From: a virus
Strand: one strand, 5' to 3'
Virus record (IMG/VR): IMGVR_UViG_3300020152_000007
Coordinates: 1 to 46,011 of that record
DNA length: 46,011 nt
Shown here: positions 1 to 46,011 of the stretch, piece after piece
Numbering within the stretch: the stretch's first letter is position 1
How the letters are laid out: each line of letters starts with the position of its first letter
Notes under the pieces: model-generated
What the model was told of the DNA's origin: nothing
The model's database searches: none
Seen by the model: the letters and a program-made list of their open reading frames with translations, nothing else
Translations under genes and position numbers: made by a program

Positions 1-127
1 AGGTATCCAGCTGGTCACTCTAATAATTCAGGTTAAGGTGTAAATTTGGGCCGGGGAGGAAACTTCCCGGCTTTTCTCCGGCGGTTGGCGGTGGGAGTGT
101 GGCGCGTCGCGCAGGGGCAAAAAAAAA
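1..127. repeat. Terminal direct repeat, copy 1 (identical to 45885..46011)
   Basis: Bases 1..127 read identically at 45885..46011, including the final A9 run. This implies circular closure or terminal redundancy. Confidence 0.95.
50..77 (+). terminator. Rho-independent terminator (also present at 45934..45961)
   Basis: GCCGGGGA-ggaaac-TTCCCGGC stem-loop (8 bp, one G.T pair) followed by TTTTCT. Lies downstream of the plus-strand genes that end at the junction. Confidence 0.6.
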
Positions 128-143
128 CCGGGCCGAAGCCCGG
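119..143 (-). terminator. Rho-independent terminator of the 171..659 gene
   Basis: Minus strand reads CCGGGC-TTCG-GCCCGG followed by T9, 28 nt after the stop codon. Confidence 0.8.
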
Positions 144-170
144 TGGAGATTACGGGATGGAGGTCCCGAT

Positions 171-659
171 TTACAGCGCGATGTCGTCGATATCGCCTTC
201 GGCTGCCAGTTTCTCGAGGCGGGCCTGGGCCTTTTCTGCACGGATGACAGCGATGGTGGCCTTGACGCGTTCGTTGCTGCGCATGGTCTTGAGCTGTTCG
301 TCGGTTGCATCCTTGAGTGCGGCTTGAACTTCGGCCACAGGCAGGCCTTTGATGCGGGCCAGTGCATCGGCCAGCTCGGTGGTGCGTGGCTTGGAGTCGC
401 CTTCGCCACGTGCGGCACGCCACTCGCCATTCTTCAACTGGTTGAGGGTGTCGGTGAACAGACCCTGGGCAACGTCAACATCACCCTTGCTTGCCGAATA
501 AGCATCACCCAGTTTCTGGCTCATGCCGTGCAGGGCGAAGTGCAGTTGGATGTCGGGGGAGAAGTCTTCGAGGCGGACCAGCTGCGGCTCTTTGCCGGCG
601 AATTCAAACTCAACACCCTTCGATTCAAAATCCAGAACCTTGCTTGCTACTTTAGCCAT
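171..659 (-). CDS. Hypothetical protein, paralog A (homologous to the 45276..45785 product)
   Basis: 162-aa ORF with AAGGAG 8 nt upstream of the ATG, its own promoter and its own terminator. Aligns along its length with the 169-aa product of 45276..45785 (shared HG-QK-GD-Y, L+-G-W/F, DEQ, R+KA-I blocks). Confidence 0.85.
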   Translation of the reverse strand: MAKVASKVLDFESKGVEFEFAGKEPQLVRLEDFSPDIQLHFALHGMSQKLGDAYSASKGDVDVAQGLFTDTLNQLKNGEWRAARGEGDSKPRTTELADALARIKGLPVAEVQAALKDATDEQLKTMRSNERVKATIAVIRAEKAQARLEKLAAEGDIDDIAL

Positions 660-696
660 GTTTATTACTCCTTTTGTCGGTTGAAAGATTAAGCTT

Positions 697-717
697 TTGC
701 AATTCTTACATTTGCAA
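697..717. promoter_or_regulatory. Two TTGCAA palindromes (697..702 and 712..717) in the leader of paralog A; candidate operator
   Basis: ttTTGCAAtt and atTTGCAAat lie 15 bp apart, between the -10 element and the SD of the 171..659 gene. Confidence 0.35.
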
Positions 718-721
718 ATTC

Positions 722-750
722 ATATTATATGGCTCCGGTGAGGTTGTCAA
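722..750 (-). promoter_or_regulatory. Sigma70-like promoter for the 171..659 gene
   Basis: Minus strand reads TTGACA (750..745), a 15-17 nt spacer, then ATATAATAT (contains TATAAT/TAATAT). Confidence 0.6.
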
Positions 751-787
751 GCACAAAATGCAGGTAGGGCTGGAATGGCGGTCGGGG

Positions 788-1080
788 GGATAAATGGGCA
801 TATATGGGAAATTTATATCTCCCTAAGTGCGGTCCATAGTATAGTCCCCAACACCCGATTTTGGCTCAACCCCCACCCATTCCCACAATCGCACACTCCC
901 ACACTCACACTCACTCACTCAGTATTTAATTATTTTTTTTTTATAATAAGGGAGAGGAAGAACACGGGAGGGGATGGGAAAGAGATAGGGTGGGGCAATG
1001 GTCGAAAACGGGATTCGGGGGAGATACAATAAACGTTACTTAGGGAGATAGATGAATCCCATATATACCCCCATTTACCC
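788..1080. repeat. Large imperfect inverted repeat (arms about 788..921 and 950..1080) around an AT-rich core (922..949)
   Basis: The reverse complement of 1021..1080 (GGGTAAATGGGGGTATATATGGGATTCATCTATCTCCCTAAGT...) aligns with 788..830 (GGATAAATGGGCATATATGGGAAATTTATATCTCCCTAAGT...). Similarity continues inward. The left arm is C/A-rich and the right arm G/A-rich on the plus strand. Confidence 0.8.
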
Positions 1081-1102
1081 CAAACATCTCCCCCAAAACC
1101 TC

Positions 1103-1131
1103 TTGACAACTCCCACCAAACCCCGCACAAT
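1103..1131 (+). promoter_or_regulatory. Sigma70-like promoter for the first plus-strand gene
   Basis: TTGACA (1103..1108), 17-nt spacer, CACAAT (1126..1131). It mirrors the minus-strand TTGACAAC promoter across the inverted repeat. Confidence 0.5.
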
Positions 1132-1162
1132 TAACCATCCGTCAACCAACTGGAGACCCTCC

Positions 1163-1927
1163 ATGCCACACCCGACCAACAGCGCTACATACGAACAAAC
1201 CTTTAAACTCGTCGTTGAAGTCCTCGGCCGACGAGGACGTACTGAGGATATTGTGATTAAGCAACCCGACGAAAAGAAAGCGATTCGGTTTCGGCTTAGA
1301 TATTACAGCTTTTTGAAGGTACTGAAACGTGAGGCAGAAGAGATGTTTATCAAGGGCCGTAAAACCGGGTCCCCAGAACTGTGCGCGAAAGCAGAGGAAT
1401 TGCTTGAACAGTTAGTGCTGGTGCGTCGGTTTAAGGCAGTACTCGAAGGCAATACCGTTCTCTTTACTGACCGCGATGCGCAAGAAATTGACAACATTAA
1501 TAACCTGATGAGTGAGTTGATGAAAGACACTGCACATCTTTCGGCTGACATTATGACCAACACACAGGCAGCAAATAGTTTTGAAGCTAAACTCGAGGCG
1601 CAGGTAAAGGAAAGCCGAGAACAGCGCCTCGCCAACACGCCACCCCGCAATCCGCTTGATGACGTTCTCGACGAAACCCGCGATGCACCTGTCGGCATTT
1701 CCGCAAACACGCTGCTGGAGCGCACCGCTACCCGGCTCATCCACGGGGCACAAGCACAATTTACACTCCCTTTCGACACCCCTGACAGCGCAGCCGCCTT
1801 CCACCTGCAATGGACCACCTATTGCCTCGGTCGGCCCGACATCACCCCGCACCGCACTGACATCGACGGCAAGAACATCACCTTCACCCGCAACATCTTG
1901 GATGAATTTACAGGCCAGCAACCGTAA
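1163..1927 (+). CDS. Hypothetical early protein
   Basis: ORF-track frame 1052..1927. The internal ATG at 1163 has GGAG 7 nt upstream and lies downstream of the 1103 promoter, so the 1052 start was rejected. Confidence 0.7.
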   Translation: MPHPTNSATYEQTFKLVVEVLGRRGRTEDIVIKQPDEKKAIRFRLRYYSFLKVLKREAEEMFIKGRKTGSPELCAKAEELLEQLVLVRRFKAVLEGNTVLFTDRDAQEIDNINNLMSELMKDTAHLSADIMTNTQAANSFEAKLEAQVKESREQRLANTPPRNPLDDVLDETRDAPVGISANTLLERTATRLIHGAQAQFTLPFDTPDSAAAFHLQWTTYCLGRPDITPHRTDIDGKNITFTRNILDEFTGQQP

Positions 1928-1934
1928 ATAATGA

Positions 1935-1964
1935 TTGACAACTTGGACGGTCTTATTATATAAT
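1935..1964 (+). promoter_or_regulatory. Consensus sigma70 promoter
   Basis: TTGACA (1935..1940), 18-nt spacer, TATAAT (1959..1964). Confidence 0.7.
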
Positions 1965-1993
1965 GGGACGATGATTAAAATAATCATCACCCC
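1965..1993. promoter_or_regulatory. 29-bp imperfect palindrome, copy 1
   Basis: GGGACGATGATTAAAATAATCATCACCCC, immediately after the -10 hexamer. Confidence 0.85.
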
Positions 1994-2021
1994 ATCGACA
2001 ACCTTAGAAAGGAAACACTAA

Positions 2022-2189
2022 ATGCCTGAACTATACTCCCTCTTCCGTACCGAAAACGGACAGCTTATTCATATGCAAACCGGTCACCTGGAAGAACTTC
2101 AGGACCGCATGGATAACGAAGCTGAAGACTTAACCGGGGAAGATGCAATGTTAATTCTCCCCACCGTTGCCTTCGCGCAAAACCTGTAA
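2022..2189 (+). CDS. Small hypothetical protein (55 aa)
   Basis: Hand-translated MPELYSLFRTENGQLIHMQTGHLEELQDRMDNEAEDLTGEDAMLILPTVAFAQNL. AAAGGA lies upstream. First ORF after promoter/palindrome copy 1. Below the ORF-track size cutoff. Confidence 0.45.
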   Translation: MPELYSLFRTENGQLIHMQTGHLEELQDRMDNEAEDLTGEDAMLILPTVAFAQNL

Positions 2190-2241
2190 TCATACTGGGG
2201 GAAGTGCAACACGCATTTCCCCCTAAAGAGGGGACCCACAC

Positions 2242-2463
2242 ATGCCTACAAAAACCTCGCGACCGGCCCAACGCATCAGTGACGACGGGCTAAAAGCCTG
2301 GCTAACGCAAGTCCGGCAGAGCCTTTTAAATGCCTCAATCAGCCTTCCCCCGTACAACTCCCACGCCTTCCGCATTGACCGGCTGGACGAAGCCATCGCA
2401 AAGCTGCAGTGGCTAAAATCCCGCCTGCAAGCGGAACAAACCCTTGACCAGATGAAAGGCTAA
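2242..2463 (+). CDS. Hypothetical protein (73 aa)
   Basis: ORF track; purine-rich SD upstream; C-ending codon bias typical of this arm. Confidence 0.6.
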   Translation: MPTKTSRPAQRISDDGLKAWLTQVRQSLLNASISLPPYNSHAFRIDRLDEAIAKLQWLKSRLQAEQTLDQMKG

Positions 2464-2468
2464 ACGCG

Positions 2469-2798
2469 ATGCCAAACACCTCTACAAACTGGAACCTCGT
2501 CGACAAGAACTTCAACCGCATCTCGGTCGGGGATAAGCTCCCCGACTTCCGAGGCGACCTATGTACCGTTACCGGCCTCGGTCACCCACCACGCACACCT
2601 GAGAGTTCCGGTCGCATAGAACTCGACGGTAGCCTCTACTACCCCAGCATCGTTGACTGCATCTGGCTTACCGACGAGGCACTCTACGAAGCCCAGGTGA
2701 CCGCCCTCGAACACGCAGGCATCCCGCGCAGCGACGCGCAAGGCATAGTCGACGCGACAAAGCTTCAACAAACCCGCAGTACCCCCAACCACAACTAA
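2469..2798 (+). CDS. Hypothetical protein (109 aa)
   Basis: ORF track; tightly packed after the previous gene. Confidence 0.65.
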   Translation: MPNTSTNWNLVDKNFNRISVGDKLPDFRGDLCTVTGLGHPPRTPESSGRIELDGSLYYPSIVDCIWLTDEALYEAQVTALEHAGIPRSDAQGIVDATKLQQTRSTPNHN

Positions 2799-2812
2799 GG
2801 AGCAAGCGCAAC

Positions 2813-3097
2813 ATGGAAACCGCACTTATCATCGACAGCAACCGCATTTCAGTATTCCAACTTCCCGGCAACCAGTTGCCCGAGGTCATTATCCTCACAA
2901 CCGCCGCAGGGGACAGCGTAACCTACTCCGCCCTCGGCCTCTTTGACACCGGCAGCGAAACCACGCAGCCAGACGGCAACCCCCCGTCCGACCCGGAAAA
3001 CCCCGACGCGCCCCCCGCCGAGGAAAAGTCCGGGGGCGCTGGTGACCCCGCAACCGGGAACCAGGAAGAAACCAACGAAAAGCGCAGTCTGTTCTAA
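2813..3097 (+). CDS. Hypothetical protein (94 aa) with an acidic, Pro-rich C-terminus
   Basis: ORF track; AAGGAG upstream. Confidence 0.6.
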   Translation: METALIIDSNRISVFQLPGNQLPEVIILTTAAGDSVTYSALGLFDTGSETTQPDGNPPSDPENPDAPPAEEKSGGAGDPATGNQEETNEKRSLF

Positions 3098-3148
3098 CCC
3101 TGCCTCGAGCCAGTTCCCCACCCCTCGGGGAGCTGGTTCCGGGCAGGG
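3098..3148 (+). other. Extended GC-rich stem-loop directly after a stop codon
   Basis: CCCTGCC(3098..3104)/GGCAGGG(3142..3148) enclose CCAGTTCCCC(3110..3119)/GGGGAGCTGG(3127..3136). No U-tract follows. Confidence 0.5.
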
Positions 3149-3181
3149 AAGAACCCTGCACAACAAAGGAGACCCGACAAC

Positions 3182-3511
3182 ATGGATATAAAAGCTGAAA
3201 TTCTAGCCGCCGCAGCCGAGGCCGAACTCGCGCCCCAGTGCTACATCACCGGCTGCGCACTCTACCTCTCCACTCGCACGTGCTGCGCATGGGGCGACCT
3301 CTTCATCTTTGGCGATATGTACATCTTCAACGCCAGCACCTACAAAGAAGAGGCCATCCTATCCTACCACTCCCCCGAGACCCACCGCGAACAGCGCTGC
3401 CTCATCGTCCACGGCAACGACTACTTTGAGCGCCGAGGCGTCTTCGTCATCAACAAGCGGGACGCCGAGCTTAACGCCATCGCGAAAATGTACAAGGGGA
3501 TTGAAGAATGA
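3182..3511 (+). CDS. Hypothetical protein (109 aa)
   Basis: ORF track; AAGGAG upstream; ATGA overlap with the next gene. Confidence 0.65.
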   Translation: MDIKAEILAAAAEAELAPQCYITGCALYLSTRTCCAWGDLFIFGDMYIFNASTYKEEAILSYHSPETHREQRCLIVHGNDYFERRGVFVINKRDAELNAIAKMYKGIEE

Positions 3512-3996
3512 GCAACGGAACCCCTGAACAAAAAGCCGCCGCAAAGCTCGCGCTGGCTGAACTCTTCGGCGACCTGCTAACCCCGCCACCCAAGGGCAAA
3601 CCCGGGAGGCCCAAGAAAACCGCTTCCGGGGACGGCGAACCGAAGGTTTTCAAGCCTCGGGCCTTCCCCACCTCCCCACAAACCTCGCCCTTCTTCGAGG
3701 CGACTTCCCGCGAGTACTTCATCGTCGAGCAGCACTGCCTATCGTGCGGCAGCTTTACCCGCTACGCCGAAACCAAGATGCTCCGCTACAAGGCCGTCAA
3801 GCGGAAGGACGGGCTGGCAATAGAAATCCCTTGCTGCCTACCGGCCCCGCTCGACGTACCCAGCCTTGTCACATACCGGAGCGAGAGCACAGACTTCTGC
3901 GCGCACTGCGTAGAGATAACCTCCCGGCTCGACAGCAGCACCCTGTTCGAGCTTTCTAACCCCAACACTGCACTTCAACTAAAACTCTTTAATTAA
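3508..3996 (+). CDS. Putative DNA-binding protein with an AT-hook-like motif and a CxxC...CxxC zinc ribbon
   Basis: KGKPGRPKK (nt 3592..3618) resembles an AT-hook core. CLSCG and CAHC pairs are also present. Confidence 0.6.
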   Translation: MSNGTPEQKAAAKLALAELFGDLLTPPPKGKPGRPKKTASGDGEPKVFKPRAFPTSPQTSPFFEATSREYFIVEQHCLSCGSFTRYAETKMLRYKAVKRKDGLAIEIPCCLPAPLDVPSLVTYRSESTDFCAHCVEITSRLDSSTLFELSNPNTALQLKLFN

Positions 3997-4013
3997 GCGG
4001 AGGGAACCACCAA

Positions 4014-4346
4014 ATGAGCACACCAAACCAAACTGACAAAGACCGCGTCGAGGCGCTACTCGAAGAAGCGCGACAACGCGCCGAAGCGCAAAAGGCGCGG
4101 GGCGAAACACCTGACCCCATCCACCCGGACGAGCTTTTGCGCGCTGCCGCCGACGGAGAGCTTAAGCCCCTCTACACCGTACACGTATTTCCAGTGCCCG
4201 GTGCCGAGGGCCTCCTCGCTCCCGTCCTACACGTCACCGCAGACGGACGGCAGTTCTCCCGCGTTGACATCGCGGAACACCTCACCTCCCTCGCCATAGC
4301 CCTCGTAACGGGCGAGGGAGCAATCCTCAACGGAAAGGGACACTAA
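4014..4346 (+). CDS. Hypothetical protein (110 aa)
   Basis: ORF track; GGAGGG upstream. Confidence 0.65.
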   Translation: MSTPNQTDKDRVEALLEEARQRAEAQKARGETPDPIHPDELLRAAADGELKPLYTVHVFPVPGAEGLLAPVLHVTADGRQFSRVDIAEHLTSLAIALVTGEGAILNGKGH

Positions 4347-4347
4347 C

Positions 4348-4707
4348 ATGAAAAACACCCTGCTCGCTTGCCTGTTTAAGCGCATCTTTGGGAAGAAAAC
4401 GCCAGTGCTTACAAAGCCAGTCCTCCCGCCCGGCTACTACACCGTCAAGGCGTGGCACCCCGACGACTGTTACCACAGTTCCTCGCACTGCCGCCCCGGC
4501 ACCATCGTGTACCTTACGAAAGCCCTTGACCTCAGGGAGGACGGGACGGCTGTCGGATACCTGTTCATGTTCGACGAGGTAACGTGTATCTGGCGCTGGA
4601 CTTGCGTCTATCGCGCTTGGCTTCGCCCCCTGCGCGGGATGCGACTCAGCACCTTCACTGCCGCACATCCACAAGCGCCCACCTTCGAGGAGGTTCCACA
4701 TGTCTAG
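4348..4707 (+). CDS. Hypothetical protein (119 aa)
   Basis: ORF track; starts 1 nt after the previous stop. Confidence 0.6.
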   Translation: MKNTLLACLFKRIFGKKTPVLTKPVLPPGYYTVKAWHPDDCYHSSSHCRPGTIVYLTKALDLREDGTAVGYLFMFDEVTCIWRWTCVYRAWLRPLRGMRLSTFTAAHPQAPTFEEVPHV

Positions 4708-4993
4708 AGGCCGCACCGCTAACACCGAGAAATCTATCCGCTGGCGGATTGAGGTCAAGGAGCGGATTGCCGCGCAGGTCGAACTGCTCCTGCTCGACCC
4801 ACTTACCGGCGACATCGCTTACGGCGCCCGTTCCGCGCTCGTCAACCAGCTCCTCCGCGAGTGGCTCGACAAGCAGCGCCGGGCCAACCCCGTTATTGTG
4901 GAGGAAACCGAAGAGGACCGCCGCGAAGCTCGAGGCGACCGGGAACCCGAAATGCGCTTTCAGGCCGACCTCGACAAGAAGGACTTTGGCTAA
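4700..4993 (+). CDS. Putative ribbon-helix-helix (Arc/CopG-like) DNA-binding protein
   Basis: GAGGAGG 7 nt upstream. KSIRWRIEVKERIAAQVELLL...YGARSALVNQLLREWL fits a strand-helix-helix pattern. Confidence 0.55.
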   Translation: MSRGRTANTEKSIRWRIEVKERIAAQVELLLLDPLTGDIAYGARSALVNQLLREWLDKQRRANPVIVEETEEDRREARGDREPEMRFQADLDKKDFG

Positions 4994-5136
4994 TGTGGAT
5001 TCTCCTGTTCATCACGTTATCCGGGGAGTATGTCATCGACAGATTCCCCACGCAGGGGCAGTGCCTAGCCGAGGCCCGACTCTACAACCAAGGCAGTTTT
5101 CGGGATGAAATCTTTACATGTCGTAAGGCAAAATGA
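4993..5136 (+). CDS. Small protein with a hydrophobic N-terminus (47 aa)
   Basis: TAATG overlap with the previous gene. MWILLFITLSG... plus 2 Cys. Internal start within track ORF 4861..5136. Confidence 0.4.
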   Translation: MWILLFITLSGEYVIDRFPTQGQCLAEARLYNQGSFRDEIFTCRKAK

Positions 5137-5235
5137 AAACTTCACGTACAGCGGCACATAACTCGTGCTGTTGTGCGGGGGGCTTTCCCCAGCGACTGGC
5201 GGCGCTTACCGCCTAACTTTACGGAGAAAAAAGAA

Positions 5236-5877
5236 ATGACTAAGAAATGCGTTATCATAGCACTTATGGCACTGTTCACCCTACCAGTTTACGCGGGTAA
5301 CGACCGCGACGACTGCCCCGGAAATAGCTGTCACGGCGGTCAAGGTGGTCAGGGCGGTGATGGGGGTGCAGGCGGCGACGCTAATTCCCTCGGCATCGGG
5401 ATTGGTGTTGGCGGCTCAGCTAATGCCACCGGCGGCGACGCAACCGCTATTGGCCTGGGCGGCAAGGGCGGCGATGCCAGCGCCATCAGTGTAGGCGTGG
5501 GCGGTGAGGGTGGTAAAAGTTCCTCCGACGCCGATGCCAGCGCCAAGGCCGGGGCAAATGCCGGCTCTTCGAGTGGCGGTAATTCGCTCACCGTCAACGA
5601 GGGAGACTATGAGGCCCGTGCCATCCCGGTAGGCAGTTCTATCGCCGCCGGTGCTAACGGCACCTCGAAATGCCTGAAACATGCCAGCACCTCTGGTAAC
5701 CTGTTCTTTGTCTCGTTCGCACGCGCTTCCCACGAGCCTGACTACATGTGCTGGGCACAAGAACTGGGCGCTCCCGAGGTTGCAATACAGATGGCCTGCA
5801 ACGACTCCGGGTCGTTCCGTAAGGCTTACAACCAAATCGCCCGTCGGCACGGCAAGGAAGAGTGCCTGAGCGAGTAA
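5236..5877 (+). CDS. Secreted glycine-rich repeat protein
   Basis: The ATG at 5236 has GGAG 9 nt upstream. Signal-peptide-like MTKKCVIIALMALFTLPVYA. GG(D/S)A..(I/L)G.GVGG-type repeats. Cys-containing C-terminal domain. Confidence 0.7.
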   Translation: MTKKCVIIALMALFTLPVYAGNDRDDCPGNSCHGGQGGQGGDGGAGGDANSLGIGIGVGGSANATGGDATAIGLGGKGGDASAISVGVGGEGGKSSSDADASAKAGANAGSSSGGNSLTVNEGDYEARAIPVGSSIAAGANGTSKCLKHASTSGNLFFVSFARASHEPDYMCWAQELGAPEVAIQMACNDSGSFRKAYNQIARRHGKEECLSE

Positions 5878-6002
5878 CCGACCTCTCGCAAAGGGGCCGT
5901 TGCTAAACATGGAGAGAATCGCGACTCTGTGAAGTGTCTAGCCTGTAGTGCCTTCGGGCGCTATGGAGTAGGTACTTTCCCCCAACCGTTAAGGAGCTTT
6001 AA

Positions 6003-6233
6003 ATGAAAATACTCGCCACAATGCTTATCGCCGCCATCGCAATTCTGTTCTACCTGATGGTTAATCGGCCCGACCTGCAGCACGTCACCGACGCTTGCCT
6101 CAAGCAGTCTTATTTCGACATCTGCATGTTCAGGGAAGGCGCAACCCCCGAACTCTGTGAAGCCGCTGCAAAGTCAGCTTCCCTCCGCCCAAAGCACTCT
6201 GTAATGCCAACCTGCATTGAGGTGACCGAATGA
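6003..6233 (+). CDS. Membrane-anchored small Cys-containing protein (76 aa)
   Basis: AAGGAG 6 nt upstream; N-terminal TM segment ILATMLIAAIAILFYLMV; 4 Cys. Confidence 0.65.
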   Translation: MKILATMLIAAIAILFYLMVNRPDLQHVTDACLKQSYFDICMFREGATPELCEAAAKSASLRPKHSVMPTCIEVTE

Positions 6234-6394
6234 ACGAAGAAGACTTGCGCGCGGCCTTCGAGGCCAAACAGCTAATCCTCGGCGAAAGCCGGGAAGAACT
6301 CACCCGTACTCCCAGCGGCTACGAGCGTGAGGAAATTAATGCCGACTGGGTTTGGTTCAAGGAAGGAGTACGCTATGCAACAGAACGGAGATAA
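6230..6394 (+). CDS. Possible small ORF (54 aa)
   Basis: ATGA overlap with the previous stop. Hand-translated MNEEDLRAAFEAKQLILGESREELTRTPSGYEREEINADWVWFKEGVRYATERR. Overlaps the next gene by 20 nt. Confidence 0.3.
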   Translation: MNEEDLRAAFEAKQLILGESREELTRTPSGYEREEINADWVWFKEGVRYATERR

Positions 6395-7457
6395 GCCGGA
6401 AGAAACTCGGGTAGTGCCAGTAGAGCCGACAAACGATGAATTTGCCAAGAAAGTTATGGAGCACATTCCTGTACGCGAAAATACAAGGCTATTCAATCCA
6501 CCAACCCACGAGGTAGCCACCCCACAGCAGCAGGAGTTCGTGCAAACAGTACCCGACCACTGCGACCGTATCGTGTGGCGAGGGCACTATTACCACTTAC
6601 CGCTTGCAGCACAGCCACAAGAGGAGCTCGTGGAAGTATGCGCCGAAGCGTATCAGGTGGTCGGCTCCCTGCTTTCTGATGTTGGGGCGCTTGATACTGA
6701 CAAAGCCGAGAAGATACTGGACAATTTAGGTGAACAGCGCATGATTCATAAAGACGTACTCCCTTGGCCCTCGTTTGCGCAGCCGCAAGAGGAGCCGGAG
6801 GCCGAGCTTGGGAACGAAATGAGCCTCGACGATTTCAAAGAACTGCTTACCTCGTACGGAGGTGGCAGGTTTGTCGAGCTTCACTACCGTGGGCACTTAG
6901 CTTTTGGCATACTCGTCGCAGAGATGGCAGAGGGTGATAGTATGCGGCAGGTTGCTGCTGAGATTGTGTCGAAGTTAAACGCAGCCCCGCAGCAGCAAGA
7001 CACTGAGTCCTTACAACCGCAATGGAACAACCTTCCATCTGAGATAAAAGACTGGCATAAGCGTATTGAATCGCGGTTGCAGGGTGAGCCGGTGTTGTAT
7101 GCAAGAAAGAGTGAACTTGCGCAGTTGGAGTTCAAACACATCGAGAGCGAATACATCCTGACAGCGAGCACACGCCAAGACGAGGTGTATGACGCCCCCC
7201 TCTTCACCCAACCACTCACCGCTGACGCCATCTTTAATCAAGGGATAGAGGAAAGCGTGAATCGAGCAGCCGCCTTCGTCGCAAACAATGAGTGTGAGAT
7301 TGACTTGGCTGGACTTGCGCAAGAAATACGTAATGGAAAGCGCCCCACTGATATGGTGACGATAAGCAGGACAAAGTTGGAGGAAGCCTTCTCGGATGAT
7401 GGTGTAAATCTGACTAAGTTGGTAGAGGTTGTCTCCCGCGAACTGGAGGGGAAGTGA
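6375..7457 (+). CDS. Hypothetical protein (360 aa)
   Basis: Track ORF 6327..7457. The ATG at 6375 has AGGAG 7 nt upstream. Third codon positions are visibly more A/T-rich than in flanking genes. Confidence 0.7.
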   Translation: MQQNGDKPEETRVVPVEPTNDEFAKKVMEHIPVRENTRLFNPPTHEVATPQQQEFVQTVPDHCDRIVWRGHYYHLPLAAQPQEELVEVCAEAYQVVGSLLSDVGALDTDKAEKILDNLGEQRMIHKDVLPWPSFAQPQEEPEAELGNEMSLDDFKELLTSYGGGRFVELHYRGHLAFGILVAEMAEGDSMRQVAAEIVSKLNAAPQQQDTESLQPQWNNLPSEIKDWHKRIESRLQGEPVLYARKSELAQLEFKHIESEYILTASTRQDEVYDAPLFTQPLTADAIFNQGIEESVNRAAAFVANNECEIDLAGLAQEIRNGKRPTDMVTISRTKLEEAFSDDGVNLTKLVEVVSRELEGK

Positions 7458-7813
7458 TGAGCATGCATCGTAAGCCATTGACGGACTTGGAACGTGAAGG
7501 GCTAATAGCGCATGGGTTTGAGCGGGACATAGGAAAGCCAAGCATGCTCGCGGATGTATTTAGGCACGGCGTGGCATGGGCGCTCGCAGCGACAGAGAAG
7601 GATGCGGAGCTGTTAAAAGGCCTTCGTCGCCTATGCGGTTACGTGCAGGACGGAAGTGCGGAAACGGTATCAATCTATCAAGACGACGCTACGCGAGACT
7701 GGGGCGTACGAGTCGGGACAGCCTTTACAGGGCGCGACCGCAACTATCACGGGATTTCCTTCGAGGAAGCTCTTGAGGCCGCCTTCAAAAAGGAGCTCCC
7801 TCCCGATGCCTAA
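7454..7813 (+). CDS. Hypothetical protein (119 aa)
   Basis: ORF track; ATGA overlap with the previous gene. Confidence 0.6.
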   Translation: MMSMHRKPLTDLEREGLIAHGFERDIGKPSMLADVFRHGVAWALAATEKDAELLKGLRRLCGYVQDGSAETVSIYQDDATRDWGVRVGTAFTGRDRNYHGISFEEALEAAFKKELPPDA

Positions 7814-8180
7814 CATCCGCAACCGCAAGCGCTACCTCCCCATCGCGCAAGAACTCCGCAAGCGCCTTGAGGCCTACGGCATCAAGACAGAAATAAAAAC
7901 CATCGCCGCGTGGGGGAGCATTTACATTACCTGCGAGGACTCGCGGATGGGCCAAATCCGCATAGGTGACCACGACGAGCGCGACCGCTACGGCTACCGC
8001 TGGCAGGTGCGCACGGACCTTGAGGAGATTGCCATTGACACCTCAAAAGGTCACCGGCGCTTCTTCTACCCACCCTCGGAACTTGCCGCCATGGCCAAGC
8101 GCATGAAACAATACCACATCCGCATTCTGGAGAATGCTCAAAGGGAAGAAATATATGATAAACTCCAAGCCCAAGGGTAA
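7806..8180 (+). CDS. Hypothetical protein (124 aa)
   Basis: Internal ATG of track ORF 7656..8180, with AAGGAG about 9 nt upstream. Confidence 0.6.
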   Translation: MPNIRNRKRYLPIAQELRKRLEAYGIKTEIKTIAAWGSIYITCEDSRMGQIRIGDHDERDRYGYRWQVRTDLEEIAIDTSKGHRRFFYPPSELAAMAKRMKQYHIRILENAQREEIYDKLQAQG

Positions 8181-8424
8181 GCGGGGCTTCGCCTCGATGG
8201 ACCCCGAGAAGCAGCGACAGATTGCCAGCAAAGGTGGGAAGTCGGCACACGCGCTTGGGCTTGCCCACCGCTTCACCAGCGAAGAGGCTCGCGCCGCCGG
8301 CAAGAAGGGCGGGATGAGTTCCGGCTCGCAGCACCGATGGACCCCGGAGGAAGCGCAAGCGGCCGGGCGCAAGGGCGCACTTACCCGTAAAAGAAAACTC
8401 AACCAACGAAAGGACTTAAAATGA
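8155..8424 (+). CDS. KGG-repeat (YciG/general-stress-like) small basic protein
   Basis: RGFASMDPEKQRQIASKGGK, then AAGKKGG and AAGRKGA repeats. Start chosen at MINSKPKGK, so start confidence is lower. Confidence 0.6.
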   Translation: MINSKPKGKRGFASMDPEKQRQIASKGGKSAHALGLAHRFTSEEARAAGKKGGMSSGSQHRWTPEEAQAAGRKGALTRKRKLNQRKDLK

Positions 8425-8948
8425 TAATCCAGAAGCCAGTATACATGCAGCGTTATCCTGACGGCCTGTGGCGAGAGCTACCAGAAGGGGAGTTTCAAGC
8501 CGACAACCCCAACCATTCGCTCTTCTATGAGATGCAGTTTGCCGCTGACGACACCTCCGACCAACTCAATTCCTTCATCGAGTCATGGTATGAGTTCTTC
8601 CGCCAAATCCCCCGCACCATCCACCACCTTAACTTGCGCTGGTGGACCGACAGCAATGGCCGCGACATCCGGCGCAACCCTTACTGCTTCAGCAATAAGC
8701 TGGCGCTAATTCACAGCGAAATATCCGAGGCGCTTGAAGGCGACCGCAAGAACCTCTATGATACGCACCTTCCACAGTTCCCCATGCGTGACGTCGAACT
8801 CGCTGACGCCCTTATCCGTATCCTCGACCTCGCCGAAGCTTACAACATCGACATCGCCAAGGCGACGATTGAAAAGCTTAAATACAACCGACGTCGTGAG
8901 GACCATACGGCTGAGCACCGGGCAACTGCCAACGGAAAGAAGTACTAA
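8421..8948 (+). CDS. MazG-like nucleoside triphosphate pyrophosphohydrolase
   Basis: LIHSEISEALEG ... ELADALIRILDLAE ... KLKYNRRREDH pattern, typical of all-alpha MazG-type NTP-PPases. Confidence 0.65.
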   Translation: MIIQKPVYMQRYPDGLWRELPEGEFQADNPNHSLFYEMQFAADDTSDQLNSFIESWYEFFRQIPRTIHHLNLRWWTDSNGRDIRRNPYCFSNKLALIHSEISEALEGDRKNLYDTHLPQFPMRDVELADALIRILDLAEAYNIDIAKATIEKLKYNRRREDHTAEHRATANGKKY

Positions 8949-8949
8949 C

Positions 8950-9078
8950 GTGGACAAGGGTGCAATTGCGTTTATAAAATTCATAGTAGTTATGATGCTG
9001 CTGATGTCTATTCTCGGGCCGATTTTCGTACTCGCTATGCGCTGGGTAACTTCCTTCCCTGTAACCGGAGGTTGTTAA
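8950..9078 (+). CDS. Possible small membrane protein (42 aa, GTG start)
   Basis: VDKGAIAFIKFIVVMMLLMSILGPIFVLAMRW... fills an otherwise empty gap. Confidence 0.25.
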   Translation: MDKGAIAFIKFIVVMMLLMSILGPIFVLAMRWVTSFPVTGGC

Positions 9079-9079
9079 C

Positions 9080-9268
9080 ATGCTCAGCCTCGGCACACAA
9101 ATCAAGTCGCTTATGGGTTTGCTGGAACTCGATGACTTTACCTCATGGGAAACGGACTTTGTTTCCAGCGTAGCTCGGCAAACCCGCGAGGGGCAGGATA
9201 CAACTCGGCTGACCGAAAAGCAAATTGAGGTTATCGAGCGGCTGCATAAAAAACATTTTGGAGGATAA
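9080..9268 (+). CDS. Hypothetical protein (62 aa)
   Basis: ORF track; GGAGG 9 nt upstream. Confidence 0.6.
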   Translation: MLSLGTQIKSLMGLLELDDFTSWETDFVSSVARQTREGQDTTRLTEKQIEVIERLHKKHFGG

Positions 9269-9269
9269 T

Positions 9270-9647
9270 ATGAGCACACAACCTTTAACCTTGATGAACT
9301 GGAAGACCGACCCGGCCTTCGTGCAGTTTCTCCAGTTCGACTTCGACTTCAACTTCGCCTCCCCCGAGGCCAAGCGGCAGGTGATGACCCTGCTTCCCCT
9401 CGCCGTGGGCGACAACCGGATGCACGGAGCAATCGCCAATGCCGTGTTGAAAGAGGCACTTGACCTGTGGAACCGTCCGCGTGAACGGCACTTCTTCGTC
9501 CGCGAGAATATGCGCTGGCGGTACATCGGCATTGAGCGCTCCATGCATCTCATCCCTGTGAAAGCGCAGTATCGCGTTGGCCGACTCCGCCGCCGACTAT
9601 CCCCTGGCTCATTCTGCCAACAGCCAAGCCACGAAGTTATTGCTTGA
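9270..9647 (+). CDS. Hypothetical protein (125 aa)
   Basis: Internal ATG of track ORF 9225..9647, with GGAGG 6 nt upstream. Confidence 0.6.
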   Translation: MSTQPLTLMNWKTDPAFVQFLQFDFDFNFASPEAKRQVMTLLPLAVGDNRMHGAIANAVLKEALDLWNRPRERHFFVRENMRWRYIGIERSMHLIPVKAQYRVGRLRRRLSPGSFCQQPSHEVIA

Positions 9648-9672
9648 CAAACTGGATACGGGCGCGTAATAT
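9644..9672 (+). promoter_or_regulatory. Sigma70-like promoter
   Basis: TTGACA (9644..9649), 17-nt spacer, TAATAT (9667..9672). Confidence 0.65.
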
Positions 9673-9678
9673 TTTAAT

Positions 9679-9707
9679 GGGACGATGATTAAATTAATGA
9701 CCGTCCC
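9679..9707. promoter_or_regulatory. 29-bp imperfect palindrome, copy 2
   Basis: GGGACGATGATTAAATTAATGACCGTCCC, starting about 7 nt after the -10 (near the predicted transcription start). Confidence 0.85.
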
Positions 9708-9741
9708 AACTCTGAACCTCTACAACTTAAGGAGCTACACC

Positions 9742-10266
9742 ATGAAAGCATCACACATACTCAGCCTCATGCAAAACGACTACACGACCGTTCAGGTTGC
9801 TTACTCCGAGGGCGGCAAACTTTACACCTTCAAGGCACTGAAAAGTGACAACCTCGCGAAGGATGATTTTGTTGTCATCCCAACCAGTTACAACGACTGG
9901 GGCTACACCCTCGGCAAGGTCATCTCCGTCGACGAGGAGGCTGACATCGACACCTCCGTCGCCTACACCTACAAGTGGATTGTTGGCAAGGTCGACCTCG
10001 TCCGCTACGCAGGTATCCTGGAAGTGGAAAAACGCTTTGAGCGCCACATTCTTAATATGCAAAAAGCCAACACGCGCCGGCAGCTGGTACAGTCCGTCCT
10101 CGAAAGCTTTCCTGAGGGTTCAAAGGAACGCGCCGATTTCGAGCTGCTGCTGAACTCCGGCCAAAGTCTTGAACAAATCGAAAGGATGTTAAACAATGGA
10201 ACAAACCTCAACAACGACTCTAACGACGATGCCCCAGGCGCCGGTACTGGGGGTAGCGGAGCTTAA
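9742..10266 (+). CDS. Hypothetical protein (174 aa)
   Basis: Internal ATG of track ORF 9685..10266, with AAGGAG 7 nt upstream. The upstream extension would run through the palindrome. Confidence 0.7.
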   Translation: MKASHILSLMQNDYTTVQVAYSEGGKLYTFKALKSDNLAKDDFVVIPTSYNDWGYTLGKVISVDEEADIDTSVAYTYKWIVGKVDLVRYAGILEVEKRFERHILNMQKANTRRQLVQSVLESFPEGSKERADFELLLNSGQSLEQIERMLNNGTNLNNDSNDDAPGAGTGGSGA

Positions 10267-10477
10267 CGACCTCCGCCGCCGCGTACTCGCCGGCGAGCAA
10301 GTCTCCACCGAGGAACTCGCCGCCGGGATTAAGGCTATTCGCCAAGGCCGCGCCAGTGCAATGGCGGCTAAGGCGAAGGCCCCCGCCAAACGCAAGAAGA
10401 AACTCAGCGAAGAAGAAGCAGAAGCTGAGCTCGACAATCTATTAGGAGGTATTGGCCTTGGACAATCCGAAAAGTAA
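10196..10477 (+). CDS. Hypothetical protein with a Lys/Ala-rich basic segment (93 aa)
   Basis: ORF track. Overlaps the previous gene by 71 nt. An alternative ATG exists at 10229. Confidence 0.5.
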   Translation: MEQTSTTTLTTMPQAPVLGVAELNDLRRRVLAGEQVSTEELAAGIKAIRQGRASAMAAKAKAPAKRKKKLSEEEAEAELDNLLGGIGLGQSEK

Positions 10478-11420
10478 TCTTGAACTCGTTCTCGAGGGGG
10501 GCAAGGCCCCCTTCCCCGAGGTCATCGACAACACCTACCGCGAGGGCTTCACCCTCTGCCACCAAAAGCACTACTGGCAGGCCATCGTCCGCATAACCCC
10601 TGACGTGCCCAACATCCACCTTCATGCCGGGAAGAGTTTCGCCAAGGCTCTCGAAACTACCCGCCGGGAGTTTTATGAAAATGGAAAATCTTCCACCGAA
10701 GCAGTTGCCCTCGGCCATGCCGCCCTCATCCAAGCCTACGGCGACTTCGACGTTATCCACGGATACACTGACCACAACAAGTCCTGCGCCAATATGCTCC
10801 GAGCCTTCGAAGACTATTTCTTCGAGTATTCGCTTGACCATTCAAGCCTTGTACCGGTCACCACAGCAGACGGGAAGCGAGGTATCGAGTTTTCTTTTGC
10901 AATCCCCACTAACGTCTTGCATCCCACAACGGGCAATCCAATACTCTATGCGGGTCGATTCGATATGCTTGGGGAGGATGTGGACCTTCAGTGGGTCGTC
11001 GATGAGAAAACTTCCTCGCAGCTTGGCCAGTCTTGGAACAGTCAGTGGGACCTTAATTCCCAGTTTACGGGCTACTGTATGGCGGCAAGACAATACGGAT
11101 ACCCTGTGGCAGGTGCCATTATCCGTGGAGTTGGCCTTCTTAAGACGAAGATTTCTCATCAGCAAGCTGTCATCTATCGACCTGAATGGATGATTGAGCG
11201 CTGGTGGAACCAACTTCACCGCGACCTCAAAATGATGATTGCCCTTTGGGAAGCGGACGACGGCAAGGGCAGCGCCTACGACTTTGCCCTCGGCGGGGCC
11301 TGCACATCCTACGGCAACTGCACCTTCAAGAATATGTGCATGTCGAACACTCCCCATGACTGGGCGCGAGTTGGCTTCCGGGCGAACGAGTGGAGTCCGT
11401 TGGCCGGCTTCGACCACTAA
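10452..11420 (+). CDS. PD-(D/E)xK exonuclease, Cas4/RecB-like, with a C-terminal Cys cluster
   Basis: GRFDMLGED...VVDEKTSS...QFTGY motifs; Cys at LCHQ plus CTSYGNCTFKNMC; TTG start after AGGAGG. Confidence 0.6.
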   Translation: MALDNPKSNLELVLEGGKAPFPEVIDNTYREGFTLCHQKHYWQAIVRITPDVPNIHLHAGKSFAKALETTRREFYENGKSSTEAVALGHAALIQAYGDFDVIHGYTDHNKSCANMLRAFEDYFFEYSLDHSSLVPVTTADGKRGIEFSFAIPTNVLHPTTGNPILYAGRFDMLGEDVDLQWVVDEKTSSQLGQSWNSQWDLNSQFTGYCMAARQYGYPVAGAIIRGVGLLKTKISHQQAVIYRPEWMIERWWNQLHRDLKMMIALWEADDGKGSAYDFALGGACTSYGNCTFKNMCMSNTPHDWARVGFRANEWSPLAGFDH

Positions 11421-11424
11421 GCCA

Positions 11425-11781
11425 ATGTCGGGTCTTGTCAAAGTTGACGTGTTTTTCGGGGCCGAGTTTATCGGCTCCCTTACCCAATACCACTTCAACA
11501 CCAACAGCGACCGGCCGGCAATACAGAACGGCAGCGTTCTCGGCCTCTGCCCGTTTTGCGGGGAAATCTGGCTTCGGGCCGTCCACGCCGAGGGCCTGCC
11601 GTACTGGCGGACCGTCGAGCTACCTTGTTTAACCCATGCCCACCTGTGGGGGGACCATGCATTCAGGTGGGGCACTTTTGAGCACCTTATCGGGGACATT
11701 ACCGACGCCCCTCATGATGTGCTTTTACTCGAATTCCTCTGGTGGTGCAAGCGCCGGGGAAACAACCTTTTAGGAGATTAG
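11425..11781 (+). CDS. Hypothetical Cys/His-containing protein (118 aa)
   Basis: Internal ATG of track ORF 11239..11781, just after the previous stop; CPFCG...C..H.H. Confidence 0.55.
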   Translation: MSGLVKVDVFFGAEFIGSLTQYHFNTNSDRPAIQNGSVLGLCPFCGEIWLRAVHAEGLPYWRTVELPCLTHAHLWGDHAFRWGTFEHLIGDITDAPHDVLLLEFLWWCKRRGNNLLGD

Positions 11782-11784
11782 AAA

Positions 11785-12081
11785 ATGTTTTCAGCTAGAG
11801 ACTTAGCAGACCCACAAATTTCAGCCGTACCAAGCGCTCGCGGCGAAGTCACCTCAAACATGACCGACATTCAAGAAACAATAAACGCACTGGAAAACCT
11901 TCTGGGAAATCTAGAAGACCGTCTTAAGCCAGTTACTGCGGAGTCCCCGCAAGCTGTCAGTGATGGCATAAAGCCGCCGTCTGGCGATACCCAACTCGGC
12001 TATGCTCTCAACGAAGTTCAGTTCCGCCTTGAAGGTATTCGCGTCCGTATGTTCACTCTGCTGAATTGCTGTCAGCTATAG
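11785..12081 (+). CDS. Hypothetical protein (98 aa)
   Basis: ORF track; AGGAG 8 nt upstream. Confidence 0.6.
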   Translation: MFSARDLADPQISAVPSARGEVTSNMTDIQETINALENLLGNLEDRLKPVTAESPQAVSDGIKPPSGDTQLGYALNEVQFRLEGIRVRMFTLLNCCQL

Positions 12082-12090
12082 AAAAGAGGC

Positions 12091-12119
12091 TTGACACCTG
12101 CATTTAATGGGGATATGAT
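12091..12119 (+). promoter_or_regulatory. Sigma70-like promoter overlapping palindrome copy 3
   Basis: TTGACA (12091..12096), 17-nt spacer, TATGAT (12114..12119). Confidence 0.6.
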
Positions 12120-12137
12120 TTTTTTAATCATCACCCC
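12109..12137. promoter_or_regulatory. 29-bp imperfect palindrome, copy 3
   Basis: GGGGATATGATTTTTTTAATCATCACCCC; contains the -10 hexamer of the 12091 promoter. Confidence 0.8.
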
Positions 12138-12173
12138 ATTACCAGCTACCACTAACCTCAGGAACCAGATACC

Positions 12174-12467
12174 ATGCCAAATACCAAAACCCTTACCGCG
12201 TTTGTATATGCTCATAAATCCGCTTACTCCACCCCTGAAGAGTCGCACTTTATCATGCTCAGCGGCTACCCCATCGACGACCCAAGCTTCATTTTGCTCG
12301 AAACCCGCGACCTCGAGGTGAATGTACCCGAGGAATCCGAACTCATCCCGAAAACAGTTGCTGCCCTTGAGGCGAAAAAGCAAAAGATTCGGGCAGATGC
12401 TCATGTGGAAGTCGAAAAAATCGAAGACCGCATTCAGTCCCTTCTCTACCTAACCCACAAGGAATAA
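12174..12467 (+). CDS. Hypothetical protein (97 aa)
   Basis: ORF track; first gene after promoter/palindrome copy 3. Confidence 0.6.
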   Translation: MPNTKTLTAFVYAHKSAYSTPEESHFIMLSGYPIDDPSFILLETRDLEVNVPEESELIPKTVAALEAKKQKIRADAHVEVEKIEDRIQSLLYLTHKE

Positions 12468-12472
12468 AACCT

Positions 12473-13345
12473 ATGGACGCTTCAACCCAAGCGGCAGCCC
12501 CGACTCCGTCCGAAGACACCGCTATCTACATTCCCGGCCCCAAGACGCTTCTCGTCGGCGGCACCGGCACCGGCAAAACCCACAGCCTCCGGACGCTCGT
12601 CGCCCAAGGGCTCGAGGTCTTTGCCTTATTCACCGAACCCGGCATGGAGGTTGTTGCCGACATCCCGACCGACAAACTCAAGTGGCACTACATCCCCCCG
12701 GCCTCACCCGACTGGGCTGACATGCTGGACAGCGCCACGAAAATCAACTCGATGTCGCTGAAGATGATTTCTGGTATGGAGGACATTAATAAGCGTAAGT
12801 ACCAGGGCTTTATGGATGTTGTTCGGGTACTCGGTAATTTCGTCGACGAGCGCACCGGCCAGTCCTTCGGTCCCGTCGACAAATTCGACGCCAAGCGTGT
12901 TCTCTGGATTGACTCGCTCTCCGGCCTCAACATCCTCGCCATGAACCTCGTTACCGGGAGCAAGCCGGTAAAGTCAATGGCGGACTGGGGTATGGCGATG
13001 GACAACCTCGAGCGGCTCCTCACCAAGCTCTGCGTCGACGTCCCCTGTCCAGTTGTCTTGGTCGCCCATGCTGAGCGCGAAACCGACGAGGTCACCGGCG
13101 GCACAACGCTGATGGCCAGCACCCTCGGTAAGAAGCTCGCCCCCCGCCTCCCCCGTTTCTTCTCCGACGTTATCAATGTCAAGCGGGATGGGGACAAGTT
13201 CACTTGGTCTACGATGACGCACAACATGGACCTTAAGGCTCGCAACATTCCCCTTGCCGACAACCTCGCCCCGACCTTCGAGCCCATCATCAAGGCTTGG
13301 AAGGCCCGGAATGAAGAAGCTCGTAAGGCTCGCAATGGAGGCTAA
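12473..13345 (+). CDS. RecA-fold ATPase, Sak4/AAA_24-like (recombination-associated)
   Basis: Walker A LLVGGTGTGKTHS; Walker B-like VLWIDSLS. Size and position next to an SSB-like gene fit phage Sak4-type modules. Confidence 0.6.
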   Translation: MDASTQAAAPTPSEDTAIYIPGPKTLLVGGTGTGKTHSLRTLVAQGLEVFALFTEPGMEVVADIPTDKLKWHYIPPASPDWADMLDSATKINSMSLKMISGMEDINKRKYQGFMDVVRVLGNFVDERTGQSFGPVDKFDAKRVLWIDSLSGLNILAMNLVTGSKPVKSMADWGMAMDNLERLLTKLCVDVPCPVVLVAHAERETDEVTGGTTLMASTLGKKLAPRLPRFFSDVINVKRDGDKFTWSTMTHNMDLKARNIPLADNLAPTFEPIIKAWKARNEEARKARNGG

Positions 13346-13347
13346 CA

Positions 13348-13569
13348 ATGCAACGCGAAATTGAAGCTACCGTAAGGTTAGTCTATACATGGATTAATCT
13401 CCGACGTCCTGACCTTTGGGTTCGTATACAAGATACAAATCTGGAGCAAGACCGGATTCTGCTTAACCAAGTTACAGGTTGCAATGTCCAGGCGGAAGAC
13501 CCCATAATCTTCGGTATGCTTTCGCATTTACACCGACTTGAGGAGATTTTCGAAAATCGGGTTGATTAG
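13348..13569 (+). CDS. Hypothetical protein (73 aa)
   Basis: ORF track; GGAGG 7 nt upstream; visibly more AT-rich than its neighbours. Confidence 0.55.
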   Translation: MQREIEATVRLVYTWINLRRPDLWVRIQDTNLEQDRILLNQVTGCNVQAEDPIIFGMLSHLHRLEEIFENRVD

Positions 13570-13712
13570 TATTCCAGCGCAGGGTAGAGGCTGTGCTGTG
13601 AACCGGCAGGAAAGTCTGTCACGAGCTTTCGCTGTCCCCGCATCCGGTAAGCGGGATATAACTATAACTTTACTTTTGACGTACCTTAACCATTAACAAG
13701 GAACCATTTACC

Positions 13713-14174
13713 ATGGCAAATGAAGATACCACTTTCAATGTTGACGCTTTTCAGAACGCTCAATTTAGTGATGCAAACTCCACTGAATACGTTCCCGTCC
13801 CTGTCGGCGAGTTCCCTGCCGTCATCGATAAGCAAGCAATTCGTCAAGCCAAGCAGTCCATCATCCTCGATGTAACCTGGAAGATTGACAGCGAAGAAGT
13901 GGCTCGCGAAACCGGCATCGAAAACCCAACCGTTCGTCAGTCCATCTTCCTCGATGTGAACGAAAACGGCAACCTGGAATTCGGCAAGGGCAAGAACGTT
14001 CAGCTCGGCCGACTGCGCGAAGCTCTGGGTCAAAATGTCGCCGGTCAACCCTGGACCTTCTCCCACCTCGTGGGTCAAGTCGCCAAGGTTCGCATCGCTC
14101 ATCGCGCTGATACGACCAGCACTCCTGGCAATACTATCATGCGTGCTGAAGTTGCCGGCGTGACAAAGCTGTAA
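13713..14174 (+). CDS. Putative ssDNA-binding protein (DUF669-like)
   Basis: 153-aa ORF next to the Sak4-like ATPase, followed by a strong terminator. Family assignment rests on context and general sequence character only. Confidence 0.45.
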   Translation: MANEDTTFNVDAFQNAQFSDANSTEYVPVPVGEFPAVIDKQAIRQAKQSIILDVTWKIDSEEVARETGIENPTVRQSIFLDVNENGNLEFGKGKNVQLGRLREALGQNVAGQPWTFSHLVGQVAKVRIAHRADTTSTPGNTIMRAEVAGVTKL

Positions 14175-14200
14175 TTTCGATCAGTTTTTAATCTGTATCA

Positions 14201-14227
14201 AGAAGGGGTTTCGGCCCCTTCTTTTTT
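14201..14227 (+). terminator. Rho-independent terminator
   Basis: AGAAGGGG-tttcgg-CCCCTTCT followed by TTTTT. Confidence 0.85.
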
Positions 14228-14238
14228 CGGAGCATCAT

Positions 14239-14406
14239 ATGTTTCCATCAGTAGTAGAACACCCCACCTACGGGCGGCTGACGGTTAAGTCTGCTGGACA
14301 CTTTCCCGACACAGCCATCGTAACTGACGAATCCGGCAAGGAATTCGAAATCGAAATAAAACACCTGATAAAGGGGACCACAAATGACACCACTCCTCGC
14401 AAGTGA
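14239..14406 (+). CDS. Possible small ORF (55 aa)
   Basis: GGAG 7 nt upstream of the ATG. Hand-translated MFPSVVEHPTYGRLTVKSAGHFPDTAIVTDESGKEFEIEIKHLIKGTTNDTTPRK. Overlaps the next start. Confidence 0.35.
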   Translation: MFPSVVEHPTYGRLTVKSAGHFPDTAIVTDESGKEFEIEIKHLIKGTTNDTTPRK

Positions 14407-15670
14407 AATCATAGTAAGAGAAAATCGCCAACGTCAAACCTTCGACATTGACAAAATCACCGAGCTGTCAGAAAGCATTCAGCGCAACGGCTTGATGCAT
14501 CCGATTGTGGTGCGCCGTACTGACGAGGGCTTCGTGCTGGTCGCCGGGGAGCGTCGACTCAAAGCTATGCAAATGCTGATTGACCTCGACATCCCTGTCC
14601 GCTGCGGAGACACTCTCTACACCGGCGGAACCGTACCGAACCTCCAGCTTGGCGAACTCTCTCCCGAGCAAGCCGAAGAAGCCGAACTCGAAGAAAACAT
14701 CCGGCGAGTAGATTTAACGTGGCAGGAGAAAGCCGCCGCCACCGCCCGTCTTCACTTGCTGCGCAGCAAGCAAGCTGACGCCGCCGGCCAGTTCCGCCAA
14801 ACCCTTGCTATGACCGCCGCCGAGCTTATCGGCGACCTCCCCACCAGCAACGATGTCTCGATTGTTAAGGAAAACCTTATCATCGCGCAGCATCTCGATG
14901 ACCCTGACGTCGTCAAGGCGCCGACCCAGAAAGAGGCATTAAAGGTTATCGAGAAAAAAGCCAAGGCTCAGCATCGTGCTGAGCTTGCAAAAAAGTTCGA
15001 CCTGACCAAATCCCCGCACCGGCTTATCCACGCTAACAGCCTCGAGTACATGGCTGACTCCCTTGGCGATGAGGTTTTCGACTGCCTTCTCACCGACCCC
15101 CCGTACGGAGTTGACGCCTCGAATTTCGGCAGCAACTTCAGCACCCTCCACGAATACGAAGACGGATGGGAGTATTTCCTCGGCATTTCCCGCACCCTCT
15201 CTATTGAGGCCTTCCGGGTACTGAAACCCAACACCCACGCCTACGTCTTCTGCTCTTTCGAGGGCTTTTCCATCCTTGCGCGGGACTTCACTAAGGCCGG
15301 CTTTAAGGTGTGGCCACAACCGCTTATCTGGGCGAAGGGTAACGGCAACGCCCCTTGGGTTTCCCAGGGCCACAAGCGCACCTACGAGTGCATCATGTTT
15401 GCAAGCAAGGGCACTCGTGAAATGAACGTCGTCAAGGCAGACGTTCTTGTCCACTCCCCGGTGAGTGACCGCGAGCACGGCGCCGAAAAACCCGTACCCC
15501 TGCTCGTCGACCTGCTCCAGCGCAGCGTCGTTCCGGGCGATAAAATCCTCGACCCATTCGCGGGGTCAGGTAGTATTTTCCCAGCGGCCAGCGCAGTCTC
15601 CTGCGTCGCCGTGGGGATTGAACGCGAAGAAGCTTCCTTCAACCTTGCCCTTACAAAATTGGAGAATTAA
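14384..15670 (+). CDS. ParB-like N-terminal domain fused to a DNA (N6-adenine/N4-cytosine) methyltransferase
   Basis: ParB-N signature HPIVVRR...VLVAGERRLKAM; catalytic DPPY (LLTDPPYGV) followed by the AdoMet motif DPFAGSGS. Confidence 0.85.
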   Translation: MTPLLASEIIVRENRQRQTFDIDKITELSESIQRNGLMHPIVVRRTDEGFVLVAGERRLKAMQMLIDLDIPVRCGDTLYTGGTVPNLQLGELSPEQAEEAELEENIRRVDLTWQEKAAATARLHLLRSKQADAAGQFRQTLAMTAAELIGDLPTSNDVSIVKENLIIAQHLDDPDVVKAPTQKEALKVIEKKAKAQHRAELAKKFDLTKSPHRLIHANSLEYMADSLGDEVFDCLLTDPPYGVDASNFGSNFSTLHEYEDGWEYFLGISRTLSIEAFRVLKPNTHAYVFCSFEGFSILARDFTKAGFKVWPQPLIWAKGNGNAPWVSQGHKRTYECIMFASKGTREMNVVKADVLVHSPVSDREHGAEKPVPLLVDLLQRSVVPGDKILDPFAGSGSIFPAASAVSCVAVGIEREEASFNLALTKLEN

Positions 15671-15671
15671 C

Positions 15672-16127
15672 ATGGCAAAAGGACTTAACCAAGCTGTTGA
15701 CACACTCGACTTTTCCCCTCCCCGCACCCCGGAGTTTCTCGCCGCACCTCCTCCGTCGGTTTTCGAGGAAGCTGACACCATCGTGAACGGCGACCGGGAG
15801 CAAACCTACGGCCACCCGGCAAAGAACCTCCACGCCACCGCACTTATGTGGAAGGCTCACATCGAGGCCAAGTACGGTATCGTTGTTCCCCTCGACGCCT
15901 TCGACGTTGCCTGGATGATGGCGAACCTGAAACAGTGCCGCCAGATGCATATGCATAAGCGCGACAACCTTGTCGACGCCATCGGGTACATCGGGCTGGA
16001 GCAAAAAATCCGGGATTACAACGCCAGAACAGGGAGCGAGAAACAATGCAACGCAAATCAACAAGCCTCCTCGAGGCCTGCCTCGGGACAGCTGTCGGAT
16101 TCGGGGTCAGCCTCATCCTCCAAATAG
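15672..16127 (+). CDS. Conserved phage protein with a GDRxxxYG motif (DUF6378-like)
   Basis: Internal ATG of track ORF 15465..16127, with GGAG 7 nt upstream. NGDREQTYGHP...DVAWMMANLKQCRQ pattern. Confidence 0.6.
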   Translation: MAKGLNQAVDTLDFSPPRTPEFLAAPPPSVFEEADTIVNGDREQTYGHPAKNLHATALMWKAHIEAKYGIVVPLDAFDVAWMMANLKQCRQMHMHKRDNLVDAIGYIGLEQKIRDYNARTGSEKQCNANQQASSRPASGQLSDSGSASSSK

Positions 16128-16270
16128 TCATACTGCCGAGAATCGGCTGTCACGTATCGCTGGCAGTCGACATCCTCGTCGTGTGCATATTTACAATCGC
16201 CTCCGTTATCCGCTCCTACTGGATGCGGAGGTTTTTTAATTGGCTTCACGTTAAGGGAATTTTAACATGA
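16046..16270 (+). CDS. Small two-TM membrane protein (74 aa)
   Basis: ORF track; two hydrophobic segments and an RSYWMRRFF tail. Overlaps the previous CDS by 82 nt in another frame. Confidence 0.55.
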   Translation: MQRKSTSLLEACLGTAVGFGVSLILQIVILPRIGCHVSLAVDILVVCIFTIASVIRSYWMRRFFNWLHVKGILT

Positions 16271-16980
16271 GCGATAAAATAAACGTACTTGACCACGGCT
16301 TTGTCCGGTTGGTCAGTTGTATGCAGCCCGTCGACCCGTCGGCTGAGGAAAATGACATGTGGTTTGGGGACCTCGAAATCGTCCGCAACGCGAGGGTGAG
16401 TTATGATGCCGACTGGCGGGAGGGTGATGAAAAGAAGGACCAAAAGCTTATTGACTACCTCTACAAGAATCGACACACTTCCCCTTTCGAGGCGATGGTT
16501 TTTACGTTCGAGGTCAAGGCACCCCTCTTCGTTCTCCGTCAGTGGCATCGTCACCGCACCTGGAGCTACAACGAAGTTTCTGCGCGGTATACGGAACTTC
16601 CCGAGGAATTCTATCTCCCCGCACTTTCTAGCGTCACCACGCAGCACCAAAGCAACAAGCAAATGCGCACTGACGACCAGCACCCAACGGCGCATAAGTT
16701 CGTGGAAGAGTTGAAAGAACACAGCGAGCGGGCGTTTGAACTCTACCAATGGATGCTGGCCGATGGATACCCCCGCGAACTCTGCCGCACCGTCCTCCCC
16801 CTTAATACCTACTCTCGCATGTTCGCTACAGTTGACCTGCACAACCTCTTCCACTTCTGCCGGCTACGTTTGCACCCACACGCTCAATACGAAATTCGCG
16901 TGTACGCGCAGGCCATGCTTGACCTCGTCAATACCATCTGCCCTTATGCAGTTAAGGCATTCAAGGAGGGCTTAGAATGA
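16267..16980 (+). CDS. thyX: FAD-dependent thymidylate synthase ThyX
   Basis: ThyX signature RHRTWSYNEVSARY (RHRxxSxxxxSxR); typical N-terminus VLDHGFVRLV. Confidence 0.92.
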   Translation: MSDKINVLDHGFVRLVSCMQPVDPSAEENDMWFGDLEIVRNARVSYDADWREGDEKKDQKLIDYLYKNRHTSPFEAMVFTFEVKAPLFVLRQWHRHRTWSYNEVSARYTELPEEFYLPALSSVTTQHQSNKQMRTDDQHPTAHKFVEELKEHSERAFELYQWMLADGYPRELCRTVLPLNTYSRMFATVDLHNLFHFCRLRLHPHAQYEIRVYAQAMLDLVNTICPYAVKAFKEGLE

Positions 16981-19313
16981 TTGAACCGCAGGGGCGTCGG
17001 CCAGCTCGCATAATGATTATCGGGGACAGCCCAGGCCCCGATGACCAACTAAAAGGTCGGATGTGGCAGGGCACAGCGGGGGCAGAACTTCGGCGGATGC
17101 TGGCGCAGTCCGGCATCAACATGAACGACTGTTACTTGACGAATGTTTTTAAGCGGAGGACTTATGTCGAGGACCACTTTGACTTCAAGAACAAGCGCCC
17201 TATTGGCGGGGAGGTAGAAAATGCTCGTAAGCTTTTAGAGCGTGAAATTGAGGAATGCGACCCTACCCTCATCATACCTATGGGGGGGCTTCCCCTGTGG
17301 ATGTTCAACGGGGATAGTGCTATCTCTACTTGGCGCGGGAGTCTGCTCGAGTGGCGGGGCCGGAAGGTCCTCCCCACTTACCATCCCTCGCAAATCATGC
17401 GCATGTGGGAGTGGCGAGCCTTTGCCCTCACCGACCTGCGCCGGGCGCAAGACGAGTCGCTAACCCGCGACTTCAACTGGCGAATTTACAACTTCACCGT
17501 TAGACCGCAATTTGGTCAAGTAATAGAGCAACTAAACAACCTACTTGACACGGCGGAACAGGGTCCGCTTAAGCTCTCTGTCGACCTCGAAACCCGCTCG
17601 CAATTCATGGCCTGTATCGGCATCGCCTGGTCGCAGACTGACGCAATCTGCATTCCTTTAATGTGTGTTGAAAAACCGGAGGGGTATTGGGATGAACACG
17701 AAGAACTGGAAATTGTTACAATGGTGCGTAGCTTGCTTACTCATCGTAATGTCAGGGTGGTCGGTCAGAATTTTCTATACGATGCACAGTACTTTGCAAA
17801 AGAGCACGGCTACGTCCCCAACCTTACCGACGATACCATGTTTATGCAGCACGTACTCTTCCCCGGCCTTCCCAAAGGGCTTGATTTTCTCGCTTCCATG
17901 TACTGCCAGAAATATGTCTATTGGAAAGGCGAGGGAAAGGACTGGGACCCAAGCGTACCCGAAGAGAAACTGTGGATTTATAACTGCAAAGATGCCTGTT
18001 ACACGTATGAAATCAGTGATGTGTTGCCAGCGAGTTTAGCCCAAAACAACCTCACCGAACGGTACAACTTCCAAATGCGGATTTGGTGGAGAGCCCTCCG
18101 CATGATGCTTCGCGGCGTTCGCATAGACCTCAAATACCGCGACCAACTGGCAGGAGAATTACTCCATGAAATCATGCAGCGAGAGCAACGCATACTTCAG
18201 TTATGCGGCCATCCCCTCAATCCCCGGTCGCCCAAGCAGATGTCGACGTTCTTTTACGAGGACTGCAAACTCCCGGCCCAGCGTTCTCGCAAAGGCACTC
18301 GCGGAATCACGACGGACGATGAGGCGCTCACAAAAATCGCAACCCTCGAGCCCATCGTCGCTCCGCTCTGCAAAACCATCCGGGAAATGCGAAGCCTCGG
18401 CGTCTTCCTCTCCACTTTCGTACGGGCGTCTCTTAGCCACGACAAGCGCATCCGCTGCTCCTTCAATCCTGCGGGGACTGAATCGTTCCGGCTTTCTTCC
18501 TCGAAGGATGCTTTCGATTCAGGCACAAATCTCCAGAACATTCCGTCCGGTGATGAGGAGGAGGAACATGATGCAAATGCCTTGGTTCTTCCGAACATAC
18601 GCAAGCTCTTCGTCCCGGACCCAGACTACATTATCTTTGACGTCGACCTTTCAGGTGCTGACGCTCAGGTGGTCGCATGGGAAGCTAACGATGATAACCT
18701 TAAAGAAATCTTCCGTTCCGGCCAGAAAGTTCACGCTGTCAATGCGAAGGATATTTACGGAGCGGATGCCGGCCCGGATGGCAAGCGGGAGCCGTATTAC
18801 AAACGTGCTAAGATGGGGTGCCACCTTACGAATTACGGAGGTAAACCACGGACACTTTCAGTCGCCCTTGCTCTTACCATGCATGAGGCGGAGTTGTTCC
18901 AGCGCCGTTGGTTTGACATCCATCCTGGGATAAAGGACTGGCACAACCGCATCGAGGCGCAACTGCAGAGCACTCGTGAGGTGCGAAATAAATTCGGCAA
19001 CCGCCGCTTTTACTTCGACCGCGTGGAGGACCTGTTGCCCGAGGCCCTTGCTTGGGTCCCGCAATCTACCGTCGCCCTCGTCACCAACACCCAGTGGGAT
19101 AACATCGACACGCAAATTCCTGAAATCCAATTGCTCATTCAGGTCCACGACTCCCTCGTAGGCCAGTGCAAAATTCAGGATTGGCCACGCGTCAAGCCGC
19201 TTCTAAAAGAAGCGCTTAAGGTGCTGGTCCCCTACGATGACCCGCTTATTATCCCATCCGGGTTAAAGACCTCAACCCAAAGTTGGGGGCATTGCGTCGC
19301 TGAGAAGTGGTAA
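16977..19313 (+). CDS. Family A DNA polymerase with a 3'-5' exonuclease domain and an N-terminal family-4-UDG-like domain
   Basis: UDG-like IMIIGDSPGPDD...PTYHPSQ. Exo motifs DLETRS, NFLYDAQY, YNCKDACY. Pol motifs DVDLSGADAQVVA, KRAKMGCHLTNYGG, QVHDS. Confidence 0.9.
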   Translation: MIEPQGRRPARIMIIGDSPGPDDQLKGRMWQGTAGAELRRMLAQSGINMNDCYLTNVFKRRTYVEDHFDFKNKRPIGGEVENARKLLEREIEECDPTLIIPMGGLPLWMFNGDSAISTWRGSLLEWRGRKVLPTYHPSQIMRMWEWRAFALTDLRRAQDESLTRDFNWRIYNFTVRPQFGQVIEQLNNLLDTAEQGPLKLSVDLETRSQFMACIGIAWSQTDAICIPLMCVEKPEGYWDEHEELEIVTMVRSLLTHRNVRVVGQNFLYDAQYFAKEHGYVPNLTDDTMFMQHVLFPGLPKGLDFLASMYCQKYVYWKGEGKDWDPSVPEEKLWIYNCKDACYTYEISDVLPASLAQNNLTERYNFQMRIWWRALRMMLRGVRIDLKYRDQLAGELLHEIMQREQRILQLCGHPLNPRSPKQMSTFFYEDCKLPAQRSRKGTRGITTDDEALTKIATLEPIVAPLCKTIREMRSLGVFLSTFVRASLSHDKRIRCSFNPAGTESFRLSSSKDAFDSGTNLQNIPSGDEEEEHDANALVLPNIRKLFVPDPDYIIFDVDLSGADAQVVAWEANDDNLKEIFRSGQKVHAVNAKDIYGADAGPDGKREPYYKRAKMGCHLTNYGGKPRTLSVALALTMHEAELFQRRWFDIHPGIKDWHNRIEAQLQSTREVRNKFGNRRFYFDRVEDLLPEALAWVPQSTVALVTNTQWDNIDTQIPEIQLLIQVHDSLVGQCKIQDWPRVKPLLKEALKVLVPYDDPLIIPSGLKTSTQSWGHCVAEKW

Positions 19314-19318
19314 AACTT

Positions 19319-19347
19319 GGGGCGGTGATTAAATCAATTACCGTCCC
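19319..19347. promoter_or_regulatory. 29-bp imperfect palindrome, copy 4
   Basis: GGGGCGGTGATTAAATCAATTACCGTCCC, 5 nt after the polymerase stop codon. Confidence 0.85.
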
Positions 19348-19403
19348 ATGTTCGTCTGTGGTCAACCGCACATACACGCTACCGGGGCATGTGATATGGA
19401 CAA

Positions 19404-19490
19404 AAACGCATTTAAAACGCATTATACACGCATAACTCAAATCCGGGCGGTCACAGTACCGACCCCAGATTAAATCCGTATAAACGCATT
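19404..19490 (+). repeat. Phased iteron-like repeats A(A/C)ACGCAT(T/A)
   Basis: AAACGCATT at 19404 and 19415, ACACGCATA at 19426 (11-bp spacing), and AAACGCATT again at 19482 (56 bp further on). Confidence 0.75.
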
Positions 19491-19505
19491 TCTAATTGAG
19501 CCTCT

Positions 19506-19697
19506 ATGCTAAAGAAAAAAGAAATACCTCCCCGCCCTTGCGGTTATTGTGAAGTGGAGTTTATACCGGCCCGAGAGTGGCAACGATTCTGTTGCACTAA
19601 GTGTCGGAATAACTACCACGCGGAACTTCGAGAGAAAGAAATCCAAGCACTGCTCGATGAGCTAGCACAACTAAAAGGGCAGGGGACGAAGGTATGA
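19506..19697 (+). CDS. Small zinc-ribbon protein (63 aa)
   Basis: CGYC...CTKC pairs followed by a coiled-coil-like tail. ATGA-coupled to the next gene. Confidence 0.6.
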   Translation: MLKKKEIPPRPCGYCEVEFIPAREWQRFCCTKCRNNYHAELREKEIQALLDELAQLKGQGTKV

Positions 19698-20899
19698 GGA
19701 ATCACGAGAACTGGCTTAAAGCTTTTATCGAATACGCCAGCTTTGGCGAAGCCCCGCTAAAGATGCTCTTTTGGACCGGCGTTTCGACAGTGTGTGGGGC
19801 GCTGCGTCGTCGGGTTTGGCTGGATATGAAATACTTCCAGTGGGTACCGAATATGTACATTGTCATGGTGGCACCTCCCGGTATTGTCTCCAAGTCGACA
19901 ACTGCGAATGTGGGGATGAACCTCCTCCGCCGTGTCGATGGCATTGTCTTCGGGCCAGACGTTGTAACGTGGCAGGCGCTAGTCGAAAGCATGGCGAAGA
20001 GCACTGAACTTGTGCTCGACAAGACGACGGGAGAATACCTCCCGATGTCCTGCATCACCATCGCTTCTGACGAGTTCGGCAACTTTCTCAACCCCGACGA
20101 CCGGGAGATGGTGGATGTGCTTGTGAGTCTGTGGGATGGTAAGCGTGGCTCCTTCACCAAGACGACAAAGATGTCAGGCAATGACCTCATCGAGAATCCG
20201 TGGATTAACCTTATTGCCTGTACCACCCCCGCGTGGATAAGCGGCAATTTTCCCGAGTACATGATTGGGGGCGGTTTTACCTCCCGCTGTGTTTTCGTCT
20301 TTGCCGACTCGAAGCGGCAGGAAATCGCCTACCCTGACGAGAATGTCCCGCCAAATTTCCTGGCAATGCAGGGTTCGCTTATAGAGGACCTAAAGCAAAT
20401 CGCTGAGCTTTTGGGAGAAATGAAACTTACCGACGACGCCCGTGAGTGGGGCAGGGTGTGGTACACGAATCACTGGCAGAATCCCCCGACCGGACTCAAC
20501 CTCGAGCAGTTCGGCGGGTACCTCGCCCGGAAGCAAACTCTCATTCACAAACTTGCAATGGTCGTTTCAGCCGCCCAACGCAACACCCTCGAAATCACTG
20601 CCGCAGACCTCGAGTTCAGCGCCGAGAGCATCAGCGCCCTCGAGCAAGACATGCCGAAGGTATTCCTCCGCATCGGTCAGGACAAAATTACAAAAGGCAC
20701 TACCGACATTACAGCCTACGTCCAGGCTCACGGTCGGGTGTCCAAAAACACCCTCTTCAAACACTTCGTCCGCACACTTAGCTTCAACGATTTCGAGGCT
20801 TCGTTGCGCGGGGCTGTACAAGCGGGCTTCGTACATTACCAACAACAGGGGAACGAGCAGTATGTCGTTAAAGGGGGTCTAGGTGGCGTACAAACCTGA
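19694..20899 (+). CDS. DUF3987-like P-loop NTPase (putative replicative helicase/primase-associated ATPase)
   Basis: Deviant Walker A VAPPGIVSKST; Walker B ITIASDEFGNF; LIACTTP and GGGFTSRCVFVF blocks. Confidence 0.5.
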   Translation: MRNHENWLKAFIEYASFGEAPLKMLFWTGVSTVCGALRRRVWLDMKYFQWVPNMYIVMVAPPGIVSKSTTANVGMNLLRRVDGIVFGPDVVTWQALVESMAKSTELVLDKTTGEYLPMSCITIASDEFGNFLNPDDREMVDVLVSLWDGKRGSFTKTTKMSGNDLIENPWINLIACTTPAWISGNFPEYMIGGGFTSRCVFVFADSKRQEIAYPDENVPPNFLAMQGSLIEDLKQIAELLGEMKLTDDAREWGRVWYTNHWQNPPTGLNLEQFGGYLARKQTLIHKLAMVVSAAQRNTLEITAADLEFSAESISALEQDMPKVFLRIGQDKITKGTTDITAYVQAHGRVSKNTLFKHFVRTLSFNDFEASLRGAVQAGFVHYQQQGNEQYVVKGGLGGVQT

Positions 20900-21161
20900 G
20901 AGTGCATTTCGGTTCGTGGTTAACTGTCAGAAGGTTTGCTGTCCGTACGAGTATCTCCGACAAACCCGCAGGGAGACCTCACAGAATCTTGCCGACTTTC
21001 TTGGCTTCTCTGTGAGGACTATCCGGTACTGGCGACTGCGCTACCGCGAGGGGGTGGTGAAGTGCGAACGCCTGCACGATTGCCCCCACCGCCCCGACGC
21101 GCAGCCTATTACTCTTCCTCGTCAGCGAAAGACTCGGAAACTCCCGCCGCAAGGTTCCTAG
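20883..21161 (+). CDS. Putative helix-turn-helix DNA-binding protein (92 aa, GTG start)
   Basis: SQNLADFLGFSVRTIRYWRLRYREG is HTH-like. AAGGGGG 5 nt upstream. Last gene of the plus-strand arm. Its 3' end overlaps the convergent giant ORF by 53 bp. Confidence 0.5.
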   Translation: MAYKPESAFRFVVNCQKVCCPYEYLRQTRRETSQNLADFLGFSVRTIRYWRLRYREGVVKCERLHDCPHRPDAQPITLPRQRKTRKLPPQGS

Positions 21162-24100
21162 CGTTTTTCGGCACAATACCGAGTTCCCGCTTGCGTTGGG
21201 CATCGAGGTGAGCTCGGTAGCTCTTGTGCAGTTGCCATTTCTGCAGCCGCATTTTCACATCCACCACCGAGTCGTTAAACTCCTCAATCCGCGACTCGAC
21301 ATCCGCCAGCGCTTCGCGGTCGTCGGCATCGCGGGCTTGACTCCACGCCGCCTGCAGGTTTTCCCGCTGTTTCGTCCAGTACATCACGGCTTCGGTTCGG
21401 GCCCAGTTTTCTTCTCGGGTCTTGTTCAGCCCGCTTGGAGTAAACCCAGCTATCTTCGCAGCCCCTTCCGCAACTGAGGGTTCGTAGATAGTTTCCCCAA
21501 TCCGGCCCTTGACTTCGCCGCTATCAATCCACTCCATTCCGGAGCTAACTGAACCGACGATGCCGGGGAACCGCTGGATGTTCTGTTCGATGCTCTTCCC
21601 TTGCCCGAGGTTAATAGCCATTTCGCCGAGGTTTTTAATCAAACTTCCCGTCACCCCTGTCGAGGTTAGAAGCGCCCGGCCGGCAAGTTCCTCTGGCGTT
21701 TCCGGATGCGAGTTCACGATGTCAGTTCCGGGCACCGGATTACCGATACCCAAGCTTCCACTAACATCCACTCCCATCACATCGCCGCCCATACCCTTAC
21801 TCCACCACCGGGGGTCATTCACCCAATGCCAGCCTTCGGGCGCCGGGATTTGTTTTATCCCCTCGCGTAGGTGTTGCCGGGCACTCTTCCCTGTCATCGA
21901 CATCAGCACGGCGTCGAGGATATCAAGAAGATTCCCGGAGAACGGAAGGGCCTCATAACCACCGAGCAGCAACAGCACCAGCAAAACTCGCTGTGTGTGA
22001 TTAATCGCGCCTTTGTCTCTCGCCGCTCCGAGCATTTCCACCCGACGCTGCTTACCCAGGTTATACCCCCCGGTCGAGTGCCAAGCAAGATGCACTGCGA
22101 ACGAGAAGAAGATGGTGAACAGCGGCAACAGACCGCCAAGGCTCCCGCCCCCTCGCATAAACTTCGGGCGATTGGCGAGTGTGTAGCTATTCTGCAGCAA
22201 GTCCGTTTGCTTCACCGCCTCCTGATACAAACTCTCCAGATTCACCCCGGCGTTGTTTTTCTTCGCCTCCGCCATTGCCGCATTCAGGGTTGCAAGGAAG
22301 GTGATTCGCCGGGCGTATTGCTCGGTCATCGTAAACGGCGCCATCCCTGCATCCGCTACCCACTGCAGACCTCGGTGCGTGTCGGCAGCCCAGCGGCTCC
22401 GGTTGGTCATCCGGCGAGTTACTCCAGCCGTTGCCGCTGCCCCTAAATGCGCTGCGTAGTTCTGCACTAAAAAACCCTCAGTAATCGCACGCTCGTACAT
22501 TTTCGCAATTTCCGGAGCAATCTTACCCTTCCCACTCACCAACACCCCGAGCTGCTTATTCGCCTTGAGCATCGCCGCATCACCTGCCAGCTCCCCGTAC
22601 TTCGAGGTCAAAGCTCCCCACGTACTAACCATGCCGGTGAGGTTCAGCAGCGCTGTCTTTATTCCGCCCCACAGGTACACGATTGCTACAAAGCTCCGGG
22701 CCGCATACATCTCGTTCGGGGGCGCCATCATGTAATCCTTGGTAATGGCCATGTACTTCTGAGCGCGCTTGATGTCCTGCAGCAGTCTGCGGCGGGGACC
22801 TGCGCGCATCGGAGTTTTGTCCACCTCTGCAAGCATTTGCCGCGCCGACTGTTCGGCCTTGTTGAAGGATGCAAGAGCTTCCGTCCGGGCAATCAGCGTC
22901 GAGTTGTGCCAGATAAAGTCAGCAAAGTTCCGCATCCGGTCTTTGCTTCCTCCCGAAATCTTCTCAATCGCCTTGCTGTATGGTGCCAGAAGCTTGTCCT
23001 CTTTCACAGGGTGCAACAGGTCATACAGCGTATCCCGTTGTTCCTGCGTCATATCCAGCGCTTCCGCCGCTACATCCACGTACTCGCGGGGGAGTGCAAG
23101 TAAAGCCCGTTTTTCGTCGGTCAAGTTAGCGATGGTCCGAACCCTCTGCCCAGGCTTCAGATTCTTTTCCAACAGCTCCCGGGCTTTCTCCCATTCCCTG
23201 TTGCTTTCGAACATCTGGCGATACACAACCTTGCGCTCCAGCCCGTTTTGCTCATACACCACTAGCCCCCACTCGCCATAATCTCCCCGAGGCAAAAATG
23301 GTGTCTCCCGAATCGAGGCGAAAGCCTTCTTCAACTCGTTCAGTTTGACAAGGAATTCCGACTGTTCCTGTACCGCCACACCCAGCCGACGGGCCAGAAC
23401 AATCTGCGCAGCTTCCGTATGCTGCAACAGCGCATTCTTACTCCGCAGATAAATTTCCGCTGCCTTTTTCCCCTGCCGCGTGTTGATGTCAATGCCAGCC
23501 TCTTTCAGCTTATCCACCGTTTCCGCTGTCATAACGTGCTTCCAGCCAGTTTCATCTCGTTGCAAAGCTGTCCAATGCACCCCTCCATCGGCTTCTTTTT
23601 CAAGCGCCCGATTCAACTTCGCATCGGCCTCCTTCCCCAGCATCTGCCAGTCTTTTGCAATGCCTTCACCCAGGGCCTGCAGCCGGGACTTCGCAGCATT
23701 GTATTGACTTGACGCGTTGGCCATCTGCTCAAGGAAATAGAACTCGGGGTGTAGCCACGAAATTTGCTGGAGTTGCAACAGTGAATACTGTGCTCGGGCG
23801 AGCCAATTCAGCGCCCTCCCCGTTAACCCCATGTTTTCGTACTTTTCCAGCGTCCGGGAAAGCGTGTCAATTTCCAGACCTGTCGCCGTGGTGAGGTCAA
23901 TGTCGGTTTGCATGTGAATGCGGGAGTCGTTGCTGTTAAAGGTAGCGTTCGCTGTTTTAACCTGCGCTGAGTCAAAGGCAACCCAACTCGTACCGCCCTC
24001 AACGTCATTCTCGTACTTAATCCCGTCATAGCCCAAGTGTTGCAGAATGCTCTTTAGGGTTGAGAAGTCTTCCCCATTCCGCTGAACAGCTTCAACCTGC

Positions 24101-27100
24101 ACCGGCGAAAGAACACCGAGACCTTGCAAATGCAGGGCCAAATCTACTGGAGTTCTCCAGATATGAATAGCCCCGACTTCGGAGAGTTCCAGCGGATTGC
24201 GGATGTTCAGATACACTGGAATAATGTTCATCCCAGTATCTTGCGGCCGCATAGTATCTCCGCCTACGGCATTCCGTTGTCCCCGGAACTCATCAAGTGC
24301 AATCCGGGCGTGAACTTCTTCCGGGGCTGACCTATACAGTCGGGCATGTGCGGCGAGTAAATCACCAAAGTGCGCACCAATATCTCCGCTATTGAAAGTG
24401 TGGATATCAGCCTTCGTTCCGTGGAACATTACCAGCGGACGACCGCTCGCCGTGACCACTTTACTTGCATTCGCCGGGTCATTCTCCCAGTCACCAAACC
24501 AAGCCTTGAAAAACGGGCTCCGCTCGCGATGCTTCACCCAAGCCGCAATAGCTTCTTTCTGTTGAGCCTCCTCTGCCCCTGCTGTCCGGGCGCCGTTCTG
24601 CGGGTCGGTGTCAAGCTGCTTCCGGACCCGCATTTTAAGCATCTCCACCATGCGCAGGTGAGCCGTGTTCAGGTCGTTACCGCGAATCAACTTATACAGC
24701 TCTTGCTTTTGCTTCACGCTAAAGCTACCGAAGGTCACAGCCTTACGGAGTTTCTGCGCCATGTAATTGTCGCGAGTCATAGGCAAAGTGTCCTTCGCCT
24801 TATCCAGAGCCTCCTTTACTTCCCCACTTACCGAGGAGGCGAATTCCTGCGGCGCAACCAGCTGGCTCAATTTCCCGAGCGATTGTATCCAGGCCTCAAA
24901 GCTGGTCCCGGCCGAAATCCGCCAGGTTTGCCCATTGTCGAGCTTTAGCCCCTTTTTCAGCGCAATGAAAAGCTTCCGCAACGAGTTCTGCACCTTTTCC
25001 AGCGTCGAACCCATAAGCTGCTGCCGAACCTTTTCCTCCGCTTCAACATGCTTAATTCCGCCGCTGAAGTACTCCCCCTTGCCGAGGGCAGTATCCCTAC
25101 CGAGTCCTTTCTCATGCGCATACCTGGCCATCTTTTCAGCCATGAACTCGTCGAAACTCAGATAGTCCTCAACCAGCGCATTCGTCAATTCATCAATTTG
25201 CTGCGAAATCGCCTGCCGCTCTTCCGGCACCCGTGTTACAGCCATCCGTGCCCGAAGCGTTGCGATGTCCTTATTCCCATTCGAGACAACGCGACGAACA
25301 AAGCTCTCCGCATTCATCCCCGAGTACCCACCCATTGCCTTGACCAGTTGCCGCTGCACTGCCATCGCCGGGGACATCCAGTGCTGTTGGAACCACTCCG
25401 CCGACTGCGTTTTCATTTGCGCCCGCAGTTGATTGTATTCCTTCGCCAGCTCAGCTTGCTCCGGATTCAACCCCGCGATAACCTCTTCGCTTATTCTTCC
25501 CTGCCGTTGTTCGAGGGTAAACGCTGATTGTACTTCCGGCGCCACGCCTTCAAGGAAGCGGTGCATCGTAAGTGCATGTCCAAACTCATGGTAGACATTA
25601 TAGAAAGCTTTCGCTTTGGTATGCTTGTTAAAACTGCCGGCATTGAGTGTACCTTCTTCAGTTGCTGAAAAGTTCCGTACGAAAGCTGGGATAATGAGGT
25701 ATTCCCCACTAGCCAGTTTCTGCGTCGTACCCACCGCTTGCCGGGTGCTCTGCGTTTCATTTGCCAGCACAATCGTTGCATCGGGCATGAAATCCTGACG
25801 GAGCTTTTCATACAGCTCGTGATAGCCTGCCAGTACATCGTCGCTGCGGTCCGCAGTAGGCTCTCCGATTACATACGTAGCCGGCTTTGTTTTGACTTTA
25901 CCGAGGGGCTGGCCGACCTGCTCCGCTGGTCCATAGGCAATACGACGCTGACTTCTCGGAACCGCATCGTTTGGGTTCGGCTCATAATTCTCCGCATTCA
26001 CCCGCACTTTCAGCGTGTTCCCAATTTGCGCGTCGGAGCTTAAAGCTTGGTCCACACCCACCGCACTGGTCCCATCGTTCGCCTCGCCGAAAGGCAAGAC
26101 TTTCTGCACCTGTGCCGCTTGGACTTGCACCGCCAGCTCTTCGTCTGCCAGCGGGTCAGGCAACTGGATAAGGGCTTCGCGGTCGGGTGGGAGGTCCGGT
26201 AAATCTTGGGACGTTGATTGATTTAATGACCGTCCCGTTAAATCACCTTCAGCGTTCAGCTCATTCAGAATATTTTGCAGAACCTCTGAGCCTTCCTTAT
26301 CGCCGGCAGTTGTGGCCGTGGCCAGTTCTGTCTCCAGCCCGTCGATGGGATTTTCCATCGGCAGCTCAGGTTCCGTTCGTTGGGGCAACAGAGCATCAAT
26401 TCCCTTCGCCGTCGCGCCACCAAGCACTGCTGCAAATGGAGTCTGTATCGCCGTGTCGACGACGCTCGCTCCCATCTCTTCGAGGAATTGTCCCAGCGGT
26501 TTGTCGGGCGTGTCGATGGCTTGCTTAATTCCTTCCTGCACAATGGTCGTAGGAATTTCCGTCATCAGCTCCCGGCCGACATACTTCATCAGCATTTTGC
26601 CGAAGGCTTCTTGCCCGAGGTCTTTAATCAACCCACCAATCGGGGAAAGCTCAAACGCCGTACCAACACCTGCCTGCAGGCCTGACGAGACCAGCGCACG
26701 TTCGTGACCGGAACCTTCATCCCGGGATTCCCCGTATGCCGGTAGCATTTCCAGCGGTGCCGCAATTGACAACGCCGCAGCTGGACTCTTCGTCGCCACA
26801 CCAGCAGCGATTGCCGGAGCCATTGTCGCTACGCTCGTTGCAACCCCCTGCGCATGCCGAAGCGGTTCACTCGGATTCGCCGGCAAAGCATCCTGCAGTT
26901 CGTTCTGCATCGCGCTTCGTTGCGCTGCCATCTGCGTATCATGCGACATAATCTCAGTGTTGCGCAGGCTTTCGGCCGCACCGTAGACTTGCGTGTATGC
27001 CTGTTGGAAGGGAATTCCAGAATCGACGAGTGCCCGAATCTGCAAGTTCTGCTCCCGGGTCAGCCCGGTGAAGCCTTCGGTATCAAGCGGTTTCGGCCGC

Positions 27101-27345
27101 GTTATCAAGTCTTCCGCATTCTGCCAGATATTCTTCCCGGCCCCCACTACAGCTGTTCCGAGGCTCTTCGCCCCTTCCACACTGAACAAATCAGTCTTTG
27201 CAGGCTCTGAAGCGCCAAAAAATTCCTCATCACTCAGCACCTTTGCGGGTGCCGGGGCTTTGAGGAATTCTTCGTCGGTTAGAGGTTGCTGCGAGGACTG
27301 GCCAAAAAACTCCGCGTCCGAAAGTGTCTTCACTGGGGTACCCAT
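21109..27345 (-). CDS. Giant polyvalent virion/ejection protein (2078 aa): zincin-like metallopeptidase motif, ART-like domain, C-terminal TM-rich region
   Basis: Uninterrupted 6.2-kb ORF at the end of the internal-virion-protein block. HEFGH at nt 25576..25590. FKAWFGDW...LVMFHGT...AHFGD...YENDVEGGTSWVAFDSAQVK (about nt 23940..24530) resembles the ART-PolyVal-type domains of phage polyvalent proteins. Several hydrophobic segments in the last ~400 aa. Confidence 0.85.
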   Translation of the reverse strand: MGTPVKTLSDAEFFGQSSQQPLTDEEFLKAPAPAKVLSDEEFFGASEPAKTDLFSVEGAKSLGTAVVGAGKNIWQNAEDLITRPKPLDTEGFTGLTREQNLQIRALVDSGIPFQQAYTQVYGAAESLRNTEIMSHDTQMAAQRSAMQNELQDALPANPSEPLRHAQGVATSVATMAPAIAAGVATKSPAAALSIAAPLEMLPAYGESRDEGSGHERALVSSGLQAGVGTAFELSPIGGLIKDLGQEAFGKMLMKYVGRELMTEIPTTIVQEGIKQAIDTPDKPLGQFLEEMGASVVDTAIQTPFAAVLGGATAKGIDALLPQRTEPELPMENPIDGLETELATATTAGDKEGSEVLQNILNELNAEGDLTGRSLNQSTSQDLPDLPPDREALIQLPDPLADEELAVQVQAAQVQKVLPFGEANDGTSAVGVDQALSSDAQIGNTLKVRVNAENYEPNPNDAVPRSQRRIAYGPAEQVGQPLGKVKTKPATYVIGEPTADRSDDVLAGYHELYEKLRQDFMPDATIVLANETQSTRQAVGTTQKLASGEYLIIPAFVRNFSATEEGTLNAGSFNKHTKAKAFYNVYHEFGHALTMHRFLEGVAPEVQSAFTLEQRQGRISEEVIAGLNPEQAELAKEYNQLRAQMKTQSAEWFQQHWMSPAMAVQRQLVKAMGGYSGMNAESFVRRVVSNGNKDIATLRARMAVTRVPEERQAISQQIDELTNALVEDYLSFDEFMAEKMARYAHEKGLGRDTALGKGEYFSGGIKHVEAEEKVRQQLMGSTLEKVQNSLRKLFIALKKGLKLDNGQTWRISAGTSFEAWIQSLGKLSQLVAPQEFASSVSGEVKEALDKAKDTLPMTRDNYMAQKLRKAVTFGSFSVKQKQELYKLIRGNDLNTAHLRMVEMLKMRVRKQLDTDPQNGARTAGAEEAQQKEAIAAWVKHRERSPFFKAWFGDWENDPANASKVVTASGRPLVMFHGTKADIHTFNSGDIGAHFGDLLAAHARLYRSAPEEVHARIALDEFRGQRNAVGGDTMRPQDTGMNIIPVYLNIRNPLELSEVGAIHIWRTPVDLALHLQGLGVLSPVQVEAVQRNGEDFSTLKSILQHLGYDGIKYENDVEGGTSWVAFDSAQVKTANATFNSNDSRIHMQTDIDLTTATGLEIDTLSRTLEKYENMGLTGRALNWLARAQYSLLQLQQISWLHPEFYFLEQMANASSQYNAAKSRLQALGEGIAKDWQMLGKEADAKLNRALEKEADGGVHWTALQRDETGWKHVMTAETVDKLKEAGIDINTRQGKKAAEIYLRSKNALLQHTEAAQIVLARRLGVAVQEQSEFLVKLNELKKAFASIRETPFLPRGDYGEWGLVVYEQNGLERKVVYRQMFESNREWEKARELLEKNLKPGQRVRTIANLTDEKRALLALPREYVDVAAEALDMTQEQRDTLYDLLHPVKEDKLLAPYSKAIEKISGGSKDRMRNFADFIWHNSTLIARTEALASFNKAEQSARQMLAEVDKTPMRAGPRRRLLQDIKRAQKYMAITKDYMMAPPNEMYAARSFVAIVYLWGGIKTALLNLTGMVSTWGALTSKYGELAGDAAMLKANKQLGVLVSGKGKIAPEIAKMYERAITEGFLVQNYAAHLGAAATAGVTRRMTNRSRWAADTHRGLQWVADAGMAPFTMTEQYARRITFLATLNAAMAEAKKNNAGVNLESLYQEAVKQTDLLQNSYTLANRPKFMRGGGSLGGLLPLFTIFFSFAVHLAWHSTGGYNLGKQRRVEMLGAARDKGAINHTQRVLLVLLLLGGYEALPFSGNLLDILDAVLMSMTGKSARQHLREGIKQIPAPEGWHWVNDPRWWSKGMGGDVMGVDVSGSLGIGNPVPGTDIVNSHPETPEELAGRALLTSTGVTGSLIKNLGEMAINLGQGKSIEQNIQRFPGIVGSVSSGMEWIDSGEVKGRIGETIYEPSVAEGAAKIAGFTPSGLNKTREENWARTEAVMYWTKQRENLQAAWSQARDADDREALADVESRIEEFNDSVVDVKMRLQKWQLHKSYRAHLDAQRKRELGIVPKNARNLAAGVSESFADEEE
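26208..26236. repeat. 29-bp imperfect palindrome, copy 5 (inside the giant ORF)
   Basis: GGGACGTTGATTGATTTAATGACCGTCCC; encodes ...TGRSLNQSTSQ... on the minus strand. Confidence 0.8.
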
Positions 27346-28493
27346 CCTTTACCTGTCCATTTAGCCTTTTGGCCGTTTTGATTTGTGTATACCTGTCCCT
27401 CAACCCGCTGACTTGGGTCTTGCGGAGCCAGCGGGATTCCCGTGCTTGCTGAAGCTCCGCCACCTGCTGCCAGCTTTTGCTTTGCAATTGCAAGCACAGT
27501 ACCAGCGCTCTTCCCGACGGTCATCTGTTGCGTCTGATTCACCCAGTCGTCGAAGTGCTTATACTTAGATTGCTCTTTAGGGTCAAGCGAACTCCACTGC
27601 GTAATTAGTGAATCCGCCATACCCTCGAAACCGCTCAAATCTGCCGAGCCCCTAGTGCTACTGGTCGTGATGTACTTATGCGCACCGGCCAAAATGTCAG
27701 CGTTGATTTCAGCTTGCGTCTTAACATCCTTATTAGCCATCGCATACAGTCGAGCCTCTTCATCCGGCAGGGCTGCAATCCAAGCAGGGGTAGCTTCGCG
27801 GCCTTCTTTACTTGCTGTAACATTTTCCATACTAGCTGCTGCACTCGCATTACTCGCATTCGCCCGAGCATTCGTTGCCTTAAGCTCAGCCTTCGGCAAA
27901 TCAAGAGTTGCCTGATACGAAGCATTAACTGCGTCGGGGTTAGCGGCTTTGTAGTCCTGAAAACGCTTAGCTTCATCAGCTTCAAACTGCGCTTTCAGCG
28001 CCTGCGCTTCCGCCGTTTTACCTTGCGTAACCAGGTTCTGATATTGCTGCCGCGCCGTACCCTTACGAATTTCCGCTTGCGATTCCCATTCCTTAAATTC
28101 CACCGTCCGCTGACCGGTTTGCTGGTCGGTCGAGCGGGTGAGTGACTCATCCCGGGCTACTGAAGCATTCGTCCGCTTTTCATCCATTTGCAGCGCACGT
28201 TCGTCAATTTCCCGCTTGCGGTCAAGCTCCGTCTTAAAGCCGTAGAAATCCATAGCGTCAAGACCGGTCCGCCCTACCGCCTGCATTGTGCTTTCCCCCT
28301 GCTCCCGACCCTGCAGCAAGTTCAGCCCCATACGCAGAATCGAGCTCTTCACGTTTGGGTCGTCAAGCACATGCTGCCAAGCCTTCTTCCGCCCCTCGAC
28401 TTCCTGCGGGTTTTGGGGAGGCGCAGCCATCATCGCCCCGTTCGGGTTGTCAAGGATGTCAGCCATCCCTGGCTGTACTGGAAACGTAGCCAT
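27330..28493 (-). CDS. Internal virion protein candidate, coiled-coil-rich (387 aa)
   Basis: GGGAGG 5 nt upstream; TAATG coupling with the upstream gene; long charged helical region. Confidence 0.65.
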   Translation of the reverse strand: MATFPVQPGMADILDNPNGAMMAAPPQNPQEVEGRKKAWQHVLDDPNVKSSILRMGLNLLQGREQGESTMQAVGRTGLDAMDFYGFKTELDRKREIDERALQMDEKRTNASVARDESLTRSTDQQTGQRTVEFKEWESQAEIRKGTARQQYQNLVTQGKTAEAQALKAQFEADEAKRFQDYKAANPDAVNASYQATLDLPKAELKATNARANASNASAAASMENVTASKEGREATPAWIAALPDEEARLYAMANKDVKTQAEINADILAGAHKYITTSSTRGSADLSGFEGMADSLITQWSSLDPKEQSKYKHFDDWVNQTQQMTVGKSAGTVLAIAKQKLAAGGGASASTGIPLAPQDPSQRVEGQVYTNQNGQKAKWTGKGWVPQ

Positions 28494-28984
28494 TATTGCC
28501 TCCCTTCGAGTAGCGCTGCCAGCGAAGGCAGGGTTGTAACGTTGGGCGTCTGGAACTGGGCAGCAGTGAAGCCTCGCCAGTTATTACCGCCGGCTGAGGG
28601 TGCGCCAGGATAGGTCTGCTTCTCCCGCTTCCCAAGCATACTTCCTACGCCCTCCAACATCTTCTTGTACTTCTCAGCCTTTTCCTTCTCGGGGTCAGCA
28701 GCGGGTTGTTCAGGCTGTGTTGCCGAAGCCGTTTGTGGAGGTACCCAACCACCGCCGCCAGGAGCTGAAGCTTCCCCGTCCAGAATCGCAGTGAAGTCCG
28801 GCCCTTGCGGCCCCTGCGGAGCGAACTGCGGAAGGCTCTGCTTTTGCATCTGCAGCGTTTCCTGTTGTGCTTGCTGAAAAGCTGCCGCCGGGTCGAGGGG
28901 GCTCATCGCCAGATTATCTAACAGCTGCATCCGAAGTGGCGAGTTCGGGTCTTGCAGTGCTGCCGTTAACATTGAAAAATCCAT
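28493..28984 (-). CDS. Low-complexity Q/P/A-rich virion protein candidate (163 aa)
   Basis: AGGAG 6 nt upstream; translationally coupled within the block. Confidence 0.6.
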   Translation of the reverse strand: MDFSMLTAALQDPNSPLRMQLLDNLAMSPLDPAAAFQQAQQETLQMQKQSLPQFAPQGPQGPDFTAILDGEASAPGGGGWVPPQTASATQPEQPAADPEKEKAEKYKKMLEGVGSMLGKREKQTYPGAPSAGGNNWRGFTAAQFQTPNVTTLPSLAALLEGRQ

Positions 28985-28993
28985 ACTGTTCTC

Positions 28994-29950
28994 CTAGAAT
29001 AATCCGCCAAGTACTGCGCCGCCGATTGCACCGATGCCAGTACCCATTGGACCAAACATGCTACCAAGCTGTGCGCCGGACATCGCGCCACCAAGTGCGC
29101 CTGCAGCACCACCGCTTTGAGTTCCGCTTCCCGAGGTGCTGGTTGTGCTTCCAGAACTCCCCGCCCCGTAGACGATATTCGCCCAGTTTTGCAACGGAAT
29201 CCAGCCGCTGTTCAGGTCCCAGTTCCGACTGTCGCCCAGATAGTTTTCTTGAGCTTGCGCCATGTTCTGATTCTGCTGCCCAACAGCGCCGTAGGCAGTT
29301 CCGGGCATTGTCGTCGCCTGCATAGTTTGCGGGGTAAGCCCGTAAATCCGACTGAATGTATCCAGGCCTTTGCCGTAGGCATCTGATGTAACACGGCTTG
29401 CAGTATCCCCGATTGCCTGCGCATAACGCCCCGCCGCGATACCCTCAGCCACACCCTGCCGAGTCGAATTCCCCTGCCCACCATTGGCGATAGAGTTATT
29501 CCGAATTGAGCTCATCACGCCGCCGGCGTCAGTATAGCTTTCGGTAATCGGACGGACGCTGGCTGAAATCGCCGACTGCAGGTACGGATTGCTGTTGACA
29601 TCGAGCACATCGCTCAGGCCAAACTTCGTCGCTTCGCCTAGTTGCGGCAAGTACTGACTCGCCATCGTATTAGCGGCAGTCCGCGTCAGATTCTGCCCCG
29701 TTAACTGGTCCTGATTCAGGGGGACAACCTGCGCACCTGGGTACGGAGATTCCCCGATTTTCTTTGCAGTTTGCTTATACAGTTGTTCCGCTGTATTCTG
29801 AATCTGCGAGCGGTTTGCGGCCTCTTCCGGGGAGTAATTCTGCACGGTTTGTGTGCTGCTGCCTCCCCCGCCACTACCTTTAAAGAGTCGACGATTCAGC
29901 TTGTTCAGCGGCGGCGTGAAAAATTCTGGTTCATGTAGAAAAATTCTCAT
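28994..29950 (-). CDS. Internal virion protein candidate with a Gly-rich hydrophobic C-terminus (318 aa)
   Basis: ORF track; C-terminal GGAAGALGGAMSGAQLGSMFGPMGTGIGAIGGAVLGGLF. Confidence 0.65.
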   Translation of the reverse strand: MRIFLHEPEFFTPPLNKLNRRLFKGSGGGGSSTQTVQNYSPEEAANRSQIQNTAEQLYKQTAKKIGESPYPGAQVVPLNQDQLTGQNLTRTAANTMASQYLPQLGEATKFGLSDVLDVNSNPYLQSAISASVRPITESYTDAGGVMSSIRNNSIANGGQGNSTRQGVAEGIAAGRYAQAIGDTASRVTSDAYGKGLDTFSRIYGLTPQTMQATTMPGTAYGAVGQQNQNMAQAQENYLGDSRNWDLNSGWIPLQNWANIVYGAGSSGSTTSTSGSGTQSGGAAGALGGAMSGAQLGSMFGPMGTGIGAIGGAVLGGLF

Positions 29951-29951
29951 G

Positions 29952-30332
29952 TTATTTCCCCAAAATTTGCGACATCAGGTTTTGACCGAGTGCGTCAAAA
30001 TTCTGTTGAGGTTTAGGGGACGGGCCAGCAACTGGTGGGGCGCTTTGAGCGGGAGAAGCGCTTTGCCCCTGACCAAACTGCGGCCCGTCGAGAATATCAG
30101 CTAAGCCAAGCCCACCCTGCGGACCCTGCCAGCCGGGCTGAGGCATTTGGCTCATTTCTGGCGCCGGGCGGGAGTACACCGGCAACGCCTTTGATGCGAG
30201 GTCCGGTTGAGGAGCCTGCATCGGTTGCTGCATCTGGCCCATCGAATTTTGACCCCAAATGGGCGCCAGTGGGTTATTCCCCAACCCCGAGAGGTATCCA
30301 TTTGGACCTAAAACTGGTTGATGTATTGGCAT
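29952..30332 (-). CDS. Q/P/G-rich low-complexity protein (126 aa)
   Basis: AAAGGA 7 nt upstream; 1-nt gap to the next gene. Confidence 0.55.
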   Translation of the reverse strand: MPIHQPVLGPNGYLSGLGNNPLAPIWGQNSMGQMQQPMQAPQPDLASKALPVYSRPAPEMSQMPQPGWQGPQGGLGLADILDGPQFGQGQSASPAQSAPPVAGPSPKPQQNFDALGQNLMSQILGK

Positions 30333-30343
30333 TGTAATTCCTT

Positions 30344-30820
30344 TCAGTGAAGGTTAAAGAGGCATTTGCGCATATACACAAAGGGCGCATCCTCAAAACC
30401 CATCCGTTCCATTAGCGCTTTTGCCCGGTGCGTGGTGAAGGTCTCCAGTTCGTCGCACCCGTTTGCCCTTGCCCAGTCCTCTACGGCTGGCATAAATTTC
30501 AAGGTAAGCAGCGGATTTTTCCCGGCAAAGCCGACCAGACGCAGTGTCTTTGCCTGTGGATATTGCACAAATTCGGTTAAAGCTACAATATGTATCTCCC
30601 CTTCAGTATGGATAACTAGGGCTGTCATGAGCCCTTCGGAGATAAGCTTAAATACATCTTGCGGCTGCAGCTTTCCGTCAGACACAGTAACCCACTTGAA
30701 CACGAAGGGCTCGAGGTCTGGCCAAGCCGAGGCAATCGTATCGCCAGCGACTTGGAAGCATTCCGCACCCTCGTACAGTGTCTTAACCGAGCTTGTTCCA
30801 GCTTGCGTTGTAGTAGACAT
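30344..30820 (-). CDS. Putative GNAT-like acetyltransferase-fold protein (158 aa)
   Basis: Internal ATG of track ORF 30344..30952. C-terminal ...RLVGFAGKNPLL...EDWARANGCDELETF...AKALMERMGFED resembles GNAT motif A/B. Weak call. Confidence 0.35.
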   Translation of the reverse strand: MSTTTQAGTSSVKTLYEGAECFQVAGDTIASAWPDLEPFVFKWVTVSDGKLQPQDVFKLISEGLMTALVIHTEGEIHIVALTEFVQYPQAKTLRLVGFAGKNPLLTLKFMPAVEDWARANGCDELETFTTHRAKALMERMGFEDAPFVYMRKCLFNLH

Positions 30821-31025
30821 AAACACCCTTTCCGGAACCGGGGTTCCAATCAGTTCCATCCGCCCCGCGCACCATCCCCTCACGAGGTCTGGCCGGGGCG
30901 GTGTGGAGAAATTCAACGTGCCGGGAAATGCCCAGCTGCATAGCTGCCGCAATCAGATTTAGCTCTTCTTGCAGATACAGCTTAATATCTTTCGGGTCTT
31001 CCGGCGGCGTATTAGGCTGGTACAT
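30783..31025 (-). CDS. Small conserved-looking tail-module protein (80 aa)
   Basis: Internal ATG of track ORF 30783..31076; TAATG coupling with the upstream 526-aa gene. Confidence 0.55.
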   Translation of the reverse strand: MYQPNTPPEDPKDIKLYLQEELNLIAAAMQLGISRHVEFLHTAPARPREGMVRGADGTDWNPGSGKGVYVYYNASWNKLG

Positions 31026-32605
31026 TAGAAGTTCCCCCCGAACTCGACATCGAGCTCGTACCCATACCAGCGCCATTCGATGGTCGTATTCGAGGCAAGT
31101 TCGATGGCCAACAACCTTCCGCTTAGCAATACATCAACCCGCTGGTTCGAGCCAATGGTAAAGTTTTGGTAAGGTCCCCACGTCACCGGACCGTTGATAA
31201 CATTCTGCGTTCCCACGCGAATCCTTACCACCCCGCCAAGCGTACCTTCAATTCGAGGCCAAATACCGCGAATGAATTTGTAGCTGGTAAAGTCTGGCGG
31301 CATACCCTGTTTGAAGGGTATCCCGATACCAGTGCGCTGCAAGAAACTACTCTGCGTAGCCGTATCGTTTTCGGTCGACTGGTCAGCCTTGTAAAGTTTG
31401 CTTTCCCCGACGCTCGCCATCAGCATCCCGCGCTCAGAGCTCTTATACAGCAATTCACCCCAAGCAGTTGTATCGCTATCCCAGGGTTCGGGGTCATTCC
31501 AGTCTTCCTGAATCGTTGGGTCAACAATACCACTGGAAATCATACTCACTTCCGGGATGTCCTTATACCCGACAGCTCCAGAGCGGTAGTTCCAGATAAT
31601 GGCAAAGTTGGGGAATTCCGCTCCGTCGACGGGAATGCAAATCCAGACTTCCTCGCGGTTCGGGTTCGTCACGACAAAGCTTTTATTTACCGCCGCTTGG
31701 TCAACGTTAGCACTCAGCCACCGACGCCACTTCTTGTTCAGCACACTCGTTGCACTTATCCCATCGTGTACGACAATGTCGCCTTGAGCCAGTACAAGAT
31801 GCCGGCCAGTAAGAAACTCTGTCGCGCAGTTTGGACTCAGCACCCCGAAGGTTCCGAATCGCTTCGAGAACCTGAAAATGTCAATCCCGCCGATGAACTG
31901 CTGCGCCCATACCGAATCCTCTCGGTAGATGATGTTGTTGTCGCCAAGCGGCAGGCAATCAATCACAAACCCGGAGCCATCGCTGAAGGTGTATTCCCCG
32001 GCGTCAAGTGTCGGGTCGGTTTCATCCCACGAACTGGGAACTGCAAAGGGGTCGGCCGGGTGGGACCATTTCAGCATTTGCGGGAATCTATCGCCATCCT
32101 TCGTTACGTCCAGCGCGATAAGATAGCTCTTGAAAACCCGCATAACCCGGCAGGTCGTATCGGCTGGCCAATTAGACAGCTCGGCCAGTTTCGTGCCGGT
32201 GGTCGCAGGTAGCCACATTTGTGGAGCATCCACCCCGTTGTTCAGCACAGGCACTCCGCCAAGAATCCCCCCGGTCCAAGGGTCATTCACTGTCCCCGTA
32301 TAGTTAACGTCGACTTCAGTTTCCTGCCGGGTGATGTTGATATGGTCAGTACCGTCAAAGACATACACCTTTTCGAGTCCGGCATAAATCCAGTTATACT
32401 TGTTATCGCTGGCGAGTGAGAACAACCCGTAAGGGGTAATGTCGGGGTCACCGAAAACCTGGAAATACCCGGTCGTCTTGGCCGCACAGTCGTCGAAAAA
32501 CCGCACATTCAGCCCGTCGCTCCACGCATTCGGGGGGAGGGTATGCGGGGGGACATCCTTTACAATCCCCACTGCGCCTAAATCGCTGACATTAAAAATT
32601 GGCAT
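31025..32605 (-). CDS. Tail structural protein (nozzle/tail-tubular-B-like by position, 526 aa)
   Basis: GAGGTG 5 nt upstream. The N-terminus MPIFNVSDLGAVGIVKDVPPHTLPPNAWSDGLNVRF is typical of podovirus tail proteins. Call rests on synteny. Confidence 0.5.
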   Translation of the reverse strand: MPIFNVSDLGAVGIVKDVPPHTLPPNAWSDGLNVRFFDDCAAKTTGYFQVFGDPDITPYGLFSLASDNKYNWIYAGLEKVYVFDGTDHINITRQETEVDVNYTGTVNDPWTGGILGGVPVLNNGVDAPQMWLPATTGTKLAELSNWPADTTCRVMRVFKSYLIALDVTKDGDRFPQMLKWSHPADPFAVPSSWDETDPTLDAGEYTFSDGSGFVIDCLPLGDNNIIYREDSVWAQQFIGGIDIFRFSKRFGTFGVLSPNCATEFLTGRHLVLAQGDIVVHDGISATSVLNKKWRRWLSANVDQAAVNKSFVVTNPNREEVWICIPVDGAEFPNFAIIWNYRSGAVGYKDIPEVSMISSGIVDPTIQEDWNDPEPWDSDTTAWGELLYKSSERGMLMASVGESKLYKADQSTENDTATQSSFLQRTGIGIPFKQGMPPDFTSYKFIRGIWPRIEGTLGGVVRIRVGTQNVINGPVTWGPYQNFTIGSNQRVDVLLSGRLLAIELASNTTIEWRWYGYELDVEFGGNF

Positions 32606-32613
32606 AATTCACC

Positions 32614-33030
32614 TCAAGTGCAAATCGTAGGAGCGTGCAGAATAGGCCGCTCAGGTTCTGTTGCAGAGGGCAAGCCGGCCAGCCGAACCGCCGTGTACAC
32701 GTAAAGCGCCCGGGCCTTTGGCATTCCGTCCTCAATGCAGAGCTGCTCCAGCAGCAAGTCCGCAAACTTCCTCCACTCTTTCGAGCTTAAGTACCCCATC
32801 CGCATAAGCTGGTACAGGGCGTCATGGATAAGACTCCCTCGCATGAAATCGGGAGTGTCGATAGTCGGACCGCTTGGACCATCCCAAGCGTAATCCTGCC
32901 GGATGTGCAGAAACCCTGAAGTTTCGAATGTGATAAACCGAGTTATGATAAGCTTTTCGGGAGCCTTATCTAAAAACAGCCCATAGTCTTCCACGAGCTG
33001 GTATTTATACCCCGCCCGGTACTTAATCAC
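32614..33030 (-). CDS. DUF1353-like protein (138 aa, GTG start)
   Basis: YAWDGPSGP...GSLIHDALY pattern; GTGA coupling with the lysin gene. Confidence 0.6.
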   Translation of the reverse strand: MIKYRAGYKYQLVEDYGLFLDKAPEKLIITRFITFETSGFLHIRQDYAWDGPSGPTIDTPDFMRGSLIHDALYQLMRMGYLSSKEWRKFADLLLEQLCIEDGMPKARALYVYTAVRLAGLPSATEPERPILHAPTICT

Positions 33031-33527
33031 TTTTCGTTCTTAGAGCTTGCGCCTAAGCCCTCACCGTACTTCGGCAAGTTGTACTGCAGGGGGTAGTGGG
33101 TGTCCAGCGGCCAACGGTACCCCAACACGCGGGAGGGGTCAAATGGCGCGATGGTCACGGCATTGCTCTGATTGCCGCCGAGTACCATCAGCCGATTGCG
33201 GGTATCCACACCCACAACTAGCCCCACGTGCCCAGCACCGCCGCGCTCGAAAATTACCACGCAACCGTAGGCTGGCAGTGCGAGCTTCTTCCCCCAATCA
33301 AGCCAAGCCCGTGCGCGGTAGTACGCTTTCGGGGGGTTAAGCTCGGCCATTCGAATCACTGCCCCAAGGCCTACCCCGCACCAAGGGGTCTCATCGTCTC
33401 GCCACCAAGCACCCATAAGCACCAACGCCTTTTCAATGAAAGGCGCAGTTTTCTTTCCGGGAATCTCCTTCTGCCCGAGATAGTTAAGTGCGATTTCAAC
33501 CCATAATGGCTTAACAATGGTTCTCAT
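33027..33527 (-). CDS. Cell-wall hydrolase/endolysin, NlpC/P60-CHAP-like (TIGR02594-type)
   Basis: Cys motif ETPWCGVGLG; His motif GGAGHVGLVVG; VLGGNQSNAV. Confidence 0.7.
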   Translation of the reverse strand: MRTIVKPLWVEIALNYLGQKEIPGKKTAPFIEKALVLMGAWWRDDETPWCGVGLGAVIRMAELNPPKAYYRARAWLDWGKKLALPAYGCVVIFERGGAGHVGLVVGVDTRNRLMVLGGNQSNAVTIAPFDPSRVLGYRWPLDTHYPLQYNLPKYGEGLGASSKNEK

Positions 33528-33814
33528 TTCATCCCCCCTCTAGGTGCATATAAATCTTCGCGGAGTTTCTCCACCTTTTGGTCAATCTTCTCCACACGGT
33601 CATCGACACGCTGAACACTTGCATTCAGCACCTCGATGTCTTTCTGTAAAAGCGGTACGGCAAGGTAGATACTCCCCAACCCTGCAATTACCGACATAAT
33701 TCCTGTTTCAATAAGCCGCGTCGTGAGTGGCGTCGGCTCGCCCTTTATCGCAAGCGTTACAAATGGAACATAGTTCAGCATTTGTACGAATTTGTCTGGC
33801 AATTGCTCTAGCAT
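33524..33814 (-). CDS. Holin-like membrane protein (96 aa)
   Basis: Hydrophobic segments (VPFVTLAI, GIMSVIAGLGSIYLAVPLL) plus a charged C-terminus. ATGA-coupled to the lysin gene. Confidence 0.45.
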   Translation of the reverse strand: MLEQLPDKFVQMLNYVPFVTLAIKGEPTPLTTRLIETGIMSVIAGLGSIYLAVPLLQKDIEVLNASVQRVDDRVEKIDQKVEKLREDLYAPRGGMK

Positions 33815-33823
33815 GCTTTTCCC

Positions 33824-34678
33824 CTAAGCTGTCCGCTTCCAGATATAAATGGCAACGGAGGGTTGGTAGTTTTTATTGGTGCCAGCTTCGCCAGCATTTG
33901 CAATAGTGTGAGAATGGGTCCCTCCGGTGGGGGTGTTACCTCCGTTTGCATTTACAAACTTTTTGGAGTTGCCGGAACCCGCACTGCCCCCTAGCGGTGT
34001 CGAGCCGTCTCGCGGGTCCGTGTAGGCATGCTGGTGAGTTCCACCCGCTTCCATCGTATGCGTGTGCTCCACGACAACGGCATTCGCACTCCCGAAAGTT
34101 TCACCGGCCGTATCCATCAGCGTATTCGCAGGGTCAATGCCGACAAGTGCGCGACCTGTCCCGAAGGCTTCCCAGGTGCCATAGCCCAGGCTGGTCGCGG
34201 GGTTCGTACTGGACAGGCTCAGATACAACCCATCAACCTTAATCGACTCATTAACCGGGTCCTTCAGTTGAATAGAGATAAACCCTGCACCTGTGCAGTA
34301 CACCACCACATAGGCCCCATCCTGCACAACCAACGAACTTGCTCCGTTAATCTGTTCAGGGCTGTCGGGGGTAATCGTTACATCCCCTCCATTTGCATAT
34401 ACCGAGAACATGTGGGAGCTGGTAAGTGTTGCGGCAGCACTTAGCGAAAGTTCAAGTTCTTCGGTGCAGTTGAAAAGAACTGTCGTATCGCCTTCAACTA
34501 CGGTGTAGTCCGTTTCCTTATCCACTTTGCGGAGAATCGCCCCGCCCAGGTTCGGGAAGCAGGCCAAAAGAATAGCCTTCAACAGGCGGATATGATTATC
34601 CCCCTCCGCCTTCGGATTGCCCGACTGCGGATAGTCCGCATTCAGGTCTTTGATAAAACTAGCTGATTCAACCGGCAT
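33824..34678 (-). CDS. Tail fibre protein with a collar-like C-terminus (284 aa)
   Basis: Internal ATG of track ORF 33824..34825, after GGGAGGGG. N-terminal FIKDLNADYP...GDNHIRLLKAIL; C-terminal HTH...GGTHSH...NYQPSVAIYIWKR. Confidence 0.7.
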   Translation of the reverse strand: MPVESASFIKDLNADYPQSGNPKAEGDNHIRLLKAILLACFPNLGGAILRKVDKETDYTVVEGDTTVLFNCTEELELSLSAAATLTSSHMFSVYANGGDVTITPDSPEQINGASSLVVQDGAYVVVYCTGAGFISIQLKDPVNESIKVDGLYLSLSSTNPATSLGYGTWEAFGTGRALVGIDPANTLMDTAGETFGSANAVVVEHTHTMEAGGTHQHAYTDPRDGSTPLGGSAGSGNSKKFVNANGGNTPTGGTHSHTIANAGEAGTNKNYQPSVAIYIWKRTA

Positions 34679-34679
34679 C

Positions 34680-35312
34680 TTAATCCCCTCCCATCGAATA
34701 TTCGCGGTTCGTGTGACTTCTTGATTCGTGTACAAGTCGCAGCCGAGCCCAGGCTGCAACCTTCGCTTTTGTAAATTCTGCAGCAAGCGTTGGATTCTGC
34801 ATGTGTATAGCTGCCACCGCTTCACCCACTTCCCCCATCACCAAGTCGGGAGCATACTTCAGCCAAGCATTCTCAATGTTCGTGGTAGGGAGAGGCTGCG
34901 CTGCATTGTACCGCATACGGATGTTGTAGTTTTCGTTGGGCGTCGGAAACAGGGTAAAATGCTCGCCGGAAAATGCGTAGGCTTGCGGTAGCCCGGTGCA
35001 ATTGCCCAAGGCAACCTGCAGGTCATCCTCATCGCCTTTCGTAAGCAGCTTCCAGTTGCCTTCCGCGTCCTCCACCCACAGTCCATTCTCCTCAAGCTCC
35101 ATCAGGAAGTCGTCAGGGGCAGGTATGCGGGGTTCCCCGATTTCTGCCATCTCCGTTGCATATTCCGTAACGAGGAACCAAGGGTAGAATTCCCCGTTCT
35201 GCTCTAGTCGCACTGATTGCGCCAGCTGCATTTCGGAGATAATTCTAGTTTCGAGGTCAGTTCGATTATTCAGTCGCTGCACCAGCAGCGCCACTACTTG
35301 GTCCCGTGTCAT
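34680..35312 (-). CDS. Head-tail adaptor/tail-tubular-A-like protein by position (210 aa)
   Basis: The ATG at 35312 has AAGGAG 7 nt upstream and ATGA coupling. Functional call is synteny-based. Confidence 0.4.
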   Translation of the reverse strand: MTRDQVVALLVQRLNNRTDLETRIISEMQLAQSVRLEQNGEFYPWFLVTEYATEMAEIGEPRIPAPDDFLMELEENGLWVEDAEGNWKLLTKGDEDDLQVALGNCTGLPQAYAFSGEHFTLFPTPNENYNIRMRYNAAQPLPTTNIENAWLKYAPDLVMGEVGEAVAAIHMQNPTLAAEFTKAKVAAWARLRLVHESRSHTNREYSMGGD

Positions 35313-36871
35313 ATATCCGCTCCTTGCTTTGTCCAACTTCCTGAAAGCCGCCGACCCCGGCGCCAGCCAACTTGCTTTGCTGCTGCTGCAGCCCGAGCCG
35401 AAGCTAAAGCTATGCCTTGCGCTGCTGCACCTGACTCCCCATGCCCATCCACTTGAGCTGAGCCGAAACTAAGTCCGGCACCGTTGATTATACCGATGGT
35501 GCTGCCGGCGCCTTGGGCAAATGCTCCCGTATCGGCAATGCCGACAGTGTTAACTCGCCCATAACCAAAACCTGCAACGGTTGCCGCGCCTTCTGCCTCC
35601 CCAACTGCCGGCTCGAATACAATCGCTGCCGCACTAGCCTGTCCACTACCAGAGCTTGTTCCGGTAGCTGCTGTATCGGCCCGACCAACAGCATCACCTT
35701 CTGCCTCCCCGCTTGATGTCCCGTCGGCAAAACGGCTTACCTGCACGTTGCTCACCGTAGCGAACATCTGCTGAACGGTTGCTGTACCTGAACTGGTGTA
35801 AACCTCCCAGTAAAACTCATCAGTGGGACCAAACCCAACGGTATCTACAGTGTTTTCAATCCAGCCATCCGCTGCCACACCCGTCACCGTCAGCGCTGTA
35901 ACGCCGTTCTTTTTCAGGTTTGCAGTAACCGTATTGCCTCCGGTAGAGGCAACATATAGCCGAGGGTTTCTAATTTCGCCGGAGTATCCAATGGGCACCC
36001 CCCGCCCGGTGGCGGATGCTGACGAACTTGTAGCGACCCCACCCAAGTGCACATACTGCGGGGTTGTGCTAAAGTTAGTCGCTCCATATCCACCGAGGTC
36101 AACTTCGTTAGTGTCAGAGGTCATCAGCAGATGCATACGTGCTATTGTCATAGACGTTACATCTACACCACCGTCCACCTCAAGCCGTAAATCATCTCCA
36201 TCACTTAATGGGATGTCAAGAGCTTTCGAAAAGTTACCTGTCACACCGGCCGCGAGAACATGACTATCCTGCGTTACCCCATTCACAACAACTCTTACTG
36301 TTGTGGGGGTTGTCCGAGTGTTAGCAGTTACTGCTGTGTGGATACCCTTAACATGGGTGAAGCCTCGAATACGGGCAGCAATACGCGCCGATATAGAACT
36401 AACTGAAGCCGCCCCAAAAGGGGGAACATAGCGGGTAGCCCCACTCCAGTTTACGTTACAAGTGTCGGTTCCGTAATAGCCACCGTAGCCTGACCCCAGT
36501 TCTATCAAATGCCCAAACCAAGCGATAGTAGGCATTGTCCCGGAGTCGGAGGTTGACAGCGAGTACAGGTCGTTTGCGGCGAAAGAGCTGCTTCCTGACC
36601 CTACGTAGGCACCAGTAACGCTTCCATCAAACACATCTACTTGCGCTGTCGCCACCCCGTTTTTCCGGGTAGTTACGGTAACGTTACCGGAGCCTGCTAC
36701 AGTTCGCCCTACCCGAAGCTCACTGATATCCGCCGCAACCAGATGCTGCAGCTGATGCCTACCCTCGGCAGCCCCGGCAACCCCATTTCCCCCTGCAGGG
36801 AGTTGATAGTGAGTCGAGACATCTCCCGGGTTTACTATCTGATACGCGTTTACCATCAATGCCTTAGGCAT
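35309..36871 (-). CDS. Virion structural protein with three internal domain repeats and a Gly/Ala-rich C-terminus (520 aa)
   Basis: AGGAG 7 nt upstream. Three repeats of the pattern ...TV(T/V)..(K)NGV(A/T)... : VTVTTRKNGVATAQ, VRVVVNGVTQDS and VTANLKKNGVTALT. Confidence 0.65.
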   Translation of the reverse strand: MPKALMVNAYQIVNPGDVSTHYQLPAGGNGVAGAAEGRHQLQHLVAADISELRVGRTVAGSGNVTVTTRKNGVATAQVDVFDGSVTGAYVGSGSSSFAANDLYSLSTSDSGTMPTIAWFGHLIELGSGYGGYYGTDTCNVNWSGATRYVPPFGAASVSSISARIAARIRGFTHVKGIHTAVTANTRTTPTTVRVVVNGVTQDSHVLAAGVTGNFSKALDIPLSDGDDLRLEVDGGVDVTSMTIARMHLLMTSDTNEVDLGGYGATNFSTTPQYVHLGGVATSSSASATGRGVPIGYSGEIRNPRLYVASTGGNTVTANLKKNGVTALTVTGVAADGWIENTVDTVGFGPTDEFYWEVYTSSGTATVQQMFATVSNVQVSRFADGTSSGEAEGDAVGRADTAATGTSSGSGQASAAAIVFEPAVGEAEGAATVAGFGYGRVNTVGIADTGAFAQGAGSTIGIINGAGLSFGSAQVDGHGESGAAAQGIALASARAAAAAKQVGWRRGRRLSGSWTKQGADI

Positions 36872-36897
36872 GACAAGCTCCTAGCAGACCTAAACGA

Positions 36898-37326
36898 TTA
36901 ATCTTCGGTAATTACTGTTTCGGTCGTCAGGTACGGGGTAACACCGCTGCCGCAAACGATGTTTGGAGTAATTTCCCCGGAGTACAGTAAGACACCGGCG
37001 CCACTGGACGCTGTACCAACCCCGAAGTGTGTGGCAGTTCCAGAACCGCCCGTCCCAACCGGGAAGGCGATGTCTTCTGCAGGACTTACAACACTGTCGG
37101 TCACAGTCCAGCCATCGGTGTCGCGGCTAACTGCCACGCGAGCGTAACTCGTATAGCCGATTTCGTTGGTAGACTGGTTACCGTCATCGCCGGGGTCAGC
37201 CGTATGTAAGCTCACGTACAGGTTCGTCAGCGGGCTGGTTCCGGCATCGTCGGCAAGATTAGCAATCGCGTCGCCATTGAAAAGCAGTTTCAGAAGGGCA
37301 TTCTCAAACGCTGCACTTTTACTCAT
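36898..37326 (-). CDS. Conserved-looking virion-module protein (142 aa)
   Basis: AAGGAG 7 nt upstream; FENALLKLLFNG...LYVSLHTADPGDDG...YARVAV...IAFPVGTGG. Confidence 0.6.
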   Translation of the reverse strand: MSKSAAFENALLKLLFNGDAIANLADDAGTSPLTNLYVSLHTADPGDDGNQSTNEIGYTSYARVAVSRDTDGWTVTDSVVSPAEDIAFPVGTGGSGTATHFGVGTASSGAGVLLYSGEITPNIVCGSGVTPYLTTETVITED

Positions 37327-37972
37327 TTGAATCTCCTTGGTGGGATATGTCGTAGGTTAAGACACCGATGTGTCCGATTTGCTTACTAACATCGTGGTCT
37401 ATCCAGATGTCAATGCCAGCTTCTTGGCAGGATTGGCAAAAGTTCCAATCCTCGCCGGTGTAATCCTGCAGGCTTTCGTTCCAGGTGATGGGGAACCAAG
37501 GCTGAGCAATGCGGTCAAACACGCTCATCTTAATCAGCATCACCCCGGTCCCTACTCGCCAGACCTTCTCGATACCCGACTTCTCTCGCGAATCGACCAG
37601 CGTACCCGCGAACTCTGTTTCAGAAAACTGCCTCGCGGTAGGATTAGCCGGAATAACTTTCGTAACGCAATTCGCTGCAATAATGTCTTTATCATGACGT
37701 AGCAACTGATGCAGTAAGTAGGCGGGGAATGTCTGGTCCGAGTCTACAAACAGCAAGTGCGTTGCACCCTCCTTTTGCGCTAGTTTCACCAGCATCTCCC
37801 GGCTTTTCGGAAGAATGCTCCCTTTGGTATTGTGAATGCGCAGCATTTCGATGCGCCCTCCACCAATCAGCGGCCGTGTTGCAGCTGCCACCAGACCTAC
37901 TACGCTTAGTGCAAAGTCAGCCTTCCAGTCAGGCCCACTCGGTATTCCTACTACAATTAAAGGGTTTTTCAT
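37319..37972 (-). CDS. GT-A fold (family-2-like) glycosyltransferase
   Basis: GGAGGG 5 nt upstream; DxD motif LLFVDSDQTFP; downstream GEDWNFC acidic motif. Confidence 0.6.
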   Translation of the reverse strand: MKNPLIVVGIPSGPDWKADFALSVVGLVAAATRPLIGGGRIEMLRIHNTKGSILPKSREMLVKLAQKEGATHLLFVDSDQTFPAYLLHQLLRHDKDIIAANCVTKVIPANPTARQFSETEFAGTLVDSREKSGIEKVWRVGTGVMLIKMSVFDRIAQPWFPITWNESLQDYTGEDWNFCQSCQEAGIDIWIDHDVSKQIGHIGVLTYDISHQGDSNE

Positions 37973-37989
37973 AACGCCCTCCGAGAAAT

Positions 37990-38018
37990 GGGACGGAAAT
38001 TAAAATAATCACCGTCCC
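37990..38018. promoter_or_regulatory. 29-bp imperfect palindrome, copy 6
   Basis: GGGACGGAAATTAAAATAATCACCGTCCC, 27 nt downstream of the capsid-gene stop and 17 nt upstream of the glycosyltransferase ATG (minus-strand direction). Confidence 0.85.
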
Positions 38019-38045
38019 ACAAATTACAGAATCACTTACCCAGGC

Positions 38046-39233
38046 TTACGGATAAGTTACGTTACCAATGTAGGCAAAGGTTTTCTCGTGGTTGACCTCG
38101 AGGCCAACTTCGGAAATCCACTGACCCTTCTTGGTATCTTCGTCGTTGCCTTGGATATTTTCTTGTGCCTTGGTATCCATCAGATGACGGTAACGCAGGC
38201 CCGCACCGTTAATCACAAACATGGAGTTCGTGAAACGTGGGTGGGTGTTCATCAAGGGGTGAGTCTTGATGTAGAAAATACCTTGCGGCGTGACGAATTG
38301 CTGCAGCTTCATACCGTAGGTGCTGATGACACCGCCATACTCCACGTTGACGTTGCTGTTACCAGCAATCATCTTGTTGAAGCTGTTCAGTGCACCGTTA
38401 CCTGCGAAGATGATGCGCTCATCGCCGGCACCTTCGCCGCTGTAGTCGAACACTGGATACAGAGCATCCAGGAACGCATTGACGGTTGGGGTTGTAGCGA
38501 AAATCTTCACATTCGACTGGATGAACGAACGCAGACCACCAGTGGTGCGCATTGGCTTACCGTTGGCGCCAGTCGTCTCATTCCGAACACCCCACATGAA
38601 AGCAGTTTCCAGCGCGACCGAGTGGTCGAACATCTTACGCTTCTTGTCGTTCTTCAGCGGGTCGCCGGTGCGAGTTTTCGTCTGACTTGCGGTACGGGTC
38701 ATTTCGTACACAGTCTTGAAAATCTGGCAGTAGTTGTACACCTTGGTCGGGTTGCGAGAGCTGGCCGTTGGTGCGCCGGTACCTTCAGCAAACCGATTGC
38801 CGATTTTCGTCAGATAAATGCTGGTGCCGGTGGCTGCAGCAGTAGTGCCTGCCTGACCACGACGGATGACGATAGCGGTGTCGGAAGTAACCGAAGAAAC
38901 TTCCACAACTTCGTTGTCGTAGGTAGCGCTGTCGGCTTTTTCAACCAACAGCAAATCGCCTGGAACCAGTTGCAAACCACCGGCGGCCAAGCCCAGGGCT
39001 GTGGACGAAGCACTTGCACCAGTCGAGTCGGACTGCACACGAATCTGGTTCAGTTCTTCTTCCCACCAGATGAACTCAGGGTCATCGGTGCCTGCACTTT
39101 TCGCCTTGGACATCAGGGCGGTCAGCGGGGTCACACCGTTCGGGTCGCGCCAGAGAATGGCGTCCCGAAAGTTCTTTGGGCGTTCGTCGGTTGCCCAGTC
39201 ACCGGTACCACGTAAACCTGCAATAGCTGGCAT
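38046..39233 (-). CDS. Major capsid protein
   Basis: AAGGAG 8 nt upstream; position after portal and scaffold; N-terminus MPAIAGLRGTGDWATDERPKNFRDAILWRDPNGVTPLTALMSK is characteristic of a podovirus/HK97-fold coat family. Confidence 0.8.
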   Translation of the reverse strand: MPAIAGLRGTGDWATDERPKNFRDAILWRDPNGVTPLTALMSKAKSAGTDDPEFIWWEEELNQIRVQSDSTGASASSTALGLAAGGLQLVPGDLLLVEKADSATYDNEVVEVSSVTSDTAIVIRRGQAGTTAAATGTSIYLTKIGNRFAEGTGAPTASSRNPTKVYNYCQIFKTVYEMTRTASQTKTRTGDPLKNDKKRKMFDHSVALETAFMWGVRNETTGANGKPMRTTGGLRSFIQSNVKIFATTPTVNAFLDALYPVFDYSGEGAGDERIIFAGNGALNSFNKMIAGNSNVNVEYGGVISTYGMKLQQFVTPQGIFYIKTHPLMNTHPRFTNSMFVINGAGLRYRHLMDTKAQENIQGNDEDTKKGQWISEVGLEVNHEKTFAYIGNVTYP

Positions 39234-39250
39234 GTTACTACTCCTTTAAA

Positions 39251-40123
39251 TCAGTCTTCATCGAGGAATGCCCACTCGTCAGGTGCAGGCGGTGCTGTGC
39301 CTGCGCCCGAACTTTGAGCCGGGACAAATGGATTCGCGGGAGCGGCTGGCGCTGGCGCGGCGGCTGCGGGAGCTTGTAAACCAAGCATCTGCACACAGTA
39401 ATCGCCAATCGCCTTCATCGCCTCTTGCCGTGTTGCCTTTGGGTTGGCAGCACGATACATTGCTCCCACACGGAGCACAGCGTCACGGTGTTCTTTCAGT
39501 GCCGGGTATGCGGTAAACATATCCGACTCAGCTGCCTTTTCCCGCTCCGTCGCCTGAATGTGATGCCCAATCATGGCATGCACACGCTGGGGAAGGGTAG
39601 AGAAAACGGCATCGAGAACTTGCATCTGCACTCTCGCGGCCAGCACGGGCAGCACATTCTCCGGTTCGGTTTGCAGACGAGCTGCATCCTCGGGGAGAAT
39701 CTGGTAAGCCTGTACCAGCTCATTAAAATAGGTAGTCCTCGCAGCTTCCAGTTCTTGCGCGACTTGCTCAGGTGTCTGTGCGGGTTGCACAGGCGCCTCA
39801 ACAGCCGGGGGTTGAACCGGGGGTTGTGCTGGAGTACTTGCCGGCTCCACGGGCGGGGCGGCCGGTGCAGGTGTTACTGGCGGAGTAACGGGAGGTGTGA
39901 CTGGCGCTTCAACTGCCGGTACACTCGGAGTATCCGGTGCGGCCGGGGTAAAGTCGTCAGACGAACCACCGTCATCGTTAGTAATACCTGCCCAATCAGT
40001 GTCAACATTAGTAGGGCCATTATCGGGACCTACAGTCGTGTCAGGAGCTCCGCCAGTGTCACCACCGTCGCCAGTGTTTTCATTGCGGTAAACTCGTCCG
40101 TACAACCAGTTTCTCTTAAACAT
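39251..40123 (-). CDS. Scaffolding protein candidate (290 aa)
   Basis: AAGGAG 7 nt upstream. Lies between portal and capsid. Has a Pro/Ala-rich PVTPPVTPPVTP segment and a helical C-terminal half. Confidence 0.55.
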   Translation of the reverse strand: MFKRNWLYGRVYRNENTGDGGDTGGAPDTTVGPDNGPTNVDTDWAGITNDDGGSSDDFTPAAPDTPSVPAVEAPVTPPVTPPVTPAPAAPPVEPASTPAQPPVQPPAVEAPVQPAQTPEQVAQELEAARTTYFNELVQAYQILPEDAARLQTEPENVLPVLAARVQMQVLDAVFSTLPQRVHAMIGHHIQATEREKAAESDMFTAYPALKEHRDAVLRVGAMYRAANPKATRQEAMKAIGDYCVQMLGLQAPAAAAPAPAAPANPFVPAQSSGAGTAPPAPDEWAFLDED

Positions 40124-40415
40124 TTAAATCTCCTTTGTCAGAATTAGACTCTTTCAGCCGGTCAAGGTCCACTTGAACTTGTTCCAGCATCGTAGTCGGA
40201 AGGGCGAGGACCAATTCACCAAATGCTGCCTCACCTTTTAAGTACTCCTGCTTAAACGCCTCATCGGCCCGTTCGAGCGGGGAGAAAATCAAATCCTTTC
40301 GATTCTCCACCTGCTCCTGAATGATTCCGCTAAGAATCTTCCAGCCTTCGTGGGCCAACAAGCTTGCCCACAACTCCTTCTGCTCCCGGAGGGAGCTTTT
40401 GTTTTCCTCTTCCAT
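40116..40415 (-). CDS. Hypothetical protein (99 aa)
   Basis: ORF track; GGAG 6 nt upstream. Confidence 0.6.
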   Translation of the reverse strand: MEEENKSSLREQKELWASLLAHEGWKILSGIIQEQVENRKDLIFSPLERADEAFKQEYLKGEAAFGELVLALPTTMLEQVQVDLDRLKESNSDKGDLNV

Positions 40416-40433
40416 TTCTTCTCCTATTCGCCA

Positions 40434-40460
40434 AATTATAGAAATACCGAGCCTTCGTCA
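40434..40460 (-). promoter_or_regulatory. Possible internal promoter ahead of the scaffold/capsid genes
   Basis: Minus strand reads TTGACG (40460..40455), a 15-nt spacer, then TATAAT (40439..40434). The spacer is short. Confidence 0.35.
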
Positions 40461-40475
40461 ACCTCTGTTTCCGGC

Positions 40476-42419
40476 TCAGCCCGTTGCGCCCATGCCAGGA
40501 ATTTGCCCCGGCTCGTTAAGGTTAGCTCCAGGTGTCATCGGAATGCTGTTGCCCGCTTGAGCGTTTTGTAGGGCCTGTTCATTCGGAATTACCTGGAGCT
40601 TAAATTGACTGACGTTCTTAATCCCGCCCAGCCCGGCAACGAAGCCGAAAATCTTCGAGATGTCGTAGGTTTGCATAACCTGCGGGAAGTTACGCATTTG
40701 TCCGAGTAGAGTTGCCCACAGATTCGCCTGTGCAAAGCGGTCAACCGGGAGAGTTCCGTCGACGGGGACAAAGTCGAAGAAGCCGGCGATACTGTCAGGT
40801 GTCACGTTCACGAAGTCAGGGGCCTGTTCTGCAAGGCTCCCCACCATCCGATACTTGCGGTCGAGCGAGTAGAACTGCTGAGAGTTCTGCAGCAATTTCT
40901 GCGACATCGGCATGAAGCCCATAGCGCTGTAGTACTCGGCCTTTGTCTTCAGCCGATTCACACCGAACGTAGAGCTGCTTCGGGTCTCTGTTGCCGTCTT
41001 CCGTCCGCCCTGATTCACCAGCCCCATGATGTTATCGTTAACACCAGTCGCACGTTGAATCATTTCCGCCACAACTCCCATATCGTTCAGGTGCGAGCGG
41101 GTAACATCGGCCACCGGGAGCTGAGCGATTACTGAGCGAACGTCGCGGCCGTAGGCGGTGGGCTTAAGCCGCAGCAGCTTTCCGGGGTTTGGATTCTCAA
41201 AGTCCTTCGCCACAACCATCGAGGGGTCGAATACGAACTGATTATTCAGGGCTGCCCGAACATTGTAAAAGTGCGTGTTGACCAACCAGCTCATCACATC
41301 ATTGAGCGGCTTCATCATTTCGAGGCTCGACTTCGTGAACAGGTTATACCCGTCCACTTCATCCTCGATAATGTCAAAGCCAAACTTCCCGTGCCAGTTT
41401 GGCAGCGGCTGTGCCCCGATAACTACGCCAGATGAACTCTTCGTGAATATCCAGATTTCTTCGCGGTCGCCGGTACCAAGCTGCCACATCTTGGGGATAA
41501 GGCGAACGTAGATTTCATACCCCTTGACGACGTAGGTGTTACGCTGCTCGTTTTCGGAGTTCCAGGTTGTTTGCTCGATGTCGGCGTTGGGAAGATTCGA
41601 CACCGCATCCGAACCCATGTCACGGGAGATGTCGGCGTGGTCACCTGCAGCATTGCTCTGCTCCTTTTCGCGAAGCGTTTTGAGGTTAAAATACTTCCCC
41701 TTCCGTTGGCCCTCGTGCAGTTCCGCCCACGTGAGTTCCACGTACCGGGCGCAGAATTCACCACGTTGGAACTGGCTGAGGGGTACCCGTGGGTCGGGGA
41801 AGAAATCTTGAGGCCGAACGTTGTAGAGCCGGTTCCCGACATAGCCGGGAATCTCTTTCTCTTTCCAAACTTCCTTCGGCTCGAGGCCGGGGATGGGGAG
41901 GCCCATGAAGGTGGGTTGTTCCATCGCCTTTTCCTTCACCCGGACCGTTTCCTCTTCCCAGTAATGCCCGACAACCCCGTACCCGAACTTGCCGGGGTCC
42001 AGCAGCCAGATGTACATTTGTACCATAGCCTGCTGCATTTGATACGCCATCAGCGCTTCAACACACTGTTCCTGTTGTTGCGATTCGCCGTGTCGGCCTG
42101 CGTATTGCAGCACCGGGTCGCGGCTTAGAAACACCGAGGTGATGTAGGTGTGGGTGGCGAGAATCTGCGCGTAGCTGTACGGCACCTCGATTGTGGTGTA
42201 CTGAGGCATCCCACCTTCCCGCGCGGTCTTCCGGAGTTTATCCGCATCACTTTCAGGAATATACGCGCGAAATTGCTCTTCATTCCGAGCCATCTGTTCA
42301 TGCGCCCCCGAGAACTTATCCTTCGAGAGCTTCAGCCGGTGGTAGAGCTTCTTATTCAGTGCTTCGTGTTCTTTGCTGCCGTAGCGCAGCAGTTTCTTCA
42401 TTTCATCCATCACGGACAT
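40476..42419 (-). CDS. Portal protein
   Basis: About 645-aa ORF immediately after TerL. The alternative ATG at 42410 (GGAGG 9 nt upstream, TGATG coupling to TerL) is probably the true start. Confidence 0.75.
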   Translation of the reverse strand: MSVMDEMKKLLRYGSKEHEALNKKLYHRLKLSKDKFSGAHEQMARNEEQFRAYIPESDADKLRKTAREGGMPQYTTIEVPYSYAQILATHTYITSVFLSRDPVLQYAGRHGESQQQEQCVEALMAYQMQQAMVQMYIWLLDPGKFGYGVVGHYWEEETVRVKEKAMEQPTFMGLPIPGLEPKEVWKEKEIPGYVGNRLYNVRPQDFFPDPRVPLSQFQRGEFCARYVELTWAELHEGQRKGKYFNLKTLREKEQSNAAGDHADISRDMGSDAVSNLPNADIEQTTWNSENEQRNTYVVKGYEIYVRLIPKMWQLGTGDREEIWIFTKSSSGVVIGAQPLPNWHGKFGFDIIEDEVDGYNLFTKSSLEMMKPLNDVMSWLVNTHFYNVRAALNNQFVFDPSMVVAKDFENPNPGKLLRLKPTAYGRDVRSVIAQLPVADVTRSHLNDMGVVAEMIQRATGVNDNIMGLVNQGGRKTATETRSSSTFGVNRLKTKAEYYSAMGFMPMSQKLLQNSQQFYSLDRKYRMVGSLAEQAPDFVNVTPDSIAGFFDFVPVDGTLPVDRFAQANLWATLLGQMRNFPQVMQTYDISKIFGFVAGLGGIKNVSQFKLQVIPNEQALQNAQAGNSIPMTPGANLNEPGQIPGMGATG

Positions 42420-43900
42420 CCTCCAACACGTAAAGGTTTATATTCGGATTCATCATCTATCAACTCGTATTCCCCGTCAATCGTTACTGCCGCTCTCAGG
42501 TGCGGGGTCAATTCCGTGATGCCGATAGCAAGCGCATCTAAAATGTCGTCGTGCTGACTATCATCCAGCGGGTCATATTCGTCCATCTGGGTGACGAGCT
42601 TAGACATCGAGGGGTGAATGTGCAAATGTCCGAAGTTTACCAGCCCGGACAGAGTTTGCACAATGCGGTCAGATTTGCGCCGTTTGTCCTGAATCTTACT
42701 TACCGGCAGGTACAGCCGACGCTTCTTCATTTCCTCTTCTAGGTACCACGCAAGAATCCGTTGGTAGCTGATAGACTCGACTGCTGCCCGCATCGGGGAG
42801 AACTCCAGCATCATATTGAAAAAGTGCATCGCTACAATGTCTGGCATCATAGCCTGTTCCGCCTGATACGCCATCACATACACATCAGGCCCAATCATCC
42901 CAATCGCCATAACTACGCAATCGTCGGCCTTCGGGCTGTCCGAACTCGCCGGGTCGATGGAGATAATCTTCAGCATCCCATGCGGCAGAATCTCCCAGAA
43001 TTTCAGCTTTTCGATTTCGAACGTTTTGCCCTGGGCTGCGACGAGCGAACATTCTTTTTCCCGCATCCAGATATGATACTGTCCGCGGTTAATTGCCGCT
43101 TGCTTCTCGCGCAATACGACTTCCGTTGGCCAGCGCGCTTCCCAGCGGCTTTTCCCGTCCGGGTGCGCTTTGTCGCTGTAGTCGAGTATCCCGTATCGCC
43201 GCCCGTTCCACTGCGGGTCCTTGAGGCACTTTTCGATTGCGTCCTGCTTGTTGAGCGGGGTTTGCAGGAACACGGCCTTGGCGAGCGGACAGTCCGTTTC
43301 CGGGGCGAGGGAGTTGAGCAACGCGCCGAAGATGAGCGCCTCGAGCTTCTTCCTTTGCTCTTCCGTCGCGCAATTTTCCTCGTTAAGAACGTCGTCAATG
43401 ATGATAAGGTCAGGTCGATAATCGTCCGGGTTAAAGCCGCGAATTTGTCCTGTAATCCCCATCGCGAGCAGAGTAATCGGAGTGTCTTCAACATCATGAA
43501 AAATTTCGCAGTGCTCATCGGTCCACTTTTCCCCTTTCCTTAGCCCGTACGTCTGGGCATACTTCTTGTTGTACATAATCTGGCGACGGAGCCAGCGGAC
43601 GCTCATCATCGCGTGCTGTTGACTCACCGAGACATACATGATGGTGCGGGAGACAGCATAACCCACCCGCTGGGCCGTGAAGACCCGGAGCAGCGATGTC
43701 TTCGCCCCGTCCCGGAAAACCTCGAAGGCATTGTATCGGGAGCTGCTGTAAAGCAGTTGCCCCATCTCCCGGTGGAATTCGGGGGAGTCCTGCCGGAAGG
43801 TTTTCGGGAACATGAGCTTGCCAAACATTTCAAGGCTCTGCGCCCCGAGAAGAACCGCCTCTTCCACGCTGATGTTGATGTTATCAGTTAGGGCGTCCAT
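42410..43900 (-). CDS. terL: Terminase large subunit
   Basis: ATPase motifs FRDGAKTSLL and DLIIIDDVLNEE; C-terminal nuclease-like IISIDPASS...DDCVVMAIG. The ATG at 43900 has GGAG 7 nt upstream; the track start at 43918 has no SD. Confidence 0.85.
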   Translation of the reverse strand: MDALTDNINISVEEAVLLGAQSLEMFGKLMFPKTFRQDSPEFHREMGQLLYSSSRYNAFEVFRDGAKTSLLRVFTAQRVGYAVSRTIMYVSVSQQHAMMSVRWLRRQIMYNKKYAQTYGLRKGEKWTDEHCEIFHDVEDTPITLLAMGITGQIRGFNPDDYRPDLIIIDDVLNEENCATEEQRKKLEALIFGALLNSLAPETDCPLAKAVFLQTPLNKQDAIEKCLKDPQWNGRRYGILDYSDKAHPDGKSRWEARWPTEVVLREKQAAINRGQYHIWMREKECSLVAAQGKTFEIEKLKFWEILPHGMLKIISIDPASSDSPKADDCVVMAIGMIGPDVYVMAYQAEQAMMPDIVAMHFFNMMLEFSPMRAAVESISYQRILAWYLEEEMKKRRLYLPVSKIQDKRRKSDRIVQTLSGLVNFGHLHIHPSMSKLVTQMDEYDPLDDSQHDDILDALAIGITELTPHLRAAVTIDGEYELIDDESEYKPLRVGGCP

Positions 43901-44397
43901 ATGTGAACTCCGGTGCATTTGCCGGGAATCGTCAGGGCGTCGAGGGGGTGCGCGAGGAGCCGGGTAGGCTCAGGCCACGGCACCATCCCGTCAAACCACT
44001 TAACGATTTCGAGCATTTTGAATTCCCACAGGTTGGCGGGGAATATGTGTTGAAGAATCGGCAGATACAGTTTCCGTAGCTGCCACCAAGCGTCTGTCGT
44101 GTGCTGATACTTCACCTCGACAATGATTATCTTTCCGCCCTTAAGGTCGAACAGCAACCCGTCGGGCTGGCGCCAGTGCACCCCCAACTCGTCGCTGTAG
44201 TAGAGCCAAGGACTCGGCACGTACCTATCCCCGAAACTCATGAGTAGGTGCTCTTGTACTTTCTGCTCATAGCGGACGCCCTGCAGCCGCCTCCCTGTTA
44301 CCCGGCGGTGGGTGGCGAAGGGAGGGGGGCCGTTGGCAATCCGCGCCCAGCGAACCCGGCCGACCGCCTTAAAGTTCGGGGGCGTGGCCGGTAGCAT
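43888..44397 (-). CDS. PD-(D/E)xK-type nuclease-like protein (169 aa)
   Basis: QPDGLLFDLKGGKIIIVEVKYQH fits a D...(D/E)xK core. Lies between the TerS-like gene and TerL. Confidence 0.45.
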   Translation of the reverse strand: MLPATPPNFKAVGRVRWARIANGPPPFATHRRVTGRRLQGVRYEQKVQEHLLMSFGDRYVPSPWLYYSDELGVHWRQPDGLLFDLKGGKIIIVEVKYQHTTDAWWQLRKLYLPILQHIFPANLWEFKMLEIVKWFDGMVPWPEPTRLLAHPLDALTIPGKCTGVHIWTP

Positions 44398-44983
44398 CCT
44401 TTGTCCCCACTGTCACAGCGTTGTCAGGGTTGTGAACGTCGAGCACCTGCGGAGTCACATCGACCGTCTGCCCGACACTGAACATTCCTTGCCGGGCGTT
44501 GGCCAGCGTCTCCCGGCTGACGGTGAACACGTTGACCTGCGTTTGGGGAGTTTGGCCGCCGGGGTTCTTCTGCGAGGCGGGAGCGTAGCCAGCCCGGTGC
44601 ATGATTTTGTCGAAGGCGTCGAGGACAAACTTCGGGTCCTCGGTGCGCTGGAGGGTCGTAGTGAGCTTTTCCGTCACCACATCGGCAAGCGCATTGAGCT
44701 TCTCCGGCACACTTGAGGCGATGTGGGAGAACACCTGTTCTTGCCGTTCCTTCAATTTCGCCTGAAATAAATCGGTGTGAATTAAGGTACTGAGCCAAGC
44801 TTGCGAGTACCCGAAGTAATCGGCGCATTCCCGGAGGGCTTTCTCGGGGTTTGTAATCATCCAGTTAATCACCATGTCGTGAGTGTGCGACAGGCTCTTC
44901 ACTTGGATGTGCTCTCCGGTGCCTTTGGCCGGAACGTCGTCCAGGCTGATGTCGGGTATTTCGTTAATGTCATTAAGGTTCAT
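44369..44983 (-). CDS. Terminase small subunit candidate (204 aa)
   Basis: The internal ATG at 44983 has AAGGAG 8 nt upstream. First gene of the late arm. HTH-like ALRECADYFGYSQAWLSTLI. The track extension to 45166 would run through the palindrome and promoter. Confidence 0.4.
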   Translation of the reverse strand: MNLNDINEIPDISLDDVPAKGTGEHIQVKSLSHTHDMVINWMITNPEKALRECADYFGYSQAWLSTLIHTDLFQAKLKERQEQVFSHIASSVPEKLNALADVVTEKLTTTLQRTEDPKFVLDAFDKIMHRAGYAPASQKNPGGQTPQTQVNVFTVSRETLANARQGMFSVGQTVDVTPQVLDVHNPDNAVTVGTKDATGHAPEL

Positions 44984-45012
44984 GACGGTCGCTCCTTTAC
45001 GTGTTGCCTTGC

Positions 45013-45042
45013 AGTATAGGGGCGGGGGCGTGGGCTTGTCGA
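45013..45042 (-). promoter_or_regulatory. Candidate promoter of the late (minus-strand) operon
   Basis: Minus strand reads TCGACA (45042..45037), an 18-nt spacer, then TATACT (45018..45013). Confidence 0.3.
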
Positions 45043-45073
45043 GGGGCGTTGCCGGGGGAGTGTGGTCGGGGGT

Positions 45074-45102
45074 TGGGGTGGTGATTAATTTAATCTCCGT
45101 CC
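45074..45102. promoter_or_regulatory. 29-bp imperfect palindrome, copy 7
   Basis: GGGGTGGTGATTAATTTAATCTCCGTCCC, in the divergent gap between the late operon and paralog B. Confidence 0.85.
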
Positions 45103-45179
45103 CAAGAATTCCCCGTTTTTTCAAGCGCCGCTTGCGGCTGTTTCGTGGTCGCACAGCGTCGCGCATGGGGGGAGGGGGG

Positions 45180-45208
45180 TATACACGCGAGGGCGGGAGG
45201 TGTATAGT
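45180..45208 (+). promoter_or_regulatory. Candidate promoter for paralog B
   Basis: TATACA, 17-nt spacer, TATAGT. The hexamers lie within the short inverted repeat TATACAC...GTGTATA. Confidence 0.3.
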
Positions 45209-45275
45209 GTGTTCATGGGGATTCGTTACGGGCCTCCATGCAACAATCGTTCATTAACAATTTAAGGAGCAACAA

Positions 45276-45785
45276 ATGGCTATTAAAATAGCGAAGAAGA
45301 GTAAGACTGCGGACGGCGTAACCTTCCAGTTTGCGGATGTCAACAACACGATAGTGCATTGCCCATTGAAGGAACTGAGTGAGGCAATGGTTTTGCAGTT
45401 GGCAATACACGGACTGGCGCAGAAGGTGGGCGATTCGTACAGCGGGGCAGAATCGGTGGCCGAGGGCCTTGCGGCGGCATCGAGTGTTTGGGAAAACCTG
45501 AAACGAGGTGATTTCAATGCACGGGCACAAGGTACCGGCGGTATGGTGGTTGAGGCCTTGGCAAGGTTGAAGAGCCTGACGATGGACGAAGCGCAGGAGT
45601 TGTGGAATGCAGCCTCGGATGAACAGCGCGAAACCCTGAAGAAGAATCCAAGGGTTAAGGCGATGATTGACATTATCAAGGGCGAACGGGCCAGCAAGTT
45701 CGTTGATGGCACCGGCGATGACCTTGATGGAATGTTAAGCGGGCTGTGGGATTCAAAGGAAGTGAAGGGTAATAAGAAGAAATAA
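45276..45785 (+). CDS. Hypothetical protein, paralog B (homologous to the 171..659 product)
   Basis: AAGGAG 6 nt upstream; 169 aa; alignable with paralog A over most of its length. Confidence 0.85.
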   Translation: MAIKIAKKSKTADGVTFQFADVNNTIVHCPLKELSEAMVLQLAIHGLAQKVGDSYSGAESVAEGLAAASSVWENLKRGDFNARAQGTGGMVVEALARLKSLTMDEAQELWNAASDEQRETLKKNPRVKAMIDIIKGERASKFVDGTGDDLDGMLSGLWDSKEVKGNKKK

Positions 45786-45800
45786 CAGCAGGTGAAGTGG

Positions 45801-45820
45801 GCCGGGGAGAAATCCCCGGC
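45801..45820 (+). other. Perfect 8-bp GC-rich hairpin after paralog B (no U-tract)
   Basis: GCCGGGGA-gaaa-TCCCCGGC; near-duplicate of the terminator stem at 45934. Confidence 0.6.
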
Positions 45821-45840
45821 ATTAACCGGAAGGAGGTTGT

Positions 45841-45927
45841 ATGCGTGCAGCAAAGTTCTATTGGGGCTGGATTGTGGTAGTTGTAGGTATCCAGCTGGTC
45901 ACTCTAATAATTCAGGTTAAGGTGTAA
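45841..45927 (+). CDS. Possible 28-aa hydrophobic peptide
   Basis: AGGAGG 4 nt upstream. MRAAKFYWGWIVVVVGIQLVTLIIQVKV. Flanked by two similar hairpins. Its 3' part lies in the terminal repeat (it continues as 1..43). Confidence 0.4.
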   Translation: MRAAKFYWGWIVVVVGIQLVTLIIQVKV

Positions 45928-46011
45928 ATTTGGGCCGGGGAGGAAACTTCCCGGCTTTTCTCCGGCGGTTGGCGGTGGGAGTGTGGCGCGTCGCGCAGGG
46001 GCAAAAAAAAA
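45885..46011. repeat. Terminal direct repeat, copy 2 (identical to 1..127)
   Basis: Base-for-base identity with 1..127. Confidence 0.95.
45934..45961 (+). terminator. Rho-independent terminator (same sequence as 50..77)
   Basis: GCCGGGGA-ggaaac-TTCCCGGC followed by TTTTCT; follows the 28-aa ORF. Confidence 0.6.

Follow-up and report, generated by a model that had tools for sequence, protein, structure and literature searches.

What is the function of a symmetric non-coding region that lies directly ahead of the early genes of an uncultured phage? The window analysed here, a stretch of 46,011 nucleotides from an IMG/VR virus record, comprises a single phage genome unit of 45,884 bp together with a terminal overlap of 127 nt. 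Because 127 nt is a common assembler k-mer length, we infer that the overlap is an artefact of circular assembly. Within the window, a non-coding gap of 503 bp (positions 660-1162) has a gene for a 162-aa protein on its left and a gene for a 254-aa protein on its right. The preliminary description of this DNA had noted in the gap an imperfect palindrome with a pure A/T centre between two mirror-image promoters, and had proposed a cruciform-capable repeat that serves as a replication origin or as a bidirectional regulatory switch. To our knowledge, the replication origins of nearly all uncultured phages are unknown, and composition alone predicts them poorly.

Architecture and genomic setting of the dyad

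The early and replication genes (1163-20899, plus strand) encode a PD-(D/E)XK exonuclease, a Sak4-like ATPase, a ParB-N/methyltransferase fusion, ThyX, a family A DNA polymerase, and a DUF3987 protein, while the packaging and structural genes (45166-21109) occupy the minus strand. Pfam and PHROGs searches with ~40 proteins (most early-arm genes and the large terminase) left most early genes without an assignment and identified no initiator, DnaB-type helicase, integrase, or repressor. The distance from the element to the small and large terminase genes is ~1.5-2.5 kb. The structural operon begins separately, at 45166, and the leftward promoter in the gap drives only the 162-aa gene, which is closed by a strong terminator at 144..127. 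Therefore, the element divides the early operon from one inverted gene, and not "early" from "late" genes. Identification of the left neighbour as the structural operon was rejected, since a single terminated gene is found there. Beyond the terminator, in convergent orientation, the plus strand carries a 169-aa paralogue (45276..45785). The 162-aa protein is identical to an NCBI entry named 'hypothetical protein [Methylocaldum sp.]', which suggests that the host of the phage is probably a methanotroph, given correct binning of the Methylocaldum contig. A structural model of this protein (pLDDT 86.5) matched no PDB fold or annotated viral fold. A near-identity DNA search with positions 1-3000 against GenBank phages gave no match, an Rfam 15 scan of the whole window gave no match at or above the gathering score, and a tRNA scan of the window found none.

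Every element of the imperfect palindrome listed in the preliminary description is present in the gap (Table 1). Gapped alignment of positions 741-935 with the reverse complement of 936-1131 gave a local score of 47, compared with 17.5 ± 2.4 for 300 dinucleotide-preserving shuffles, none of which (0/300) reached 47. The arms had been described as reverse complements of each other, and they are indeed mirrored, but imperfectly so, with 72% identity in their outer parts, 59% in the 60 nt that adjoin the core, and 28 gap columns (~70% identity overall). Similarly, the A/T centre exists but is slightly shorter than the proposed 922..949, as position 922 is a G. The resulting 27-bp A/T run is the longest in the genome, with the next longest at 13 bp, and the T10 that it contains is the genome's sole T homopolymer of at least 8. 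The blocks singled out as the best, TAAATGGG, ATATATGGGA, and TATCTCCCTAAGT, proved to be the strongest, with exactly one copy in each arm and none elsewhere in the 45,884-bp genome. The remaining mirrored blocks of the window are also mostly single-copy, the exception being two to three (A/T)ATGGG units spaced ~10 bp apart. The strand asymmetry noted for the arms was confirmed as well: GC skew is -0.77 in the 60 nt to the left of the core and +0.71 in the 60 nt to the right, where the purine fraction is 0.81. The tandem repeats of the left inner arm have periods of 6, 8, and 14.

Table 1 Positions of the features of the dyad and its neighbours in the window, and of the module core in complete genomes.
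Feature	Position	Strand	Description
162-aa gene	171..659	-	ORF transcribed leftward from the element; terminator 144..127; hypothetical product
Leftward sigma-70-like promoter	722..750	-	-35 TTGACA 750..745, 17 spacer, -10 TAATAT 727..722; scan 10/12
Left arm, outer well-matched part	787..879		Mirror alignment with 988-1081
Left-arm block TAAATGGG	791-798
Left-arm block ATATATGGGA	800-809
Left-arm block TATCTCCCTAAGT	816-828
Left-arm block CCCGATTTT	854-862
Left-arm block CCCCACCC	871-878
Left inner arm	880..922		C/A-rich, almost G-free; short tandem CACACTC-type repeats 881-921
Core	923..949		27-bp A/T-only run with T10 (933-942); candidate DNA-unwinding element
Right inner arm	950..987		G/A-rich, several GGG runs
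Right arm, outer part	988..1081		Mirror image of 787-879
Right-arm block GGGTGGGG	988-995
Right-arm block ACTTAGGGAGATA	1038-1050
Right-arm block TCCCATATAT	1057-1066
Right-arm block CCCATTTA	1070-1077
Rightward sigma-70-like early promoter	1103..1131	+	TTGACA-17-CACAAT; scan 10/12; drives 254-aa gene and early operon
254-aa gene	1163..1927	+	First early gene; fast-evolving protein; candidate arm-binding factor
DUF3987 protein	19694..20899	+	Pfam DUF3987 E = 2e-17; PHROGs label 'DNA primase'; second candidate arm-recognising factor
Module core, window	923-949		Symmetry z 16; exactly one module, complete genome
Module core, Microcystis phage Mel-JY34	44186-44205		Symmetry z 10.4; exactly one module, complete genome
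Module core, MW202489	38508-38517		Symmetry z 21; exactly one module, complete genome
Module core, Vibrio phage VS-ABTNL-3	40718-40737		Symmetry z 10.2; exactly one module, complete genome

The extended -35 boxes of the two flanking promoters form an exact 9-bp inverted pair, GTTGTCAAG (743-751) and CTTGACAAC (1102-1110). A promoter scan found none that reads through the element, and the only site inside it is a weak one (9/12, 1002-1030) that is not conserved in the nearest relative, L001. Inner outward promoters, at the TACTAT and TACAAT blocks, were likewise dropped as candidates because they are not conserved in L001. Distances from the core show on what the symmetry is centred. Mirrored blocks in the window are located at -132, -123, -107, and -52 on the left and at -128, -117, -101, and -46 on the right, those of L001 are at -107/-107, -68/-68, and -50/-51, and those of two further relatives, L109 and L104, are equidistant from the core within 1 bp. 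In these four genomes the block-to-core distances agree within 0-6 bp, whereas the -35 boxes are offset by 17-19 bp; the core, and not the promoters, is thus the centre of the dyad.

Conservation of the module and evolution of its arms

Every close relative of the phage has the same module, and so do many distant ones, among them the cultured Microcystis phage Mel-JY34 and Vibrio phage VS-ABTNL-3. It is present in all distinct relatives whose protein identity is 63% or more (8/8), with symmetry z values of 8.7-20.6 and A/T runs of 13-27 bp, most of which contain T9-T10. The comparison with relatives that the preliminary description had called for thus found the inverted-repeat architecture kept, not missing. 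In a whole-locus scan, all A/T runs of at least 12 that contain a homopolymer of at least 8 were tested for flanking symmetry, which was significant (z of at least 7) around 25 of the 29 scorable runs. Cores in all instances of the module are A/T stretches of 10-30 bp at its centre, with T-runs that range from 8 to 28 nt. Another 11 A/T runs lie no more than 120 nt from the end of a locus, which in most cases is also a contig end, and are mainly long (T15-T28), which suggests that assembly failed at these homopolymers; short T9-T10 runs were assembled through. A scan of PaP2 for the module found none. At the level of sequence, the window palindrome is one copy of a conserved single-copy dyad element upstream of the early genes.

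To compare skew and promoters, 28 modules were oriented by their T-run. In the 80 nt that precede the core, C predominates over G (mean skew -0.37), and in the 80 nt that follow it the bias is towards G (+0.20); skew is higher after the core than before it in 25 of the 28 (Wilcoxon p = 5e-7). A TTGAC box is present downstream of the core in 20/28 modules, at a distance of 124-190 nt in 17. At the leftward promoter, TGTCAAGC is unchanged in seven of eight aligned genomes, with L108 differing at the last base. Among the 28 modules, the mirror-image left promoter is confined to the window's clade and to L010, L014, and L022. In many relatives the early promoter downstream is the only one, and the opposite side has a co-oriented gene or a terminator; in Mel-JY34, L082, and L025, the order is a terminator or co-oriented gene, the dyad, a TTGACA promoter, and the first early gene, with no left promoter. 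Therefore, although the two mirror-image promoters of the preliminary description do exist in the window, where they point outward, as a pair they do not belong to the conserved element; with the left one absent from many relatives, the mirrored pair is a lineage-specific addition. In Mel-JY34, MW202489, and several metagenomic relatives, the 162-aa gene and the early genes point the same way, from which it appears that the divergent layout of the window's clade arose by inversion of this gene. A gene of the 254-aa family is found directly downstream of the module in 13 loci, including distant ones, as well as in L101, L108, and L109.

Relative L001 (IMG/VR), with a 162-aa protein 86% identical to that of the window, has the same layout and different arm sequences. 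Where both arms of the window have TATCTCCCTAAGT, both arms of L001 have TATCCCCCCGAT, and CCCG(A/T)TTT in the window is replaced at the corresponding place in L001 by CCCGAAAA. In each of 11 genomes compared, the best match of the left arm is the right arm of the same genome, with scores of 33-66, versus 12-31 for left and right arms taken from different genomes and, with one exception, at most 37 for orthologous arms. Comparison of the arms across related phages, another of the proposed checks, thus indicates that they evolve in concert within each genome (11/11). The longest identical block between arms is 13 bp, and tracts this short make gene conversion unlikely, so that selection for matched arm sites would be the simpler explanation for concerted evolution. 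In some relatives the arm units are tandem and recur about once per helical turn, every 10 bp in L100, 11 in L022, 12 in L010, and 13 in L014. These units include AGGAGG three times per arm in L010, CCCCCTGT two to three times in L014, ATTTCTACTC twice in L100, and 11-bp units in L022. Variation of the T-run from 8 to 28 nt suggests that the helical phase between the arms is unconstrained, as expected for a centre that melts. We found no prior description of the element in literature on Mel-JY34, Methylocaldum phages, and similar elements. The element appears to be new in its specifics, as a poly-T-centred dyad of 300-370 bp with lineage-specific, co-evolving arms that occurs once per genome, while its design principle is known.

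A candidate replication origin and the rival explanations

GC skew had been proposed as a check on origin function. An extremum of the cumulative curve does fall at the element, with the G-C maximum at 1054, but its polarity is of the terminus type, as a plus-to-minus skew switch marks the terminus in bacteria. The minimum, at 44,303, is only 2.6 kb from the maximum, and the curve shows a single sustained rise, which begins at 44.3 kb and ends at 1.05 kb; elsewhere the plus strand is C-rich regardless of the coding strand. No skew switch was found opposite on the circle or at the convergence point near 21 kb. The left-positive, right-negative skew of the flanks is common to the close relatives. 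With terminus-type polarity and a partner extremum 2.6 kb away, the skew gives no support to a usual bidirectional origin, and we treat it as uninformative on origin function.

The best reading of the element is that it may be a phage origin of replication, to which we assign about an even chance. The origin reading of the original proposal keeps the support of the element's uniqueness, mirrored arms, and single occurrence per genome, but loses that sought from mirror promoters, cruciform formation, and skew; a regulatory switch is conceivable as well. Several features favour an origin: the arm motifs, A/T run, and T10 are unique in the genome, and each of the four complete genomes has a single module; the two arms show concerted evolution about a core-centred dyad, with iteron-like units in relatives and a T-run of variable length; the distance from the core to the outward early promoter is usually 124-190 nt; and the phage encodes a family A DNA polymerase of its own as well as an MCM-like DUF3987 helicase with a hypervariable C terminus. 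Origins of SaPIs (PMC9371898) and of Ceduovirus phages (PMC7150918) provide precedents.

We infer that protein binds at the element, that the core melts, and that replication initiates there. In this process, a phage-encoded, sequence-specific protein would bind, in opposite orientations, to the repeats that each lineage has in its two arms, the poly-T/A-T core that they enclose would melt, and a helicase would be loaded on each side of the bubble. According to the twin-domain model, negative supercoils form behind a moving RNA polymerase. Negative supercoiling behind the RNA polymerase departing from the early promoter could aid melting of the core, and in the window's clade the mirror-image leftward promoter would add to this effect. 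Candidates for the binding protein are the DUF3987 helicase, which would act through its variable C-terminal winged-helix region, and the adjacent 254-aa protein.

DUF3987 proteins have been classified as SF6 replicative helicases related to MCM, with a winged helix at the C terminus (PMC4889955). Among 77 relatives, conservation is 57-91% for residues 1-200 and only 16-39% for residues 321-401, and 26 of the 30 differences between the window and L001 copies fall in residues 201-401. However, these copies are 93% identical overall even though the arm motifs of the two phages differ, which weakens the candidacy of DUF3987. Between the window and L001, the 254-aa protein is 50% identical, while the 162-aa protein and the large terminase reach 86% and 92%, respectively. 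Its structural model (pLDDT 84.9) matched no solved or annotated viral structure and has no recognisable DNA-binding fold, and a tblastn search of plasmids and GenBank phages gave no match. Identity of the 254-aa protein and similarity of the arms correlate with rho = 0.34 (p = 0.08). The DnaA box (TTATCCACA, at most one mismatch) has 16 matches in the genome and none in 660-1162. Four copies of AACGCAT(T) at 19402-19490, between the polymerase and helicase genes, are conserved in L113, and this cluster could be an alternative origin location.

The arguments against an origin at the dyad include the skew polarity, the lack of a DnaA box, the 93% identity of DUF3987 between phages with different arms, and a 254-aa protein that has no recognisable DNA-binding fold and whose similarity does not significantly track that of the arms. 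In addition, the arms of the window consist mostly of single-copy blocks and not of clear tandem iterons, the distance to the early promoter, being fairly constant, would suit a role in transcription just as well, and the AACGCAT(T) cluster could be the real origin. A narrower version of the origin reading, which we put forward tentatively and regard as possible but less than probable, is that the module represents an undescribed type of origin in 40-47-kb, mostly uncultured phages, with a variable poly-T core and an arm code that co-evolves with a phage specificity factor. This factor would be either self-loading, opposed DUF3987 rings with their variable C terminus or the 254-aa protein as an initiator with a novel fold.

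The main rival to an origin is a control region for the early promoter, which we consider rather unlikely. The arms would then be arrays of sites for phage or host transcription factors that activate or shut the early promoter, and also the promoter of the 162-aa gene in the window's clade, with the A/T core as a bend, spacer, or UP-like element. Such a role would suit a right arm that fills the space just upstream of the early promoter, usually 124-190 nt from the core, a first downstream gene from a conserved, fast-evolving family that may be an autoregulator, and the extended -35 box, CTTGACAAC, shared by both promoters of the window's clade. However, the blocks do not overlie the core promoters but are found at ~-61 to -113 from the predicted transcription starts, their register follows the core, with an offset of 17-19 bp between the -35 boxes, and the left arm is kept even where there is no left promoter. 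The arm motifs are present at no other promoter in the genome, and a T-run that varies between 8 and 28 nt alters both the spacing and the phase of the arms. Regulator sites that are in register with the core promoters and overlap or adjoin them, as in a divergent switch operator of the phi29 p4 type, were not found. We also considered and rejected a role of the C-rich, G-poor tracts in Rho utilisation or as an insulator, as it leaves the lineage-specific mirrored motifs unexplained and also fails to explain conservation where both promoters point outward.

A packaging or terminus site (pac, cos, or a terminal-repeat junction), or another cis site for DNA processing or entry, is improbable. 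In many phages with defined ends, the left terminus is found directly ahead of the first early promoter, and symmetric sets of repeats about a central site are typical of pac sites such as P1 pac; the element is ~1.5-2.5 kb from the terminase genes and immediately before the early promoter, its repeats are symmetric about a centre, and 11 A/T runs are close to the end of a locus (at most 120 nt), in most cases that of a contig. Against this, the runs near contig ends are mainly T15-T28, as expected from homopolymer assembly failure, the assembly of the window reads straight through the element and has its 127-nt overlap elsewhere, and the complete contigs of its relatives start and end at unrelated positions. 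No integrase that would point to an attP site was found by Pfam and PHROGs among the ~40 proteins scanned, and the relatives occur as free ~45-kb contigs. An element that acts by its shape and not through protein sites, as a duplex cruciform or as a long hairpin in single-stranded DNA or RNA, is very improbable. Its single strand does fold better than shuffled sequence (-62.4 versus -43.9 ± 4.2 kcal/mol, z = -4.4), but this is expected of any inverted repeat, and while arm-to-arm transitions are skewed towards pairs compatible with G·T on the minus strand (111 versus 45), the bias can be explained by the difference in composition between the arms. In 11 genomes the arms are only ~60-84% identical, with 506 gap columns and 258 transversions versus 156 transitions, and the 13-30-nt core is not palindromic. 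For a structured RNA, moreover, no promoter reads through the element and there is no Rfam match. The description of the repeat as cruciform-capable was therefore an overstatement for gapped arms with 72% outer and 59% inner identity: with ~70% identity and pairing beside the core, or loop, no better than further out, a cruciform is unlikely. Nor is there a near-perfect palindrome through the centre of the kind found in HSV oriL or N15 telRL. Finally, the dyad could be a functionless relic of an inverted duplication, formed as the 162-aa gene, along with a copy of the promoter region, became inverted relative to the early operon, an explanation that we find hardly credible. Co-orientation of the 162-aa gene in Mel-JY34, MW202489, and several metagenomic relatives does point to an inversion in the window's clade, but the dyad is also present in relatives without the inversion, and arms that stay matched to each other while orthologous arms have diverged to background show the opposite of neutral decay.

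Whatever its function, the element is a testable landmark for a widespread phage group found in samples associated with methanotrophs, cyanobacteria, and Vibrio, and is easily recognised as a T-run within an A/T run with mirrored flanks, in one copy per genome. If it is an origin, it would offer a bacterial-virus model for the loading of an MCM-like helicase at a dyad, matched origin-initiator pairs for studies of specificity, and a compact replicon part for hosts that are hard to engineer, such as methanotrophs. If it is a control region instead, a key early regulatory node of these phages has been defined.

Comparison with known origins

In archaeal oriC, inverted ORB elements surround an A/T-rich unwinding element at which MCM is loaded, and the HSV oriS and oriL and SV40 core origins lie between divergent promoters. 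These systems resemble the phage element in having opposed initiator sites that flank an A/T-rich centre and an MCM-type or AAA+ helicase. However, they belong to other hosts and use other proteins, and their palindromes are shorter or near-perfect, so the likeness is an analogy of design and not homology. Iterons in plasmid and lambda-type origins are usually on one side only, with DnaA boxes nearby. Like those origins, which have been reviewed (PMC4980987), the phage module has, in several relatives, repeats with a helical-turn period beside an AT-rich, putatively unwinding region, close to the gene for a fast-evolving candidate binder, whose promoter is adjacent; unlike them, its arrays are mirrored, and the element of the window has no DnaA box. 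A cluster of such boxes beside the unwinding element, as in DnaA-dependent origins, was not found.

Ceduovirus origins occupy the space that separates divergent early and late modules, and their sequence types are unrelated among phages (PMC7150918). The origin of phage c2 resembles the element in its position in a non-coding gap between divergent modules, beside the first early promoters. In c2, the origin lies between two co-directional early promoters and functions by way of a non-coding PE1 transcript (PMC7150918), whereas here the promoters point outward, and co-directional early promoters, of which the first would give a non-coding transcript across a transcription-primed origin of the c2 type, were not found. 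Further, no poly-T-centred dyad is described for c2 in that work (PMC7150918).

SaPI origins have an AT-rich centre with opposed iterons on both sides, each matched to its own Rep helicase (PMC9371898). They differ from the phage element in that the SaPI origin is immediately downstream of rep, while the DUF3987 gene is 18.6 kb from the element, whose neighbour encodes the unrelated 254-aa protein, and in that SaPI repeats are units of 5-6 nt in 6-12 copies, while the phage has arms of 90-130 bp made of mixed blocks. Binding and melting have been demonstrated for SaPIs and are predicted for the phage element. At least two opposed repeats per side, as in SaPIs, are clear in L010, L014, L100, and L022, and the blocks of the window are mostly single-copy. 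An AT-rich centre that could melt is present in the window as the 27-bp A/T run with its T10. The modules of these relatives and the SaPIs share an AT-rich centre with opposed, element-specific flanking repeats, and the phage also encodes a member of an AAA+ helicase family described as having a C-terminal winged helix.

Base composition and short repeats along the genome

Across the whole genome in the window, the plus strand is C-rich over ~43 kb irrespective of which strand is coding, and no GC-skew switch was seen near 21 kb, where the two gene arms converge. The plus strand is G-rich only from 44.3 kb to 1.05 kb. In contrast to GC skew, AT skew tracks the direction of transcription. The genome has 16 DnaA-box-like 9-mers (TTATCCACA, allowing one mismatch at most) versus an expected 6.8 ± 2.4; none of the shuffles reached 16, and none of the 16 lies inside the dyad region, the poly-T-centred candidate replication origin with mirrored arms.

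AACGCAT(T) occurs four times in an AT-rich gap between the genes for DNA polymerase and the DUF3987 protein, an MCM-related helicase; three of these copies form a tandem array with a period of 11 bp. This motif is largely kept in the genome of the nearest relative, L001, and is therefore not lineage-specific, unlike the repeat blocks in the dyad arms. The cluster may serve as an operator for middle genes or as an alternative origin.

Coordinates of features in the window and in relatives
Feature	Genome	Position	Strand
Consensus sigma-70 promoter (TTGACA-18-TATAAT, 12/12 matches)	window	1935-1964	+
Same promoter	L001	about 4780-4750	-
162-aa gene	window	171-659	-
254-aa gene	window	1163-1927	+
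169-aa paralogue of 162-aa protein (~36-39% identical)	window	45276-45785	+
199-aa ORF, rejected as spurious	window	45254-45853	-
Terminator-like hairpin	window	54-68	+
Terminator-like hairpin	window	144-127	-
AACGCAT(T), four copies	window	19402-19433 and 19483-19490	
AACGCAT(T) cluster counterpart	L113 (relative)	about 1205-1300	
Hypothetical CDS UOF77867.1	MW202489	38502-38783	
T-run variability or contig ends	L015, L023, L031, L035, L036, L059, L085, L087, L090, L049 (relatives)		

Genes flanking the dyad

The 162-aa gene converges with the gene for its 169-aa paralogue, and back-to-back terminator-like hairpins lie between them. Relatives also pair a gene of the 162-aa type with a partner, which in those genomes encodes 152-156 aa. 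On the other side of the dyad, the 254-aa gene has its own promoter in front and the next strong one behind, because a perfect consensus promoter, conserved in L001, follows it immediately. AlphaFold models of the 162-aa and 254-aa proteins are confident (pLDDT 86.5 and 84.9, respectively), and neither has a significant match in the PDB; as modelled, the two proteins may have folds not described before. In the model of the 254-aa protein, a 55-residue helix together with a disordered linker connects two α/β domains.

The dyad region in relatives

Among relatives, the length of the central T-run is hypervariable, from T8 to T28, and many metagenomic contigs stop at long T-runs or within about 100 nt of them. 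These contig ends probably reflect assembly breakage at homopolymers, although a physical DNA end, or heterogeneity of tract length in the population, is a possible explanation. In MW202489 the dyad module and the annotated CDS UOF77867.1 overlap, and the latter is probably an erroneous ORF prediction within non-coding DNA; gene callers likewise extended ORFs into the module in three other relatives (L100, L103, and L108). Pseudomonas phage PaP2 lacks a poly-T dyad, and the ends of its record are instead spanned by dense short-repeat arrays that run across the record start, from about 43,600 to 200, with CAAGGTA and ATAGGG(G)A each repeated ~5 times.

Follow-up and report, generated by a model that had tools for sequence, protein, structure and literature searches.

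The early arm of the uncultured phage genome studied here (IMG/VR record IMGVR_UViG_3300020152_000007, the whole 46,011 nt of which are referred to as the window) carries near-consensus promoters fused to a palindrome, raising the question of what role such a fusion might have. The initial annotation had proposed that three cassettes of this kind divide the early arm into transcription units, with the palindrome serving as a repressor operator. We found the three sigma70-like promoters in the sequence as described, all on the plus strand: P1 (1935..1964) reads TTGACA(1935)-N18-TATAAT(1959-1964), scores 12/12 and has a predicted start at ~1971; P2 (9644..9672) reads TTGACA(9644)-N17-TAATAT(9667-9672), scores 10/12 and is predicted to start at ~9679-9680; and P3 (12091..12119) reads TTGACA(12091)-N17-TATGAT(12114-12119), scores 11/12 and has its predicted start at ~12126, in the loop of the palindrome. 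The recurring -35 context (TTGACAAC/TTGACAAA) was likewise present at 1103, 1935, 9644 and, on the minus strand, 750. Promoter-like sites are over-represented in the early arm (25 vs 9.5 ± 3.4 in shuffles), and only five on its plus strand score at least 10/12, three of which are palindrome-fused. The proposed division of the early arm is borne out, as the fusions head successive plus-strand gene blocks beginning at ATG 2022 (P1), ATG 9742 (P2) and ATG 12174 (P3); the -35 element of P2 contains the TGA stop of ORF 9225-9647.

The palindrome was, however, not limited to the three promoter copies. A 31 bp sequence, T-GGGACGGTGATTA-AWT-TAATCACCGTCCC-A, occurs in seven copies across the genome, with 0 matches to the pattern expected by chance from shuffles. 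Copies 1 (1964..1994; TGGGACGATGATTAAAATAATCATCACCCCA), 2 (9678..9708; TGGGACGATGATTAAATTAATGACCGTCCCA) and 3 (12108..12138; TGGGGATATGATTTTTTTAATCATCACCCCA) are fused to P1, P2 and P3, respectively: the final T of the P1 -10 doubles as base 1 of copy 1, 5-6 nt lie between the P2 -10 and copy 2, and the left arm of copy 3 contains the P3 -10. Relative to the predicted starts, these copies span ~-7 to +24, ~-1 to +29 and ~-18 to +13; thus, the claim that the palindrome covers the -10 and +1 in every cassette is correct for the +1 throughout, but for the -10 only in copy 3. Copy 4 (19318..19348) starts 4 nt past the DNA polymerase stop codon (19311-19313), and ~50 nt downstream of it, within a conserved non-coding stretch, is a plus-strand promoter-like site (19397..19425; TGGACA-N17-CATTAT, 9/12) that would drive 19506-21161, specifying a Zn-ribbon protein, a primase and a helix-turn-helix protein. 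Copy 5 (26207..26237) lies within the gene for a 2078-aa virion polyvalent protein, at codons ~370-380, and copy 6 (37989..38019) occupies the minus-strand junction at which the capsid gene stops (38046) and the next gene starts (37972). Copy 7 (45074..45104), ~90 nt upstream of a putative small-terminase gene, lies upstream of a late-arm promoter candidate on the minus strand (45013..45042; TCGACA-N18-TATACT, 10/12), 31 nt from the -35 and with the palindrome centre at ~-83; this candidate itself precedes the first late gene (ATG 44983). In all, six of the seven copies are located exactly at gene-block junctions.

A relative with ~75 % nt identity (IMGVR_UViG_3300020131_000002) possesses orthologues of all seven copies, with substitutions at 23 of 217 palindrome positions. 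The -35, spacing and palindrome are kept in all three of its cassettes, the promoters being TTGACA-N17-TATAAT (P1), TTGACA-N17-TAACAT (P2) and TTGACA-N17-CATGAT (P3). Cassette 1 forms a conserved island amid otherwise unalignable flanks, at the head of a mosaic early region. Furthermore, copy 5 is retained, copy 7 is conserved together with its flanks, and the -35 context of the late-arm promoter candidate is kept.

The explanation that we favour, at a probability of roughly 0.4, is that the palindrome is a genome-wide cis-element subject to sequence-specific recognition, most probably in its double-stranded DNA form and by a dimeric protein that the phage encodes. The arms follow the half-site T-GGG-N2-G-N3-ATT-AA. 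Among 28 half-sites, T1, G2-4, G7, A11, T12 and T13 are (nearly) invariant, and the variable positions are 5, 6, 8-10 and 14-15 plus the centre; the TGGG and ATT blocks, ~one helical turn apart, are invariant, and half-site substitutions between the window and the relative fall at 5, 10 and 15, never at 2-4, 11 or 13. Such a block pattern fits contacts on one face of duplex DNA and would not be produced by stem stability alone. Moreover, pairing arms from the same copy gives no more complementarity than pairing them across copies: 152 positions match, whereas shuffling the arms yields 152.4 ± 3.8, and paired cells make up 81.6 % both as observed and in shuffles. Taken together, the invariant blocks and the lack of excess complementarity favour sequence-specific recognition over a pure hairpin: the arms resemble half-sites constrained by a consensus, not stem halves that co-vary, which fits protein recognition. 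In one more distant relative (L080), the exact 15-mer ATGGGGAGGTTAATT is present in three copies, whose partner arms diverge. No isolated half-sites were found, as arms occur only as inverted pairs at a single fixed spacing.

The main rival, which we judge rather unlikely, is a hairpin boundary element without a dedicated binding protein. Here the palindromes would function in the nascent RNA from either strand, as a terminator, an attenuator or a 3'-end-protecting hairpin that closes a transcription unit, and at three junctions the next promoter would be fused with its own start at or inside the stem, so that new transcripts would lack a complete hairpin and escape its action. The junction location of six copies agrees with this, as do the predicted starts within the stem or loop (copies 1 and 3) or at the first stem bases (copy 2) and the good folding of every copy (z-scores -2.7 to -6.2). 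Copies 4 and 6 in particular look like functional RNA 3' hairpins, being strongest on the sense strand: copy 4, the arms of which are identical in the relative, yields the most stable sense hairpin (-20.4 vs -11.8 kcal/mol antisense), and copy 6 (-18.4 kcal/mol, tail AUUUCUC) is far stabler than its antisense counterpart; pairing in these two copies is kept via G:U pairs or a compensatory change (A:T to C:G, once, in copy 6 of the relative). Where the window has copy 6, behind the capsid gene, 32 of 38 relatives carry a hairpin, of which 22 have a T-rich tail and are true terminators, several in the same ATGGGGCGG...AT-rich style. The sense-strand stability of copies 4 and 6, the compensatory change and these hairpins and terminators of relatives all count against protein recognition. 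In disagreement with the hairpin boundary, however, the promoter-fused copies fold better antisense than sense, substitutions in copies 1, 2, 3, 5 and 7 are non-compensatory, and a terminator at copy 5, within an essential-looking 6-kb gene, would be harmful. None of the seven copies has a U-tract, although the window uses canonical U-tract terminators elsewhere (54-68, plus; 144-127, minus; 14204-14220, plus), pointing to a class different from terminators. Nor can stem stability explain the invariant blocks or the identical half-sites shared between copies.

Relatives with DNA polymerases of 45-67 % identity have palindromes at the same landmarks, the sequence of which is specific to each genome and common to that genome's copies (L113, L108, L111, L109/L075, L110/L046, L080, L026, L037, L104 and L115); in L113, one copy again lies in the giant ORF, at residue ~391. 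Genome-specific palindromes that are uniform within a genome are what would be expected of co-evolution with a genome-encoded specificity factor. As a hairpin boundary, the same uniformity would stem from common descent and recombination between copies, as has been proposed for the PeSL cassettes of T4-type phages. PeSLs are a precedent for lineage-specific pairings of promoter and stem-loop, and their stem-loops are lineage-specific with no known binding protein (PMC4122927); therefore, within-genome uniformity alone is not proof of a trans factor. Loops of 1 to 8 nt depending on the genome also suit a hairpin, as does a further relative, L106, the three copies of which vary in length (~25, 40 and 31 nt) yet all form stems with a GGGG base. 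As these unequal copies share only an outer TGGGGYGR block, a rigid dimer fits them poorly, and the 45-53 bp palindromes of some relatives are long for an operator.

The register of palindrome and promoter bears on another explanation, namely recognition at the RNA level of a hairpin at early transcript 5' ends and elsewhere, either by a phage RNA-binding factor (such as an N/boxB-like antiterminator or a processing nuclease) or as an mRNA-stabilizing 5'-terminal stem-loop. We regard this as improbable. A distance of 3-6 nt separates the -10 from the hairpin in copy 2, L106, L108 and L111, so that the RNA would have it at its very 5' terminus, and a genome-specific sequence is in keeping with such a factor. 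The palindrome, however, abuts the -10 in copy 1 and L113, surrounds it in copy 3 and L106 (where TTGACA-N17-GATGAT has the geometry of P3 and copy 3), and lies in the -35/-10 spacer in L115, a variability that is tolerable for an operator but not for a required 5' RNA hairpin. In copies 1 and 3, L113, L115 and L106 the predicted start is within the palindrome, and hence the fused promoter would not make the hairpin at all. Additionally, conservation is lowest in the loop bases, on which hairpin-binding proteins usually depend, copy 7 is upstream of its promoter, and Rfam gave no match.

The spacing of the copies raises the further prospect, similarly remote in our estimation, of a DNA-structure signal unrelated to transcription that serves replication priming, recombination/resolution, packaging or stepwise genome entry. 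The AT-rich centre and GC-rich ends would favour cruciform extrusion, and possible readers include an endonuclease I-like protein, a ParB-methyltransferase or the small terminase. Most gaps between copies are ~7 kb (7.7, 7.2, 6.9 and 7.1), resembling those of L080 (7.2 and 7.7 kb); one copy lies within a gene at a conserved position, copy 7 neighbours the putative small-terminase gene, the phage encodes a ParB-domain methyltransferase, and window ORF 43888-44397 has orthologues in two relatives that carry the annotation putative endonuclease I. The remaining gaps of 2.4 and 11.8 kb are nevertheless irregular, and such a signal does not account for the conserved registers that tie three copies to sigma70 promoters.

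Returning to recognition by a protein, we consider it most likely that a phage regulator docks at the palindrome, and not that the element is simply a switch for three promoters. The original operator interpretation survives in part: the fusions are conserved, the +1 is covered and the arms are half-site-like, but four of the seven copies lie away from the three promoters, which counts against it. A site over the +1 is a position where a bound protein could block RNA polymerase. Binding, the binder and the sign of its effect at each site are our inference; at P1, P2 and P3 the protein would exclude host RNA polymerase or prevent promoter escape, which would silence three blocks of early and middle genes in concert. 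The remaining four copies would be bound by it as well: within the giant gene and behind the DNA polymerase and capsid genes it would mark the ends of transcription units as a roadblock or insulator, whilst from the copy at ~-83 of the late promoter it could help or insulate late transcription; the copies behind the polymerase and capsid genes would have an extra role as RNA 3' hairpins. A weak candidate for this factor is a 92-aa basic protein (20883..21161, plus strand) with CC...C...C cysteines (Cys4) and a helix-turn-helix, specified by the last early-arm gene. Relatives likewise encode syntenic homologues where their early arm ends, HTH_23 matches 23 of 39 members of the family, and the AlphaFold2 model of the window protein comprises four helices (pLDDT 82.6). 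A Foldseek search with this protein returned no significant match, and L108 and L111 combine an almost identical putative recognition helix with different palindromes; both results weigh against protein recognition. A second candidate DNA-binding protein, the 63-aa Zn-ribbon protein (19506..19697, plus strand; CxxC...CCxxC) with a C-terminal heptad-like segment, is present only in close relatives.

Several known systems share features with this element. As with lambdoid OR/OL and the p4 sites of phi29, it has dyad symmetry and overlaps the core promoter or start site, and the early repression and late activation at p4 sites would have a parallel in a possible dual role here, given copy 7 upstream of the late promoter. 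Operators of the classical kind measure 14-20 bp, cluster at regulated promoters and are not known from sites after or inside structural genes; their cognate proteins contrast with the weak candidate binder in the window. Intrinsic terminators behind capsid genes (e.g. T7 T-phi) correspond exactly to copy 6 in position, where most relatives have a T-run hairpin, but the window copies lack U-tracts and maintain one conserved sequence over seven sites. The PeSLs of T4-type phages are compact, repeated cassettes of a sigma70-like early promoter and a stem-loop of lineage-specific consensus, found at the borders of variable gene blocks (PMC4122927), much as cassette 1 is a conservation island heading a mosaic region. 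Their stem-loop is just upstream of the promoter (PMC4122927), whereas the palindrome follows or spans the -10 and +1; PeSLs are also numerous and flank single ORFs, whilst the window has only three cassettes, along with copies that are promoter-free and even intragenic. The 17 bp repeat of Cluster O mycobacteriophages (TGTTCGGNNNCCGAACA) is similar in its dyad, invariant arms and variable AT-rich centre, and in being dispersed between and inside genes at positions conserved among relatives; it differs in size, in having >30 copies and in that promoter fusion is not reported, compared with 31 bp and seven copies, three or four of them promoter-tied. Stoperators, typically ~13-14 bp, present in dozens of copies and oriented with transcription, are the only known scheme that would unite promoter copies with copies after and inside genes. 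In Cluster A mycobacteriophages, the L5-type repressor applies one DNA-binding specificity to an early promoter and to many genome-wide sites, where bound protein stops elongation; these sites are short, asymmetric and monomer-bound (PMC9283540), unlike the seven symmetric 31 bp palindromes. Stoperators belong to temperate phages, whereas the close relatives of the window that genome collections contain are contigs of phage size rather than prophages, and family scans that covered a minority of the late-arm genes detected no integrase or immunity repressor. Overall, the palindrome looks like a form of dispersed operator or stoperator-like system.

The first 127 nt of the window (1–127) are identical to its last 127 nt (45885–46011), and from this terminal repeat we infer a circular assembly with a genome of ∼45.9 kb (∼45,884 bp). 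The contig of an uncultured relative, IMGVR_UViG_3300020131_000002 (45,131 bp, ∼75 % DNA identity to the window; hereafter the relative), likewise has a 127-nt terminal overlap, and its genome was reassembled from overlapping loci without conflicts. The window is laid out as two convergent arms, with clear sigma70 promoters in the early arm only. Early and replication genes lie on the plus arm (∼1.1–21.2 kb) and specify a PD-(D/E)XK nuclease and AAA_24 ATPase, a ParB-like N-terminal domain fused to a DNA methyltransferase [14384–15670 (+), kept in 77 related loci], a DNA polymerase (16977–19313), a primase and ThyX. Virion genes occupy the minus arm (21.1–45.0 kb), including those for a 2078-aa polyvalent protein (21109–27345), the major capsid protein (38046–39233), the portal and the large terminase. 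The polyvalent protein carries an ART-PolyVal ADP-ribosyltransferase domain at residues 967–1133 and is a candidate ejected host-modifying enzyme. Judged by the sigma70-type promoters and Shine-Dalgarno sites, the host is probably Gram-negative, and no phage RNA polymerase gene was detected in the window or, more widely, in its phage group.

A megablast search of window positions 1–12500 against GenBank phages returned zero matches, such that the phage is without a close cultured relative. By capsid protein, the nearest cultured phages are Microcystis phage Mel-JY34 (58 %) and Vibrio phage VS-ABTNL-3 (48 %), neither of which contains a palindrome family at the stringency used. Uncultured relatives in IMG/VR form a large family, and the close relatives found in genome collections are not prophages but contigs of phage size that were binned into unrelated MAGs. 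Hardly any early proteins of this phage group are annotated; Pfam and PHROG scans of ∼50 ORFs, in which a regulator was sought among the early proteins, came back almost empty. The family scans, which covered a minority of the late-arm genes, detected no integrase or repressor families, and no known RNA families or tRNAs were found. For the conserved region 13713–14174 the scans gave no informative match, whilst the early protein at 8134–8424 (+) contains a KGG stress-induced repeat motif (PF10685, E = 3e-15), which is unusual for a phage early region.

Two paralogues of 162 and 169 aa, 171–659 (−) and 45276–45785 (+), converge across the assembly junction on terminators at 54–68 (+) and 144–127 (−). 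They have no family matches and are broadly conserved, with homologues in ∼40 related loci. The former has a TTGACA-17-TAATAT promoter at 750→722, and for the latter there is only a weak candidate, TATACA-17-TATAGT (45180–45208). The divergent promoters at 750 (−) and 1103 (+) flank an odd low-complexity stretch (840–960) of CCCACACTCACACTCACTCACTC followed by a T-run of ∼11, which blastn could not align to the relative.

The initial annotation described three cassettes in which a sigma70-like promoter is fused to a palindrome, and these were recovered exactly as described: P1 (1935, 12/12 promoter matches) with copy 1 (starting at 1964), P2 (9644, 10/12) with copy 2 (9678) and P3 (12091, 11/12) with copy 3 (12108). 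Relative to the predicted transcription starts, copy 1 spans ∼−7 to +24, copy 2 −1 to +29 and copy 3 −18 to +13, and all three therefore place a dyad-symmetric site over the core promoter or start, as is expected of an operator. The early arm has more sigma70-like sites than its shuffles (25 versus 9.5 ± 3.4), and the late arm has a chance-level number (10 versus 10.4); five plus-strand sites of the early arm reach at least 10/12 matches, three of them palindrome-fused. At all three cassettes the relative preserves TTGACA, the 17-nt spacing and the palindrome, and cassette 1 forms a ∼70-bp island of identity between unalignable flanks. At P2, the −35 hexamer TTGACA contains the TGA stop (9645–9647) of ORF 9225–9647. 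We conclude that the three cassettes are genuine, are conserved and are under functional constraint. Downstream of cassette 1, the region 2000–9600 is mosaic, with about a third aligning to the relative in short pieces, resembling the hyperplastic early regions of other phages; 9.3–21 kb is collinear. Two intergenic hairpins within this mosaic region, TGGGGGAAGTGC-aacac-GCATTTCCCCCT (2196–2224) and CCAGTTCCCC-acccct-CGGGGAGCTGG (3108–3138), are of different sequence and lie outside the palindrome family.

The palindrome, 31 bp long with the consensus TGGGACGGTGATTAA-A-TTAATCACCGTCCCA, occurs seven times in the window, where 0 copies are expected by chance. Four of the seven copies lie outside the promoter cassettes, such that the sites are not confined to regulated promoters as operators would be. 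Copy 4 (19318) begins 4 nt after the DNA polymerase stop and ∼50 nt before a conserved promoter-like site of the last early unit; copy 5 (26207) lies within the gene for the 2078-aa protein, at residues ∼370–380, where ∼110 nt around it are better conserved than the remainder of the gene; copy 6 (37989) separates the capsid gene from the next gene; and copy 7 (45074) is centred at ∼−83 and lies 31 nt ahead of the −35 in TCGACA-N18-TATACT, the sole good promoter candidate for the late arm. All seven copies are present at orthologous places in the relative. When a degenerate pattern of the palindrome was searched against a metagenome collection, only the same 45,131-bp relative and unrelated elements were returned. 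Among repeats of other kinds we observed the palindrome TGGGACGGAGATT-N5-AATCTCCGYCCCA, flanked by ttgtcag/ctgacaa, in many metagenome contigs from the gut and other sources, the longest reaching 386 kb (loci L188, L189, L191, L192, L194–L196, L199, L200, L204, L206 and L207); it is unrelated, probably a bacterial repeat or terminator, and one of its arms is coincidentally identical to an arm of copy 7. Beside copy 7, the non-coding stretch 45105–45174 has ∼90 % identity in the relative versus a ∼75 % background and includes a GCGCCGCTTGCGGC hairpin with a T-run; it has no Rfam match and could have a regulatory function or encode a small RNA.

As RNA, the copies fold with the following energies (kcal/mol, sense/antisense): copy 1, −14.9/−18.4; copy 2, −12.9/−14.4; copy 3, −15.8/−17.0; copy 4, −20.4/−11.8; copy 5, −10.5/−11.7; copy 6, −18.4/−14.8; copy 7, −11.5/−14.7. 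Copies 4 and 6 fold better in the sense strand and copies 1, 2, 3, 5 and 7 in the antisense strand, an asymmetry that we do not rely on because the A:C/G:U differences behind it trace back to a small number of shared variant arms, which makes them non-independent. The main rival to a protein-binding site is an insulator hairpin that would need no protein and would enclose the next promoter, which we consider possible though rather unlikely. It draws on the gene-following copies 4 and 6 being the best sense hairpins, and on copy 6 having the single compensatory change relative to the other genome. Copies 4 and 6 are also placed at a gene or operon 3′ end, whereas copy 5 (intragenic) and copy 7 (upstream of an operon) are not. 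What speaks against a plain terminator role is the lack of a U-run after the stem in all seven copies on either strand (the best being AUUUCUC at copy 6): although the stems are stable, none is followed by the U-tract of an intrinsic terminator. A terminator scan lists none of the seven palindromes, yet detects the canonical U-tract terminators that the genome has elsewhere (54–68, 144–127 and 14204–14220). Amongst relatives, 32 of 38 have a strong hairpin within 60 nt of the capsid stop, 22 of these with a T-rich tail; the T-tailed hairpins are real terminators, and several of the capsid-stop hairpins share the same ATGGGGCGG and AT-rich style.

Comparison of the 28 half-sites of the window and the relative showed G2–4, A11 and T13 to be invariant and T1, G7 and T12 nearly so, with variation at positions 5, 6, 8–10, 14, 15 and the centre. 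Between the two genomes 23 of 217 palindrome positions differ, with changes at 5, 10 and 15 and never at 2–4, 11 or 13. Arms within a copy match at 152 positions versus 152.4 ± 3.8 for shuffled arms, and the share of paired cells (81.6 %) equals the shuffle mean (81.6 %). Invariant blocks without an excess of arm pairing are the behaviour of binding half-sites, not of stems kept by compensatory change, and in these two genomes the data favour sequence over structure as the conserved property. Isolated half-sites were not found; in L080, a locus of an uncultured relative, an exact 15-mer (ATGGGGAGGTTAATT) recurs in three copies ∼7 kb apart whose partner arms deviate. Measured against a repressor operator, as initially proposed, the element agrees in its dyad, which overlaps the start sites, and in its arms, which are conserved in the manner of half-sites and not of a stem whose strands co-vary; it disagrees in its distribution, which extends beyond promoters.

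In relatives at 45–67 % DNA polymerase identity the layout persists and the palindrome sequence is genome-specific. In L113 one copy of its own palindrome abuts the CATAAT of a TTGACA promoter, another follows the DNA polymerase gene and another lies at residue ∼391 of a giant 2337-aa ORF. In each of L108 and L111 one copy trails a −10 by 4–5 nt and a second is found downstream of the DNA polymerase gene. L109/L075 and L110/L046 have in common an ATTATAT-N3-ATATAAT type, located downstream of the DNA polymerase and capsid genes as well as in other places; a copy in L115 fills the −35/−10 spacer; and L026, L037 and L104 have palindrome families of their own. Within a genome the spacing is uniform; L037, whose loops are 7 and 8 nt long, comes nearest to an exception. 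The three copies in L106, of ∼25, 40 and 31 nt with only TGGGGYGR at the base in common, are a counter-example to a rigid site. Uniformity within genomes, divergence between them and orthologous positions together argue for a genome-encoded specificity factor, or else for concerted evolution. The varying register of palindrome and promoter suits an operator and does not fit an obligatory hairpin at the 5′ end of the RNA.

Two small proteins specified by the last early unit are putative DNA binders: a 63-aa Zn-ribbon protein (19506–19697) and a basic 92-aa protein with CC...C...C cysteines and a helix-turn-helix (20883–21161). In relatives with palindrome families, homologues of the latter occupy the syntenic place that closes the early arm, and a large protein library contains 41 cluster representatives of it; HTH_23 matches 23 of 39 family members. 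A model built from 39 sequences has four helices and a pLDDT of 82.6, an earlier one from three sequences (pLDDT 45) having been unusable. Foldseek against the PDB gave no match with E < 1, the weak top matches being HTH regulators. The putative recognition helix of the 92-aa protein shows no clear co-variation with the palindrome, and L108 and L111 have similar recognition helices and different palindromes. The assignment of 20883–21161 as the palindrome-binding factor is speculative. The ParB-methyltransferase and the small terminase are other conceivable readers of the site.

We tentatively read the seven copies as the sites of one regulon, controlled by a phage factor that recognises their sequence and is probably a DNA-binding dimer; we give this reading a probability of roughly 40 %. 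Such a factor would overlap the start sites of three early/middle promoters and repress there, and would mark the remaining transcription-unit boundaries, with copies 4 and 6 doubling as RNA 3′ hairpins. A more elaborate proposal, which we regard as doubtful, is that in a lytic, uncultured podophage lineage widespread in metagenomes one symmetric 31-bp site would act as an operator, as a barrier to elongation and as an element upstream of the late promoter; it would stand at every unit boundary and once in the largest gene, and would be read by the small Cys4-HTH protein, with site and protein specificities co-evolving by lineage. If true, this would be a palindromic 'stoperator' regulon that needs no phage RNA polymerase to time the lytic programme as a whole. 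One conserved boundary element of lineage-specific sequence offers a testable handle on early, middle and late timing. Should no protein bind, the element would be a compact promoter-inside-terminator design and a useful natural insulator part; should one bind, the stoperator idea of operator and elongation block in one specificity would be extended from temperate actinophages to a lytic phage.

As to known systems, N4-type hairpin promoters were rejected on the grounds that the 2078-aa protein showed no RNA polymerase features: it yielded the ART-PolyVal domain only, no PDB sequence match and no hit to the RNA polymerase motif patterns searched. A nut/boxB-type arrangement, with a hairpin in the transcript of the adjacent early promoter, is predicted for copy 2 only; at copies 1 and 3 the predicted start lies inside the palindrome. 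Among known schemes the element comes closest to stoperators, PeSL cassettes and the 17-bp dyad repeats of Cluster O. The last of these offer no defined mechanism to compare against, and from the other two the element is set apart because it lacks at least one defining feature of each. It resembles PeSL in combining an early sigma70-like promoter and a stem-loop in a repeated cassette with a lineage-specific stem (PMC4122927). Membership was rejected since the order of elements differs, the PeSL stem-loop lying just upstream of the promoter (PMC4122927) and the palindrome here downstream of or across the −10; a palindrome stands ahead of a promoter-like site only at copy 4, at a distance of 50 nt, and at copy 7, at 31 nt. 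Unlike stoperators, which are short, asymmetric, oriented sites for a monomeric immunity repressor of a temperate phage, the element is a 31-bp palindrome; in distribution alone it would fit them, with palindromes at promoters and dispersed sites in transcribed regions.

Follow-up and report, generated by a model that had tools for sequence, protein, structure and literature searches.

Dispersed 29-bp imperfect palindromes in a phage genome: candidate operators for a phage-encoded regulator

What function maintains seven copies of a 29-bp imperfect palindrome dispersed around a phage genome? The DNA analyzed here (termed the window) is a viral stretch of 46,011 nucleotides, of which bases 1-127 are identical to bases 45885-46011, corresponding to a circular assembly of 45,884 bp; the host genome is Methylocaldum-like. 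The explanation judged best, with middling confidence, is that a symmetric DNA-binding regulator encoded by the phage uses the palindromes as operators and that two of them double as terminator hairpins.

Occurrence and conservation of the palindrome

Searching the whole window for GGG-N6-ATT-N5-AAT-N6-CCC with at most one mismatch yields seven matches (Table 1), whereas chance predicts a mean of 0.08 and none of 100 dinucleotide-preserving shuffles reaches seven. The seven copies listed in a preliminary description of the window are therefore real, their sequences being as given there, and the shuffled-genome control proposed with it does not produce 29-mers of this similarity at comparable frequency; six of its coordinates are exact, but copy 7 occupies 45075-45103 rather than 45074-45102. 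The palindrome is the top-ranked repeat family of the genome, and similarity among its copies is confined to about 35 nt. The palindrome has an A/T-rich 5-bp center, and the half-site on either side of it comprises two blocks, (T)GGG outside and (G)ATT inside, about one helical turn apart. In a scan with a half-site weight matrix, the 14 half-sites occur solely in pairs separated by 5 nt; their scores run from 13.5 to 21.2 bits, and the top isolated half-site reaches 14.4 bits. Six of the copies are non-coding, as had been stated: copy 7 falls inside a mechanically called ORF (44369-45166), but orthologues place the true gene start at 44983, whereas copy 5 is truly coding and specifies TGRSLNQSTSQ.

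Table 1. Palindrome copies, predicted promoters and candidate regulator genes in the window
Feature	Position	Strand	Description
Copy 1	1965..1993		begins directly after P1 -10; operator-like
Copy 2	9679..9707		begins 6 nt after P2 -10
Copy 3	12109..12137		left arm contains P3 -10 (TATGAT, 12114-12119)
Copy 4	19319..19347	+	6 nt past DNA polymerase stop codon
Copy 5	26208..26236		within 2078-aa polyvalent-protein gene, codons 370-380
Copy 6	37990..38018	-	27 nt past major capsid-gene stop, 17 nt ahead of next start codon
Copy 7	45075..45103		divergent control region between gene A (45276-45785, +) and late operon (-)
P1	1935..1964	+	sigma70-type TTGACA-18-TATAAT (12/12); upstream of genes 2022-9647
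P2	9644..9672	+	sigma70-type TTGACA-17-TAATAT (10/12); upstream of genes 9742-12081
P3	12091..12119	+	sigma70-type TTGACA-17-TATGAT (11/12); upstream of genes 12174-19313
Predicted late promoter	45013..45042	-	TCGACA-18-TATACT (10/12); upstream of gene 44983-44369 and of terminase, portal and capsid genes
Leading candidate regulator	4700..4993	+	97-aa early protein, ribbon-helix-helix-like pattern
Alternative candidate regulator	20883..21161	+	92-aa basic protein, weak helix-turn-helix matches

These sites are under strong selection at the sequence level. Conservation among relatives, another check that had been suggested, was examined in a phage of about 75% DNA identity, where all seven copies are found at syntenic positions: their arms are 91% identical (15 of 168 positions differ) and their spacers differ at 7 of 35 positions, as compared with 40-56% identity at 4-fold degenerate sites, i.e., with neutral sites near saturation. 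The arms of copy 4 show no differences, copy 5 is the most degenerate of the relative's copies, and copy 1 with its promoter forms an island of similarity within otherwise unalignable DNA; other hairpins of the window (at 2196 and 5023) are not kept. Since the two phages diverged, every copy has kept its particular imperfections, which argues against recent homogenization. The sites also co-vary by lineage: half-sites are shared within a genome and differ between lineages (GGGACGGTGATT, GGGCGGnTAAT, GGGCAAATAAC, GGGCGGGGATT, GGGGACGTTAATT and GCGCnGATT), and one lineage-specific sequence common to all copies of a genome points to a common trans-acting reader. Counting against an operator, the total length of the palindrome also varies by lineage (27 versus 29 bp).

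Promoter association and arm pairing

Although the preliminary description rightly recognized the element and its place in intergenic gaps, it missed the association of the copies with promoters, which are predicted here from matches to consensus hexamers. On the + strand of the early arm, three of the five best sigma70-like sites (P1-P3) abut or overlap a palindrome (copies 1-3). Given where copy 1 begins, it resembles an operator spanning about -6 to +23, and the position of copy 2 places the predicted transcription start at its first G. In the relative, both hexamers of P1 are kept while its spacer and flanks have diverged, and the -35 hexamer of P2 is kept.

At least seven lineages show this layout of promoter plus palindrome, and the palindrome sequence is specific to each. 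In L144, L145, L146, L147, L149 and L151, the lineage's own palindrome begins 0-4 nt downstream of TTGACA-17/18-TATAAT; in a variant layout, seen at P3 of the window, in L002, at the pre-late site of L144 and in L153, the -10 hexamer lies inside the palindrome. Sites homologous to P3 have the layout of the window in L002, and in L144 and L145 have a -10 that abuts the palindrome. The sites thus stand at fixed positions from promoter hexamers, and the same holds for the late region, where the center of copy 7 lies about 83 nt upstream of the predicted transcription start: a -35-like hexamer follows the first base of the palindrome by 61-63 nt in the window, the relative, L144, L146 and L147, so that this spacing is kept in five of six lineages. 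The exception, L145, in which the late promoter is 16 nt farther from the palindrome, counts against the operator explanation. Promoters homologous to P2 carry shorter or compacted hairpins in L144, L145 and L002, and in L144 and L002 the two half-sites lie 6-7 bp closer together, a compaction that also counts against the operator explanation, since a rigid dimer site would accommodate it less readily than a hairpin.

Is it then the sequence or the pairing of the arms that is maintained? Pairing amounts to 82.7% of cells within copies and to 82.5% after 3' arms have been exchanged at random between copies, and permutations give as few mismatches as observed in 1824 of 5040 cases for the window (0.36) and in 4084 of 5040 for the relative (0.81); hence differences between arms are not compensatory, as had been noted. 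Non-pairing positions are mostly kept in the relative, where new ones arise. Because the two arms of any copy form no more pairs than do arms drawn from different copies, and because imperfections are conserved, selection acts on sequence, not on pairing. On the sense strand the promoter-associated copies show 3 G.U pairs versus 17 mismatches, and the pre-late copy shows 0 versus 10 (i.e., a poor hairpin). Against an operator, all seven copies are nonetheless predicted to fold as RNA (-10.5 to -22 kcal/mol).

Copies 4 and 6 behave as RNA hairpins. Both have G.U wobbles on the transcribed strand only, a signature that family-wide amounts to 42 wobbles on the sense strand versus 1 on the antisense strand and that tracks the direction of transcription in both arms of the genome. 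The sense strand of copy 4 forms a perfect hairpin with two G.U pairs (-22 kcal/mol), and the DNA polymerase gene is followed by a lineage-specific hairpin in every lineage examined. Copy 6, whose sense-strand hairpin carries a T-rich tail (ATTTCT) and is thus terminator-like, differs from its counterpart in the relative by one symmetric A>C/T>G double change that keeps pairing, and is orthologous to a hairpin with a T-rich tail found 3' of the capsid gene across the whole phage family. Like intrinsic (Rho-independent) terminators, both copies lie just past highly expressed genes and form stable sense-strand hairpins, followed by a T-rich tail in most relatives; the ordinary terminators of one genome, however, have no sequence in common, and five of the seven copies here have disruptive mismatches and no T-tract. 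Terminators of another, canonical kind occur in the window as well, at 144-127 and 14204-14220.

Consequently an account based upon DNA alone is incomplete, and the seven copies, which had been treated as a single class, are not one functional class. Recognition of double-stranded DNA by a symmetric protein, as had been proposed for all of them, is favored for copies 1, 2, 3 and 7 by the lack of arm covariation, the retained imperfections and the fixed distances to hexamers. Under the operator explanation, a regulator bound to duplex DNA would time transcription by the host sigma70 RNA polymerase. At P1, P2 and P3, near-consensus sequences presumably used as promoters, the palindrome lies over the -10/+1 region, so that occupancy would silence transcription of early and replication genes; in the late region, where the promoter is weaker and conserved, a regulator bound about 82 nt ahead of it could act as an activator; and the copies following the DNA polymerase and capsid genes would end or attenuate transcripts as sense-strand hairpins, to which a bound protein may add a roadblock.

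Known systems and competing explanations

The closest analogues are the phi29 p4 sites, mycobacteriophage stoperators and T4-type PeSL cassettes; the 29-bp palindrome itself has no named counterpart in Rfam, in agreement with the earlier statement that no named element has such a consensus. The p4 sites are imperfect inverted repeats (5'-CTTTTT-15 bp-AAAATG-3') that are read chiefly at their outer ends, with A-tracts between; they overlap early promoters and precede a late promoter whose -35 is poor, and p4 itself is an early protein that represses early and activates late transcription (PMC3100819). The likeness consists in imperfect inverted repeats of comparable span placed over early promoters and upstream of a late promoter. 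Unlike the dispersed copies here, however, all four p4 sites share a single intergenic region, with none following a structural or replication gene and none acting as an RNA hairpin; the sequences are unrelated, and no p4 homologue was detected in this phage.

Stoperators are asymmetric sites of 13-14 bp, each recognized by a protein monomer and aligned with the direction of transcription; they occur in temperate phages that possess an immunity repressor, with which they co-diversify between lineages. Here the sites are 29-bp palindromes, and neither an integrase nor a CI-type repressor was found among the proteins scanned; what is shared is many copies of one site dispersed in short intergenic gaps, with an early promoter overlapped. 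Published work describes, for Cluster A mycobacteriophages, many dispersed repressor sites in short intergenic gaps, one over the early promoter and others stopping elongation (PMC9283540), and co-diversification of site and repressor across lineages (PMC6550527).

PeSL (promoter-early stem-loop) cassettes of T4-type phages combine a strong sigma70-like promoter with a GGGG...CCCC stem-loop that varies in position relative to -35 and -10; they sit between small genes of unassigned function and are associated with indels (PMC2839356, PMC4122927). By this analogy the copies would act at the RNA level: the hairpin would stop or attenuate read-through or protect mRNA ends, the adjoining promoter would restart transcription, and the copies would be alike through shared origin and recombination, driving the shuffling of modules. 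The comparison, which was also drawn in the preliminary description, is apt for copies 1-3, at which strong sigma70-like promoters adjoin a GGG...CCC stem-loop placed differently with respect to the hexamers from lineage to lineage, as in PeSL subclasses (PMC2839356), and an indel of two ORFans (2022-2463) adjoins copy 1; copies 4-7 are not covered. Every copy folds, copies 4 and 6 act as sense-strand hairpins, and the compacted P2 variants are still hairpin-forming. Yet PeSLs number about 50 per genome, conserve about 100 bp, lie in hyperplastic regions and have stem-loops that are effective terminators, whereas here there are seven copies that share the ~35-nt palindrome alone, four of them with no adjoining promoter. 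Moreover, the promoter-associated copies lack T-tracts and show no selection for pairing; P1 and P3 transcripts would begin inside or after the left arm; sequence conservation far exceeds the needs of a hairpin; each copy's imperfections have been retained; and the distance by which the pre-late copy precedes its promoter is conserved. A PeSL-like explanation is accordingly possible but rather unlikely.

It is improbable that the copies are instead RNA hairpins read by a sequence-specific RNA-binding or cutting factor (an anti-terminator, a processing nuclease or an enzyme of RNase III type) that sets transcript boundaries and stability. Such a factor would explain why copies occur at module boundaries (copies 1, 2, 3 and 6 being 17-36 nt ahead of start codons), the family-wide hairpin signature 3' of the capsid gene and the shared lineage-specific sequence, which implies a sequence reader. 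But the positions of mismatches vary by copy, so that RNA shapes would differ where duplex DNA is uniform; stems of 12-15 bp are short substrates for RNase III; the pre-late copy is upstream of its promoter; transcripts from the promoters adjoining copies 1 and 3 would not include the left arms; and Rfam yields no match.

Signals for priming or replication, recombination or nicking sites, or sites of cruciform formation, i.e., functions of the DNA other than in transcription, seem quite improbable as well: GC-clamped arms with an A/T-rich center favor extrusion, the copies are dispersed round the genome, and the phage encodes its own primase, Sak4-like annealing protein and exonuclease, but imperfect arms disfavor cruciforms, the fixed distances to -10/-35 hexamers across lineages are left unexplained, and the strand-specific G.U pattern follows transcription. 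Least of all can the sites be expected to serve a host transcription factor or to be a REP-like repeat that the phage took over from its host: although palindromes in core promoters are typical of host repressors and lineage differences could reflect different hosts, a scan of one genome from each of 185,579 bacterial and archaeal species finds no multi-copy genome (40 single, taxonomically scattered matches), and half-site length and sequence change among closely related phage lineages.

Candidate regulators

Ribbon-helix-helix operators (those of Arc, Mnt, CopG and NikR) are palindromic or repeated and span about 20-30 bp; dimers of dimers bind them via a beta-ribbon, alternate residues of which set specificity. 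If the palindromes are operators, their reader may be the product of 4700-4993, which would itself be transcribed from predicted P1 and which combines a basic N-terminal arm, an alternating strand (IRWRIEV), a helix, a YGARS turn and a second helix, a pattern suggesting a ribbon-helix-helix protein, albeit a putative one given that matches are sub-threshold. Among related small early proteins the helices are invariant and the outward-facing strand residues are lineage-variable. Weak matches of this family converge on CopG-type ribbon-helix-helix proteins (top PDB match, E = 0.2); RHH_1 is its commonest Pfam match (9 of 120 members, Pfam matches being below threshold); and one member bears the JGI name CopG/Arc/MetJ. 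A ribbon-helix-helix model has a pLDDT of 56, and comparison with Arc gave a null result. In L149 both strand residues and palindrome are the same as in the window; counting against this protein as the reader, L146 and L147 have similar half-sites and different strand residues.

Of four candidate binders named in the preliminary description, this protein and that of 20883-21161 are plausible, whereas 14384-15670 encodes a ParB_N and methyltransferase fusion and 3508-3996 has no family match. The 20883-21161 protein matches HTH_29 (E = 0.0012, below Pfam's cut-off), and its gene is kept 3' of the primase gene in distant lineages.

Occurrence and conservation of the palindromes

The pattern GGG-N6-ATT-N5-AAT-N6-CCC matches the window at seven positions, as compared with a mean of 0.08 matches in dinucleotide-preserving shuffles, none of which (0 of 100) reached seven. 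This bears out the seven copies enumerated in a preliminary description made from the sequence alone, whose coordinates are exact for copies 1-6, though not for copy 7, which starts one base further to the right. Its claim that six of the seven copies are non-coding likewise stands, inasmuch as orthologues place the start of the first late-operon gene downstream of copy 7; the exception, copy 5, corresponds to codons 370-380 of the gene for a 2078-aa polyvalent protein, where it encodes TGRSLNQSTSQ within a conserved protein stretch. Among the repeat families of the window sequence, this motif is the largest. When searched for with a half-site weight matrix, its 14 half-sites are found only as pairs separated by 5 bases; 13 of them score 16.6-21.2 bits, the best isolated half-site scoring 14.4 bits. 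Within the half-site G1-3, A10 and T12 are invariant and positions 4-9 variable, and the 5-bp centre is A or T in 33 of 35 bases.

Coordinates of the palindromes and associated features in the window (for palindromes, the first base)
Feature	Coordinates	Strand	Content
Copy 1, promoter-linked	1965
Copy 2, promoter-linked	9679
Copy 3, promoter-linked	12109
Copy 4, after polymerase gene	19319
Copy 5, in-gene	26208
Copy 6, after capsid gene	37990
Copy 7, pre-late	45075
P1	ends 1964	+	TTGACA-18-TATAAT
P2	ends 9672	+	TTGACA-17-TAATAT
P3	12091-12119	+	TTGACA-17-TATGAT; -10 within copy 3
Early and replication genes	~775 to 21161	+	pyrophosphatase, exonuclease, Sak4-like, ParB_N-methyltransferase fusion, thymidylate synthase, DNA polymerase, primase
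Structural genes	~44983 down to 21109	-	terminase, portal, capsid, tail proteins, 2078-aa polyvalent protein
2078-aa polyvalent protein	21109-27345	-	ART-PolyVal ADP-ribosyltransferase domain at aa 967-1133
First late-operon gene	44983-44369	-
Candidate regulator	4700-4993	+	97 aa
Alternative candidate	20883-21161	+	92 aa, basic
ParB_N-methyltransferase fusion	14384-15670	+	ParB_N-like domain, N6/N4 DNA methyltransferase
Gene A	45276-45785	+
Gene B	171-659	-
Promoter of gene A	45180-45208		sigma70-like
Promoter of gene B	750-722		sigma70-like
Terminators between genes A and B	54-68; 144-127	+; -	back-to-back
C-rich box	45046-45074	-	ACTCCCCCGGCAA
Segment adjoining copy 1	2022-2463		two small ORFans; private hairpin at 2196-2222
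Intergenic segment after copy 4	19350-19505		three AAACGCATT repeats; TGGACA-17-CATTAT
Terminal overlap	1-127; 45885-46011		identical

In keeping with the genome-wide element proposed in that description, all seven copies recur at the same gene junctions in the closest relative (IMGVR_UViG_3300020131_000002; 45,131 bp, also a circular assembly), whose DNA is approximately 72-77% identical to the window and whose polymerase, capsid and terminase are 89-93% identical as proteins. Between these two genomes, 4-fold degenerate sites in four genes are just 40-56% identical, whereas changes are found at 15 of 168 arm positions of the palindromes (and at 7 of 35 spacer positions), so strong purifying selection acts on the seven copies. 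Copy 1, together with its promoter hexamers, forms an island of 90% identity amid unalignable flanks. By comparison, two other early-region GGGG...CCCC hairpins (2196 and 5023) are not conserved in the relative. Beyond the window, a motif scan of IMG/VR retrieved just this relative and one chance match, and a metagenome scan with the polymerase yielded no further close relatives; further lineages (denoted by L-numbers) were collected via gene B, which neighbours the late control region, and via a candidate regulator (see below).

Two segments beside the palindromes may be mentioned here. An indel starts directly after copy 1: a pair of small ORFans, along with a private hairpin, has no counterpart in the relative. 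Recombination at the palindrome would fit this, albeit as a single case, the other six copies being at conserved junctions. The intergenic segment after copy 4, which is nearly invariant in the relative, has three short repeats and a promoter-like site upstream of the primase operon, and might serve as a further element of a regulatory or origin-like kind.

Promoters and the late control region

The three best gene-linked sigma70-like matches of the early arm are located at copies 1-3; their -35 hexamers are retained in the relative, the spacers drifting. Within the further lineages retrieved, a promoter matching at 11-12/12 positions always occurs at the junction after the first early gene, with the lineage's own palindrome 0-4 nt after the -10 in L144, L145, L146, L147, L149 and L151. 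L153 places the -10 of a 12/12 promoter in the palindrome centre. P3 homologues abut a palindrome in L144 and L145 and have their -10 inside it in L002. Because transcription from P1 and P3 would begin within the left arm or past it, copies 1 and 3 would not form complete hairpins in the RNAs of their own promoters. No convincing sigma70 promoter was found directly at copies 4, 5 or 6. At the P2-equivalent promoter of two lineages (L144:4500-4640 and L002:1850-1960) the half-sites overlap at AATT, so that the palindrome is 6-7 bp shorter than other copies of the same genome; such compaction is not easily reconciled with a rigid dimer site.

Copy 7 lies between gene A and the late operon, 32 nt upstream of a predicted late promoter (TCGACA-18-TATACT). 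A -35-like hexamer (TCGACA, TTGACC or TTCACA) begins 61-63 nt on from the palindrome's first base in L144, L146 and L147 as well as in the window and the relative, and is followed 16-18 nt later by the -10. The palindrome centre is thus ~82 nt upstream of the predicted late start, a spacing kept in five of six lineages; in L145 the promoter is 16 nt farther away, and in the distant lineage L066 the -82 spacing of the pre-late copy was not seen. Copy 7 and its homologues make poor hairpins on the sense strand, and the kept distance to the downstream promoter points to a role at the DNA level. Activators can work from a position ~82 nt upstream. One that works from such an upstream position is phi29 p4 (PMC3100819).

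Between copy 7 and the late -35 there is a C-rich box, which occurs at the same place in L144-L147 and which is kept across lineages although the palindrome changes, suggesting a second conserved factor or promoter element. Genes A and B--convergent paralogues of 38% identity, each with a sigma70-like promoter and with back-to-back terminators between them--are kept beside the late control region in all lineages; neither has recognisable fold relatives, despite family-wide conservation.

Sequence, pairing and the gene-end hairpins

The two arms of a copy match each other no better than they match arms from other copies. Among the 14 copies of the two genomes, standard pairs occur at 82.7% of arm positions, as compared with 82.5% when 3' arms are dealt among copies, and 258 of 500 such shuffles were at or above the observed pairing; when arm partners were fully permuted, mismatches were as few as those observed in 1824 of 5040 arrangements (0.36) in the window and, in the relative, in 4084 of 5040 (0.81). 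Non-pairing positions vary by copy and mostly are kept across both genomes, with new ones arising in the relative. This is the pattern that would be expected of two half-sites, each matching a consensus read on duplex DNA, and it favours the earlier suspicion that duplex DNA is what is recognised.

A different picture emerges at the gene ends when non-Watson-Crick positions are sorted by copy class and by transcribed strand.

Non-Watson-Crick arm positions by copy class (G.U versus mismatch)
Copy class	Sense strand	Antisense strand
After capsid gene (6 lineages)	11 vs 2	0 vs 13
After polymerase gene	5 vs 2	0 vs 7
Promoter-linked	3 vs 17	9 vs 11
Pre-late	0 vs 10	4 vs 6
In-gene	0 vs 6	1 vs 5

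For 38 distinct post-capsid hairpins in relatives, G.U pairs number 42 on the sense and 1 on the antisense strand (p = 1e-11), with a mean of 4.4 T in the following 8 nt. Since this sense wobble excess opposes the A+C-rich skew of the coding strand, it indicates selection for an RNA hairpin. This hairpin is terminator-like and family-wide, copy 6 being its orthologue in the window, and its tail is mostly T-rich in the relatives. Copy 4 has the same sense G.U signature and the most stable fold, and in every lineage examined a hairpin resembling that lineage's post-capsid hairpin directly follows the polymerase gene. In L013-L091 the post-capsid hairpin often retains an outer ATGGGG...CCCCAT, followed by a T-run, while its loop varies and includes TTCG and GNRA tetraloops.

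In common with intrinsic terminators, all seven copies form stable, G+C-rich sense hairpins (-10.5 to -22 kcal/mol, the strongest being copy 4 at -22 and copy 6 at -18.4), but as a set they lack the U-run directly after the stem: the tails of copies 1, 2, 3, 5 and 7 are not T-rich, those of copy 6 (ATTTCT) and copy 4 (ATGTTCGTCT) are partly so, and a terminator scan called none of the seven. Moreover, selection for sense pairing is seen for the post-capsid and post-polymerase copies, and not for the promoter-linked, pre-late or in-gene copies. No curated RNA family matched the window at E <= 1 (Rfam 15 covariance models).

The interpretation preferred here is that the palindromes are operators for an early phage regulator and that the gene-end copies serve also as RNA hairpins; this is judged about equally likely to be right or wrong. 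A rather unlikely alternative is that they are PeSL-like, that is, recombining cassettes in which a strong promoter is fused to a terminator stem-loop. PeSLs combine a strong promoter with a terminator stem-loop, whose position relative to the hexamers is variable, and recombination occurs between cassettes (PMC2839356, PMC4122927). Copies 1-3 and their homologues do join a promoter to a stem-loop and thus fit in form, and the compacted P2 variants and the ORFan indel adjoining copy 1 also favour this alternative. However, four copies are without an adjoining promoter, none being present at copies 4, 5 and 6 and that of copy 7 being 32 nt off; and, rather than cassette-scale similarity, the copies share ~38 nt, their spacers and the DNA upstream of -35 differing. 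Nor would such cassettes, whose T-tracts are missing here, explain sequence-level selection without pairing or the site upstream of the late promoter. A factor that reads the palindromes as RNA is improbable.

Lineage-specific sites, candidate regulators and related systems

Within a genome all copies have one sequence, whereas lineages differ from each other; in other words, the promoter-linked, pre-late, post-polymerase and post-capsid copies co-vary, sharing a lineage-specific half-site.

Half-sites by lineage
Lineage	Half-site
Window, the relative, L149	GGGACGGTGATT
L144	GGGCGGnTAAT
L145	GGGCAAATAAC
L146	GGGCCGGGGATT
L147	GGGCGGGGATT
L151	GGGGACGTTAATT
L153	GCGCnGATT
L005/L066 contig	GTGGAnATTATA

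Individual quirks have been kept since the window and the relative diverged, so this shared sequence is not due to recent homogenisation, and the simplest account would be a common trans-acting reader co-evolving with its sites. A DNA role outside transcription is very improbable. That the reader is a host factor is more improbable still: as regards a host REP-type repeat, the motif gave 40 single matches, scattered over unrelated taxa, in the genomes of 185,579 species, and never occurs more than once in any of these, which makes a host repeat system unlikely as the reader.

The leading candidate for a phage-encoded reader is a 97-aa early protein conserved in L144-L147; its family comprises at least 158 small metagenomic proteins. 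From a basic N-terminus the 97-aa chain runs through an alternating strand (IRWRIEV), a first helix (AAQVELLLLDP) and a YGARS turn into a second helix; hardly any variation is seen in the helices or in the strand residues that face inwards, while the outward-facing strand residues differ by lineage (R-R-E, D-K-R, N-K-Q, F-R-G, S-K-S, E-K-R and R-H-Q). A first profile search of PDB was uninformative, and a comparison with P22 Arc was null; a deeper, 120-sequence profile gave weak CopG-type matches, with a CopG-family ribbon-helix-helix protein at the top (E = 0.2, not significant alone) and a ribbon-helix-helix antitoxin third. RHH_1 is the commonest Pfam match among members (9 of 120; best E = 0.011, sub-threshold), one member is named CopG/Arc/MetJ by JGI, and the monomer model, though poor (pLDDT 56), has two visible helices. 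Taken together, these likenesses suggest that a ribbon-helix-helix fold is likely; the pairing of this protein with the palindrome is hypothetical. A code relating strand residues to half-sites was sought over seven lineages, which are too few, and L146 and L147 disagree; L149 has the same strand residues and palindrome as the window, but is a close relative. An alternative candidate is the 92-aa basic protein, with weak, sub-threshold helix-turn-helix matches. Gene B, as a third candidate, was rejected: its model is good (pLDDT 86) but has no PDB structural match (best E = 0.34), and its product has no Pfam or PHROG match.

No palindrome family was found in L150, L152 or L154 under the detection settings used. 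The distant lineage L150, which has a homologue of the candidate regulator and no GGG-type palindromes, contains GATAC-N8-GATAC direct repeats (46-76, 1104-1121 and 5686-5703), two of which overlap just upstream of a promoter; these may be a different type of site for the candidate-regulator family.

From the observed layout, selection pattern and co-variation, the following scheme of binding, binder identity, promoter use and direction of regulation may be inferred for the operator interpretation. Host sigma70 polymerase would start at the near-consensus promoters P1-P3, transcribing the candidate regulator from P1; as this early phage protein accumulated, it would bind the palindromes, occluding the -10/+1 region of P1-P3 and, from ~-82, helping the weaker late promoter. 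The post-polymerase and post-capsid copies would end or attenuate transcripts as RNA hairpins and, because they keep the lineage's operator sequence, probably are bound too, perhaps as roadblocks. A bolder, and unlikely, extension is that one small phage regulator diversifies together with its palindrome, the pair serving as a 'regulatory barcode' throughout a large family of uncultivated phages that have an SU10-like capsid module: a single 29-bp sequence would act in two forms--as a duplex operator or activator site at promoters and as a sense-strand hairpin at the polymerase and capsid gene ends--so that, in a lytic phage without its own RNA polymerase, the control of initiation would be tied to the same protein as termination or read-through.

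Mycobacteriophage stoperators are asymmetric 13-14-bp sites oriented with transcription, whereas the sites here are 29-bp palindromes. Like a stoperator or operator network, these are dispersed and largely intergenic, three lie over the -10/+1 of near-consensus promoters, and site sequences change in concert across copies between lineages; in place of a cognate repressor there are the two candidates, whose DNA-binding-fold matches are sub-threshold. As in a phi29 p4-type switch, the in-silico layout has an inverted repeat that overlaps early promoters and also precedes a late promoter whose -35 is imperfect; no p4 homologue was recognised by Pfam or PHROG among the early proteins scanned. By analogy, the working principle would resemble that of phi29 p4 sites and stoperators, and the anatomy that of PeSLs, but differences in site sequence, symmetry, dispersal and dual use, with no homologous regulator found, make the palindromes a member of none of these. 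A phage-encoded regulator with dispersed operators would follow a familiar logic; what would be unusual is an operator sequence common to gene-end terminator hairpins.

A scan of ~50 proteins recognised no RNA polymerase, sigma factor, integrase or CI-type repressor, and in such a phage the palindromes bear on how early, replication and late transcription are ordered. The circuit that they outline is concrete and testable: a site overlaps each of three near-consensus promoters, another lies upstream of a weak late promoter, and the same sequence recurs in two gene-end hairpins. This design recurs, with lineage-specific sequences, in many metagenomic relatives. The finding is real and family-wide, and for this group of uncultivated phages it yields a regulatory map that can be tested; it would represent a system whose specificity evolves like that of an immunity system, and would furnish compact promoter/operator pairs with orthogonal specificities. 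It would also provide a candidate host link to Methylocaldum, tentatively hinted at by one encoded protein, which matches an NCBI 'Methylocaldum sp.' protein at 100% identity.

The ends of the window overlap exactly over 127 nt, which implies a genome of 45,884 bp that was assembled as a circle; a like overlap, again of 127 nt, is present in the contig of the relative. A megablast search with 8 kb matched no GenBank phage, relatives at the protein level being distant, and a tRNA scan of the window found none. The ParB_N-methyltransferase fusion is kept in all relatives, and no link between it and the palindromes was found. Structural genes have Pfam SU10_MCP, SU10_portal and SU10_adaptor matches, and the 2078-aa polyvalent protein is probably an ejected virion protein.

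Follow-up and report, generated by a model that had tools for sequence, protein, structure and literature searches.

A podovirus giant polyvalent protein: a large PLxRFG carrier with an ART-type domain plus a conserved zinc-protease-like motif

The 2078-aa protein analyzed here is a phage "polyvalent" protein, in which a large carrier combines an ART-type domain with a conserved zinc-protease-like motif. It can be recognised as belonging to a known class and is not a new kind of system; the identical protein already bears the name PLxRFG at NCBI. New here are approximately 95 relatives with a fixed chassis (N-terminal hydrophobic, zincin-like and PLxRFG parts), in which the slot between the last two parts is variable. 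The protein is encoded by a single 2078-codon ORF, which occupies 13.6% of the window (the whole stretch of DNA that was analyzed, 46,011 nucleotides), in agreement with the roughly 14% of the genome given in an earlier sequence-only reading.

21109..27345, minus strand: whole ORF, 2078 aa from ATG 27345, end gene of the structural operon

The podovirus genome has ~45.9 kb and is assigned to a Methylocaldum sp. assembly; it is complete, its ends overlapping by 127 bp. For the identical protein NCBI uses GTG 27333 as start, four codons downstream, which yields 2074 aa and overlaps the TGA of the gene upstream.

The polyvalent nature of the protein, proposed from the letters alone, was substantiated by a bona fide ART-PolyVal domain. 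Using Pfam, a score of 44.3 bits was obtained versus a gathering score of 31.2 (E=3.8e-11), which places the ART-like segment noticed earlier (quoted strings at aa 947-1130, nt 23956-24507) above the curated threshold.

23947..24447, minus strand: ART-PolyVal domain (PF18760), aa 967-1133, occupying the family's variable cargo slot

Conserved residues of the domain are H975, G990-x-H992-F993-G994, N1050-P1051, D1107-G1108, Y1111, N1113 and E1116, and it is predicted to be an ADP-ribosyltransferase of the H-Y-D clade. All 95 full-length relatives carry the zincin-like and the C-terminal modules, most of them the N-terminal region as well. The gap between the first two modules ranged from about zero to 928 aa in these 95 proteins; the near-zero value reflects overlapping envelopes in one member. 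A full ART was found in the slot of 24 of the 95 relatives. Others had a GHKL ATPase and a second HExxH there, and still others an ART-PolyVal variant whose FHGT is replaced by WRG. The cargo across relatives comprises ART, GHKL ATPase or uncharacterised domains. The large uncharacterised regions, considered earlier as possible new effectors, turned out to be mostly conserved chassis, the effector slot being the position of the ART.

Directly N-terminal of the slot lies a family-specific region with the sole HExxH of the protein, HEFGH at aa 586-590 (nt 25576-25590, context FYNVYHEFGHALTMHRF), exactly as quoted before.

24511..26058, minus strand: family-specific conserved region, aa 430-945, zincin-like core followed by a helical extension
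25342-25857, minus strand: zincin-like core, aa ~497-668, inside the family-specific region
25576..25590, minus strand: HEFGH motif, aa 586-590, predicted metal-binding/catalytic helix, with conservation across 103 relatives

As the protein composition predicts 0.054 chance occurrences of HExxH, the motif alone is weak evidence. Among 103 aligned relatives, H586, E587 and G589 were found in 103/103 and H590 in 102/103, while E620, considered as the position of the third metal ligand, is kept in 47/103. AF2 modelled aa 430-945 (pLDDT 69.7) with a helix and a three-stranded sheet preceding the long helix that bears HEFGH. The recurring sub-threshold matches were zincins, namely Peptidase_M43 (8 of 38 members), Reprolysin_5 (4 of 38) and the "putative metallopeptidase" DUF4344 (6 of 38, best E=1.3e-4); MMPs and myroilysin (81 residues, E=0.06) were matched as well. 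None of the Pfam metallopeptidase models, including MPTase-PolyVal, matched significantly, and a Foldseek search of the PDB with the model of the zincin region yielded nothing significant (best E=0.29). Membership in the MPTase-PolyVal or LPD families, brought up earlier, was not borne out: the Pfam scan of the whole protein, counting matches to E<=1, gave no match to either, and of the 28 families matched in the scan of 38 relatives, the 25 that were listed did not include PF18818. A putative zincin-like domain outside the known families is nevertheless supported by the conserved motif, the predicted topology and the sub-threshold matches. The earlier zincin call therefore holds for the invariant HExGH, the predicted topology and the weak matches, and not for assignment to a known family.

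Self-processing by such a domain was hypothesized by Iyer et al. (PMC5512222). Alternatively, the zincin-like domain may not be self-processing and act on the host envelope (peptidoglycan cross-links, a conduit across the periplasm) or on host proteins such as a defence protein, which we regard as possible, albeit rather doubtful. The weak matches are indeed secreted or extracellular zincins (M43, astacin-like myroilysin, MMPs, reprolysin), and the phi24B authors propose a peptidoglycan-degrading metallopeptidase domain in a packaged polyvalent protein (bioRxiv 10.64898/2026.04.10.717836). However, the peptidoglycan-peptidase families M15 and M23 were absent among the matches, a separate candidate for this task is already present in the structural operon, and the fixed position beside the cargo slot suits processing equally well.

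33027..33527: CHAP/lysozyme-like protein, in the structural operon

Downstream of the slot follows the conserved C-terminal module, which matched the NCBIfam PLxRFG ("tail-700") model with 164.8 bits at a cut-off of 100. This module of ~700-930 aa, the largest recognisable feature of the protein, was absent from the sequence-only reading.

21112..23913, minus strand: conserved C-terminal module, aa 1145-2078
21172-23298, minus strand: NCBIfam NF032893 match, aa 1350-2058
23284..23301, minus strand: PFLPRG, aa 1349-1354, corresponding here to the PLxRFG signature; a small beta domain is predicted next to it on the C-terminal side
22636..22692, minus strand: hydrophobic helix 1, aa 1552-1570, Kyte-Doolittle 1.43
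22084..22140, minus strand: hydrophobic helix 2, aa 1736-1754, Kyte-Doolittle 1.86, the sole helix of the three with a clearly transmembrane value
21931..21987, minus strand: hydrophobic helix 3, aa 1787-1805, Kyte-Doolittle 1.46

The model of the module is mostly helical and of low confidence (pLDDT 62, pTM 0.46). Using a 19-residue Kyte-Doolittle window and a cutoff of >1.4, three peaks in all were found, spanning nt 21931-22692. They agree with the hydrophobic helices placed earlier near the C-terminus, but lie ~270-530 residues from the end, inside the PLxRFG domain. Hydropathy at transmembrane level was reached in just 17-33% of relatives. Since these helices show just moderate hydrophobicity throughout the family, membrane insertion by them is a plausible possibility; of the proposed "membrane-insertion region" the three helices were retained, now as part of a known module. 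PLxRFG modules were found in 66 phage records versus only 12 records of the plasmid collection, none of them mobilizable (ten replicons of 55-87 kb, one of 425 kb, two chromosome-sized). For the module described here, the phage collection gave weak, partial matches, the best with a full-length query being Mel-JY34 with 23% identity, and the plasmid collection gave no match.

The N-terminal part of the protein adds two features.

27217..27324, minus strand: triple acidic repeat (LSDAEFF, LTDEEFL, LSDEEFF), aa 8-43, kept in the closest relatives
26386..26868, minus strand: Ala/Gly-rich, moderately hydrophobic region, aa ~160-320

The pattern of the acidic repeat occurs nowhere else in the six-frame translation, and the repeat may serve as a signal for packaging or ejection. 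The Ala/Gly-rich region was also detected in polyvalent proteins without a PLxRFG module, as in Caulobacter phage Jess A gp039c (E=1e-25).

The giant gene is the last of a minus-strand structural operon with terminase, portal, capsid and tail genes, the CHAP/lysozyme-like protein and a "DNA ejection protein". It directly follows ejection-protein-like genes, in keeping with the closing position in an internal-virion-protein block proposed earlier; this position fits an injected virion protein.

27330..30332, minus strand: four upstream genes (126, 318, 163 and 387 aa), cysteine-free and of low complexity

The 318-aa product matched the PHROG "DNA ejection protein" and ends with a glycine zipper. 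The four genes and the giant gene make up a putative ejection-protein block. A metagenomic relative with 74% identity and Microcystis phage Mel-JY34 share this gene layout. Taken together, the giant protein and the products of the four genes before it contain 0 Cys in 3072 aa (background 1.1%, P~1e-15), 90 of 95 relatives lack Cys, and the experimentally ejected N4 vRNAP has 0 Cys in 3500 aa. From this context we infer that the giant protein is packaged into the virion. Operon position by itself is no proof of packaging, and an unpackaged late cytoplasmic factor (anti-defence, toxin or superinfection exclusion) might merely stand at the end of the late operon. We consider this quite improbable: the shared lack of cysteine, the start codon overlapping the upstream stop (consistent with translational coupling), the limitation of PLxRFG modules to phages and non-mobilizable replicons, and the precedents of giant terminal genes with packaged products argue against it, and an effector made late would come too late against restriction of incoming DNA. 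Given its length, its largely helical make-up, its Gly-rich and hydrophobic stretches, and one neighbour with a weak match to the PHROG "tail assembly chaperone", the protein could also be thought of as tape-measure-like or tail-fibre-like in a long-tailed phage. This is highly implausible, as tail-tube, sheath and baseplate genes were not found, tape-measure or fibre families gave no match in profile searches, enzyme domains are unexpected in such proteins, and the tail genes of the syntenic relative match the podovirus SU10-type adaptor and Gp10-type nozzle families.

A Foldseek search of BFVD with the C-terminal model gave, with E 1e-27 to 1e-15, large phage proteins of the polyvalent, methylase or helicase kind, matched at their C-termini. 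It also gave large internal virion proteins matched as a whole, namely "internal virion protein D" of Roseobacter phage CRP-4 (5e-8) and those of Vibrio phage ICP2 (2e-8) and Celeribacter phage P12053L (1e-7). Internal virion proteins did not match the module significantly at the sequence or profile level; the hhalign alignment to the P12053L protein family was collinear over 749 columns (E=0.0057, probability 6.5%). The match of the modelled C-terminal fold to large internal virion proteins from marine podoviruses is only a weak one. These matches, the gene position, the missing cysteine and a chassis far more conserved than its cargo (full ART in just 24 of 95) would also suit a structural ejectosome or internal-core protein, an equivalent of T7 gp16 or IVP-D, which forms the DNA conduit at its inner-membrane end and delivers no enzymatic effector, its HExGH and ART-like regions being structural or vestigial. 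We judge this unlikely, since the ART retains the conserved polar residues of its family (H975 and D1107 included) and passes the Pfam threshold, other enzyme domains (GHKL ATPase) fill the slot in relatives, as is typical of exchangeable effectors, and the four residues H, E, G, H of HExGH, being absolutely conserved, favour chemistry over scaffolding.

We favour, with moderate confidence, a capsid-packaged and ejected polyvalent carrier, in which a conserved delivery chassis is combined with an exchangeable slot for an ART effector. The chassis would consist of the N-terminal acidic repeat, the Ala/Gly-rich hydrophobic region, the zincin-like HExGH domain and the ~930-aa PLxRFG module with three conserved hydrophobic helices; the cargo slot between the last two would hold ART-PolyVal in this phage. 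The giant protein would be made late, packed into the head with the four small cysteine-free ejection proteins and expelled via the tail, either preceding the DNA or accompanying it. The chassis would engage the inner membrane with its hydrophobic parts, like the largest ejection protein of other podoviruses, the ART domain would enter the cytoplasm and modify host targets using NAD+, favouring infection, and the zincin-like domain would most likely cut the polyprotein or a partner ejection protein, by which the cargo would be freed or activated.

Comparing this protein with known systems, T4 Alt offers a functional precedent as an injected virion ADP-ribosyltransferase, injection being inferred here. 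The earlier reference to Alt stands as an analogy of function, not of descent: the ~75-kDa myovirus protein belongs to the R-S-E (Alt/VIP2) clade and shows no family-level homology to ART-PolyVal of the H-Y-D clade (PMC5512222). Like the T7 gp16/"internal virion protein D" class, the protein is the last and largest of its internal/ejection protein block, with a predicted C-terminal fold matching the CRP-4, ICP2 and P12053L proteins (E 1e-7 to 1e-8); unlike this class it lacks a lytic transglycosylase domain, and a fold search of the PDB did not bring up T7 gp16 itself. N4 virion RNA polymerase gp50, ejected as beads-on-a-string, is likewise a giant, cysteine-free podovirus protein with a hydrophobic N-terminal region, an HExxH subdomain and then a large helical C-terminal domain without structural homologue (PMC13434306), and its gene also adjoins smaller ejection-protein genes. 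Its cargo, however, is an RNA polymerase and not an ART, and sequence homology to the zincin or C-terminal parts was not detectable. Giant polyvalent proteins were found in virions by mass spectrometry for Stx phage phi24B (gp47, abundant; bioRxiv 10.64898/2026.04.10.717836), Bcep22 (gp75) and JC1 (gp69), the latter two being DarB-like and encoded by the last gene of the structural module (PMC9144972), near an acyltransferase gene. Their domain sets differ, with LPD1/5/38 and MuF-C in phi24B gp47 and methylase/helicase domains in the Bcep22-type proteins, of which Bcep22 gp75 has no PLxRFG match. The same C-terminal module of ~700 aa is shared with the NF032893 proteins ("DarB-like antirestriction") of F116-like Pseudomonas phages, Klebsiella Lastavirus and PBC5/PEp14-type phages, likewise very large and from podophages of 57-66 kb. 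In contrast to the protein described here, they comprise 3000-4500 aa with methylase/helicase or other N-terminal cargo, and their modules are just ~20-24% identical to this one. Similar in character are the ART-PolyVal polyvalent proteins of Iyer, Burroughs, Anand, de Souza & Aravind 2017 (PMC5512222), which are also giant, multidomain, encoded among late/packaging genes of portal-terminase phages, equipped with an H-Y-D (Tox-ART-HYD2-related) ART and an HExxH domain, and predicted to be co-delivered with the DNA. Here, the HExGH domain was missed by the MPTase-PolyVal model, no LPD domain was detected, and instead of free domain shuffling the family keeps its chassis fixed and varies one slot only.

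The giant protein carries an N-terminal hydrophobic region, a zincin-like HExGH domain and a C-terminal PLxRFG module, together called the chassis here, and an ART-PolyVal domain in the stretch between the latter two, the cargo slot. Its gene is a single open reading frame covering 13.6% of the window, in agreement with the sequence-only reading, which had described one giant ORF of about 14% of the genome. The following features of this gene are referred to below (aa numbers count from ATG 27345).

21109-27345, minus strand: giant gene, 2078 codons
27331-27345, minus strand: alternative start codons, ATG 27345 (2078 aa) and GTG 27333 as used by NCBI (2074 aa)
27217-27324, minus strand: triple acidic repeat LSDAEFF / LTDEEFL / LSDEEFF at the extreme N-terminus
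25576-25590, minus strand: HEFGH motif, aa 586-590
23956-24507, minus strand: ART-like sequence strings, aa 947-1130
21931-22692, minus strand: three hydrophobic peaks, aa 1552-1570, 1736-1754 and 1787-1805

NCBI already lists an identical protein, encoded on a 46,025-bp contig, under the name "PLxRFG domain-containing protein [Methylocaldum sp.]". The NCBI start lies four codons downstream of ATG 27345, and its GTG shares bases with the TGA of the preceding gene (GTGA), suggestive of translational coupling between the two. The triple acidic repeat was kept in the closest relatives and was found nowhere else in the genome by a pattern search. Using the whole giant protein as query, a sequence search of the PDB gave no match, and a scan against PHROGs matched only families without known function. 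LPD families, named earlier among the profiles to search, gave 0 Pfam matches in the giant protein at E<=1.

The ART-like domain proposed from the sequence was identified by Pfam as ART-PolyVal (PF18760; 44.3 bits versus a cut-off of 31.2, E=3.8e-11). The match spans aa 967-1133 and positions 3-134 of the 140 profile positions, and the ART-like strings were located exactly where they had been placed before. Residues conserved in the ART-bearing relatives are H975, G990-x-H992-F993-G994, N1050-P1051, D1107-G1108, Y1111, N1113 and E1116; H975 of the FHGT motif was present in 24 of 25 and D1107 in all 25 of these relatives, with Y1111 and G-x-H-F-G also conserved. ARTs of polyvalent proteins possess an H-Y-D active site, with His on strand 1, Tyr on strand 2 and Asp on strand 5, and were grouped with the Tox-ART-HYD2 clade (Iyer et al. 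2017, PMC5512222). Candidates for the His and Asp of this triad were placed in the giant protein by sequence alignment; placing the strand-2 Tyr takes a structural alignment. T4 Alt, cited in the sequence-only reading as a precedent for an injected effector, belongs to the R-S-E clade (PMC5512222). The precedent therefore holds as a functional analogy only and not as family kinship.

A single HExxH motif has a chance expectation of 0.054 at the composition of the giant protein, and the HEFGH noticed earlier, although found at the position given, therefore needed independent support. Using a profile of aa 430-945, 101 clusters were retrieved from 1.84 billion representative proteins, nearly all of 1800-2700 aa. 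Across 103 aligned sequences H586, E587 and G589 were invariant, and H590 was present in 102. An AlphaFold (AF2) model of aa 430-945 reached a pLDDT of 69.7 and a pTM of 0.60, with a pLDDT of about 80-90 around the zincin core. The elements follow each other as helix 73-90, strands 96-99, 111-114 and 120-123, and helix 145-168 with HEFGH, before further helices. This predicted order matches the zincin core described by Iyer et al., and the features defining the zincin superfamily, an HExxH helix following a helix and a three-stranded sheet, with both His and the Glu conserved, are present, the topology with moderate model confidence.

The comparison of this domain with known metallopeptidases yielded a series of weak matches. 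Foldseek of the aa 430-945 model against the PDB gave nothing significant; the best-ranked, although non-significant, matches were ERAP2 (E=0.29), the putative zinc metallopeptidase 4l7a and LTA4 hydrolase. A permissive Pfam scan of 38 family members found Peptidase_M43 in 8, DUF4344 "putative metallopeptidase" in 6 (best E=1.3e-4, in one member) and Reprolysin_5 in 4, next to a mixed set of families matched by one member each, including M10, M66, M48, M32 and a Met-zincin. Against the PDB, a profile search yielded myroilysin (E=0.06, 81 aligned residues running through the HExxH helix) and also MMPs, M32 and M60; nothing relevant came from the aa 430-945 profile in a PDB sequence search. All these Pfam, PDB and Foldseek matches point toward zincins, each being non-significant alone. 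No metallopeptidase family was matched by Pfam in the giant protein even at E<=1, and the same holds for MPTase-PolyVal (PF18818), which had been named among the profiles to search; PF18818 was also not among the 25 families listed out of 28 matched by the 38 family members at E<=10. The earlier zincin assignment was thus sustained with respect to HExGH conservation and the zincin-like predicted topology, but not with respect to membership in MPTase-PolyVal or any Pfam metallopeptidase family. We conclude that the HExGH domain is a real, strongly constrained zincin-like domain forming a family of its own outside MPTase-PolyVal. E620 was considered as a family-wide third zinc ligand and rejected: it is invariant in the seven closest sequences, yet present in only 47 of 103 members. 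Homology of the zincin core to the HExxH subdomain (CTD-C1) of N4 gp50, the virion RNA polymerase (vRNAP) of that phage, was likewise rejected, as only the motif helix aligns (E=0.087).

In order to describe the family architecture, four profiles were cut from an alignment of the seven closest sequences and run against all collected proteins. The zincin-like domain and the C-terminal module of about 930 aa were common to 95 full-length relatives, most of which were also matched by the profile of the N-terminal hydrophobic region. The gap between the zincin-like domain and the C-terminal module ranged from about zero (overlapping envelopes in one member) up to 928 residues. A full ART occupied this slot in 24 of the 95 relatives. 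Others contained a GHKL-type ATPase (HATPase_c_3) with a second HExxH after it, a variant of ART-PolyVal which passes the Pfam threshold with WRG replacing the FHGT of the giant protein, or sequence matching no known family. Based on this variable slot content the ART is exchangeable cargo and the remainder a conserved chassis. The strand-1 change from FHGT to VWRG (His to Arg) was seen in many relatives (P0104, P0113, P0088, P0121 and others), with P0104 still above the Pfam ART-PolyVal threshold; the type of active site may have switched here within one and the same family. Inteins are usually located at functionally critical sites. In the PLxRFG module of one metagenomic protein of 3252 aa (P0015), about 390 intein-like residues (CVDAETEC...VTGN, followed by S) are inserted and split the conserved YNKG / RPxWARG motif. 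The six cysteines of this protein are probably due to the insertion.

The PLxRFG module is the terminal part of many polyvalent proteins; the literature assigns no function to it. In the giant protein it was recognized by NCBIfam NF032893 ("tail-700") with 164.8 bits versus a cut-off of 100 (aa 1350-2058, profile 3-674 of 681). Its signature reads PFLPRG (aa 1349-1354), and P-F-L-P-x-G is invariant in close relatives. The three hydrophobic peaks, previously described as a membrane-insertion region, were confirmed in position and fall within the NF032893 domain. Family-wide these helices are conserved as moderately hydrophobic (mean KD 1.0-1.2), with 17-33% of the members above a transmembrane-type threshold; in the giant protein only aa 1736-1754 lie clearly in the transmembrane range (KD 1.86).

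For structure models 7-9 sequences were usable, and the AlphaFold model of the C-terminal module, based on nine, was of low confidence (pLDDT 62, pTM 0.46). The predicted fold is mainly helical with a small beta domain right after PFLPRG. Foldseek of this model found no match below E=0.38 in a PDB copy which predates the coordinates of the N4 gp50 C-terminal domain. Among predicted viral structures (BFVD) 38 matches were found at E<=1e-3. The top matches (E 1e-27 to 1e-15) were C-terminal fragments of giant phage proteins, whose annotations read large polyvalent, methylase or SNF2/helicase protein. Lower matches were whole proteins of 1400-1500 aa, namely "internal virion protein D" (IVP-D) of Roseobacter phage CRP-4 (5e-8), a protein of Vibrio phage ICP2 (2e-8) and gp42 of Celeribacter phage P12053L (1e-7). 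The TM scores for CRP-4, ICP2 and P12053L were 0.24-0.34, obtained with a low-confidence query model. P12053L is an SIO1-type podovirus; its gp42 gene belongs to the internal-protein block and is the second gene after one for a GNAT acetyltransferase. HMM searches of the module against N4 gp50, Jess A gp039c/gp040c and P12053L_42 were non-significant, hhalign reached E=0.32 when run with the 9-sequence alignment, and an NCBIfam scan found no PLxRFG domain in Bcep22 gp75, N4 gp50 or P12053L_42. Family against family, hhalign aligned the module collinearly with the P12053L family over 749 columns (E=0.0057, probability 6.5%). Altogether, these comparisons are at most suggestive of a relationship between the modelled C-terminal module and the largest podovirus ejection proteins. 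An alignment-based homologue search with the module gave zero matches versus the relatives found by single-sequence search, and was deemed an artefact of candidate selection.

Classical-type PLxRFG was detected in 66 phage records, F116-like, Lastavirus, PBC5 and PEp14 types among them, under the varying annotations DarB-like, structural protein and PLxRFG. In a plasmid collection it was found in 12 records, 0 of them mobilizable, and described as ten replicons of 55-87 kb, one of 425 kb and two chromosome-sized Neisseria records; the C-terminal module of the giant protein itself had no match in this collection. This distribution fits a virion-linked rather than a conjugation-linked role.

The genome surrounding the giant gene is organized as follows.

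1-127 and 45885-46011: exact 127-bp terminal overlap
plus-strand half, plus strand: replication genes for a PD-(D/E)XK nuclease, an AAA_24 ATPase, ThyX and a DUF3987 protein, and for the two fusion proteins listed next
14384-15670, plus strand: ParB N-terminal domain fused to an N6/N4 DNA methylase
16977-19313, plus strand: UDG-PolA fusion of 778 aa, with N-terminal uracil-DNA-glycosylase-superfamily domain, 3'-5' exonuclease and family A DNA polymerase
minus-strand half, minus strand: podovirus-type structural operon with large terminase, portal, major capsid protein and tail proteins
further operon genes, minus strand: CHAP/lysozyme-like protein and 526-aa virion protein
30344-30952, minus strand: acetyltransferase-like ORF of the operon, weak PHROG acetyltransferase match (E=3e-4)
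operon end, minus strand: four small proteins of 126, 318, 163 and 387 aa, then the giant gene last
30084-30101, 28775-28792 and 28446-28463, minus strand: [ADT][DIA]ILD[GN] sites, one in each of three small cysteine-free proteins

Given its identical 127-bp ends, the window is a complete genome of about 45.9 kb, assembled as a circle or else terminally redundant. A search of the window for tRNA genes was negative, and the phage collection contained no near-identical DNA. A 45-kb metagenomic contig with full synteny encodes a 74%-identical homologue of the giant protein, and structural genes of this contig match the SU10-type adaptor and Gp10-type nozzle families; the UDG-PolA fusion also occurs in the syntenic relative. 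Microcystis phage Mel-JY34, a cultivable relative that shares the chassis, shows the same convergent layout with a terminal gene of 1894 aa, and a DNA modification methylase at the position equivalent to the ParB-methylase fusion. The 318-aa protein matches the PHROG "DNA ejection protein" and ends with a glycine zipper. Interpretation of the giant protein as a tape measure or tail fibre was rejected on gene context.

In three unrelated groups of podoviruses, an acetyl/acyl-transferase-like gene recurs a few genes upstream of the giant internal protein, counterparts of the gene in the window being Celeribacter phage P12053L gp44 and Bcep22 gp69. With the genome translated in all six frames, [ADT][DIA]ILD[GN] has exactly three occurrences (ADILDG, TAILDG, ADILDN); it may be a packaging or interaction motif that the three small proteins have in common.

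The five consecutive genes for proteins of 126, 318, 163, 387 and 2078 aa (27330-30332 and 21109-27345, minus strand) encode 0 cysteines in 3072 residues. With a cysteine background of 1.1% in the other counted ORFs of the genome, the binomial probability of such a block is about 1e-15. Cysteine was also absent from 90 of 95 relatives of the giant protein, from the giant proteins of P12053L, Jess A and Mel-JY34, and from the 3500 aa of the N4 vRNAP. Ejection of the N4 vRNAP is known experimentally. Lack of cysteine may typify ejected proteins of podoviruses in general. During ejection, N4 gp50 passes as beads-on-a-string through a channel about 35 Å wide, and its hydrophobic N-terminal domain anchors it to the inner membrane (PMC13434306). 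The 2811-aa polyvalent protein gp47 of phi24B is abundant in virions and was proposed as an ejection protein (bioRxiv 10.64898/2026.04.10.717836). Mass spectrometry detected JC1 gp69 and Bcep22 gp75 in virions, and each is likewise encoded by the last structural gene (PMC9144972). The paper on the ΦGT1 podovirus does not mention ART, zincin or polyvalent internal proteins. From the position at the operon end, the cysteine-free block and the precedents in other phages we infer that the giant protein is probably packaged.

Most likely, the giant protein would be packaged and ejected as a carrier which delivers the ART effector, and the zincin-like domain would take part in processing. The analysis demonstrates the identities of the domains, the conservation of motifs, the architecture of the family, the gene context and the composition; packaging, translocation, engagement of the membrane, catalysis and self-cleavage are inferred. 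A more specific version of this mechanism appears possible but rather doubtful to us. It proposes a dedicated protein-delivery chassis originating from the largest podovirus ejection protein (IVP-D/gp16 class) with one swappable slot, in which the HExGH protease would free the cargo in the cytoplasm after translocation and PLxRFG would engage the membrane and conduit. The slot would then be filled with ART, the WRG-variant ART, GHKL ATPase plus second zincin, or unknown domains, and the PLxRFG module would be the part making giant effectors injectable. With the same chassis occurring in about 95 lineages and differing cargo in one slot, it becomes possible to test how carrier and effector divide their tasks. 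The family thus offers a clean natural experiment on the function of the PLxRFG module, and the total lack of cysteine could help to pick out ejected proteins of podoviruses that have not been cultured. Practical usefulness is modest; all knowledge of the phage comes from an assembly that was derived from a metagenome and assigned to a methanotroph.

Polyvalent proteins are a predicted, widespread phage route for injecting anti-host enzymes; to our knowledge, almost none has been studied. The giant protein falls within this known class, two of its three main parts are already in public models, and its database name (PLxRFG domain-containing) is known. Modest but concrete additions are the zincin-like family outside Pfam, the fixed-chassis, single-slot organisation and the cysteine-free ejection block; the link of the PLxRFG module to large internal virion proteins is tentative. 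The N-terminal hydrophobic region is also present in other polyvalent proteins without the PLxRFG module, such as gp039c of Caulobacter phage Jess A, which combines LPD22 with ART-PolyVal and is flanked by genes for a 758-aa "lysis protein" and a tail protein. With the giant protein, gp039c has no more in common than the ART and the hydrophobic region at the N-terminus; of these two proteins, LPD22 was found in gp039c alone.
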